The notes below the pieces were generated by a model. That model did not search any database and was not told where the DNA came from. It saw only the letters and a list, made by a program, of their open reading frames with translations. The position numbers and the translations under genes were made by a program. Shown here piece by piece: positions 1-32,000 of a stretch of 32,000 nt of DNA. Origin of the DNA: Polynucleobacter sp. MWH-UH25E (GTDB taxonomy: Bacteria; Pseudomonadota; Gammaproteobacteria; Burkholderiales; Burkholderiaceae); the NCBI RefSeq assembly GCF_018687095.1, contig NZ_CP061286.1, positions 768,576-800,575 on the forward strand, in the 5' to 3' direction. How positions within the stretch are numbered: the stretch's first letter is position 1; each line of letters opens with the position of its first letter.

Positions 1-45
1 CGGCAGATTTAAGTGGGTGTGTAATAGAGTGTCGTTTTAAACGAC
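1..45 (+). repeat. Right-hand part of the ~100-bp junction element (cut by the window edge), ending in palindromic core GTCGTTTTAAACGAC at 31..45
   Basis: Hand alignment of 1..45 to 7042..7086 gives about 36/45 identities. The 15-mer has perfect 7-bp inverted arms around one central base. Confidence 0.85.
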
Positions 46-69
46 AGAATAAATAGCTATGAAGAATGC

Positions 70-798
70 CTAAATTTCTAACAAACCTCGCTTCGCAAGG
101 TAGTGAACAAGAATGCCAAATAGCACCGCAATTCCGACATTCCAAACTGCTAGACCTGCAGTTGCCAAAACTATAAAGCGGTCTGCCTTTTCTGATGAGG
201 TGTCTCTGCTACCCAAGGCGAGTTGAAGTCCAGCGAAAAAGAGGATGACACCTAAAACACTTGATGGGAATAGTTGAAAGATTGTGCTGATGGATGAAGG
301 TAAAACTACACCAGCAACCAGCAAGATGCATCCAAGAATGATTGATGAACCGCCAGTCCTTGCACCGAATTGAATATGCCCAGCCATACCACCTGCACCA
401 TGACACATTGGTATACCGCCAATTAGGCTAGACCACACATTCATTAAGCCCGTAGATAAGGCTACTGTTCTTTCTTTGATTGGTCTATCAGGGAATAGGT
501 GGTTATTTTCTTCGATGATAGATATAAAAGCATTTCCAAAGGTAAGCGGAAGTTGCGGTAATGCCAGCAGAATTAAGCCAAGCCATAAATCATTTAAGGT
601 CAATGCTTGCCACTCAAATGGTGGAATAACAAATTCAGGCTTAATGTCATGCAGTTGGCTTAATAATTCAGGCTTATCAAATAGGGCAATTCCAAAGCCT
701 GCCGCTAGTAAGATAAGCATGGCTGGAACCTTTGGTCGATTTAGCAATCCCAATGTAAGCATCAGCAATACTCCAGCAATGTAGGGGCTGCTTCTCAT
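70..798 (-). pseudogene. Probable 5'-truncated sulfate/molybdate-type (MOT1/SulP-like) membrane transporter fragment
   Basis: The 242-aa ORF is polytopic and hydrophobic with a GGIPMCHGAGG-type motif. It looks like only the C-terminal two thirds of such transporters. Its start abuts an opposite-strand gene fragment head to head. Confidence 0.45.
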
Positions 799-1078
799 GA
801 GGCGAATAGCTGATATTTCAGAGGCTATTGCAAGACAACTTGGCTGGGATGAAAGTCGTATTCATGGCTTGAGAATGGCAGCCTTAATACATGATATTGG
901 TAAAGTATCCATTCCTTCGGAGTTGCTAACGAAACCCTCCAAGCTTTCAGACTTGGAGTATGCAATGATGAAGGAGCATGTAAAAAACGGATATCTAATT
1001 TTGAAAGATATTCCGTTTGTATGGCCGGTAGCGGAGAGTATTTATCAGCATCATGAACGAATGGATGGCTCAGGATAG
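797..1078 (+). pseudogene. HD-GYP domain phosphodiesterase fragment
   Basis: It contains HDIGK and HHERMDGSG, then a stop codon exactly where the GYP residues should follow. It is only 93 aa, with no receiver or N-terminal part. Its ATG overlaps the start of the minus-strand fragment by 2 nt. Confidence 0.6.
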
Positions 1079-1266
1079 GCGACAGCGCATAGCACGTGCG
1101 CAGCAGTCATTGGCACGTGCTACTGCACCCACCACTACGATTTAACAGATTTAGACATCCTAAAAACAGGATTAAAACCCGTAGCCACAACGGTTTGAAC
1201 TATTTGATAGAGTCAGCCACAGCCTGCACATTCACACAGCACCACAGTCAATTTGCTACAATTCTT

Positions 1267-1310
1267 AGTTCGGCGAATTAGCTCAGCTGGTTAGAGCGAC
1301 GGAATCATAA
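1267..1310 (+). repeat. attL-like direct repeat: 5' half of the tRNA(CAU) gene up to the anticodon loop, plus 5 upstream nt; a diverged tRNA-like tail follows (tRNA remnant)
   Basis: It is identical to 17817..17860 except for one position (c/t in the D-loop). After ...ggaatcataa the sequence diverges, keeping only weak resemblance to the tRNA 3' half. Confidence 0.8.
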
Positions 1311-1489
1311 CTCGTAAGGTTCTTAGGTTGCCAACCCTTTTCCCAATAAAATCAATAACTTAGAAAACCATGGTTTTCGCCGTGCTACACACCGTGTGAC
1401 ACACCGCCCGAAAAGTACCGAAGAATAAGGCTTTCGTGGAAGAAACCCTTTAATCATATGGCTCAGAGCGGAGGGTGGTGGCGAGATTT

Positions 1490-1504
1490 GTCGTTTAAAA
1501 CGAC
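1490..1504. repeat. Palindromic core copy GTCGTTTAAAACGAC
   Basis: Perfect 15-mer, about 180 bp inside the left island end and 88 bp upstream of the DUF2806 ORF. Confidence 0.9.
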
Positions 1505-1591
1505 GCTATAAATACTCCCCTTTAAATTCAATCAAATTTAAATTCCTGGATATAAACTGAATCAATTGAATGGAGTCGACAAGAGGGTTAT

Positions 1592-2584
1592 ATGACGTTC
1601 CCTGGGGAGCAATTAGTTATCAAGTTATGGGATAGCCTCATCGACAAGGGTGTCGGCTCTCTATTAAAGCCCTGGCAGATTAGAAGAGAGGGGCAGGCAA
1701 TGATTGATGTCAGAAAAGCAGAGATGCTTCAGATGGCTCAAGTTGAGCTGGATGCCCTTGCAATAAAAAGAGGCGAAAAGACTTTGTTGCCCAGCGGTGA
1801 AATTATTGACGTTGATAGTAAGCCTGGAAACCAGTTAACTATTGGGTTTATTAGCGGCAAGTCAATGCAAGCAATAAAAGCTGAAGAAATTAGAAAAGAG
1901 GTCAGTGTTAACAAGGCAATTCACTATGCTGAGGAAGAGTTGTTGCGGGATTCTCAAGAGCCATCAGATAAGACAATTGATGGTGACTGGTTGCTGAGAT
2001 GGAGAGATGGGGCGTCATCCGTCTCTTCTGAGGAGTTAATTAGCTTATGGGGCAAGGTATTAGCAGGCGAATCCAAGGGGCCAGGCACATACTCATTAAG
2101 AACTTTAGATTTTTTAAAGCACCTCAGTAAGGATGAGGCTGCTTTGATTGAATCAATAATGGCATTTGCATATGAAGGTTTTATTTATAGAGGTGACGAG
2201 GAAATACTAAAGGCTAATAACATCACTTTCGATAAGTTGCTCAATTTGCAAGAGTTGGGATTGCTTTCTGGAGTTGATACTTATGGCCTTGAGAAGAACT
2301 GGAGGAGTAGTTCGAAGGATGCATTTACGGTGGCAATTGTTTCAAATGAAAAATTAATACTAGCCACAAATCCAGATTCTGAAAGGGTATTAAAAATACA
2401 TCCAGTTTGTCTGCTGACATCTATAGGTCTTCAACTTTATAGCTTAATAAAAATACCCCCGAATCTTGGCATGATGAATGTGATTGCCGAAAAAATAAAA
2501 TCACAAGGATTTGATGCTCAGGTTGGCGATATTGTGGAAATCTCCGGAAGCAAGATCACATATAAAAATTTAATGCCAATCTAG
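1592..2584 (+). CDS. DUF2806-like protein
   Basis: 330-aa ORF with an AGAGGG RBS. It has the N-terminal LLKPWQIRREG... motif and the central W..LAGE...PG.YSLRTL.FL..LSK.EA pattern that I associate with DUF2806. Confidence 0.6.
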   Translation: MTFPGEQLVIKLWDSLIDKGVGSLLKPWQIRREGQAMIDVRKAEMLQMAQVELDALAIKRGEKTLLPSGEIIDVDSKPGNQLTIGFISGKSMQAIKAEEIRKEVSVNKAIHYAEEELLRDSQEPSDKTIDGDWLLRWRDGASSVSSEELISLWGKVLAGESKGPGTYSLRTLDFLKHLSKDEAALIESIMAFAYEGFIYRGDEEILKANNITFDKLLNLQELGLLSGVDTYGLEKNWRSSSKDAFTVAIVSNEKLILATNPDSERVLKIHPVCLLTSIGLQLYSLIKIPPNLGMMNVIAEKIKSQGFDAQVGDIVEISGSKITYKNLMPI

Positions 2585-2592
2585 GTTTTCTT

Positions 2593-2692
2593 TCTCGGAG
2601 TAGTAATAGATCGTACTAATATTTACCCCAAGTAATACAGGGGTGTAGGGCTGATTAAAGCGGGCGTGTAACAAAGTGTCGTTTAAAACGAC
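2593..2692 (+). repeat. 100-bp junction element copy A (left box GTAATAGATCGTACTAATA at 2603..2621; core palindrome at 2678..2692)
   Basis: Ungapped hand alignment to 6987..7086 gives about 76/100 identities. The ends are conserved, the centre is variable, and the box-to-core spacing is 75 bp in both. It lies just 3' of the DUF2806 ORF. Confidence 0.85.
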
Positions 2693-2734
2693 ATTTTTAC
2701 GCATTTTTTACACTAAAAGATTCAAAATGGTTGC

Positions 2735-4234
2735 GTGGAAATAAAAGCAACCAAATTCAATAGCGAAACTCGCCCAATTATTTCGGGCCTGATTGCTATA
2801 GCCATTTCATCTGTCTTAACGCTGATCTGTACTCCGGCTATAGGTGTGGTGGAGTTAGCCAATATTGTCATGGTGTTTTTGCTCAGTACCTTTTTGGTGG
2901 CAATCACGCTTGGCAGAAATGCCGCCATAGTTTCAGCATTTTCTAATGTGGCCTTCTTTGATTTCTTTTTTGTGCCACCACGATTTTCGTTTTCAGTTGA
3001 TGATGGTCAGTACCTCATTACCTTTTTGGTAATGCTGATTGTAGGTTTGGTGACAGCGCATCTAGCCGCCAAATTAAAAGATCAAATTAAAGATGTATTG
3101 GCTAGAGAGAGGCTTGCTAAGGCGCTTCAAAATTTGTCCCGAGGACTTTTTAGTGCCTCAACCGAAGAGCAAATTATCCAAGTTGCCAAAGCCACGCTAG
3201 AAAAGCCTATTGGTGTTGATATTGAGCTGTTTTTGACTGATAGCCCACAAGAGCTCAAGAAATCCAAGTTTGACTCTCAGGCAATCACATGGGCTATCCA
3301 AAGTGGAAATCGCATCTTTCATGAGATAGATGACTTTGATGGAAGCTCAATCATATTCATTCCAGTTCGTGCTGAATTAAAAACATTTGGTATTTTGATT
3401 GCGTCTGATCCCACTAGATCCATTAGAAAACATGGCTTAGATGATTTACTTCAAACGGCATCTAATCTGATTGCCTTGGCTGTAGCCCAATTACGCTCAA
3501 TCAAGTCTGAAGAAGCCAGCAAAGTTGAGGCCGCTACAGAAAGATTAAAGAGCGCCATTCTTTCATCGTTATCCCACGATCTTCGTACGCCTTTGACAAC
3601 GATGATTGGTTTGGCCGAAAACCTTCAGGCTCGTACCCATGGATTAGATGAAGAAAGCAAAAAAGACCTTGAGACAATTCGAGGTCAGGGAATGCGTTTG
3701 GCAAACATGATTGGTAATTTGCTAGAGATGGCAAGGCTTCAAACACAAGGCCCGACTTTGAAAAAAGAGTGGCAACCCATTGAAGATGTTTTGGGTTCAA
3801 GCATCAAGCACTTCAATGAATCATTCGCAGATAGGAAGGTAGAGCTTCATCTACCGGCCAACTTGCCACCCATGTATTTTGACGAAGTTCTCATTGAAAG
3901 AGTCTTATCTAATCTTTTGGAGAACTCGGCGAAGTATTCCAACCTAGATGCGCTTATTGATATTGAGGTTGCTGTGAGTTCGAAGAGCTTAACCATCTCT
4001 GTAAAAGACTCAGGCAAAGGATTTAATCAAGACCCCGAAAAGCTATTTGAGATGTTTGCTAGAGGCATTTCAGATACTAAGCAAACTGGCATGGGTGTTG
4101 GATTGGCGATCTGTAAAACCATCGTTGAAGCGCATGACGGAAACATATCGGTAAGAAATAATTCAAATGGTATTGGGTCAACGATTGAATTTACTTTACC
4201 CATATATCCATATCCTGAGTTGGATAAACCATGA
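2735..4234 (+). CDS. Sensor histidine kinase, KdpD-like but lacking the N-terminal KdpD/Usp sensor region (DUF4118 TM block, GAF-like region, HisKA, HATPase)
   Basis: It has the FFDFFFVPPRFSF membrane motif typical of the KdpD TM domain, an H-box SHDLRTPL, and G-boxes DSGKGF and GMGVGLAICK. The GTG start lies 43 bp after the repeat core. Confidence 0.8.
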   Translation: MEIKATKFNSETRPIISGLIAIAISSVLTLICTPAIGVVELANIVMVFLLSTFLVAITLGRNAAIVSAFSNVAFFDFFFVPPRFSFSVDDGQYLITFLVMLIVGLVTAHLAAKLKDQIKDVLARERLAKALQNLSRGLFSASTEEQIIQVAKATLEKPIGVDIELFLTDSPQELKKSKFDSQAITWAIQSGNRIFHEIDDFDGSSIIFIPVRAELKTFGILIASDPTRSIRKHGLDDLLQTASNLIALAVAQLRSIKSEEASKVEAATERLKSAILSSLSHDLRTPLTTMIGLAENLQARTHGLDEESKKDLETIRGQGMRLANMIGNLLEMARLQTQGPTLKKEWQPIEDVLGSSIKHFNESFADRKVELHLPANLPPMYFDEVLIERVLSNLLENSAKYSNLDALIDIEVAVSSKSLTISVKDSGKGFNQDPEKLFEMFARGISDTKQTGMGVGLAICKTIVEAHDGNISVRNNSNGIGSTIEFTLPIYPYPELDKP

Positions 4235-4926
4235 GCACCAATCTTCAAACTAAAAAGGTTCTTGTTATTGAGGATGACGCTCAGATTCGAGACCTGATTG
4301 CTAAGGTAGTCAGTGGAATGGACTTGAGCCCCATACAGGAAAGCACTATAGAAGGTGGTCTGAAGATTGCCGCTTCCAATAAACCCGATCTAGTGATCTT
4401 GGATTTAGGCCTTGTCGATGGCGATGGTATCGAGTTTATTACTGGCTATCGTGCGTGGTCTTCAAACCCCATCTTAGTTCTATCCGCTCGCATTGTCGAA
4501 CATGAAAAGGTCAAGGCGCTTGATGCTGGAGCAGATGACTATTTAACTAAGCCATTTGGCACCGCAGAGCTCATGGCAAGACTGCGGGTGTTATTGCGTC
4601 GTCAAAACAAAGCTGAATCTAATACGCCCAAATTTATTTTTGGGGATATTGAAGTGGACTTAAGTAGCCGAAAAGTAAGCAAGGCAAATGAAGAAGTGCG
4701 TCTCAGTAAAACCGAGTATCAATTGCTCAATGTGTTGCTTTTGAATCAAGGCCGTGTTGTTACCCATCGTCAATTATTAAAAGAAGTATGGGGCGGACAG
4801 CACACTGAAGATAGCCATTACCTACGTATTTATATGGGGCATCTGCGTCAGAAATTAGAAGATGATCCAGCAAAGCCCAAATACCTTCTCACAGAAACTG
4901 GTATTGGATACCGCTTAGATATTTAA
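4231..4926 (+). CDS. OmpR-family response regulator, KdpE-like
   Basis: Receiver domain (DLGLVDGDG, KP) plus a winged-helix C-terminus (TETGIGYRL). Its ATGA overlap with the kinase stop indicates translational coupling. Confidence 0.85.
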   Translation: MSTNLQTKKVLVIEDDAQIRDLIAKVVSGMDLSPIQESTIEGGLKIAASNKPDLVILDLGLVDGDGIEFITGYRAWSSNPILVLSARIVEHEKVKALDAGADDYLTKPFGTAELMARLRVLLRRQNKAESNTPKFIFGDIEVDLSSRKVSKANEEVRLSKTEYQLLNVLLLNQGRVVTHRQLLKEVWGGQHTEDSHYLRIYMGHLRQKLEDDPAKPKYLLTETGIGYRLDI

Positions 4927-4946
4927 CTCAAAACAGAGAGAGCATC

Positions 4947-6905
4947 ATGGAAAAAATTATTAATTTTTTTAGAGGCAAGGCATTGGATCCAATGGATCCT
5001 AAGACTCGTCATGCGATCGCTATCATTCCCCTTTTAGCGTGGGTGGGCTTGGGCGCTGATGGTCTCTCGTCATCCTGCTATGGTCCCGAAGAAGCCTTTT
5101 TGGCCTTGGGAGCAAATCATGGCCTAGCTATCTTTCTGGCACTAGTTACAGCATTAACTGTTTTTATTATTGCTTTAGGCTACAACCAAATTATTGAATT
5201 GTTTCCGACTGGCGGCGGTGGATACCGAGTTGCCACAGCCTTGCTTGGATCTAAGGCGGGCTTAGTTTCGGGATCAGCGTTGTTGGTCGATTATGTTTTG
5301 ACTATTGCGATTTCATTGGCAAGTGGAGTAGATGCCGCATTTAGTTTGATTCCCCCAGAGTATCAGGATTACAAACTAATGGTCGAGTTGGGGTTAGTCA
5401 CCTTTCTTATCTTTTTGAACTTTAGGGGCATTAAAGAATCTATTGTTGTCTTGCTTCCAATATTTCTAGGATTTTGTATTACACATGCGGTATTAATTGT
5501 TTATGGCATTAGTGTTCATGCTCCAGATCTTGGCAATGTGATGCCTAATGCGATTGCCAATACTCAAGCATTGAGCGGTGATATTGGTTGGATTGCGGTA
5601 GCAGCATTATTTTTAAAGGCATACTCATTAGGCGGCGGTACATACACTGGAATTGAAGCAGTCTCTAACAATGTAAATACTCTGGCCGAGCCAAGGGTTC
5701 CGCATGGTAAGCGTACGATGTGGTACCTAGCTTTTTCTCTAGCTTTTACTGCTGGCGGCATTATTCTGCTCTATATGCTTTGGGGCGCAGAAAAAGTTGA
5801 TGGCCAAACTTTGAACGCCACAGCCTTTGGAATGATTATTGATCACCTCAATCCAAACGGTGGTGGTATTAATACGATTGCTTTAGCCACAGTTTTATTG
5901 CTAGAAGCTGGATTGCTATTTGTTGCGGCGCAGGCTGGCTTTTTAGATGGCCCTACTGTGTTATCCAATATGGCGGCAGACTATTGGGTGCCAAGACAGT
6001 TTCGAGAGCTTTCAAGTCGTTTAGTAAGACAGAACGGCATCTTGGTGATGGGTATTGCGGCCTTTCTAATTTTGATTTTTACAGGAGGCTCCGTAGCAAC
6101 CTTAGTAGTTCTTTACAGTATTAATGTGTTTTTAACTTTCAGCATGTCATTGTTTGGTATGTCGGTTTATTGGGTTAAACATAGCAAAGACAAAGGCTGG
6201 TTTAAGCATTTTTTATTAAGTGCGGTTGGTTTTATTGTTACGGCATCTATTTTGATGGTCACCATTTATGAAAAATTATTCGATGGTGGTTGGTTAACAA
6301 TTCTTGTGACAAGCGTAGTAGTTGTTCTTTGCTTGTTAACTAGAAAACACTATGAAGCATTCAGGGTTGAGCTAAGCAAGGCGGATGAGGCATTTCCGGA
6401 CAACTTGGTTCAGTCATCAAAGAGTGATATTCCTGCTCTCGATAAAACAAAGCCAGCCGCAATTGTGTTGGTGAGCAGGCATCGTGGAGCCAGTATTCAT
6501 GCCTTGATGTGGGCGATGAGATTATTTCCACACTATAAGAATTATGTGTTTGTTGCGGTTGGTGAAGTAGACGCGAGTAGCTTTGACGGGCATCAAAAAG
6601 TAGAGGCGCTAAAAGAGCAAATGGAAAAATCCATGTCTTACTATGTCGATTTTTGCCATCAACATGGTTTGGCCGCCACTTATAAGATTGGTTTCGGTAC
6701 CGACCCAATCAAAGAGTTTATGAAGCTAACTGATGAAGCCTATCAAGAGTTTCCAAATGAGAGCATTTCATTTGCCAGTAAGTTGCTCTTTGCGAAAACT
6801 AACTTCTTTACTAAGTTCCTCCATAACCAGACTCCATTGGAAATTCAGGAGCGACTTCATTTCAGCGGTCGTCAAATGATTTTGTTACCCATGAGGGTTG
6901 GATAA
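4947..6905 (+). CDS. APC-superfamily transporter with a C-terminal cytoplasmic domain, KimA-like (putative K+/H+ symporter)
   Basis: 652 aa. The motifs FFRGKALDP...GADGLSSSCYGPEE, FPTGGGGY, LLVDYVLTIAISLASG and LKAYSLGGGTYTGIEAVSN match my recollection of B. subtilis KimA (YdaO). Confidence 0.6.
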   Translation: MEKIINFFRGKALDPMDPKTRHAIAIIPLLAWVGLGADGLSSSCYGPEEAFLALGANHGLAIFLALVTALTVFIIALGYNQIIELFPTGGGGYRVATALLGSKAGLVSGSALLVDYVLTIAISLASGVDAAFSLIPPEYQDYKLMVELGLVTFLIFLNFRGIKESIVVLLPIFLGFCITHAVLIVYGISVHAPDLGNVMPNAIANTQALSGDIGWIAVAALFLKAYSLGGGTYTGIEAVSNNVNTLAEPRVPHGKRTMWYLAFSLAFTAGGIILLYMLWGAEKVDGQTLNATAFGMIIDHLNPNGGGINTIALATVLLLEAGLLFVAAQAGFLDGPTVLSNMAADYWVPRQFRELSSRLVRQNGILVMGIAAFLILIFTGGSVATLVVLYSINVFLTFSMSLFGMSVYWVKHSKDKGWFKHFLLSAVGFIVTASILMVTIYEKLFDGGWLTILVTSVVVVLCLLTRKHYEAFRVELSKADEAFPDNLVQSSKSDIPALDKTKPAAIVLVSRHRGASIHALMWAMRLFPHYKNYVFVAVGEVDASSFDGHQKVEALKEQMEKSMSYYVDFCHQHGLAATYKIGFGTDPIKEFMKLTDEAYQEFPNESISFASKLLFAKTNFFTKFLHNQTPLEIQERLHFSGRQMILLPMRVG

Positions 6906-6957
6906 GGCATCCTAGGTTTTGGTTCTATTCCGCCCCGGGCCACCAAGAATCATCAAT

Positions 6958-6978
6958 ACCACCTTCGGGTGGTTTTTG
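6958..6978 (+). terminator. Rho-independent terminator after the transporter gene
   Basis: ACCACC-TTCG-GGTGGT hairpin followed by TTTTT. Confidence 0.7.
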
Positions 6979-6986
6979 ATTTGGAG

Positions 6987-7093
6987 TCTCGGACTGGTAA
7001 TAGATCGTGCTAATAATTTAATTAGACAACACAAGGATGCTGAGTTGATTTGAGTGAGTGTGTAACAAAGTGTCGTTTAAAACGACACTTTGT
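6987..7093 (+). repeat. 100-bp junction element copy B (left box at 6997..7015) ending in a 29-bp perfect palindrome at 7065..7093 (core at 7072..7086)
   Basis: ACAAAGTGTCGTTT-A-AAACGACACTTTGT has 14-bp arms, verified base by base. It sits between the plus-strand transporter cassette and the minus-strand AAA+ operon. Confidence 0.9.
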
Positions 7094-7110
7094 GCTTTAT
7101 GCAATCAGCC

Positions 7111-7407
7111 TTATCCAAATTTAGAAATAACTTCTCCTGTGTAATTAGGCAAAATTTGTAATTGGGCATCGCTCAGATTGATGGAGCGAAACCCTTTTGC
7201 AAACTCCATATCGAACCATGCCAGCCTTGCCTTAGCGCAAAGCTTATTTCCCAAAATATGAAATGAGTCTCTTCCATTCGCAAGCTCTAATACTCCATCA
7301 ATCTTTGACGATCGGTATGAAGCATTGCGAACGCGGATTGCGAAAACATTCGTAACTTGAGTATGTTCGGTTGCAATGGCGCCTTTGTGTGTATGCGGTG
7401 CTGGCAT
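7111..7407 (-). CDS. Hypothetical 98-aa protein, last gene of the AAA+ operon
   Basis: The internal ATG at 7407 is preceded by AAGGAGAG, which overlaps the stop of the upstream gene. The longer ORF-track start at 7479 would overlap the ATPase gene. Confidence 0.6.
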   Translation of the reverse strand: MPAPHTHKGAIATEHTQVTNVFAIRVRNASYRSSKIDGVLELANGRDSFHILGNKLCAKARLAWFDMEFAKGFRSINLSDAQLQILPNYTGEVISKFG

Positions 7408-7417
7408 GGTTCTCTCC

Positions 7418-8089
7418 TTAGAAAGTTGGTTGAGACTGCTTGGTGCGGCGAGCTTGACGTGAAATATTATTGATAACATTTCGTAGCGAGCCGTTAGCGC
7501 CCTTAATTATTTGAATTAACTCTTCGTCGTTTAAAACGACTTCATGATCGGCTGTGATCTTATGGGCTAAAGGCAGATAAGCCTCTGGATCAGCAGCATT
7601 CATTTCGACTAGTACACAACGATCAAGCAGGCCTTTATCCAGCTTGGATACGCTATTGGTTGTTAAAACAAATACACCTCGAGTGGTATTAAGTGATGAT
7701 TTAAGACTCTCTTGAGCTTGCTGTGTCAGCACATCCACTTCGTCAATAATGATGTAGTGCTTACCGCTAGCATTTAATGGTTGGGTCGCAAGAATCTTAT
7801 CGATTGTTTGCGATACCTGTACACCATTAAGGCCTTGCCGGCATCCAATGTAGTACTCGGGGAGAGCTTGGGCTTGACCAGTAGTGCCTACTTCAATCGC
7901 ATTTGGAAGAATGTTGGCCAGAGTTGTCTTCCCAGTTCCATAAGCCCCATATAAAAGTACACCGCTTTTTCCGCCAAACGGTAAAGGCTGGGCGCCACTT
8001 ACAATATCCTCAATACGCAGACGTGACTCATTGCTTCCGTAAATTATGTCGGCAGTGGATGTGGGTTTGAATTGTCCTTCGTTATACAT
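7418..8089 (-). CDS. AAA+ ATPase, clamp-loader (RFC small subunit / DnaX-delta')-like, short form
   Basis: Walker A GAYGTGKTT and Walker B IIIDEVD. The AQESLKSSLN...VLTTN...LLDRC pattern mirrors the RFC/DnaX boxes (SRC-like DRC). RBS is TAAGGAA. Confidence 0.75.
   Translation of the reverse strand: MYNEGQFKPTSTADIIYGSNESRLRIEDIVSGAQPLPFGGKSGVLLYGAYGTGKTTLANILPNAIEVGTTGQAQALPEYYIGCRQGLNGVQVSQTIDKILATQPLNASGKHYIIIDEVDVLTQQAQESLKSSLNTTRGVFVLTTNSVSKLDKGLLDRCVLVEMNAADPEAYLPLAHKITADHEVVLNDEELIQIIKGANGSLRNVINNISRQARRTKQSQPTF
7526..7540. repeat. Perfect palindromic core copy inside the AAA+ ATPase CDS
   Basis: GTCGTTTAAAACGAC read on the minus strand gives codons 184-188, V-V-L-N-D. Confidence 0.9.
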
Positions 8090-8143
8090 ATTTTTTCCTT
8101 AGGATTAGTTGGTGGCAACCTGTAGCAGTTGCCACCAGGTTGA

Positions 8144-8938
8144 TTAAGCCGCTACAGGCTTTCCATCCGCATCATTTGCGGCCTCAATTTCCTTCTTAGC
8201 TTTTGCCTCAATCTCTTTGGATTTGGCATAAGTTGCAAGTAATGCAGCATTAACAATGCCGTCTGAACGTAAAACGGTATAAATCCCATACTTGCCCTCT
8301 GGGGTTTGCTTTCCAAGTAACACAACTTTGTCGCCTGCGTACTCTGCGTCAGCTGTATGTGATAACAGGGCCGATTCAGCGTAACCAATAAATGAGCGGC
8401 CGTCTAAGATCGCACTCATTTCTTCAGCCTTAGCTTTTGGAGGAATAAAAGTTTTGCTCTGAGATAGGCGAATTTCTTGAACCCCACCTTTGGAGGCTAT
8501 CCATGTAGGTAGATCCAAGATGCTTACATTTTGTTTTTTGGCTTCGCGAAGCACAATTGAATAGCTACTAACGCGGCGACGGTTATCCATTCCAAAGACT
8601 GCGCGAAGAACACGGGTCTCTAATGGCGCCTCTTTGTTATAGCGATAGCCACGCTCTTTATAGAAGTTGGCTAATGCAATTGCACGTTGCTTTGCTGCGG
8701 GCGCAGGGAGTTCGCCGCAGAATGCTTTGCATTCCTGTAAAACAGATCCAAGTTCCTCATTGCTTTTGCGAAATGAACCTTGCTCCCAGTGAATGCGAGC
8801 TGCTTCCATTGCATTTAGGGCTTCCACTGAGTAATGCAGAACAGTTTGCTTCTTAATTGCCTCTGGGTTGGCAGCATCATTTGCCGATGTGGCTGATGAC
8901 ACCTTTACTTCAATTGCTTCATTTAACAGTGCTTCCAT
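8144..8938 (-). CDS. Hypothetical 264-aa protein, first gene of the AAA+ operon
   Basis: Long ORF with an AAAGGAAA RBS and a Lys/Ala/Glu-rich C-terminal tail. I do not recognise the family. Confidence 0.65.
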   Translation of the reverse strand: MEALLNEAIEVKVSSATSANDAANPEAIKKQTVLHYSVEALNAMEAARIHWEQGSFRKSNEELGSVLQECKAFCGELPAPAAKQRAIALANFYKERGYRYNKEAPLETRVLRAVFGMDNRRRVSSYSIVLREAKKQNVSILDLPTWIASKGGVQEIRLSQSKTFIPPKAKAEEMSAILDGRSFIGYAESALLSHTADAEYAGDKVVLLGKQTPEGKYGIYTVLRSDGIVNAALLATYAKSKEIEAKAKKEIEAANDADGKPVAA

Positions 8939-8972
8939 GTTATTTCCTTTCGATGATTGATTTAAATAATTT

Positions 8973-8989
8973 GTTGTTTTAGTAACAAC
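8973..8989. promoter_or_regulatory. Inverted repeat GTTGTT-N5-AACAAC in the divergent promoter region (candidate operator)
   Basis: It lies 35 bp upstream of the 8938 start, in the 128-bp AT-rich gap between divergent genes. Confidence 0.3.
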
Positions 8990-9066
8990 CTGATCATCGT
9001 AAGTCGAAATTTTTATGTGACATAATCAAAGTTAAATTCAAGCAATTAACTTGATAAGAAATTAAT

Positions 9067-9849
9067 ATGGAAAGAAATTACCTGGCAAAAATGCCACTTG
9101 TATTTCCGAAAGGCTTTAAATCAGCTCAAATAAGACTGCTCAAGCGCAGCCCTTATTACTGGTGGTGGCAATATCTTCGAAGAAATGAGGCCTACATAAA
9201 GTTTTGCGAAAAAGGCGGTAGAGGTAAGCTTAGAAAGCTTTACGAAGACTTTGGGGATGTTCGTGATCCAGATTTTGGGAGATGGTGGCTAACTTCAATG
9301 GATCGGCATAAGGATGGAGTTAAAAGAGGCGCCTATCTATTTAGAGAGACAACAACAGACTTTGATGTGATTAAGCTAAAAAATAAAAGTGATTGGTTAC
9401 CAAATTGGAATGAAGATGTAATGATCGTTGCAATCAATATGAAGCAAACCAAGCGTGAAATAAAAAAACTTTTTAGTTGGCTATTGGAGGATGAGCATCC
9501 AGGTAAGCCAGGAAAACAACCCATGCGGGAAGCTGCTGCTAGCTCTACAGCAAGGTATAAGTTGCATAGAAACTTTAGCGTTGATAACTTGGAAAAAACT
9601 TTAGCTATTTACGATCTTTGCAAAGAGAACGAAAAGCTGCCTACAAAAGAGCAAAGGAGCTATTGGGAAATTGGAGAAAGCATTCGCTTAGTACCTTCAG
9701 CCATGCCACCAACAGACAAGAAGTATTTTTTGATGGATGAACCAAAAAAAAGACACAACACTATGACTATGGCTGTAAGTAGGTATTACAAGGCAGCAAA
9801 AATCATGATCGACAATACTGCATTGGGTGTTTTCCCCAAAAGCACATAA
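9067..9849 (+). CDS. Hypothetical protein with an N-terminal WWWQYLRRNEAY motif, reminiscent of the DUF6499/DUF2285 (RovC-like) regulator domains of mobile elements
   Basis: 260-aa ORF. The motif resembles the W-E-F-L-R-R-N-P-x-Y signature. Its stop codon directly abuts the stop of the convergent recombinase gene. Confidence 0.5.
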   Translation: MERNYLAKMPLVFPKGFKSAQIRLLKRSPYYWWWQYLRRNEAYIKFCEKGGRGKLRKLYEDFGDVRDPDFGRWWLTSMDRHKDGVKRGAYLFRETTTDFDVIKLKNKSDWLPNWNEDVMIVAINMKQTKREIKKLFSWLLEDEHPGKPGKQPMREAAASSTARYKLHRNFSVDNLEKTLAIYDLCKENEKLPTKEQRSYWEIGESIRLVPSAMPPTDKKYFLMDEPKKRHNTMTMAVSRYYKAAKIMIDNTALGVFPKST

Positions 9850-10416
9850 TTAGACTAGTTCAACAGCCGCTTTCATCTGGTCTGGGCTAGAGTACAAATA
9901 TCCAGCAGTGGTGCTGATGTTGCGATGGCCAGCCAATGACTTAAGAATATGTATGGCTGTACCTTTATTCGCCAATGAGGTTAAAAATGATCTTCTTCCC
10001 GAATGGGAGCTACATCCCTCAAGTCCAGCACGTCTGTAAAGAAAGTGAAAGTACTGCGTAAGCGTATTGGCTGAGAACCCGGCTCGTTTTTGGGTATAGA
10101 ACAAAGGCTTGCTGGTGTCGGTAATGCGTATCCACTTAATGTATTGAGCAATCTCCTTTTGCATACGAGCATTGATATACACAGTTCTGGCGTATTTACC
10201 TTTAGTTTGTTCTGGCTTTAGACGGATTTCATCTTTAATCGTTCCACTGTCGTTTAAAACGTCGCAAATGCGTAGAGCGGCAACTTCTCCCACTCTCATT
10301 CCCGAGTAGTGCGTTAAAAGTAAGGCGCAGCGATTGCGGGCTGAATGCTTGCGTGTAGCGATGTGATCTAGGACCCTGCGTAATTCTGCTGCGTTAAGTG
10401 TTTTTGCTTGTGACAT
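9850..10416 (-). CDS. Tyrosine recombinase, catalytic domain only (188 aa, FimB/FimE-sized)
   Basis: Catalytic residues are recognisable: R in GMRVGE, K in TKGKYARTV, HSGRRS (H-x-x-R), GHRNISTT and the Tyr in AGYLY. There is no N-terminal core-binding/SAM-like domain. RBS is GGGAG. Confidence 0.8.
   Translation of the reverse strand: MSQAKTLNAAELRRVLDHIATRKHSARNRCALLLTHYSGMRVGEVAALRICDVLNDSGTIKDEIRLKPEQTKGKYARTVYINARMQKEIAQYIKWIRITDTSKPLFYTQKRAGFSANTLTQYFHFLYRRAGLEGCSSHSGRRSFLTSLANKGTAIHILKSLAGHRNISTTAGYLYSSPDQMKAAVELV
10249..10263. repeat. Palindromic core copy (14/15) inside the recombinase CDS
   Basis: GTCGTTTAAAACGTC read on the minus strand gives codons 52-56, D-V-L-N-D. This is the same reading frame as the ATPase copy. 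Confidence 0.8.
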
Positions 10417-10529
10417 AAGTAGCTCCCAAAATGTAATAAATAAGCAACTACAGTATGTTTTCTTAGGTTTGGTTTGAGCAACCGAAATCTTCCTACAAAG
10501 ATCTTTCCATTAATCAATGACTTAGCTCT

Positions 10530-10614
10530 AAATGTAATAGTTTCGTACTTCTATTACATTTCGTGGCTTAAATGCCACGGCTAAATCCTTCGTATAAGCA
10601 CACATATTTACCCC
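10530..10614 (+). repeat. Diverged copy of the junction-element left box, with two adjacent hairpins, upstream of the recombinase gene
   Basis: GTAATAGTTTCGTACT (compare GTAATAGATCGTACT) is embedded in an 11-bp inverted repeat AAATGTAATAG/CTATTACATTT at 10530..10561. A CGTGGC-N6-GCCACG hairpin follows at 10562..10579. ATATTTACCCC at 10604..10614 is identical to 2619..2629. Confidence 0.55.
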
Positions 10615-10756
10615 TCAGCTACCCATGTATGCGAGCGAACTAGATCACAGCTTAAACGAATCATTTGATGTCCAAATGGGTCCTGTGCCCATTAAAAATA
10701 GAGCTGCGAAAAATTTATATGAAGTACTTACAGATTCAGGGTGGTGATTTTGCATC

Positions 10757-10774
10757 TATACCCTAGTGGGTATA
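10757..10774. promoter_or_regulatory. Inverted repeat TATACCC-N4-GGGTATA (candidate operator) upstream of ORF 10801
   Basis: 7-bp perfect arms, 27 bp upstream of the ATG. Confidence 0.3.
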
Positions 10775-10800
10775 CTTGAAAAAATTATTAATGCACTTGT

Positions 10801-11238
10801 ATGAAAAATATCAATCAGCTCATAGCTAAGTTAGAAAAAAACTTACACTATAACTTCAGAACGTTTCTAAGTATTGAAGGTGCACTTCCTGGACTGCGTA
10901 AAGCCTTAGAAATCAATGATGGGAACCATGCCGAGAGCAATAATCCGTTTATTAAAAAGTTCTTAGCAACAATGGTCTTTAATTTTGATCATCTAAATGA
11001 TATTCAAGTTGTTCAGAATCAGAATGACGCTATTGAATTTCGATTGATATTTCAATTAAAAGATTCAGTTTTATTTTTTAATGTGACTGTAGATGCAGAT
11101 CATTGCGAGGCATATATTACATATTCAGAAGATGCCAATAGTGGAAATTCTATTCATTTGGAAGATTTATCAGAGCAAGATCTAATCCTCTTTGAGGAAT
11201 ACATTGATTCATTTAATGTCATGCTAGGACTTAGGTAG
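10801..11238 (+). CDS. Hypothetical acidic 145-aa protein, very AT-rich
   Basis: Open frame followed by a GGGCGAA-N5-TTCGCCC hairpin at 11250..11268. There is no clear RBS and I do not recognise the family. Confidence 0.45.
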   Translation: MKNINQLIAKLEKNLHYNFRTFLSIEGALPGLRKALEINDGNHAESNNPFIKKFLATMVFNFDHLNDIQVVQNQNDAIEFRLIFQLKDSVLFFNVTVDADHCEAYITYSEDANSGNSIHLEDLSEQDLILFEEYIDSFNVMLGLR

Positions 11239-11913
11239 TCTTACTTTGTGGGCGAACTGCTTTCGCCCTGTGTTTCGCTCTCGCTCACACTTTTCTTTCT
11301 TTTTGTTTTTTTACTTTTGTTAGATTCAACCTACACTGAGCCTTAAGCAACAGGCTCAGTTATAGAAAAGTTCTTTTGTTGAGTTCTTTACTACACCACT
11401 TATGGCACAACCAAATTGGTTAGGGCGGTTTCGCGATCTCCTTTTACGTGCGGTTGAAATGAAACGCAACATTTACAACAGCAGTAAGTGGCTACCGTTG
11501 TAATGTTTGCAAGTTGCTGTGTAAGGCAGGGCTTGCTCGTGACGCATAGTGTTAACTATCGTCTTGTGCTGATATGCATTCTTGTATCAATTAGCTAGCA
11601 AAACTAACGGCATCCATAGGAATGGGTAGTGATATCAAGTCTCTGCTACTGCCCAGAATTTCCATCCCCGCGATCACCAATGTCCAGGTTTAGGGCGACA
11701 TAACAACTGAGTGTCGCAACTCTTTTATCAGTAGTAACTTAGTACAGGACGGTTATTTGCCTGTTACTAAAGTTATTTAGCAAAACCTAATAAAAGAAGA
11801 ACAAATCTGGCTTAAATCCTTTGGTTCTGGCAGATATTGGCTAAAAGAGGTTGTCCAACCAAAACTTGTGACCATAAATTAAGTGTGCCCATTAACTACA
11901 AAGGAGAAATGCA

Positions 11914-12351
11914 ATGAGCACATTAAACAGTTTGAAAATGGTTAATTCCAAAAAGCCAACTTCCATCCCGCCAATCTTGCAACGTAGAAATAAACTTTCT
12001 ACAAAAGTTTGGGAGCAGATTCAGCTAGCGAAAGCAAATAAAGAAGGTGGCACATTTACTGTGAAAAAGTTCAAAACAGTAAAGGACGTAGATGGCGCTC
12101 GAAAAACTATTGAGCATCAAAAACGTGTACGCCAGTGGTGGTTTGTAGCTAGCGACGGCAAGGTTTGCTTAAACGTTCGCTATGGGAGCCGCGTGATTGA
12201 GTTTGCGAAGGGGAAAACAGCCGTAGAGGTTAACTCCGCAGATGAGCTCATCAAAGCCTTGGAGATCATTAAAGGTGCAGTAGAAGCAGGAGAGCTTGAT
12301 AGTCAGATTGAGCAAGCCAGCGGCGCTGTACGTGCAGGGTTCGGCAAGTGA
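11914..12351 (+). CDS. Small island protein, possibly DUF6641-like
   Basis: Strong AAGGAG RBS. The pattern LNSLK...PPILQRRNKL..K.WEQIQLAKA...WWF...GKVCLNVRYG..VIEFAKGKTAVEV resembles a family I recall from proteobacterial genomic islands. Confidence 0.6.
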   Translation: MSTLNSLKMVNSKKPTSIPPILQRRNKLSTKVWEQIQLAKANKEGGTFTVKKFKTVKDVDGARKTIEHQKRVRQWWFVASDGKVCLNVRYGSRVIEFAKGKTAVEVNSADELIKALEIIKGAVEAGELDSQIEQASGAVRAGFGK

Positions 12352-12357
12352 ACAACC

Positions 12358-12395
12358 AAGTGCTAATACTCATCATAGTGTTAGCACTTTTCTTA
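12358..12395 (+). terminator. Hairpin AAGTGCTAA-N14-TTAGCACTT followed by a T-rich tract
   Basis: 9-bp perfect stem starting 7 nt after the TGA at 12349..12351. Confidence 0.45.
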
Positions 12396-12407
12396 TGGAT
12401 TGATTAA

Positions 12408-12551
12408 ATGAAAACATTTGAAGCCTACGTACGAGCTAATGGCTACGTTGTCAAAACTAGGATCATGGCAAGTAGTTCGCAAGATGCATATTTTTTACTG
12501 ATTGGGCAATATGGCGTGGATAACGTCGTGCATTTGCCTATGGAGGTCTAG
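12408..12551 (+). CDS. Possible 47-aa ORF (below the ORF-track cutoff)
   Basis: ATG...TAG frame read by hand. No convincing RBS. Confidence 0.25.
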   Translation: MKTFEAYVRANGYVVKTRIMASSSQDAYFLLIGQYGVDNVVHLPMEV

Positions 12552-12606
12552 CTGATTTACGCATTCTTTGACTCTCTCCCGCTAAATATAAGAAAAGGAG
12601 AGGGTC

Positions 12607-12981
12607 ATGAAAATGTATGAGATTGCCAATGCAGAAGATCAGCTAGGTTTGCTGCGAATCATTATGAACAATACCTGGAGCGCAATTAGCCAGCAAGCCA
12701 GTAACCAGGCAAAACAAAAGGCGGCTGAAGCAAGTAAACCTAAAGCTAAAGCAACTAAGCCTCCAAGGCCAAGAGCAGTAAAGTTACTTCAAAGGGCTAT
12801 CCCTGCTCCTGTAGCAAAACCAATGCAACCAGTACAGCAAAAAATCACTAAGCCAGTAGCTCAGTCCAAAACGATTGCACCATCACAGCCAAAGACTCAG
12901 CCCACGATTACTACTAGATCACCAGAAGAGTTAAAAATGTTTCAGGCTTATCTGAGAGGTGAGACGCCCAAACCGCTCTAA
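12607..12981 (+). CDS. Hypothetical protein with a Pro/Lys/Gln/Ala-rich low-complexity centre
   Basis: Strong AAAGGAGAGGG RBS. 124 aa. Confidence 0.55.
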   Translation: MKMYEIANAEDQLGLLRIIMNNTWSAISQQASNQAKQKAAEASKPKAKATKPPRPRAVKLLQRAIPAPVAKPMQPVQQKITKPVAQSKTIAPSQPKTQPTITTRSPEELKMFQAYLRGETPKPL

Positions 12982-13061
12982 TAAGTCAAAATCGCGGTTT
13001 GATCAGGTGAATATAGCTTTTATTGATTGACAGATTGTTTGGCTGACAGGCAATGCCTAGA

Positions 13062-13394
13062 TCAATACCTTATTTTGATTCTTGGCATCCATTTAATAGC
13101 TAATCGTTTTGAATGTCTATGCACTTTGTGTTGCTTACGTAAACCAGAGCCAACATTTAAAACCCTAGTTAATTTAATTAATATGGAGCAACCTTCATTT
13201 CTCGCGATTACTTTATAGACAATCCGTGAATGACTATGTGGGCTATGAGTTTTATATTCAGCCACATATTCCAAGTAAGAAACCCTCAGAATATTTTCAT
13301 TGCTTTGAGTAGCGCCTTGTAGACTCTGTTGAAATTTCTCCTGTGCTGATAACTTAGAGTCAACAGAGGTTGGCTTCAATTTCTTAGCTCTCAT
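13062..13394 (-). CDS. Hypothetical 110-aa basic protein downstream of the integrase
   Basis: It has a GAAGG RBS and is on the same strand as the integrase. The palindromic core lies between the two genes. I do not recognise the family. Confidence 0.35.
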   Translation of the reverse strand: MRAKKLKPTSVDSKLSAQEKFQQSLQGATQSNENILRVSYLEYVAEYKTHSPHSHSRIVYKVIARNEGCSILIKLTRVLNVGSGLRKQHKVHRHSKRLAIKWMPRIKIRY

Positions 13395-13412
13395 TGGCTA
13401 CCTTCGTTATTG

Positions 13413-13427
13413 GTCGTTTTAAACGAC
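13413..13427. repeat. Palindromic core copy GTCGTTTTAAACGAC, 6 nt past the integrase stop codon
   Basis: Perfect 15-mer followed by ACACATAC. Confidence 0.9.
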
Positions 13428-13433
13428 ACATAC

Positions 13434-14726
13434 TTAACCCGCCAACTTTTCAGCCGCCAATGTAGCTGTGAGCTTGCTGTAAAAGCGTTCCAGCATTTGT
13501 ACGGAAGTGCCCATTTGCTTAGCTAGCGTATGGATGTCCATGCCCCACTCAACTAAGCTAAATGTGGCGTAGGTGTGCCTGAAGCTATACATCGTGCGCT
13601 TATGCCCTGTAGTAGATAGCAACAATCCTGAATCTTTCATTAGCCACTTAAAGCTGCTCACAAAGTCATAAGGGCGCTCACCATTAGGATGTCGCCATAA
13701 AAACTCTTCACGCTTTTCTTCAAGCAATTGATCAAGAGTTAAGTGATCCCATTCTGTAAAGCGAGTTTTAAGCCGCTCTATTACTGGAACAGCTTCATGT
13801 CTTGCAATTAGCCAGCGAGCACCTGTTTTGCCATTCACCCATATGCGTAAGTACCTTACGCTCTTATCTGTATGCCACTCTAAATGGCGCCACTGAATAT
13901 TGAATGCTTCTGTGCCGTGACGCATTCCTGTAGCCATCAATATTTCGATGTAATCCCGAAGCAATAGTCTGCCAAGATGCGCTTCTTGGGTTTTGCCACC
14001 TTGACTCCAGGTTTTTAAGAACTCCAGCAAGTAGTCAATTTCTTGTCTGGTAAAGGCTGGCCTTGGGGTGCTTTTCTCACCCTTAGTGCCTAGTCTTGGT
14101 ACTGGGTGTTTATCGCTTAACCAGCCGCGCTTGATGGCCGAATCAAATACCCTGTTGTATGCAGAGAAGTGCGTCATCATCGTTGATCGCATGAGCTTGC
14201 GCTTCATCTTCTCTGCTCGCCACTGCTCATACTCGGCAATATCTTGGTGATTAATGCTGGTTAGGTGCTTCTTGCCAAAGAATGGGATGAGGTAGTTATC
14301 AATTACTGCGATGTAATCCACGTAGATCTTTTTACCTACGCCATTATCTAAATCTCCTTGTAGCTCGATTTTGGTTGATTCTGCTGCTGAATCAAAACGC
14401 TTATTAAGGGGTGGCAATCCCAGCTCTTCCATAAAGCGAGCTCTATCGTAAATATCGCCAGCTTTCTTTTTGGCGTATTCCAGATCTTCGTAGCCTGTGC
14501 TAACCCTATGCCACTTCTTGTCATAGAGCCTAAAGCGCATTTGCCACTGATTACTGCGCTCCCGCTTATAGAGGGTGATGTTGCCATCCCTCATATGGAC
14601 TAGCTTGCCAGTAGCTAAGTTTTCTAGATATTTAAGCTGAGGTGATTTTTCAGAGGTAGAGGTGCTTTGAAAGAAAAGGGCAAGCACTTCTGTTTCTTTG
14701 GGCATGTTTCTCTGGCTGAAAAACAT
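13434..14726 (-). CDS. int: Tyrosine integrase (phage-integrase family, 430 aa)
   Basis: The C-terminal catalytic domain has R in ATGMRHGTEA, H-x-x-R in YSFRHTYA and the Tyr in LERFYSKL. A long N-terminal arm/core-binding region is present. Confidence 0.85.
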   Translation of the reverse strand: MFFSQRNMPKETEVLALFFQSTSTSEKSPQLKYLENLATGKLVHMRDGNITLYKRERSNQWQMRFRLYDKKWHRVSTGYEDLEYAKKKAGDIYDRARFMEELGLPPLNKRFDSAAESTKIELQGDLDNGVGKKIYVDYIAVIDNYLIPFFGKKHLTSINHQDIAEYEQWRAEKMKRKLMRSTMMTHFSAYNRVFDSAIKRGWLSDKHPVPRLGTKGEKSTPRPAFTRQEIDYLLEFLKTWSQGGKTQEAHLGRLLLRDYIEILMATGMRHGTEAFNIQWRHLEWHTDKSVRYLRIWVNGKTGARWLIARHEAVPVIERLKTRFTEWDHLTLDQLLEEKREEFLWRHPNGERPYDFVSSFKWLMKDSGLLLSTTGHKRTMYSFRHTYATFSLVEWGMDIHTLAKQMGTSVQMLERFYSKLTATLAAEKLAG

Positions 14727-14737
14727 AGCTTAATTTC

Positions 14738-14780
14738 GGTGTGTAGGGTTGGGCAACCTAAAAATGTCGTTTCAAAAGAC
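14738..14780 (+). repeat. Degenerate junction-element right part, with degenerate core GTCGTTTCAAAAGAC at 14766..14780
   Basis: GGTGTGTAGGGTTG resembles GGGTGTAGGGCTG of copy A. Like the 13413 copy, the core is followed by ACACATA. It starts 12 bp upstream of the integrase start codon, and the core itself begins 39 nt from that codon. Confidence 0.6.
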
Positions 14781-14879
14781 ACATATAGCAGTCAATGGAC
14801 GATTGCCCAATCAGGTCTAGACAGTTATCAATCCCATAACTAAACTAAAAGAATTTAGTGGATTGCCAATAGGGTCTAT

Positions 14880-15179
14880 ATGAAGAGAATTGCTGTGATT
14901 TTATTCTTTACGCCAGTAGTTGGTTTTGCTCAGGCAGTCTATGGTCCACAAGGTCAGTATCAAGGTTATACCCAAACATCCCCAAGTGGCGTAACCAATT
15001 TATATAACGCTCAAGGTCAAAATGTGCAGTCATTCCAAACGGATAATGGCCAAACTAGTTTTTATTCGCCTCAAGGCCAGTATCAAGGTACAACTACTGC
15101 GCCTATAACTATGCAACCAAACACAACTATTAATGCGCCAAGACAAGCTCCGCAAGCGCCCGTAGTTAAGGGGTGGTAA
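14880..15179 (+). CDS. Small secreted Gln/Gly/Thr-rich repeat protein
   Basis: Signal peptide MKRIAVILFFTPVVGFAQA. The motif PQGQYQG occurs twice and AQGQN once. Confidence 0.55.
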   Translation: MKRIAVILFFTPVVGFAQAVYGPQGQYQGYTQTSPSGVTNLYNAQGQNVQSFQTDNGQTSFYSPQGQYQGTTTAPITMQPNTTINAPRQAPQAPVVKGW

Positions 15180-15182
15180 TTT

Positions 15183-16988
15183 TTGGATTTGAGTGCCATT
15201 AAAAAATCGAATTCATTAGCTATTGCTGCGCCAGAGTTGCTAGCAGAGTGGGATTATGAAAAAAACACCATTTCCCCAGCTGATATAGCTGCAGGAAGCC
15301 ATAAAAAAGTCTTTTGGAAGTGCGCTTGCGGTAATGGATGGTTGGCGGCGCCACATCAAAGAACAGTAGCTTCTAGAAAGAGGGATGGGAAATACTTAAC
15401 TGGATGCAAAGAATGTGCTCGTGAACGCGGGGCGGAGCAGCTTAAAAAGACAAAATTAGCTAAAGGGGTTTTACTTTTTGACAAATATCCAGATTTATTA
15501 GGTGAATGGGATTATCAAAAAAATTTAATCTCACCAGATCAGGTTACTGAGCACAATAACAATAAATTTTGGTGGAAATGCCGCCTAAATCATTCTTGGC
15601 AAGCAACGGCAAGTAATCGTGGGCATAACGCTAGCCGATGCCCTGATTGCAACCCTGCTACATCTCGAGCTGAGATTTATCTGTACTCAGAATGCAAGTC
15701 TGTCTTTCCCAATGTTTTATGGCGATCGAAAATTGATGGCAAGGAGGTTGATATCTACCTGCCTGATCATAAGATTGCTATTGAGTTTGATGGAGAATTT
15801 TGGCACAGAGAAAAGACTGTAAAAGATCAGCTTAAGTCAGATACATTACATGCCGCCGGAATTAAATTGATCAGAATTAGATCTGCCAAGAATATGCCAG
15901 CAGGAGGTATTGATGTAGTTTACCCAGAAGAAGCGAGGATGAATTATCAAGAGATTGCAAATGCAATGTTTGATGAATTGGCAATATTGGTACCTCTTAC
16001 AGAAGTAAAGGAGTATGCGAAAAACAGGCTGCAGCTATCAAAAAATCTCTATAACGAAATAGTTTCTAATTTGCCCGCTCCTCCCTATGAATTGTCTTTG
16101 GCGGCTCAATTTCCTGAGGTCGTAAAACAATGGGATGTCGAGAAAAATCTCCCGTTAACTCCTGAGTTATTTACAAAAGCCTCTGGATTTAAGATGTGGT
16201 GGAAATGTCCTCAAGGACACTCATATCAAGCGACTATCAAAAATAAAGTAAGTAACGATAGCGGATGCCCAGATTGCTATAGGGCATTGCAGGCGGAACA
16301 CGGAAGAATAAAAAAGATTGATGGGGTTTTTATTCCAGTGCCTAAAAAGCTGGTAGAACCAAGGATATCAAAAGAGAAACGCCCAAATGCAAGAAAATTA
16401 AATGCTGCACAGTATGAAGAGAAGGTTAGAAAATTTAATCCAACCCTTGTAGTTCGCGGGACTTATATTAATAGCGATCAACCTATTGATATTAAATGTA
16501 TGGCTTGCGGCAACGAGTGGAGTCCGATAGCCGGATCAATTATTAATAAAGGCGCTCAAGGCTGTCCTAAATGTGCAAGAGGACGCATAGCACTCGCAAA
16601 TTCAAAGGGCCCAGAAGAGTTTGCGAAAGAGCTAGCTTTAAAAAATACCAAAGTAAAGCAAATTGGTGCTTATGTTGGCAATAAGCAGAAACTTGAGGTT
16701 GAATGTCTGAAATGCGGCAAACATTGGCTCGCAATAGCCGGTGATTTATTGGCTGGACATGCTTGTATGTCTTGCTATGGCAAAGCTAAGAAGACAAACG
16801 AACAATTCATTGATGATTTAAGTAAGGTTAATTTAATGCTAGAGGTTATCGGAAAATATGAAACCTCAAAAACTCCAATAGAGATTCGATGCAAAGTCTG
16901 CTCTCATGTTTGGAGTACGAAACCTAATTACCTATTATCGGGATCTGGATGCCCGGTATGCGCTAGAAATAAGAAGTTAAGTAAATGA
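15183..16988 (+). CDS. Multi-zinc-ribbon protein with a central PD-(D/E)XK (DUF559/Vsr-like) nuclease domain
   Basis: Three W(D/E)Y.KN...WKC...CP.C units (DUF4379-like) and three C-terminal ...C..CG..W......L.G.GCP.C units. The central block VDIYLPDHKIAIEFDGEFWH is typical of DUF559/Vsr-type endonucleases. The TTG start lies 3 nt after the upstream stop, with an AGGGGTGG RBS. Confidence 0.7.
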   Translation: MDLSAIKKSNSLAIAAPELLAEWDYEKNTISPADIAAGSHKKVFWKCACGNGWLAAPHQRTVASRKRDGKYLTGCKECARERGAEQLKKTKLAKGVLLFDKYPDLLGEWDYQKNLISPDQVTEHNNNKFWWKCRLNHSWQATASNRGHNASRCPDCNPATSRAEIYLYSECKSVFPNVLWRSKIDGKEVDIYLPDHKIAIEFDGEFWHREKTVKDQLKSDTLHAAGIKLIRIRSAKNMPAGGIDVVYPEEARMNYQEIANAMFDELAILVPLTEVKEYAKNRLQLSKNLYNEIVSNLPAPPYELSLAAQFPEVVKQWDVEKNLPLTPELFTKASGFKMWWKCPQGHSYQATIKNKVSNDSGCPDCYRALQAEHGRIKKIDGVFIPVPKKLVEPRISKEKRPNARKLNAAQYEEKVRKFNPTLVVRGTYINSDQPIDIKCMACGNEWSPIAGSIINKGAQGCPKCARGRIALANSKGPEEFAKELALKNTKVKQIGAYVGNKQKLEVECLKCGKHWLAIAGDLLAGHACMSCYGKAKKTNEQFIDDLSKVNLMLEVIGKYETSKTPIEIRCKVCSHVWSTKPNYLLSGSGCPVCARNKKLSK

Positions 16989-17067
16989 CCTAGTGATTGC
17001 TTCTGCATTTTTCGATGCTTTTATGAAGTTCTATAAATATGTCGCTGCAGAACAAATTCACCAGTAA

Positions 17068-17310
17068 CTAGTCATGAGCTAGATCAACTTGCATTCTGTA
17101 GATAGAAACTATTCTTCCAATTGCGCCCATATATCCATTGCCACCTCTAATTGAAGATATGTTCCAGTTGCAGCCTAGTTCGTCTATCTCATGCCAATAA
17201 GGGAGAGGAACAATAACGGTGGCATTATCCTCGCGAATTTCTTGTATGTTGTTTACTTGCTGCTGGAGTTCAGTTTGAATTTGATCGGCAGCTAGAGTTG
17301 GTTTGGCCAT
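17068..17310 (-). CDS. Hypothetical 80-aa protein
   Basis: Supported only by the ORF. No clear RBS. Confidence 0.3.
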   Translation of the reverse strand: MAKPTLAADQIQTELQQQVNNIQEIREDNATVIVPLPYWHEIDELGCNWNISSIRGGNGYMGAIGRIVSIYRMQVDLAHD

Positions 17311-17685
17311 GAATTGTTTCGCATTTCATATTTTTTAAAAGAATGCTGCGGTAGGCGGAAACGGAAGCTGCCTCAATATCAACTTCTACTTCATAGTCTC
17401 CACCTAAGTGGTATGAAGGTTGGCAGGCTTAACTAACAACTTCCCGCATTACACCTTTCGGCTCCAGCAGTGACTGCCACCATAAGCTGGAAGTCGCTCG
17501 CTTTTTCACAAAGCGCCAACTTTTTGCGTTGTTTCCTTTTAACCCCTTTTAGTTAAGCTACCACGCTGGCAGGCGTGTATTGAGATGGGGCTAACAAAAA
17601 TTGTGTCATAAACACTCCTAAAATTAGCCCTAAATGGGCCATCTCATTCTAGCTATCCTTGTTACTAGATTTCAAGGGAAAAACC

Positions 17686-17700
17686 GTCGTTTAAAACGAC
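17686..17700. repeat. Palindromic core copy GTCGTTTAAAACGAC, with the conserved flank on its right side (inverted relative to copies A and B)
   Basis: Perfect 15-mer followed by AAACTTTGTGTT...GGTGTGTG, which mirrors the ACAAAGT...GTGTGT left flanks of the other copies. It lies 117 bp before the right island end. Confidence 0.85.
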
Positions 17701-17821
17701 AAACTTTGTGTTCCTGGTGTGTGCCGTTGATTTACCGTGAAAACACCATTTTTTAAGGGAAGAAGAATCTAGAGGGCTCCAAATAGCTCTTTGGGCTAAA
17801 TTACGCTAAAATAGCGAGTTC

Positions 17822-17898
17822 GGCGAATTAGCTCAGTTGGTTAGAGCGACGGAATCATAATCCGCAGGTCCGGGGTTCAAATCCCTGATTCGCCACCA
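17822..17898 (+). tRNA. tRNA with CAU anticodon (elongator Met, or Ile2 if lysidine-modified)
   Basis: Cloverleaf folded by hand: acceptor GGCGAAT/ATTCGCC, D arm GCTC/GAGC, anticodon loop AUCAUAA, T arm CGGGG-UUCAAAU-CCCUG, and encoded CCA. It is not initiator-like, because there is no GGG/CCC anticodon stem. Confidence 0.85.
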
Positions 17899-17904
17899 AA
17901 TCCA

Positions 17905-17934
17905 AAGGCCATTGCGAATGCAGTGGCCTTTTTC
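17905..17934 (+). terminator. Rho-independent terminator after the tRNA
   Basis: AAGGCCATTGC-GAAT-GCAGTGGCCTT hairpin followed by a T run. Confidence 0.75.
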
Positions 17935-17957
17935 TTTGACTGTCTTAGTATTGGTCT

Positions 17958-18491
17958 ATGGCTAAATTTTGGAACTTTGTCTTTTTTCAGCTTGGCTGGT
18001 TCGCTTGTATCTTGGGCGCAGCAAATCAACAGGTTATGTTGGCCGTCCTTCTCACTCTAGCCTACATCGCTTTTCATATCTGGTATCTAGATGAACCTGG
18101 GCAATCTCTGCGTCTTTTAAGTAAGGCATTGGTTTACGGGATTGTGGCTGACAGCGTCTTGGTGCAGCTTGGTTATTTGAATTTTCAGGATTCTTGGCCC
18201 ACGAGCCATCTTTCTCCCGTATGGATGTGGGTTCTATGGGTGCTGGTAGCTACCACTATTAATGGCTCACTCTCTTGGTTACGGGGTAGGCCTATATTAG
18301 GGGCTATTTTGGGCAGCATTTGCGGCCCAATGTCATATGAGGCTGGCATCCGCATGGGGGCTGGATCTTGGGGTTCTGGTAACCAAACGGTCGGCCTAGT
18401 ACTGGTCGGAGTAGTCTGGGCAATAGCTATTCCACTCTTTTTCTATTGGGATCGAACCCCAATTGAGCATGGATTAGTGGGAAATCCGTAA
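17958..18491 (+). CDS. DUF2878-like integral membrane protein
   Basis: The N-terminus NFVFFQLGWFACILGAA matches my recollection of DUF2878. Several TM segments are present. Confidence 0.6.
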   Translation: MAKFWNFVFFQLGWFACILGAANQQVMLAVLLTLAYIAFHIWYLDEPGQSLRLLSKALVYGIVADSVLVQLGYLNFQDSWPTSHLSPVWMWVLWVLVATTINGSLSWLRGRPILGAILGSICGPMSYEAGIRMGAGSWGSGNQTVGLVLVGVVWAIAIPLFFYWDRTPIEHGLVGNP

Positions 18492-18519
18492 ATTCTTTAA
18501 AAAAGTCGCTTGCAAAGGA

Positions 18520-18539
18520 TACTGTTTTTATATACAGTA
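18520..18539. promoter_or_regulatory. LexA (SOS) box upstream of recA
   Basis: TACTGTTTTTATATACAGTA matches CTGT-N8-ACAG, 72 bp upstream of the recA ATG. A TTGCAA -35-like hexamer lies just upstream. Confidence 0.8.
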
Positions 18540-18610
18540 ACCCCTAAGTTGTTGGAAAGTAGATAAAACTTCGGGAAATAGCCCAATACAAAGCGAAAAA
18601 GGAATAAAAA

Positions 18611-19702
18611 ATGGCCTTGGATGATAAAAGAAAGTCAGCCTCTTCAGAGTTTGAAGGCATGAGTGGAGACAAGCAAAAGGCGTTAACAGCAGCTTTAGCG
18701 CAAATTGAGAAGCAGTTTGGTAAAGGCTCAATCATGAGATTGGGCGACGCTGAAATTAGTCAAGATATTCAGGTGGTATCCAGCGGTTCATTAGGTTTAG
18801 ATATTGCGCTCGGCGTTGGTGGCCTTGCACGTGGTCGCGTAATTGAAATTTACGGCCCTGAGTCATCCGGTAAAACCACTTTGACTTTGCATGCAATCGC
18901 AGAAATGCAAAAGCTGGGTGGTACTTGCGCATTTATTGACGCTGAACATGCATTGGATGTTCAATACGCCGGAAAGTTAGGTGTTGATGTAAACAATCTG
19001 TTGATTTCTCAACCCGATACTGGTGAGCAGGCTTTGGAAATTGCAGACGCATTAGTCCGTTCTGGTTCGATTGATTTAATCGTAGTTGACTCAGTTGCTG
19101 CATTGGTTCCAAAGGCTGAGATTGAAGGCGATATGGGCGATTCATTGCCAGGTTTGCAAGCGCGTTTGATGAGTCAAGCACTGCGCAAATTAACTGGCGC
19201 AATTAAGCGCACCAACACAACAGTCATCTTCATTAACCAGATTCGTATGAAGATTGGTGTGATGTTCGGTTCTCCAGAAACAACTACTGGCGGTAACGCT
19301 TTGAAGTTCTATGCCTCTATGCGTTTAGATATCCGTCGTATCGGAAGCATCAAGAAGGGCGATGAAGTTGTTGGTAATGAAACCCGTGTGAAAGTTGTAA
19401 AGAATAAGGTTTCTCCGCCTTTCCGCGAAGCCATTTTTGACATCATGTATGGCGCTGGTATCTCAAGAGAAGGCGAGATTATTGATATGGGTGTTGAAGC
19501 CGATATCGTTGAAAAATCAGGCTCTTGGTATAGCTATAACGGCGACCGCATCGGTCAAGGTAAAGACAATGTGCGTGAATTCTTGAAAGAGAATCCAGAA
19601 ATCGCTAAAGACATCGAAGCAAAAATCCGCGAGAAATTAGGTGTTAAAGCTGGATCTGCTGTAGTGACAGATGTTCTAAGCGAGGAAGAGGAAGTCGAAT
19701 AA
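18611..19702 (+). CDS. recA: Recombinase RecA
   Basis: [17 protein letters not shown], Walker [10 protein letters not shown], and the full-length conserved RecA sequence. Confidence 0.98.
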
Positions 19703-19718
19703 TTAAGTTAATGATTCA

Positions 19719-20231
19719 ATGACAGAAGTCAGTAACAAAAAGCATAAACAAAGCCCGAGTCTCAAAGCTCGGGCTTTGCGTCTTTTGTCCTTACGAGAAT
19801 ACAGTCGCAAAAGTTTGGCGGCAAAGCTTGTTGAATCTGAGGCACGTTGGGCAAAGTTGACTGAAGCGGAATCAACTTCAGAAGCAAGCGCTTTGAGCAT
19901 TGAGGCAGTTCTTGATGATTTTGAGGCTCGAGGTTGGTTATCAGATGAGCGTTTTGCGGAAGCGCTGGTTCGGCGTCGCAGCGAACGTTATGGCGCTCGC
20001 AAAATTCAGGAAGACCTCCAAAGAGCAGGTGTAGATACCCAACAGTCAGCCAAACTCCTGGCAGATTTGAGGGAGACTGAGTTTGAGCGAGCGTATGAGC
20101 TTTGGTCAAAAAAATATGGGGTAAAAGCTCAAGACCAGAAGGAGCGTGCAAGGCAATATCGCTTCTTGGCCAGCAAGGGATTTGGCCTAGATGTGGTTGC
20201 AAAGATTATTGGTGGCCAGACCCCCGATTAG
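19719..20231 (+). CDS. recX: RecA regulator RecX
   Basis: Immediately downstream of recA. It has an ALRLLSLREYSR..L pattern and is 170 aa. Confidence 0.85.
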   Translation: MTEVSNKKHKQSPSLKARALRLLSLREYSRKSLAAKLVESEARWAKLTEAESTSEASALSIEAVLDDFEARGWLSDERFAEALVRRRSERYGARKIQEDLQRAGVDTQQSAKLLADLRETEFERAYELWSKKYGVKAQDQKERARQYRFLASKGFGLDVVAKIIGGQTPD

Positions 20232-20417
20232 GGCAATTACGGATCCGAAAACCCTATTTGCGGCATTGCAACATGATAGACTTAGAGAGTCGGTCAAGCC
20301 GTTCGCATTTATTCAAAAATTGGCTAATTTAGCTATTCCTGAGTAAGTATGGGATTTTGGCGACATTGTTTTTAAATCCTCATCACTTGCTAAAAAAGAT
20401 ACCGTTTCGGAGTAATT

Positions 20418-21587
20418 ATGAAAATTCACGAGTACCAAGGCAAAGAACTTCTGCGCCAATTTAATGTGCCTGTTCCAAACGGCATTCCTGCGTTTAGTGT
20501 TGATGAGGCGGTAAAAGCCGCAGAAAAACTAGGTGGCCCTGTATGGGTTGTGAAGGCACAGATTCATGCTGGTGGACGCGGTAAGGGTGGTGGCGTGAAG
20601 TTGGCTAAGAGCATGGATGAAGTGAAGAAATACGCTTCTGAAATCTTGGGTATGCAACTTAAGACACACCAAACTGGCCCAGAAGGTCAAAAAGTAAATC
20701 GTCTTTTGATCGAAGATGGGGCAGATATTAAAAAAGAGTATTACTTCAGTATCGTTACAGACCGTGCGACACAAAAGAATGTGATCATGGCTTCTAGCGA
20801 AGGCGGCATGGATATTGAGGAAGTGGCTGAGTCACATCCAGAAAAAATTATTAAAGTGTTTATTGATCCATTGGTCGGGTTGACTGATGCAGATTGCGAC
20901 ATTGTGGCAAAAGGAATTGGTGTTCCTGAGGCCTCTATTCCAATGGCACGCGATGTGTTCAAGAATTTGTACAAGACCTATTGGGATACCGATGCATCTT
21001 TAGTAGAGATCAACCCATTGATCCTTGAAGGCAATGGCAAGATCAAGGCTTTGGATGCTAAGTTCAACTTCGATCCAAATGCATTGTTCCGTCATCCAGA
21101 AATTGTGGCATATCGCGATATTGATGAAGAAGATGCTGCGGAAATTGAAGCGTCTAAATTTGATCTTGCTTACATCTCCTTAGATGGAAATATTGGTTGC
21201 TTAGTGAATGGTGCAGGTTTAGCGATGGCAACGATGGATACCATTAAGTTATTTGGTGGTGAGCCAGCAAACTTCTTGGACGTTGGTGGCGGCGCTACTG
21301 CAGAGAAGGTAACTGAAGCATTCAAAATCATGTTGAAAAACAAGAGCGTTGAAGCCATTTTGGTCAACATCTTTGGTGGAATCATGCGTTGTGATGTGAT
21401 TGCTGATGGTGTTGTTACAGCATGTAAAGCGGTAAACCTCACAGTACCTTTGGTGGTCCGCATGAAGGGTACAAACGAAGAGCTCGGCAAGAAGATTCTT
21501 GCTGATTCAGGTTTGCCAATTATTAGTGCCGACTCAATGGCCGAAGCTGCTACTAAGGTAGTTGCTGCTGTTGCTAAAAACAAATAA
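20418..21587 (+). CDS. sucC: Succinyl-CoA synthetase beta subunit
   Basis: [13 protein letters not shown]-terminus and an ATP-grasp domain. Confidence 0.97.
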
Positions 21588-21602
21588 TCCAGGAATTTCA
21601 AT

Positions 21603-22496
21603 ATGTCTATTTTGATTAATAAAAACACCAAAGTCATTACACAAGGTATTACTGGTAAGACCGGTCAGTTTCATACTGAAAAATGTCAGGAATACGCAAA
21701 CGGTAAAAACTGTTTTGTTGCTGGCGTGAATCCGAAAAAAGCTGGCGAATCTATTTTTGATATTCCAATTTATGCAACAGTAAAAGAAGCTGCTCAGCAA
21801 ACAGGGGCAACAACCTCAGTTATTTATGTTCCGCCTCCTGGTGCAGCTGCTGCGATTTGGGAAGCCGTTGATGCTGACCTTGATTTTGTTATCTGCATTA
21901 CAGAAGGCATTCCAGTGCGCGACATGCTTGAAGTACGCAACAAGATGAAGGCTAAAGAAGCAAAGGGCGGCAAAAAGACTTTATTGCTTGGTCCTAACTG
22001 CCCAGGAATTATTACTCCTGATGAAATCAAAATCGGTATCATGCCTGGCCATATTCACAAGAAGGGCCGCATTGGTGTTGTAAGCCGTTCTGGTACTTTG
22101 ACATACGAAGCCGTAGGTCAATTAACTGCAATTGGCTTAGGTCAATCTACAGCCGTTGGTATTGGTGGTGATCCAATCAATGGTCTTAAGCATATTGATG
22201 TGATGCGTATGTTCAACGAAGATCCAGAGACTGATGCTGTCATCATGATCGGTGAAATCGGTGGTCCAGATGAAGCTGAAGCAGCGCGCTGGTGTAAAGA
22301 AAACATGAAGAAGCCTGTAGTTGGCTTCATTGCTGGTGTTACTGCTCCTCCAGGCAAACGTATGGGTCATGCAGGCGCATTGATTTCTGGTGGTGCAGAT
22401 ACCGCTGATGCCAAGCTCGCTGTAATGGAAGAGTGTGGCTTCAAGGTAACTAAGAACCCATCCGAGATGGCTGCGCTATTGAAGGCAATGTTGTAA
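21603..22496 (+). CDS. sucD: Succinyl-CoA synthetase alpha subunit
   Basis: [18 protein letters not shown] and the GHAGA active-site His region. Confidence 0.97.
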
Positions 22497-22503
22497 TTAG
22501 AAA

Positions 22504-22531
22504 AGGGCGCTGCAAAAACGGCGCCCTTTTT
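22504..22531 (+). terminator. Rho-independent terminator after sucD
   Basis: GGGCGC...GCGCCC stem followed by TTTTT. Confidence 0.75.
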
Positions 22532-22582
22532 GTAGTATTCGAAGTGTTGTAAATAAAAAGATAAATACAGTAGGGAGACGCA

Positions 22583-23290
22583 ATGGATTTTTCAGCATTT
22601 TCAGGCCCAGCGTTTTGGGCTGCACTTCTATCAATCATTGTTGCCAATATCTTGTTATCAGGAGATAACGCGGTAGTGATCGCTTTGGCATCTCGTAACT
22701 TGCCCGTCCATCAGCAAAAGAAAGCGATTTTTTGGGGTAGCGCCGCTGCGATTATTTTGCGCGTTGTGTTAACTGTGACCGCAGTCCAGTTATTAACCTT
22801 ACCCTATCTAAAGATTATCGGCGCGATTCTATTGGTGTATATCGGGGTTCAATTATTAGCTGATAGTGACGATGAAGGAGAGATGGAGGGTAGTTCCAAT
22901 ATCTGGGGAGCTATTCGTACCATTCTGGTTGCTGATTTGGTAATGAGTTTAGATAACGTGCTTGCTGTTGCTGCCGCTGCACAAAAAGGGCCAGAAGAAA
23001 CTCGGTTGGCTTTGCTCATCATTGGCCTTGGTTTATCTATTCCTTTGATTATTTTTGGCAGCACAATGTTATTAAAAGTAATGGATCGCTTTCCGATCAT
23101 TATTACTTTAGGTGCTGGCTTATTGGGCCTTTTGGCGGGCGGTATGTTAGTGGAAGATCCTGCAATTAAAGAGTCAATGCAGGCTGCATTCGAGGATGCC
23201 CATATGATTTTTGAGGGCATTGGTGTGGCGATTGTTATTCTGCTAGGCTCATACTTGAAGAAAAAAAATGCCAGTAAAGAGGCTAAATAA
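22583..23290 (+). CDS. TerC/YjbE-family integral membrane protein
   Basis: The LSGDNAVVIAL and SLDNVLAVAAAA duplicated motifs are typical of the TerC family. Confidence 0.85.
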   Translation: MDFSAFSGPAFWAALLSIIVANILLSGDNAVVIALASRNLPVHQQKKAIFWGSAAAIILRVVLTVTAVQLLTLPYLKIIGAILLVYIGVQLLADSDDEGEMEGSSNIWGAIRTILVADLVMSLDNVLAVAAAAQKGPEETRLALLIIGLGLSIPLIIFGSTMLLKVMDRFPIIITLGAGLLGLLAGGMLVEDPAIKESMQAAFEDAHMIFEGIGVAIVILLGSYLKKKNASKEAK

Positions 23291-23347
23291 GGCGCTAAAA
23301 AAGCGCTAAACAAAGCGTAATTTATTTCTGAGTAAAAAATCAAAATT

Positions 23348-23374
23348 AGCCGGCTTCTATAGCCGGCTTTTTTA
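23348..23374 (+). terminator. Rho-independent terminator
   Basis: AGCCGGCT-TCTAT-AGCCGGCT hairpin followed by TTTTTT. Confidence 0.75.
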
Positions 23375-23443
23375 TTTTCTTTTACCTTGTTCAAAGGAGG
23401 TATAGACTGGAATATGAGGTATTTGACCTCAGGAGTAGAAGAT

Positions 23444-23962
23444 ATGAAAACAAGTCCTCAAGCAATTCAAGAAGTAAAAGATCAACGCGAAGCTGGATTT
23501 ACGTTGATTGAAGTGATGGTTGTGGTGGCCATTATTGGCATCTTGGTAGCGGTAGCGGTGCCGCAATATCAAGACTATATTGCTCGAACTCGTGTCGTAG
23601 AGGGAATGAATCTATCGTCAAGCGCCAAGCTCGCTGTAACAGAAGCATTTGCTAGTCGCGGCACTGTTCCAATGGATGAAGCTACTCATGGCTCATTTAC
23701 ATTTACGCCCACTCGCAGCGTAAAGTTAATTGAAATTACTCCATCAGGGGCTATTGCAATTGACTACCAGGTTAGCGTTGCGCCAGAGGGTAAAAATACC
23801 TTGCATCTGGTGCCCACCAATGAGCCGGATGCGAATTCACCGAAACCAATTGATTTATCTATGCCAGAAGGTGCAACTTGGGCTGGTGGCTGGTCTTGTA
23901 GATCTACTCAAACCAATTTAATTCCGCAGCTATTGCCTTCTGAGTGCAGAATCAGTAAGTAA
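23444..23962 (+). CDS. Type IV pilin
   Basis: The start at MKTSP is preceded by AGGAG. The G|FTLIEVMVVVAIIGILVAVAVPQYQDY prepilin signature and a C-terminal Cys pair (WSC...SEC) are present. The longer ORF-track start is unlikely. Confidence 0.85.
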   Translation: MKTSPQAIQEVKDQREAGFTLIEVMVVVAIIGILVAVAVPQYQDYIARTRVVEGMNLSSSAKLAVTEAFASRGTVPMDEATHGSFTFTPTRSVKLIEITPSGAIAIDYQVSVAPEGKNTLHLVPTNEPDANSPKPIDLSMPEGATWAGGWSCRSTQTNLIPQLLPSECRISK

Positions 23963-24203
23963 GTCTTAAGAGTGTATGAGCCACTAGTTAAGTGGTTCAT
24001 ACCTATGACTTGATTAGGCTTTCCGTTCAGTAGGTCGCCACCAACCTAAAGTTATTTCTCTGCGTCTAACACGTTGTTTTATTGGGAATTAATGGCACTT
24101 TATATAAGTAAAACCTTGCTCTTAAAGCACGTTTTTGGAATAATCTTGCTTGCCAAAAATTACCTTAAACGCCGTTAAATGACGGCATTTCTTAATAAAA
24201 ACA

Positions 24204-25565
24204 ATGAAATTATTCAATCTAAAAAAAGTGGCAGTTACTTCAGTATTCGTTGCTGGAGGATTTATGTCAGTTGGCGTGCATGCTCAATCTTCCACTACAG
24301 CGACAGTTGGAGGTACCACTTACACAGTAACCTTGTCCCCGCTAGAGACTTGGCCTACTGCTGTAAGCAATGGAGCACAATTAGTTTCAAGCCTTTCTTT
24401 GGCTAGAAGTTTGGCTGCAGCCTTGCCAACTTGGAATCCAGCAGTTAACACAATTGGTGGCAGCCATGTAGGACCATATTTTGCATACCTAAATAGTGGT
24501 GGTGCTTCTACTGTTGCATATTGGGACAGCAGTTTTAGTATGGCTATTGGTAACTATGGCGTTAATGATTCAAGCTCTGCATATTGGGCGCTTGTGACTC
24601 TTGGTGCTGGCGGCCCATCTGTTGCCAACACGCAGACTTCTCTTGTAAATACAGCCTCATCGCTACAAAGTATCTACACGCTCCAGAACTCAGTATTAGC
24701 CAATAGCTTTAGCTATGACTGTGCGGACTTTGGTGCAAATGGTGTTTGCGTATCAGCTGGCGGTCGTAATACTGCTGTGTCAGCTGCTAATGGTTTGAAT
24801 AACACCAGCGGCTTATTGATTGGTGGATATCGTATTGATAACAACTATCGTATTGGCGCTTACATAGACCAGAATTTATCTGTAAATAATGCTGGCTCTA
24901 CAGTTAACTTGGGCAACAACACACCATTGATTGGTCTGTTTGGTGCTTGGAATGAAAAACAAGATGGCACTGGTACTGAAGTTAAGGTATCTGCTGCTTA
25001 TGGTCAAAAGAACACAACCATTACACGCCAAGTAGTTGGCGCAGGTTCAACAGCCTCGGAAGCTGGTTCTGGTAGCTCACAACTCAACAGTCAAGGTGCT
25101 CAAGCAGTTGCTAAATATGGTTTTGGTGTTGCTAAAGATGTCATTGTGTCTCCATATGCTGGTATTCGTTATACACAGAACAATATGGGTGGCTATACGG
25201 AAAGCGCAACTAGCGCTGTAACTGCGCCATTAACTTACTCAGCTCTTAATACCAACGCTACTACTGTATTGGCTGGTGTAGGTGCCTCATACAAGTTTGT
25301 TCCACAAGCGGCTGTATTTGCAAGTGCTGGCATAGAGAGCGATACAAATACAGCTAATGGCTCACTCAGTGCCACTGGCGTATCTGGTTTAACCCCAGTG
25401 AATTTCAACTCTAATCCAGTGAAAACAAGAGCAACAGCTACTGTTGGTACTTACTATGATGTTGAGAAGAATCAACGCATCGGTGTAACTGGTATTTACC
25501 GTCAAGAGCCATACCAGGCTGTTTCTACGACTACTGTGATGGCAACTTATACAGTCGGTTTGTAA
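24204..25565 (+). CDS. Outer-membrane protein with an autotransporter-like beta-barrel C-terminus
   Basis: Signal peptide ending VHAQS. A Ser/Thr/Gly/Asn-rich passenger-like part is followed by alternating beta-strand patterns in the C-terminal ~270 aa. Confidence 0.6.
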   Translation: MKLFNLKKVAVTSVFVAGGFMSVGVHAQSSTTATVGGTTYTVTLSPLETWPTAVSNGAQLVSSLSLARSLAAALPTWNPAVNTIGGSHVGPYFAYLNSGGASTVAYWDSSFSMAIGNYGVNDSSSAYWALVTLGAGGPSVANTQTSLVNTASSLQSIYTLQNSVLANSFSYDCADFGANGVCVSAGGRNTAVSAANGLNNTSGLLIGGYRIDNNYRIGAYIDQNLSVNNAGSTVNLGNNTPLIGLFGAWNEKQDGTGTEVKVSAAYGQKNTTITRQVVGAGSTASEAGSGSSQLNSQGAQAVAKYGFGVAKDVIVSPYAGIRYTQNNMGGYTESATSAVTAPLTYSALNTNATTVLAGVGASYKFVPQAAVFASAGIESDTNTANGSLSATGVSGLTPVNFNSNPVKTRATATVGTYYDVEKNQRIGVTGIYRQEPYQAVSTTTVMATYTVGL

Positions 25566-25586
25566 TCAAAGCTGCTTAGTAAAGAA

Positions 25587-25610
25587 AGACCGCCTTTGGG
25601 CGGTCTTTTT
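25587..25610. terminator. Bidirectional terminator between convergent genes
   Basis: AGACCGCC-TTTG-GGCGGTCT hairpin flanked by A and T runs. Confidence 0.75.
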
Positions 25611-25665
25611 ATTGGGTGTCTTCGTGCGTACTTAGATATGCTTTCCGTATTAATCGGGCCATTGT

Positions 25666-26145
25666 TTACTCGGTCGCTTTCCACTCACCAGACTTGCCAC
25701 CACTCTTCTCAAGCAGCTTGATATCACCCATCATCATGCCTCTATCGACTGCTTTGCACATATCGTAGATTGTGAGTAAGGCTACTTGGACCGCGGTGAG
25801 GGCTTCCATTTCAACACCAGTTGGTCCAGTTGTTTCTGTTCTAACTTGGCAGCTAATGCTATTGGTTTTTGGTTCAAGCTGAAACTCTAGGCTGACATGG
25901 GTTAATGCCAGCGGGTGGCAAAGCGGAATTAAATCCGGGGTTTTCTTGGAGCCTTGTATACCTGCAATCCTGGCGATTCCAAGCACATCACCTTTTTTGT
26001 GGGTGCCACCCTCTACCATTTTGAAGGTCTCTGGAAGCATTGTAATCTTGCCGGTCGCAATGGCAATACGATGGGTATGGGGCTTATCTCCTACATTTAC
26101 CATATGGGCTTGGCCACTGGCATCAAAATGAGTTAGTTTGTTCAT
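25666..26145 (-). CDS. moaC: Cyclic pyranopterin monophosphate synthase MoaC
   Basis: [21 protein letters not shown]... and the conserved LIPLCHPL and DMCKA motifs. The start was trimmed to the internal ATG at 26145. Confidence 0.9.
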
Positions 26146-26168
26146 GGGATAAGTTTTACCATATAGGG

Positions 26169-27878
26169 ATGAAGGAAATAAAGTCAGGACAAAATACCGC
26201 AATTTGGCGTCGCATAGTGGCGGGTCAGCTTGTATTTGCCTTATGGTGTTCTTACACTTCGCCCGCTTATTCTGCTGGGGCTGCTCCAGCAGGCGATGTT
26301 TCGGTAGAGGGTAATTCAGCGGCAATCTCCAATATCAATCGCGCTATGCAGTCTCCAGATGCACGCCCTGCGAATGCCCCAACCCGAAGTAGCTTACAAA
26401 GTCAGCCTGCGATTGTGTTGCCGGATATGGGTGATCCTGGTGGTGATGCATTGAGTCGAGTAGATGAGCGTAAGTATGGCGAAATGATCATGCGTCAGAT
26501 TCGTCCAGATGCAGATTATTCCAACGATTTACCCATTTACGACTATCTCAATCAAATGGAGAGGCGTCTATTGCAGGCCGCTAAAAAGTTGCAGCTTGGT
26601 GGAGCAAATGAGCAAGGAAGTGGCGCTTACAACTTTGAATTATTTGCCGTGAAGGACAGCAGTATTAATGCGTTTGCATTGCCTGGTGGATTTATTGGGT
26701 TTCATACTGGGCTGCTGGTGAGTGCAGAGTCTGACTCTGAAGTGGCTTCGGTTATGGGGCATGAAACGGGCCACGTATTGCAGCGCCACTTGGCTAGACA
26801 GATGGACAAGCAAACTACGAATACGATGATTGCGATTGCTGGCATGGTGCTGGGTGCTTTAGCAATGTCACGTAATCCTCAAGCAGCTGCAGGTTTAATG
26901 CAAGGTGGTCAAGCTGCTGCGATTAATAATCAACTTTCTTATTCTAGGGATGCGGAGCGAGAAGCGGATCGCATTGGCTTTCAGATTTTGGATGCCAGTG
27001 GGTATGACGTCAATGGCGCTCCTGGGTTTTTCCAACGCTTGCAAAAGGCTACTGGAATTATGGACAAAGGTGTTCCTACTTATGTCCGCACTCACCCGCT
27101 CACAACGGATCGTATTGCAGATATGCAAGATCGGGCGCGCACTGTTCCAGCACGAAATGTTCCCACGGCTGTGGAGTTTTATTTCATTAAAGCCCGAGCA
27201 CGAATGGAACAAGCGGGTAGTTCCAGTGGTCTCTATGACTTAAAAAACACATTTGATAGCTTGAGTAAGCAATCCCAAGTAGGCAAGCAAATGGAAGGTT
27301 TCTATGGCTTGGCTTTGATCGCGCAGCGACAAGGAAAGTGGGATCAAGCTGAATCTGATTTACAGCAAGCACGTAATTTAGCTCAGAAAGCAAGCGCACC
27401 AGGCTCTCCAATTCAGCGTCAAAGTTTGTCGCTAGAAATCACTGCCTCTGAATTGGCTTTGGCAAAAGGTAGAAATGAAGAGGCGCTGCAAATTGCGCAG
27501 AATGCTTTACGCGCCTACCCTCAGTCATATGCTGCCGGTGCCGCAATGGTGAATGCGGAGCTCAAGATGGGGCGTACAAACGATGCCATTACTTGGTTAA
27601 AGGCGCGAACACGCTCACAACCCAATGAGATTTTGTGGTGGAGCATGCTATCTAATGCCTACGATCAAGCAAACAATGTTCCAATGCGCCATTTTGCTTT
27701 GGGTGAAAAGTACGCCTTAGAGGGGGCATGGCCCTCTGCTATTGAACAACTCAAGATTGCACGAAGCGCGGGCGGCGCTGATTTTTATCAAAGCTCTAGT
27801 ATTGATGCGCGCCTTAGAGAAATGCAGCGGCAGTATCGAGATGAATTAAAGGATCAGGGAAAACAATTCCCTGGCTAG
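26169..27878 (+). CDS. M48-family Zn-metalloprotease with C-terminal TPR repeats (BepA/YfgC-like)
   Basis: HETGHV (HExxH) motif, a signal peptide and a TPR-like C-terminal half. Confidence 0.85.
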
Positions 27879-27888
27879 CATTGGCCCA

Positions 27889-28506
27889 TTAAAGTGGCAT
27901 GGGTTCTTTGATGAATCCAAAGCGCTTGCCCAGTTCATCTGAGTGAATAGGATCTAGTGCTAGCTGCTTGCCTTGCCAGTTCCATGAACCCCCAAAACTG
28001 CATGCTTCCTCGCGTAATTTGGCTAGTTCAGAAAATTGATCCAGGTCGTGATCATGAAGTAGGGCAATACCAAGATAATCTGCTGTCTCAAACCGTTGAG
28101 TTGCTAAATCTTTACAAATGCTTTGCTTTATAAATCCAGCAATGTAAATATTACCGTTTTCATCGCTTAGGGCCGAGCTCGGATTGATCTCAGTCTGGCA
28201 TTGTGTAATCATCTTTAGACCATCCTCACCGGGGATGATGCGTGCAACCCATGGGGTATTAGTTAGAGTAATAAATACCCGTTGTGGACCATTCTGGAAA
28301 AAGTATCTGCCAGATTGATCGCATGCGTAATTGCGGTTAATAAATTCTTTAAGGGCGGTGTGTTCAATTACTTGGCCTGGCAATCTATTTTGCTGGGCGA
28401 ATTCATCTCGCATACGCCACTGGCCTCTACGATCTAAAGCAAGCCAACCATAGCAATCCGGCACATTAGGCCATTTAATGAGTGAGCGTAATACTTGCTC
28501 ATCCAT
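27889..28506 (-). CDS. Conserved hypothetical protein (possibly DUF1285-like)
   Basis: The start was trimmed to MDEQVL at 28506, just past the upstream stop. The family assignment is from memory and weak. Confidence 0.5.
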   Translation of the reverse strand: MDEQVLRSLIKWPNVPDCYGWLALDRRGQWRMRDEFAQQNRLPGQVIEHTALKEFINRNYACDQSGRYFFQNGPQRVFITLTNTPWVARIIPGEDGLKMITQCQTEINPSSALSDENGNIYIAGFIKQSICKDLATQRFETADYLGIALLHDHDLDQFSELAKLREEACSFGGSWNWQGKQLALDPIHSDELGKRFGFIKEPMPL

Positions 28507-28510
28507 TGAT

Positions 28511-28945
28511 TTAGTGGAAACCGTGGGGTGTTGATGGTGCGTCGAAGGTGTCGTCAGTTGACCGGCTGGCATGCAAATGCGCAATGCGCCAACCTTGACT
28601 ATCTTGCAAGAGCACCAACGTGATGTTTAGAAAAAACTCCGCTTCAATTTGATCTGCCCTCAAATGAACGGCTTCAGTCGTGTCATAAACTGCCGCTCCT
28701 AAAATGGAGTGGCTGATACAGGCGATAGGCTCTAAGAATAAGGCTTGTTTTGAGAGTAATCTTTCAAGGCCGTCCCGAATTTCAGCGTGCCCACTGAGTC
28801 GATGTCCTTCTGGTAGTACACAGGTAATAGAGTCGTCATCTAACCAGATTGCTAGTGCGCCTTGAACATCGCGGTGGCGTAGAGCATCGCGCCAAGCATC
28901 AACTACTTCATCGGCATTATGAAAAAGTCTAGCGAGTTTAGTCAT
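28511..28945 (-). CDS. NTF2/SnoaL-like (DUF4440-type) protein
   Basis: 144 aa. It has the W..A....D......W..D....V.P pattern and a C-terminal GWRI.H.H motif. Confidence 0.55.
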   Translation of the reverse strand: MTKLARLFHNADEVVDAWRDALRHRDVQGALAIWLDDDSITCVLPEGHRLSGHAEIRDGLERLLSKQALFLEPIACISHSILGAAVYDTTEAVHLRADQIEAEFFLNITLVLLQDSQGWRIAHLHASRSTDDTFDAPSTPHGFH

Positions 28946-28962
28946 AGCTAGTTTCCTGTGGG

Positions 28963-29997
28963 CTATAGCAAGGTATTCAGTGTAGCGAATACTTGTTGCG
29001 GGAGGATGTCATTTAGACACTTTAGATGGCCAAGAGGACATTCTTTTTTGTGGCAAGGGCTGCAAGGGAGATTGAGCCAAAGCACTTTGGCCATTTCTGA
29101 TAATGGTGGAGTGTGTGCAGGATCGCTTGAGCCAAAAATAGCCACTTGGGGTGTTTTGAGTGCTGCGGCAATATGCATCAATCCAGAATCGTTGCTGACA
29201 ACGGCTTTAGCTGCGCCAATTAATGCGATAGCCTCATCTAGAGATGTATTGCCACACCAGTTATGAATATTTGCTCGATTCTGGGATTGCTGAAGAATTT
29301 CTTCGGCTAGTTGATGATCGCCCTTGCCACCCAGAAGAATGATGTGTGCATTTGTGTGAGTATGGGCAAGACTGTTTGCTAATGCTGCGAAGTGAGGAGC
29401 GGGCCAGCGTTTGGTTGGTCCGTATTCAGCACCTGGACAAAAAACAAATACTGAGTTGGGATCAATATTTGCATCTGATAATTTTTTGTTGATAGATTGG
29501 CTGGCAGTTGCAGCAACATTAAGCTTAGGCGTAAGTGATCTTGCCACAGGTAATTCACCATGCGAAAGCAATTCGCCCAGAGCTAAGTAATGTTCTACCA
29601 TTGGTGGGCGATTCACTTTGCTTGGGTTATCGAGCGCCACATTAATCAATCCAAAGCGCAGCTCACCACGGTAGCCAACCCGAAAAGGGATGTTTGCTAG
29701 CCAGGGGATGAGTGCTGACTTCAGGCTATTTGGAAGGACAAAACAAGCTTGATAGTTTTTTTCTTGAAGATCTTTTGCTAATTGCTTGCGCAATCCCCAC
29801 TGCAATTGTTTATGCTGAAAATCGGCTTCGATTACATCGTTGACTTCGGTACATGCGCGATAAATAGGTGCTACCCAATTGCTAGCAAGCACATCAATTT
29901 TTGAGGCTGGGTATTGAGTTTTGAGAGCAGCTAATAGTGGCTGCGTCATGACGGCATCCCCAATCCAGTTTGGGGCGATGATCAGAATACCTTGCAT
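28963..29997 (-). CDS. waaF: ADP-heptose:LPS heptosyltransferase II
   Basis: ILIIAPNWIGDAVMTQPL N-terminus, VSNDSGLMHIAAAL motif, C-terminal CSPC...C. Confidence 0.85.
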   Translation of the reverse strand: MQGILIIAPNWIGDAVMTQPLLAALKTQYPASKIDVLASNWVAPIYRACTEVNDVIEADFQHKQLQWGLRKQLAKDLQEKNYQACFVLPNSLKSALIPWLANIPFRVGYRGELRFGLINVALDNPSKVNRPPMVEHYLALGELLSHGELPVARSLTPKLNVAATASQSINKKLSDANIDPNSVFVFCPGAEYGPTKRWPAPHFAALANSLAHTHTNAHIILLGGKGDHQLAEEILQQSQNRANIHNWCGNTSLDEAIALIGAAKAVVSNDSGLMHIAAALKTPQVAIFGSSDPAHTPPLSEMAKVLWLNLPCSPCHKKECPLGHLKCLNDILPQQVFATLNTLL

Positions 29998-30047
29998 GAG
30001 ATGTATCCCGACTCAGCACCCCTTAATGAATGGGGTGCTGATACGAA

Positions 30048-30239
30048 TCAGTGCCCGTGTGGCTCAGTGCCAGGGATGAGTTTGTACTCAGTGCCACAGT
30101 ATGGGCACTTTGCTTCCCCGGTCTTTGTGATATCCAAAAAGACGCGTGGATGAGAGTTCCATGCAGGCGTTTTATTTGTAGGGCAATGTAAAGGAAGATC
30201 TTTGCCGTCGACCATCACAGCTTGAGATTGAGTCATCAC
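30048..30239 (-). CDS. Zinc-finger (CHCC-type, NDUFS6-like) small protein
   Basis: HPRVFLDI....A.CPYCGT.Y pattern. 63 aa. Confidence 0.7.
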   Translation of the reverse strand: MMTQSQAVMVDGKDLPLHCPTNKTPAWNSHPRVFLDITKTGEAKCPYCGTEYKLIPGTEPHGH

Positions 30240-30268
30240 TTGCTTTCTAGGAGTTAAATACGATTAAC

Positions 30269-31192
30269 TTATTTAACGAAGGTGAGCCAAGATTTGTACT
30301 TATCATTTCTGCCGTAAACAGCATCGAAGTAAGTCTTCTGGATTTTTTCAGTAATCGGGCCACGTTTGCCATCACCAATCGTGCGATCATCAAGTTCGCG
30401 GATTGGAGTTACCTCGGCAGCAGTTCCGGTAAAGAATGCTTCGTCGGCTGAATACACTTCATCACGTGTTAAACGTTTCTCACGTACTTCATAGCCAAGA
30501 TCTTTAGCAATCTGAATGACGGAGTCACGGGTGATGCCATCTAGGCAAGAGGCTAGGTCTGGGGTGTAAACAATTCCGTTGCGAACCATAAAGAGGTTTT
30601 CGCCAGAACCTTCTGAAACGTAACCTTCTGTATCGAGCAACAATGCCTCATCGTATCCATTGGCAGTTACTTCTTGATTGGCCAAAATGGAGTTGATGTA
30701 ATAGCCAGAGGCTTTAGCGCGAACCAAAGATGAATTTACAAAGTGGCGTGTGAAGGAGGATGTTTTAACGCGAATACCTTTGTTAATGCCATCTTCGCCC
30801 AAATAAGCACCCCATTCCCAGGCGGCGATTGAGGTGTGTATGCTGTTGCCTTTAGGGGAGATACCGAGTTTTTGCGACCCGATGAAGATGATCGGGCGGA
30901 TGTAGCAGGCTTCGAGCTTATTGCTATTAATGACATCAATAATGCCCTTACTAATCTCTTCAGGGCTATATGGCATGCTCATTTGAAAGATTTTGGTGCC
31001 ATTGAATAAGCGCTTTACGTGCTCTGGTAGGCGAAAAATAGCAGTGCCTTGGGCTGTTTTATAGGCGCGAATACCCTCAAATACGCCCATTCCGTAATGT
31101 AGGCTGTGGGTTAATACGTGAACATTTGCTTCACGCCAAGGAATCAGCTTCCCATCGGACCAAATAAAACCATCGCGGTCGGACATCGACAT
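30269..31192 (-). CDS. ilvE: Branched-chain amino acid aminotransferase
   Basis: A class IV aminotransferase sequence throughout (for example EGIRAY, YIRP, EGSGENLF). Confidence 0.93.
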   Translation of the reverse strand: MSMSDRDGFIWSDGKLIPWREANVHVLTHSLHYGMGVFEGIRAYKTAQGTAIFRLPEHVKRLFNGTKIFQMSMPYSPEEISKGIIDVINSNKLEACYIRPIIFIGSQKLGISPKGNSIHTSIAAWEWGAYLGEDGINKGIRVKTSSFTRHFVNSSLVRAKASGYYINSILANQEVTANGYDEALLLDTEGYVSEGSGENLFMVRNGIVYTPDLASCLDGITRDSVIQIAKDLGYEVREKRLTRDEVYSADEAFFTGTAAEVTPIRELDDRTIGDGKRGPITEKIQKTYFDAVYGRNDKYKSWLTFVK

Positions 31193-31403
31193 TTTTTCTA
31201 CCTTTTGTGTCTATAGGCTATCTGTAAATAGCGGATTAATCGGGGCGCCAGGCCAGGCGGTCTATGACCAATTGGCTCAGGGTGCGTCCAAGCCTCTATT
31301 GTAGAGCAGGCGACCCCATTTGTAGGCAAGGACCCAGGGGGTTGTAGGGCGGGACGATTTAGAATGGAGTATTCCCCATAAACCACCATATTTAGCCTAT
31401 CTC

Positions 31404-32000
31404 ATGCCTGAATCCTTATTTAAAGTGAAGCGTTTAAGCGAATTAGCCCAATCGGGCCAATTAAAGGGTAAGCGAGTGTTGATTCGCGCTGACCTAAACG
31501 TTCCTCAAGATGACGCTGGCAATATTACCGAGGACACCCGTATTCGTGCATCCATGCCTGCCGTGCAGATGTGTTTGGATGCCGGAGCTGCTGTGATGGT
31601 GACTTCCCACTTAGGTCGTCCTACTGAAGGTCAATTTAAGCCTGAGGATAGTTTGGCGCCAGTTGCGGATCGGATTGCAACATTGCTGAATCGCAAAGTG
31701 CCTTTGATTAGTGATTGGGTTGAAGGTGGATTTGAAGTGAATCCAGGTGAAGTAGTGCTTCTGGAAAACTGTCGCTTAAATGTGGGCGAGAAAAAGAATA
31801 GCGATGAGTTGGCAAAGAAAATTGCTTCACTCTGTGATGTCTATGTAAATGATGCTTTTGGTACTGCGCATCGTGCTGAAGCAACCACAAACGGCGTTGC
31901 TAAATTTGCACCAGTTGCTTGCGCTGGTCCACTGATGGCTGCTGAATTAGATGCATTAAGCCGTGCACTCGCAAGCCCTAAGCGTCCATTGGTGGCAATT
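31404..32000 (+). CDS. pgk: Phosphoglycerate kinase (3' end beyond the window)
   Basis: Hand translation gives [14 protein letters not shown]...[13 protein letters not shown]...VTSHLGRP...[10 protein letters not shown]. The frame is open to the window end, so it is absent from the ORF track. Confidence 0.93.

Follow-up and report, generated by a model that had tools for sequence, protein, structure and literature searches.

What does a 15-bp palindrome do that recurs through only one half of a 32-kb stretch of the Polynucleobacter sp. MWH-UH25E genome (the window)? A sequence-only reading took it for a crossover site of the lox, FRT, or dif kind; judged from comparative sequence data, it is most likely a docking site for an element-encoded protein rather than a site at which DNA is cut and rejoined. 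A pattern search of the window for GTCGTTTWAAACGAC returns seven perfect copies (starting at 31, 1490, 2678, 7072, 7526, 13413, and 17686), one copy with a single mismatch at 10249, and one with two mismatches at 14766, compared to a chance expectation of 0.01 ± 0.10 matches from shuffled sequence. All nine are confined to 31-17700; the core half (17701-32000) has no match at ≤2 mismatches and neither half-site (island/core counts of 10/0 for GTCGTTT and 7/0 for AAACGAC). These results uphold the earlier claims that the motif is repeated on the island and missing from the core half (there given as 17.9-32 kb). The tally of central bases also agrees, with A in six copies (five perfect ones and that at 10249) and T in two, to which C at 14766 is added, and the longer inverted arms claimed at 7065-7093 prove to be a 29-bp palindrome extending the 7072 copy. 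The copies are placed as follows (in this list and the next, strand is given where a feature has one).

31..45: palindrome with central T, closing a third tRNA-Phe-downstream repeat (2-46) that the window start truncates
1490..1504: palindrome 180 nt element-inward of the tRNA-Met 5′ remnant (distal att arm); the DUF2806 gene begins ~90 nt further on
2678..2692: palindrome closing the 105-nt repeat 2593-2697, 43 nt upstream of the histidine-kinase gene
7072..7086: palindrome (extended, 7065-7093) closing the 105-nt repeat 6987-7091; its backbone position is the one "downstream of AAA/o122"
7526..7540: palindrome within the AAA+ gene, codons VVLND, nucleotide offset 549
10249..10263: one-mismatch palindrome within rec188, codons DVLND, nucleotide offset 153
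13413..13427: palindrome with central T, in the gap between the integrase stop (6 nt away) and the o110 start (19 nt away); the conserved "INT-down" position
14766..14780: two-mismatch palindrome ~40 nt upstream of the integrase ATG; the conserved "INT-up" position
17686..17700: palindrome of the proximal att arm, 121 nt ahead of tRNA-Met

Two copies thus lie inside genes (7526 and 10249), a placement mentioned only indirectly when the palindromes were said to separate modules; the second of these may be partly a coding by-product, since it overlaps the invariant DVLN motif of rec188. Three others (31, 2678, and 7072) are ends of a longer repeat of 45-105 nt. The INT-up palindrome is perfect in relatives L195, L196, L197, and L200, and relative L174 mirrors the layout at 1490, with a tRNA-Met remnant followed by a palindrome 192 nt on.

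An integrative element inserted in tRNA-Met makes up the island, and a 56-nt repeat of the tRNA-Met 5′ half delimits it; 1255-1310 is 89% identical to 17805-17860, which confirms the tRNA remnant already suspected. Remnants of tRNA-Phe-type attachment sites are also present, as are both of the tyrosine recombinases that had been noticed.

70..1078: gene fragments (MOT1-type transporter, HD domain), older island material distal to the element
1255..1310, plus strand: displaced tRNA-Met 5′ half with 17 nt upstream, direct repeat with 17805-17860; distal element end
1592..2584, plus strand: DUF2806 cargo gene
2593..2697, plus strand: diverged tRNA-Phe-downstream element (AGTCTCGGA...palindrome), direct repeat of 6987-7091
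2735..6905, plus strand: cargo of KdpD-like kinase, OmpR-type regulator, and 652-aa permease, bracketed by the repeats 2593-2697 and 6987-7091
6906..6979, plus strand: tRNA-Phe 3′ fragment (6906-6945) and intrinsic terminator (6958-6979), a tRNA-Phe-type attachment-site remnant
6987..7091, plus strand: second copy of the tRNA-Phe-downstream element, direct repeat of 2593-2697
7418..8089, minus strand: clamp-loader-like AAA+ ATPase, 223 aa, always adjoining o264
8144..8938, minus strand: o264, orphan 264-aa protein and candidate palindrome binder, with R157 within the motif GGVQEIRL
9067..9849, plus strand: o260, orphan protein in a slot replaced even among close relatives
9850..10416, minus strand: rec188, 188-aa tyrosine recombinase with the catalytic domain only, the most conserved backbone protein
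11583..11722, minus strand: Polynucleobacter-1 RNA (RF01718), backbone component
11914..12351, plus strand: DUF6641 backbone protein
13434..14726, minus strand: INT, 430-aa lambda-type tyrosine integrase, with a predicted N-terminal beta-sheet and helix, then core-binding and catalytic domains
14880..17310: cargo slot that the INT-up and att-arm palindromes enclose (o99, a 601-aa zinc-ribbon/CapR/REase-like protein, and o80), filled by other genes in relatives
17822..17898, plus strand: tRNA-Met (CAT), the integration target, whose 5′ half and upstream region are element-derived

About 100 related loci were recovered, and these have in common a backbone of INT, DUF6641, Polynucleobacter-1 RNA, rec188, o260, o264, and the clamp-loader-like AAA+ protein. 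Palindromes keep equivalent backbone positions across elements whose proteins are only 45-80% identical, and the 175 distinct perfect sites in the related loci limit sequence information to 17 bp with twofold symmetry. Spacing to the tRNA sequences is likewise maintained: the palindrome lies 121 nt from tRNA-Met in the window and L273 and within 1 nt of that in L195 (121-122 nt), and 48 nt from the tRNA-Phe fragment in four plus-strand cases (L097, L149, and L189 twice), with minus-strand L078 agreeing to within 1 nt. An element from Rhodoferax has 47-nt tRNA-Phe repeats on either side. Among the matches listed from 185,579 species genomes scanned, palindrome clusters occur only in Polynucleobacter-like island loci, and each Polynucleobacter genome contributed one or two 8-kb blocks, in keeping with a motif of mobile DNA and not of the core genome. 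The element family is common in Polynucleobacter and is also found in at least one Ferrovaceae MAG.

Palindrome variants switch in concert across whole elements. Besides the G type there are a C type (GTCCTTTWAAAGGAC), a T type, GCGTCGCTTAAATCGACGC, and CGTCTA-N5-TAGACG, the last occupying the same four positions in L280. The AAA-gene palindrome falls in a variable peptide, VVLND with palindrome codons being found in several G-type lineages. Our best candidate, and most likely the palindrome-binding protein, is o264. Its family occurs in all complete palindrome-bearing elements and is absent from both palindrome-less relatives (L275 and L279), which retain INT, rec188, and DUF6641. Residue 157 of o264, in the otherwise invariant motif GG[VI]QEI-x-L, is K or R in 27 G-type loci, T in eight C-type loci, and S in an independent, highly diverged Ferrovaceae element that brings the C-type loci to nine (Fisher p 4e-8, ignoring kinship, with the C type representing about 2-3 independent lineages). 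There are counter-cases: L281 has a distant o264 with R at 157 amid hybrid GTCT...CGAC sites, and sites of the C type and the T type occur together in L239 and in L240. The INT alignment also retains 4 columns that discriminate palindrome types. o264 matches no family, structure, or fold, a helix-turn-helix being suggested only by a model of pLDDT 71.

Palindromes acting as crossovers for rec188 or INT would constitute an integron- or shufflon-like system of module capture, excision, or inversion, which we regard as decidedly unlikely even though several observations favor it. Of 487 homology breakpoints, 55 come within 30 nt of a palindrome, compared to 12.1 ± 3.1 at random, so that palindromes are enriched at borders of variable blocks; six replacement events have a palindrome at both ends, and arrangements A and B differ by a single inversion between flanking palindromes. 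Cargo sub-blocks of L196, L200, and L273 are parted by a lone palindrome without a tRNA fragment, which is not simply accounted for by protein binding, and each such sub-block in L273 has a further 16-nt conserved flank. Moreover, an invertase model of the FimB/E type matches rec188 along its entire length (E 8e-12, below the cut-off). Alignment of related strains, proposed earlier as a check, reveals exchange of cargo between two palindromes (e.g. window 14786-17682 versus L196), but none of 23 clean insertions or deletions has palindromes at both ends. Two of the 23 have overlapping direct repeats, both in tRNA-Phe fragments; the clean insertions with such overlaps, 25-26 nt long, include a 19-kb L257 segment (element plus flanking cassettes) that L167 lacks. 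Two recombinase-binding arms with a spacer would not fit into the 17 bp of information, and conserved copies occur inside backbone genes. The central A/T, which had been thought to define site polarity, varies between orthologous sites of close relatives, being fixed in coding copies because a stop codon forces the choice. The proposed inversion between palindromes is likewise unsupported, with inversion-like gene order fixed per integrase clade and no orientation polymorphism within any clade. Finally, no rec188 column tracks the concerted G-to-C change, the protein being up to 94% identical across types. The mobile DNA, the border enrichment, and the two recombinases of the module hypothesis therefore stand, but the lox/FRT/dif-like crossover is not supported; because the junctions of clean indels fall in tRNA fragments and in no case in a palindrome, a network of protein-binding sites is the best reading.

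It is also unlikely that this network consists of arm-type sites for INT, with two N-terminal arm-binding domains docking head to head, organizing the intasome, and autoregulating int. INT does align with lambda Int over its full length and has the predicted beta-sheet-plus-helix domain, palindromes occupy the two att arms with constant spacing and immediately flank int, and the G and C subclades of INT cluster 2 differ most in the beta-sheet (9/38 discriminating columns in 26 positions). Yet this pattern fails in the independent C-type Ferrovaceae element and in L209, the related INT of L275 and L279 comes without o264, AAA, or palindromes, and arm sites would not be expected far from att, where some palindromes lie (inside AAA, at the o264 promoter). 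Known integrase arm sites, moreover, are usually not palindromes. A host Polynucleobacter factor, such as a nucleoid or silencing protein marking foreign DNA, is highly improbable: in many species the tRNA-Phe-downstream conserved element does bear one site of each type, C and G, regardless of the neighboring element, and cassettes without integrase still carry palindromes (L097 and L189), but type goes with the element, not with the genus (C in Polynucleobacter and Ferrovaceae, G and C within Polynucleobacter), is common to all sites of an element, and covaries with element-encoded o264. Scarcely credible is a generic structural repeat, whether REP/MITE-like selfish element or bidirectional terminator. 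A terminator-like scan flags two copies and three end a longer repeat, but a copy without extended arms forms only a weak hairpin (-5.7 to -6.1 kcal/mol in the four that were folded), most have no U tract, and real terminators adjoin the palindromes (6958-6979); copies lie in frame inside genes, genome-wide spread is absent among the matches listed, and neither target-site duplications nor a RAYT-type transposase accompanies them.

We favor, at somewhat better than even confidence, the explanation that the 17-bp T-GTCGTTT-W-AAACGAC-A is the site of a dimeric element-encoded DNA binder, probably o264, in a regulatory or architectural network, with exchange by INT in the tRNA repeat. The binder, always paired with the clamp-loader-like AAA+ ATPase if it is o264, would recognize sites in both att arms, just upstream and downstream of the INT gene, at backbone promoters and gene ends, and in some gene interiors. 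Operator networks of plasmids supply the analogy from which we infer the regulatory or architectural role. Binding may repress integrase and backbone promoters and/or assemble an att-arm nucleoprotein complex, which the AAA+ partner may remodel, while the 430-aa integrase would perform strand exchange in the tRNA-derived repeat. Palindromes would then mark module borders because the outermost conserved functional sites adjoin free cargo slots, and because decayed palindrome-bearing attachment-site remnants persist between accreted cassettes.

In KorB-OB of IncP plasmids and ParB-parS, an element-encoded protein binds a short palindrome repeated about ten times, at promoters, distant from promoters, and inside genes. 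The repeated palindrome and its placements on this mobile element are similar, but the binder here is putative, o264 has no sequence or fold similarity to ParB or KorB, the partner is a clamp-loader-type AAA+ protein rather than a ParA-type ATPase, and the element is integrative. Lambda-family arm-type sites are found on either attP arm, each at a set distance from the core, one overlapping the int promoter region. The present sites share these placements but are perfect palindromes, often far from att, whose presence follows o264/AAA and not the integrase. Integron attC, Acinetobacter pdif, and the R64 shufflon sfx/Rci system share short repeats bordering exchangeable blocks and encoded tyrosine recombinases; here, however, there is no 28-34-bp two-arm core, R''/L''/L'/R' structure, or XerC/D half-sites, and observed junctions are in tRNA fragments.

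Similar in overall design are tycheposons and additive tRNA-gene islands (Hackl et al., bioRxiv 10.1101/2020.12.28.424599; Layoun et al., PMC10872708), which likewise have a tyrosine integrase at tRNA genes (tRNA-Met included), partial tRNAs as flanks, tandem cassette accretion beside the tRNA, adaptive or defensive cargo, and a streamlined planktonic host genome. Tycheposons differ in carrying primase/helicase modules instead of rec188, o260, o264, clamp-loader-like AAA+, DUF6641, and Polynucleobacter-1 RNA; the tRNA-Met type here targets the tRNA 5′ half, and the elements here carry a dispersed palindrome network with lineage-specific variants, of which neither paper speaks (the string "palindrom" is absent from the texts of both). 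These tRNA-targeting integrative elements resemble tycheposons in their logic, and the palindrome marks a so far undescribed family of tRNA-inserting mobile elements of freshwater Polynucleobacter.

A search of the window with TGTCGTTTWAAACGACA, counting matches with up to 2 mismatches, returned perfect copies of the palindrome GTCGTTTWAAACGAC at 31, 1490, 2678, 7072, 7526, 13413, and 17686, together with two imperfect ones, at 10249 (1 mismatch) and 14766 (2 mismatches). These positions match exactly those listed in an earlier, sequence-only reading of this DNA, and its claim that the palindrome is absent from the core half of the window also stood, no match with ≤2 mismatches being found in 17701–32000. 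Shuffled sequence gave 0.01 matches, and palindrome half-sites are limited to the left part of the window. A longer repeat of 45–105 nt ends in the palindrome at 31, 2678, and 7072; the copies at 7526 and 10249 are intragenic, with the in-frame reading (V/D)VLND in both.

A protein match at 100% identity assigns the window to Polynucleobacter sp. MWH-UH25E, with which the Rfam match to Polynucleobacter-1 RNA is consistent. Because the window holds both a tRNA-Met gene and a copy of its 5′ half, we take ~1311–17804 to be an element integrated into tRNA-Met. The features needed here are as follows.

1255–1310, copy of the tRNA-Met 5′ half plus 17 nt upstream
7418–8089, minus strand, AAA+, clamp-loader-like ATPase
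8144–8938, minus strand, o264, orphan 264-aa protein
9067–9849, plus strand, o260, orphan protein
9850–10416, minus strand, rec188, tyrosine recombinase
11583–11722, minus strand, Polynucleobacter-1 RNA (RF01718), Rfam match
13434–14726, minus strand, INT, tyrosine integrase
17822–17898, tRNA-Met

Pfam, PHROG, and NCBIfam searches identified as recombinases the 430-aa INT and the 188-aa rec188, which has a catalytic domain only, in agreement with the earlier suggestion that two tyrosine recombinases are encoded in the same region as the palindromes. The same searches found AAA+ and DUF6641 as the other annotated backbone, and left o264, o260, o122, o110, o124, and o145 as orphan proteins. The cargo comprises DUF2806, a KdpD-like kinase, an OmpR-type regulator, a permease, and a 601-aa zinc-ribbon/CapR/REase-like protein. 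This last protein (15183–16988) has four DUF4379 zinc-ribbon repeats, CapR homology, and a weak REase-like segment; a nuclease or a defence function is likely. Related elements (L277, L278, L279, and L280; L-numbers denote related loci compared with the window) have as cargo restriction–modification systems, an LlaJI/McrBC-like system, and a BrnT/BrnA toxin–antitoxin pair. Distal to the tRNA-Met remnant, 70–1078 holds a truncated MOT1-type transporter and HD-domain gene fragments, and since these end in a further palindrome at 31–45, the island extends left beyond the window. Downstream of a tRNA-Phe 3′ fragment at 6906–6945 come first a terminator and next a diverged copy of the tRNA-Phe-downstream element, which has a second window copy at 2593–2697 and is present 3′ of tRNA-Phe in many Polynucleobacter genomes. 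The fragment and terminator (6906–6979) and two 105-nt copies (2593–2697 and 6987–7091) bracket the kinase/regulator/permease cargo inside the tRNA-Met island; the arrangement looks like a tRNA-Phe-type cassette nested within a tRNA-Met-type element.

We scanned one genome per species for the palindrome. Among the matches listed, stretches with at least two sites are from Polynucleobacter or an uncultured beta-proteobacterium, with the exception of one pair in Corynebacterium sp. YSMAA5_1_F9 (L176, 468–519), where two CGTCGTTTTAAACGACGG copies lie 37 bp apart in DNA of 65% GC; this pair is unrelated and operator-like, sharing the 15-mer by chance. The multi-site stretches are island arrays adjoining tRNA-Phe, in which 8 kb can hold as many as six tRNA-Phe 3′ fragments in tandem; the palindrome there stands either 17 nt 5′ of a tRNA-Phe fragment or ∼100–160 nt 3′ of one, in the latter case paired with another palindrome, GTCCTTTAAAAGGAC, at a distance of 46 bp. 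The viral contig scan gave only 72 chance singletons. A metagenome search with rec188 yielded 80 related loci, and look-ups of INT homologues added others from Polynucleobacter, a Ferrovaceae MAG, and Rhodoferax. In the literature we found nothing on the motif, on palindromes in Polynucleobacter islands, or on Polynucleobacter-1 RNA.

The backbone common to the related loci consists of DUF6641, often Polynucleobacter-1 RNA, rec188, the o260 slot, o264, AAA+, and INT. The RNA gene lies between DUF6641 and rec188, divergent from DUF6641, and is conserved in the element backbone (L209 5702–5838; L224 2697–2831; L233 1347–1485; L239 8612–8755). The o260 slot (9067–9849) is a hypervariable backbone position, with unrelated sequence substituted where the adjoining rec188 is 95–97% identical. 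Across 609 kb of rec188 loci we counted 165 sites (≤1 mismatch), and these fall into eight classes of position that recur between loci.

Position classes of the palindrome in rec188 loci
1, att arm
2, ∼40 nt 5′ of the int ATG
3, directly past the int or DUF6641 stop
4, within rec188, offset 153
5, rec188–o260 gap
6, o264 start
7, within AAA, offset ∼549
8, 3′ of AAA

A logo of 175 distinct perfect sites limits the information to 17 bp, T-GTC[G/C]TTTWAAA[C/G]GAC-A, with the central base divided 50/50. Coding copies are constrained to T there, since A would produce a TAA stop. The AAA+ peptide at 7526–7540 is variable across the family (VVMSD, VDIAD, ATLSD, and others), and in several G-type lineages (GTCG sites) it is VVLND with the exact palindrome codons; the recurrence of these codons at an otherwise variable peptide suggests DNA-level selection on the palindrome inside the AAA+ gene.

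A single palindrome variant is used throughout each element, so that change is concerted, which indicates a cognate element-encoded protein.

Palindrome variants
G type, window
C type (GTCC sites), GTCCTTTWAAAGGAC
T type, some sites
GCGTCGCTTAAATCGACGC
CGTCTA-N5-TAGACG, L280 at the att-arm, INT-up, DUF6641-down, and AAA-down positions

When G- and C-type alignments were compared, rec188, DUF6641, and o260 had no discriminating columns, AAA had 3, o264 had 4, and INT had many; with the independent C-type Ferrovaceae element added, 1 column was left in AAA, 4 in INT (none in the N-terminal beta-sheet), and 4 in o264. At residue 157 of o264, within an otherwise invariant GG[VI]QEI-x-L, 27 G-type loci have K/R, 8 C-type loci have T, and the Ferrovaceae element has S (residue versus site type 27/0/0/8, plus L274, counts that carry no phylogenetic correction). 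Every complete palindrome-bearing element has a member of the o264 family, and two palindrome-less relatives without o264 retain INT, rec188, and DUF6641. Around the distant o264 of L281, the sites are hybrids. Clustered at 50% identity, the family numbers 1,103 representatives; of the 139 that were aligned, 136 have R, K, S, or T at position 157. The conserved motifs of the family are VFGxDRRRxSxY..LRxA and GGV[EQ]EI[RKST]L. For o264 there was no Pfam, NCBIfam, or PHROG match, no PDB sequence match, and no Foldseek match at E ≤ 0.001, and Pfam searched at relaxed settings matched neither o264 nor o260. We favor, with some reserve, reading the palindromes as a putative protein-binding network of a new tRNA-targeting integrative-element family; we hold less firmly, though still as probable, that o264 is the candidate binder. 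INT, with a lambda-like three-domain model, is the second candidate. A Q/H position past the conserved Trp in the INT beta-sheet, considered as a convergent specificity switch, failed on L209.

The palindromes had been proposed as crossover sites at module borders. Homology breakpoints are indeed 4.5-fold enriched near them, and the cargo slot between the att-arm and INT-up sites holds different genes in relatives, with homology stopping within a few bases of the sites; a lone palindrome also separates some cargo sub-blocks. Conserved functional sites adjoining free cargo explain the breakpoint enrichment and the slot borders, a pattern possibly also compatible with exchange at the palindromes. 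The border claim held in part, and that of crossover is not supported: the 23 clean insertion/deletion differences between related loci include none with palindromes at both ends, and two bounded by tRNA-Phe fragments (overlaps 25–26 nt), one of these being a 19-kb L257 segment (element plus flanking cassettes) missing in L167. The Rhodoferax element has 47-nt tRNA-Phe repeats at its flanks, and L097 and L189 have in common a 2.2-kb stretch (98% identity) whose left border lies within the tRNA-Phe 3′ end. Two gene orders differ by one inversion between backbone-flanking palindromes; each is fixed within its integrase clades, and active inversion was rejected for want of polymorphism there. The lox, FRT, and dif core sites have junctions within the site and two inverted ∼11–13-bp arms around a 6–8-bp spacer of conserved asymmetry, whereas the palindrome confines its information to 17 bp, so that a 7-bp spacer would leave arms of merely 5 bp (175 sites). 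Its central base, proposed earlier to set site polarity, varies between orthologous sites even among close relatives: at INT-up it is A in L195, L196, and L197, and T in L200. Integron arrays have an IntI-type integrase, whereas rec188 and INT are under integron-integrase cut-offs; attC has R″-L″...L′-R′ and a GTTRRRY core, and the palindrome flanks lack attC core motifs. An attC-like reading of the extended flanks was rejected, the flanks being unlike between loci.

The element resembles tycheposons (Hackl et al.) in its tRNA-gene integrase and its full and partial tRNA flanks, and differs in a backbone of orphan families and a clamp-loader-like AAA+. Tycheposons are marked by an integrase lineage of their own and by hallmark replication genes common to them. 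INT and the tRNA are 3 kb apart in the window, separated by a cargo slot; L275 and L187 have INT directly beside the tRNA. In L273 (Polynucleobacter sp. P1-05-14, 6917–11272) elements flank tRNA-Met on both sides, the 5′ one with an integrase of the window type (95% identical) and the 3′ one with a second integrase of 433 aa; the tRNA-adjoining cargo is two one-gene cassettes, with the palindrome and GGYGARTGGRTRGGGG ahead of each. As a REP/BIME repeat the palindrome would have hundreds of extragenic copies genome-wide, whereas no copy occurs in the core half of the window, and among the matches listed each Polynucleobacter genome has it in one or two 8-kb blocks. Intrinsic terminators have a GC-rich stem followed by a U tract, a description that the palindrome does not fit: four folded copies without extended arms gave −5.7 to −6.1 kcal/mol, and only 2/9 copies passed a loose terminator scan. 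The terminator reading was rejected, given the weak bare-site hairpins and the real terminators alongside; a REP-like repeat seems unlikely, no such spread being seen among the matches listed. The arrangement resembles a KorB-OB-like operator network, in which one palindrome occupies promoter-proximal, distal, and intragenic places, here in eight conserved position classes, and the site variants appear to co-vary with an element-encoded putative DNA-binding protein (o264 residue 157); unlike the ParB/KorB family, o264 has no ParB-type fold or sequence match (Pfam, NCBIfam, PHROG, PDB, and Foldseek).

A further reading, which we think improbable, is that the palindromes act together with o264 and its AAA+ partner as a self-addressing system of the new family, perhaps used by rec188. 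If so, a recodable 17-bp 'address' would mark element DNA and insulate cargo slots, would set which competing elements (G, C, T, and TA types) are immune to, or incompatible with, one another, and might let the orphan rec188 exchange cassettes beside palindromes; the whole would amount to an integron-like system for cargo that relies on a protein-bound palindrome in place of attC.

Polynucleobacter are among the most abundant freshwater bacteria, and to our knowledge the vehicles of their genomic islands are undescribed. Their diversification has been ascribed mainly to such islands (PMC5644125 and work cited there). The loci compared here form a well-delimited element family whose conserved backbone is almost wholly of unannotated proteins, and they place Polynucleobacter-1 RNA, an orphan in Rfam, in its genomic home. 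A palindrome code that shifts in step with one o264 residue offers a candidate, testable protein–DNA recognition pair, and the palindrome itself provides a simple sequence tag by which such elements, and the cargo slots in them, can be located in metagenomes.

Follow-up and report, generated by a model that had tools for sequence, protein, structure and literature searches.

A fixed-length junction element and a recurrent palindrome at module borders in a tRNA-Met-inserted island of Polynucleobacter

An element of about 100 nt most likely marks the seams of gene cassettes spliced serially into a tRNA-side genomic island of Polynucleobacter, an arrangement resembling that of integrons but built from different parts. 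The element is probably an attL/attR-like hybrid attachment site left by site-specific recombination in a modular mobile island. Polynucleobacter and its freshwater neighbors (Limnohabitans, other Comamonadaceae, Methylophilaceae, and Methylococcaceae) rank with the most abundant bacteria of lakes, and much of what separates their strains lies in genomic islands whose mechanism of assembly is undescribed. The junction box and palindrome reported here are sequence markers of cassette starts and ends, and they allow cargo such as defense systems (Pycsar, restriction-modification), transporters, and sensor systems to be delimited and tracked in metagenomes.

The island and its tRNA junctions

Within the window, the 32,000-nt stretch of Polynucleobacter sp. 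MWH-UH25E DNA analyzed here, a 16.5-kb island (1311-17860) is inserted in the anticodon loop of tRNA-Met. Its tRNA features and backbone genes are as follows.

1272-1310, plus strand: partial tRNA-Met (5' half) ending right after the anticodon loop (..CATAA); attL core and left junction of the island
1311-1504, plus strand: conserved arm of ~180 nt (M-arm), from the tRNA-Met crossover to the palindrome at 1490-1504
6920-6945, plus strand: tRNA-Phe 3' fragment, T-loop to CCA (motif scan)
6958-6973 (region to 6980), plus strand: tRNA-Phe terminator hairpin and T run (terminator scan)
7418-8089, minus strand: clamp-loader-like AAA gene, carrying the palindrome at 7526-7540
9850-10416, minus strand: sInt, a 188-aa Xer-like tyrosine recombinase (Pfam Phage_integrase, 4e-26)
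11914-12351, plus strand: DUF6641 gene (Pfam), third of a trio with Int and sInt
13434-14726, minus strand: Int, a 430-aa divergent tyrosine integrase with the residues R..K..YxxR..T..Y (PHROG integrase, 2e-32)
17822-17898, plus strand: intact tRNA-Met(CAT) (ARAGORN, Rfam), the 5' half of which (17822-17860) is element borne

At the left junction, a native-type tRNA-Met upstream region (~1120-1271) precedes the partial gene, and the tRNA segment is a direct repeat of 17805-17860. The break after CATAA is as in locus L053 (compared loci carry L numbers), and matching junctions occur in L052, L011, L077, and L078; six independent loci have the break after CATAA. Two types of tRNA-Met upstream region were seen when loci were aligned. 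Because the tRNA-Met 5' half at 17822-17860 is element borne, the right junction of the island was placed there.

The M-arm is kept in the window and in the same five relatives (twice in L078). It holds a perfect IHF consensus, AATCAATAACTTA, at 1350-1362; this consensus (WATCAAnnnnTTR) stands at +40 in six of seven beta-proteobacterial tRNA-Met arms, the seventh (L011) having one mismatch, and a Ferrovaceae arm (L061) has perfect matches at +30 and +95. An IHF-like motif with at most one mismatch occurs in just 6 of 16 centers of the junction element described below.

The region 6920-6980 is 92% identical to the tRNA-Phe 3' end and terminator of L021, and minimal relatives have perfect tRNA-Phe direct repeats of 42 to 47 nt. 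This fragment, the tRNA-Met 5' half, and the island-wide recurrence of the palindrome go beyond what an initial annotation of the sequence had described.

Int faces inward from the tRNA-Met end and belongs to a family of 2307 proteins; its Pfam matches are limited to a SAM-like domain, and its first ~130 residues returned no family or PDB match. The smaller recombinase, sInt, aligned to the XerC-like 4a8e, consists of a catalytic domain with the full R-K-H-R-H-Y set and has no N-terminal DNA-binding domain; its NCBIfam Xer-like matches all fall under the cut-offs (69 bits versus the XerD cut-off of 329.6). The trio of Int, sInt, and DUF6641 was present in every Int locus fetched, across many freshwater Proteobacteria. 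Because both recombinase genes always occur together, co-occurrence does not assign Int or sInt to either of the two site types. Family searches of the island backbone returned no recognizable primase, helicase, or polymerase.

The junction element and its recurrence

The initial annotation had pointed to two similar elements of ~100 bp with conserved ends and a variable center, and to a third right half at the start of the window, all of which the profile searches bore out.

1-46, plus strand: copy C, right half alone, cut by the window start; palindrome 31-45
2593-2692, plus strand: copy A; left box 2593-2624, center 2625-2665, right box 2666-2677, palindrome 2678-2692
6987-7093, plus strand: copy B; left box 6987-7018, center 7019-7059, right box 7060-7071, palindrome 7072-7086

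The element thus has three parts, a left box (..CGGAGnGGTAA followed by TAGATCG..), a replaceable center, and a right box ending in the palindrome. Copies A and B (2593-2692 and 6987-7086) align without gaps at ~76 to 80% identity over 100 nt; 28 of 32 left-box positions are identical, as are all 27 positions of the right box and palindrome. A profile made from 13 copies matches copy A at 2592-2697 (E=1e-28), copy B at 6984-7091 (E=1e-26), and copy C at 2-48 (E=4e-9), the right half of copy C being 82 to 84% identical to those of the others. The crossover probably lies between 2606 and 2607 in copy A, where ..GGAGTAGTAA meets TAGATCG.., and between 7000 and 7001 in copy B. In copy B the palindrome is extended to a perfect 31-bp palindrome (7063-7093). 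The backbone of the island has this copy as its conserved left-hand border, and a matching element stands at the equivalent border in L054 (10962-11066) and L055 (1035-1142).

Other annotated relatives of the element fared less well. At 14738-14780, described as a shortened version, a weak right-box similarity remains (E=0.005), but the palindrome is degenerate, with two mismatches; the profile search found nothing at 10533-10614, where a diverged left box had been proposed. The shared sequence CTAGGTTTT precedes both copies A and B but is not a feature of other copies.

Polynucleobacter genomes and freshwater metagenomes yielded 16 distinct full copies (E=1e-16 to 1e-30). Spacing was constant in all 16, and the span from left box to core was 89 to 90 nt in eight of eight metagenome matches, in a pattern search that permitted 74 to 104. 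Two pairs of elements share 93% identity amid unrelated flanks: copy L011a (of L011) and L052 match over exactly 100 nt, L049 and L053 over 102 nt. The element is therefore a discrete unit, and its length is fixed. Almost no variation is seen in the left box (~32 nt) or in the right box plus palindrome (~35 nt), and conservation is one sided, beginning ~13 nt left of the putative crossover and continuing ~85 nt rightward to the palindrome. The genome scan placed the element at one or two loci per genome, all in islands, and profile and core-motif scans of the 14.3 kb of core sequence in the window turned up no copy. The three window copies (C, A, and B) share one orientation, as do the pairs in L054 and L011, and of 13 informative cases, 11 have the element within ~110 nt 3' of a co-oriented gene or tRNA. 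The expectation that it would lie 3' of genes or operons and near recombinase genes was thus upheld, in same-orientation arrays beside such genes.

The palindrome and exchange of modules

The palindrome, TGTCGTTTwAAACGACA, is a contiguous 8-1-8 dyad of 17 bp with a free central base. Its 15-nt core GTCGTTTAAAACGAC, allowing at most two mismatches, occurs at 31, 1490, 2678, 7072, 7526, 10249, 13413, 14766, and 17686, nine sites in the first 17.7 kb versus 0.03 expected from shuffles; the same scan found none after 17700, in the remaining 14.3 kb. It is confined to islands and is present in those of several proteobacterial families; as a site distinct from the element, it is much more widely distributed. 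Every arm ends in it, and it is also found by itself, both between backbone genes and within them.

7526-7540, unstranded: in the 3' portion of the clamp-loader-like AAA gene, encoding VVLND
10249-10263, unstranded: inside the sInt gene, encoding DVLND
13413-13427, unstranded: 7 nt past the Int stop codon; border of the Int module
14766-14780, unstranded: degenerate palindrome GTCGTTTCAAAAGAC, 40 nt upstream of the Int start codon; border of backbone and variable cargo
17686-17700, unstranded: 136 nt upstream of tRNA-Met; border of cargo and the element-borne tRNA-Met 5' arm

These placements recur. The palindrome is at the equivalent place in AAA homologues 58 to 77% identical (L025, L031, and L054), is kept within sInt in L054, L055, L056, L058, and L062, lies 118 to 190 nt upstream of tRNA-Met in L050, L055, L056, and L057, and follows the DUF6641 stop codon within 12 nt in L034, L047, L043, and L005. 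A symmetric variant, GTCCTTTAAAAGGAC, occurs four times in Ferrovaceae islands. Islands without the palindrome are minimal (6 to 7.6 kb), and islands with it carry cargo.

Comparison with relatives places the element between exchangeable modules, in keeping with its annotation as an inter-cassette junction. Seventeen of 129 internal homology ends fell within 5 nt of a palindrome, where 1.2 would be expected and none of 200 randomizations gave more than 5; these counts are biased in that most compared loci were gathered by the palindrome pattern. At copy A, homology between the window and L077 ends 2 nt past the palindrome, that with L078 ends in the left box (2619), and homology of the HK operon to L021 begins within the palindrome, at 2682. 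Homology to L056 and L061 begins at 13410, near the palindrome of the Int module; the backbone similarity shared with L054, L055, and L056 stops around the degenerate palindrome (at 14780, 14785, and 14772, respectively), and homology to L055 and L056 resumes at 17683, near the palindrome at 17686. The cargo between Int and tRNA-Met differs among the window, L054, L055, L056, and L057 and is palindrome bounded in all of them. Int shares only ~49% protein identity with its counterpart in L062, yet the neighboring DNA is 88 to 90% identical, indicating that Int has been swapped, and the backbone is inverted between lineages with a palindrome at each end.

Left boxes also coincide with breaks. 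One cassette, 92 to 98% identical in L053, L050, and L010, is followed by three different centers, identity stopping after ..CGGAGCGGTAATAGATCG. In L078 and L079, which are two contigs of one independent sequence, a second tRNA-Met attL arm directly adjoins CTCGGAGTGGTAA, the join falling at the position of the crossover after CATAA, and a Pycsar cassette that is absent from the window and L077 lies between the two arm copies.

Module borders could coincide with palindromes for another reason if the palindrome were the operator of a dimeric island regulator, comparable to KorA/KorB of IncP plasmids, and the element a composite regulatory region whose borders are the ends of transcription units. 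We consider such an operator network unlikely. Its appeal lies in the sequence information of the palindrome, which is contiguous and dyad symmetric over 17 bp about a free central base, and in the position of six of the nine window palindromes ~20 to 140 nt upstream of a gene start (40 nt for Int, 19 nt for o13062, 43 nt for the kinase gene, and 88 nt for DUF2806). The two palindromes inside genes are tolerated, one of them (7526) is overlapped by a promoter-like match, and the Ferrovaceae variant alters both half-sites symmetrically, as for a dimer coevolving with its site. However, homology ends lie 0 to 5 nt from the palindrome at more than 10 independent junction types instead of being dispersed over intergenic space, cargo blocks are flanked on both sides with one more palindrome per extra block, and palindromes also stand between convergent genes with no promoter (L047, L025, and L013). 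Family searches identified no DNA-binding regulator in the backbone, and both the left-box break and the hybrid junction of L078 would be left unexplained.

Still less probable is that the mosaic arose by homologous recombination at short repeats, through RecA-dependent or homology-facilitated exchange (for example, in natural transformation), the boxes and palindrome being conserved for some other reason. The two nearly invariant blocks of ~32 and ~35 nt are long enough to anchor exchange, breaks occur at both, and assemblies break at these repeats. Since the left box and palindrome (17 to 32 nt) can seed homologous recombination, the mosaic breaks are no proof of a dedicated enzyme. Such exchange would not explain sequence conservation across Beta- and Gammaproteobacteria, however, and it fits poorly with stand-alone palindromes, which offer only 17 bp of identity, and with the L078 junction, where the three shared nucleotides (TAA) are far too few.

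Proposed assembly of the island and comparison with known systems

Our preferred reading is that the element is a hybrid attachment site. Under this model, the left box would be a crossover core imitating the anticodon arm of tRNA-Met (CGGAATCATAA before the crossover, TCCG after it), the 13 nt to its left would be the 3' end of the upstream cassette, and the ~85 nt to its right (center, right box, and palindrome) would form a one-sided arm of the downstream unit. Circular cassettes lacking an integrase may carry core and arm and be inserted in trans by an island integrase, most likely Int, with a core already in place (the tRNA or a left box) as the target. One junction element would be gained at each insertion, and cassettes would for that reason accumulate in one orientation. 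The palindrome would bind a dimeric island protein, and its likeliest role is that of a second recombination site, on which sInt may act; such a role would explain the palindrome-flanked cargo blocks, the Int-module swap, and the inversion of the backbone. It is conceivable, though rather doubtful, that freshwater Proteobacteria possess in this form a second, non-integron cassette platform, a tRNA-inserted island with an anticodon-arm-mimicking core, at which Int stacks integrase-less cassettes, and a palindrome for sInt, at which modules, the Int gene included, are inserted, swapped, or inverted.

The putative core shares its crossover position with the primary attB in the tRNA, as the L078/L079 junction after TAA indicates in one independent sequence. 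Several observations count against the attachment-site reading. The left box resembles the anticodon arm over a short stretch (8 of 12 positions: CGGA, TAA, and T), and the 7-nt overlap regions differ (GCGGTAA versus ATCATAA), which would hinder classical tyrosine-recombinase exchange. Toward the cassette, the left box has no conserved arm. As for the palindrome, its contiguous 8-1-8 form resembles an operator as much as a recombination core, and recombination at the gene-internal copies would be destructive, which counts against its use as a recombination site.

Lambda-type arm-dependent tyrosine integrases leave attL/attR hybrid sites, and elements without an integrase accrete in tandem at one att site, as in CIME/ICE accretion (ICESt1/ICESt3). 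In common with these systems, the island as read here has a short core shared with the tRNA target, a fixed-length arm on a single side, an IHF consensus between the core and distal sites in the tRNA-Met arm, att-type junctions between serially inserted units, and one integrase serving units that lack their own. Unlike in these systems, the internal cores are not tRNA copies; they are a dedicated box of ~30 nt in which CGGAnnnnTAAT is the only part of the anticodon arm retained. In addition, the island element replaces the tRNA 5' half instead of the 3' half, and its arm terminates in a perfect palindrome that is also found alone across the island.

The simple dyad core of the palindrome, with a center of ~7 bp (11-7-11 in copy B), is reminiscent of Xer/pdif systems, as is the Xer-like sInt. 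The Xer sites cer and psi have one-sided accessory sequences, and pdif modules occur on Acinetobacter plasmids; here, too, accessory DNA lies on one side of the core and modules occur in varied contexts, breaking at the sites. Yet the palindrome is perfect and bears no relation to dif, the N-terminal DNA-binding domain is missing from sInt, and the sites belong to an island in the chromosome rather than to plasmids. The palindrome was rejected as a Xer/dif site proper (28 bp, with distinct XerC and XerD arms and a 6-bp center), given its symmetric 8-1-8 form and the 69 bits of sInt against 329.6.

In being tRNA proximal and in having streamlined planktonic hosts, the island resembles tycheposons and additive flexible genomic islands (10.1101/2020.12.28.424599; PMC10872708), of which tRNA-Met is among the targets (10.1101/2020.12.28.424599; PMC10872708). 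As in tycheposons, a tyrosine recombinase at one end faces inward, partial tRNAs lie at the borders, and cargo and defense genes are stacked; the window has this layout in its tRNA-Met 5' half at 1272-1310, its intact tRNA at 17822, and Int pointing inward from the tRNA end. Partial tRNAs are the sole repeats described for tycheposons and additive islands (10.1101/2020.12.28.424599; PMC10872708), and the tycheposon text as searched does not mention a palindrome. Unlike tycheposons, the window island has a second short recombinase, a DUF6641 hallmark, a junction box, and the 17-bp palindrome.

An RNA reading, in which the element is a small RNA or a 3' untranslated region or leader transcribed with its cassette, the ends and a central stem-loop being RNA features, appears very improbable. 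A 6-bp central stem, chosen by eye from the very sequences tested, had 14 paired cells changed on both sides versus 6.1 +/- 2.1 in shuffled alignments (0 of 500 reached this value) and paired at 72% versus 28 to 47% with the partner slid, and the element does come after co-oriented genes. Against this, RNAalifold gave only -6.7 kcal/mol and no compensatory pairs, Rfam returned no match even at E<=1, promoters or terminators were not consistent among copies, and folding z-scores were modest and due mainly to the palindrome. Fixed length and replacement of the whole center fit a DNA architecture better.

The likeness to integrons is one of organization. As in integron arrays, there is one site per cassette 3' end in a single orientation, with conserved ends and a variable center; cassettes lack recombinases, carry varied cargo including defense genes, and enter beside the integrase gene. 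Unlike in integrons, whole operons and genes in either orientation may be held in a cassette, and the platform is itself a mobile island in a tRNA. The initial annotation had called the element formally attC-like while noting that attC signatures were lacking, and that lack stands: there is no RYYYAAC/GTTRRRY pair, no folded single-strand site, and no IntI, in that sInt reaches 40 bits with the integron-integrase model TIGR02249, where the cut-off is 265, and Int is matched by no integron model. In the single-strand folding that it proposed, with both strands of four copies folded as DNA, and in a 13-copy consensus fold, there was no R''/R' complementarity and no end-to-end hairpin, only a palindrome hairpin and a small central stem with the ends unpaired. 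Hybrid-site anatomy, with a short cassette-side core and the ~85-nt arm opposite, fits better than attC. An integron attC, MITE, or REP element is scarcely credible, since the short, discrete, repeated unit with its conserved ends and one same-orientation copy 3' of each cassette is of fixed length, lacks target-site duplications and terminal inverted repeats (the termini TCTCGGAG... and ...AAACGAC do not mirror each other), is restricted to one or two island loci per genome, and has no associated transposase or RAYT. The element as attC, MITE, or known RNA is contradicted by the IntI, folding, inverted-repeat, copy-number, and Rfam tests.

If the attachment-site reading is true, these islands would represent integron-like stockpiling of genes by a different recombinase at double-stranded, arm-type sites. 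It would also give a function to three orphans that accompany the island: the large integrase family (>2300 proteins), DUF6641, and the Polynucleobacter-1 RNA motif.

Copies of the element and distribution of its palindrome

The two segments that the initial annotation had paired as copies of a roughly 100-nt element, 2593-2692 (copy A) and 6987-7086 (within copy B, 6987-7093), align without gaps at about 76 to 80% identity. Their proposed organization was also borne out, in that the left box, TCTCGGAnTnGTAATAGATCGTnCTAATA, is near-identical in copies A and B and the 27-nt right box is identical, with the centre differing between them. A further right half, placed at the start of the window, was found again at positions 2-46 (copy C, truncated by the window edge). 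A profile built from 13 copies recovered copies A and B in the window at E=1e-28 and E=1e-26, respectively, and copy C at E=4e-9. The profile search gave no match at 10533-10614, where a diverged left box had been suggested, and the "shortened version" in front of the integrase gene retains weak right-box similarity (E=0.005) but is a degenerate palindrome only. The motif CTAGGTTTT, said to precede both copies, does so in the window but is missing from other copies and was therefore treated as a local feature. Copy B corresponds to copy A plus a 63-nt tRNA-Phe fragment/terminator. When metagenomes were scanned for the left box followed by 40 to 70 nt and the core, eight loci matched the full element, all with a spacing of 55-56 nt; the metagenome scan, genome matches, and later loci together provided 16 distinct full copies.

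The element ends in a 15-nt palindrome, GTCGTTTAAAACGAC (PAL; individual sites are named by start coordinate). Allowing up to two mismatches, PAL occurs at nine sites between positions 31 and 17700, compared with a shuffle expectation of 0.03, and at none in the remaining 14.3 kb of the window. The consensus of 118 distinct sites is TGTCGTTTnAAACGACA, with the central base free, and in copy B the palindrome is extended to a perfect 31 bp with 11-7-11 geometry. A genome scan with a 19-nt pattern identified 47 PAL loci, one or two per genome and about 35 of them in freshwater Proteobacteria, the hosts including many Polynucleobacter species, Comamonadaceae/Limnohabitans, Methylococcaceae, Methylophilaceae, Gallionellaceae, and Dechloromonas; a scan of viral contigs yielded no PAL. 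With respect to tRNA-Phe, PALs are positioned 34-36 nt before 3' fragments and 56-130 nt after terminators. The Ferrovaceae island L061 has four copies (1459, 1887, 4546, and 8098) of a variant, GTCCTTTAAAAGGAC, in which the two half-sites have changed symmetrically, and a mixed palindrome, GTCGTTTTAAAGGAC, lies beside tRNA-Met in loci L057-L059 (L057 5273).

The tRNA-Met island and its genes

Principal features of the island

1255-1310: repeated tRNA-Met 5' half with 17 nt of upstream sequence
6920-6980: tRNA-Phe 3' fragment and terminator, just before copy B
9850-10416 (-): sInt, 188-aa tyrosine recombinase, catalytic domain only, full R-K-H-R-H-Y set
13434-14726 (-): Int, 430-aa, divergent tyrosine integrase
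17822-17898: tRNA-Met
Other window genes: DUF2806; kinase/regulator/permease operon; clamp-loader-like AAA protein; DUF6641

The DUF2806 protein is 100% identical to one of strain MWH-UH25E and the window carries a Polynucleobacter-1 RNA, both of which assign the window to Polynucleobacter.

The partial tRNA-Met ends exactly after the anticodon-loop CATAA in the window and in L053, L052, L011, L077, and L078. Upstream of it (about 1120-1271) the sequence is of the native type found in L012 and L050, whereas the intact tRNA-Met is preceded by element-type sequence with a PAL at -136. The CATAA break and the two types of upstream region indicate that 1311-17860 is a single composite insertion in the anticodon loop of tRNA-Met, one that replaces the 5' half of the gene with its own. 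A conserved arm of about 180 nt (the M-arm), bearing a perfect IHF consensus at +40, extends from the crossover to PAL 1490. Outside this arm, in the stretch separating copy C from the displaced tRNA-Met half, a 242-aa MFS_MOT1/sulfate-permease-like open reading frame (-) abuts a 93-aa HD-domain open reading frame (+) at 70-1078, both resembling gene fragments.

The protein family that includes Int has 2307 members, and the trio of Int, sInt (188-199 aa), and DUF6641 was present in all Int loci fetched, often together with the AAA module. Minimal islands (L064, L066, and L060) measure 6-7.6 kb and are without PAL, and at their borders a tRNA-Phe half beginning at the anticodon loop is repeated perfectly over 42-47 nt; PAL-bearing islands are larger and carry cargo.

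Several smaller features of the backbone and cargo were observed. Polynucleobacter-1 RNA (RF01718) is a component of the island backbone (window 11583-11722, minus strand; L047 3563-3698; L008 1229-1366; L054 6192-6325), always divergent from DUF6641 and about 190-230 nt upstream of it, and could serve that gene as a leader or regulator instead of being a chromosomal sRNA. Directly after the DUF6641 stop codon (12358-12389) is a hairpin with a 13-bp stem, AAGTGCTAATACT...AGTGTTAGCACTT, and a T run; PAL occupies this position in relatives, and the outer bases of the hairpin, AAGTG...CACTT, match the extended PAL arms. PAL itself was ruled out as an intrinsic terminator by its AT-rich stem and inconsistent T run. 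Two PALs lie in frame within genes, one in the AAA gene (7526-7540, VVLND) and one in recombinase box I of sInt (10249-10263, DVLND). The former codons are kept in AAA homologues only 58% identical and the latter, at the same codons, in islands with Int only about 50% identical; such codon-level retention implies DNA-level selection within coding sequence. The cargo gene between Int and tRNA-Met (15183-16988, plus strand) may be a defence gene: its 601-aa product contains CapR-homology domains besides four DUF4379 zinc-ribbon repeats and weakly matches an MTES_1575/homing-endonuclease-like nuclease. Equivalent slots in related islands hold Pycsar, LlaJI-type restriction, methylase/helicase, and AAA_15+HNH systems.

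Homology breaks at the palindrome and in the left box

Homology between loci ended within 5 nt of a PAL at 17 of 129 internal ends, compared with 1.2 expected and a maximum of 5 in 200 randomisations, a count that takes in the L053, L050, and L010 ends, which really fall in the left box, and whose underlying frequencies are biased because most loci were collected with PAL patterns. The backbone, whose left border in the window, L054, and L055 is the element, ceases to match L054 at 14780, L055 at 14785, and L056 at 14772, each position being at PAL 14766 or inside it, and tRNA-side homology begins at 17683, beside PAL 17686. Cargo between these PALs is different in all five related islands and in L055 consists of two blocks with a third PAL between them. 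The Int module extends from PAL to PAL (window 13410-14772) in the comparison with L056, homology of the kinase operon with L021 begins inside PAL 2678, and homology with L077 ends 2 nt past the same site. Between the window and L062, DNA identity is 88% for the DUF6641 block and 90% for sInt, and the protein identity of Int is only about 49%, consistent with Int having been swapped relative to its neighbours. The segment o7111-AAA-sInt-DUF6641 (o7111 being a window open reading frame) has the same orientation relative to Int in the window, L054, L055, L056, and L062 and is reversed in L061, L058, L025, L060, L064, L066, and L067, with PALs at both segment ends. These patterns suggest that PAL is also a junction. 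An operator role is a live alternative, favoured by the shape of PAL and its frequent location upstream of genes, but it leaves unexplained why cargo is flanked by PALs, why the breaks are so precise, and why PAL occurs between convergent genes.

The element also behaves as a discrete unit. Identity is 93% both between loci L011a and L052, across exactly 100 nt, and between L049 and L053, across 102 nt, each pair with unrelated flanks on both sides. A five-gene cassette 92-98% identical in L053, L050, and L010 bears three different element centres, its identity ending after ..CGGAGCGGTAATAGATCG; a break at PAL in this cassette was considered and discarded, as the high-identity stretch ends in the left box and BLAST had carried on across the conserved right box. 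Likewise, the DUF2806 units of the window and L078 cease to match at 2619, within the left box.

In the window and L077, the order is displaced tRNA-Met half / M-arm, PAL, DUF2806, and element, without Pycsar. In L078 and L079 it is displaced tRNA-Met half / first M-arm, PAL, Pycsar genes, CTCGGAGTGGTAA / second M-arm, DUF2806, left box / arm, and backbone. The second M-arm is fused to the 5' half of a left box directly after TAA, the position equivalent to the end of CATAA in the tRNA, and the left box and anticodon arm have CGGAnnnnTAAT in common (CGGAGCGGTAA/T versus CGGAATCATAA/T). Such an order would result if a circular Pycsar unit carrying a left-box half / M-arm junction recombined with the resident junction of the displaced tRNA-Met half and M-arm. 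The discrete-unit behaviour, the left-box breaks, and this hybrid junction, which is represented by one sequence, led us to read the element, with moderate confidence, as an attL-like hybrid attachment site. On this reading, the upstream cassette contributes the 13 nt that lead up to the crossover, and the roughly 85 nt beyond it (centre, right box, and PAL) are an arm brought by the downstream unit.

Homologous exchange at the conserved boxes could account for some of the mosaics, but the L078 junction, which shares TAA alone, cannot arise in this way. In favour of an RNA, the 6-bp central stem shows more compensatory changes than shuffles do; however, that stem was picked by eye, RNAalifold does not recover it, and there was no Rfam match for the element at the gathering threshold on the window or at E<=1 on three loci. 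Identity with an integron attC site, to whose organisation the initial annotation compared the element, is rejected, since single-strand folding of both strands produced no structure beyond the hairpin of the palindrome and a small stem in the centre, the ends do not pair, element length is fixed, and IntI is absent. A MITE or REP is ruled out, as the element has no inverted ends and is confined to islands.

Candidate enzymes, related systems, and tRNA-Phe arrays

Site geometry and the presence of two enzymes suggest that Int would act on the anticodon-type cores and sInt on PAL; possibly, PAL is simply an arm-type or accessory binding site. Co-variation did not link PAL to either enzyme, as both genes are in every locus and the identity of neither follows site type. 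In the search for a PAL-binding protein, Pfam, NCBIfam, and PHROGs had no match for o7111, o8144, o9067, o10801, o12607, or o13062, and PADLOC had none for the first four of these. Sequence searches of the PDB with Int, DUF6641, o8144, and o9067 gave no match, and the AlphaFold model of DUF6641 (pLDDT 75.5) had no PDB fold match at E<0.4.

Full-text literature searches on the motif, on DUF6641/PF20346, and on Polynucleobacter islands or cassettes yielded no description; the motif, the junction box, and DUF6641 are absent from the searchable literature, and palindromes are unmentioned in the tycheposon text. Judged by the features tested, the system belongs to none of the integron, Xer/dif, and MITE families. 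Its function recalls integron cassette arrays and the way in which units lacking an integrase accrete at att sites, and its setting recalls tycheposons and additive islands (10.1101/2020.12.28.424599; PMC10872708). We regard it as a set of site-specific recombination modules in tRNA-linked islands, with moderate confidence in the mechanism.

Arrays of small, integrase-less units were also observed 3' of tRNA-Phe in many genomes (window 6920-6980; L001, L006, L008, L034, L039, L060, and L066). Their units are separated by tRNA-Phe 3'-end repeats running from the T-loop to CCA and sometimes including the terminator, as in L066, where a 1.9-kb Na+/H+ exchanger unit lies between perfect 53-nt repeats; these repeats are a third junction type of the islands. 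For the P0044 islands (L068-L076), 8 of 10 metagenome assemblies have a contig that breaks off within tRNA-Phe, some 250 nt upstream of the same integrase gene, which is what a population heterogeneous at this junction would give. The 3' side of tRNA-Met is occupied in two loci: L056 (1-8534) has there a second, PAL-free island of the trio family with Int 33% identical, the 5' side of the same tRNA holding the PAL-bearing island, and in L057 the 3' side is taken by a P4-like integrase/primase island.
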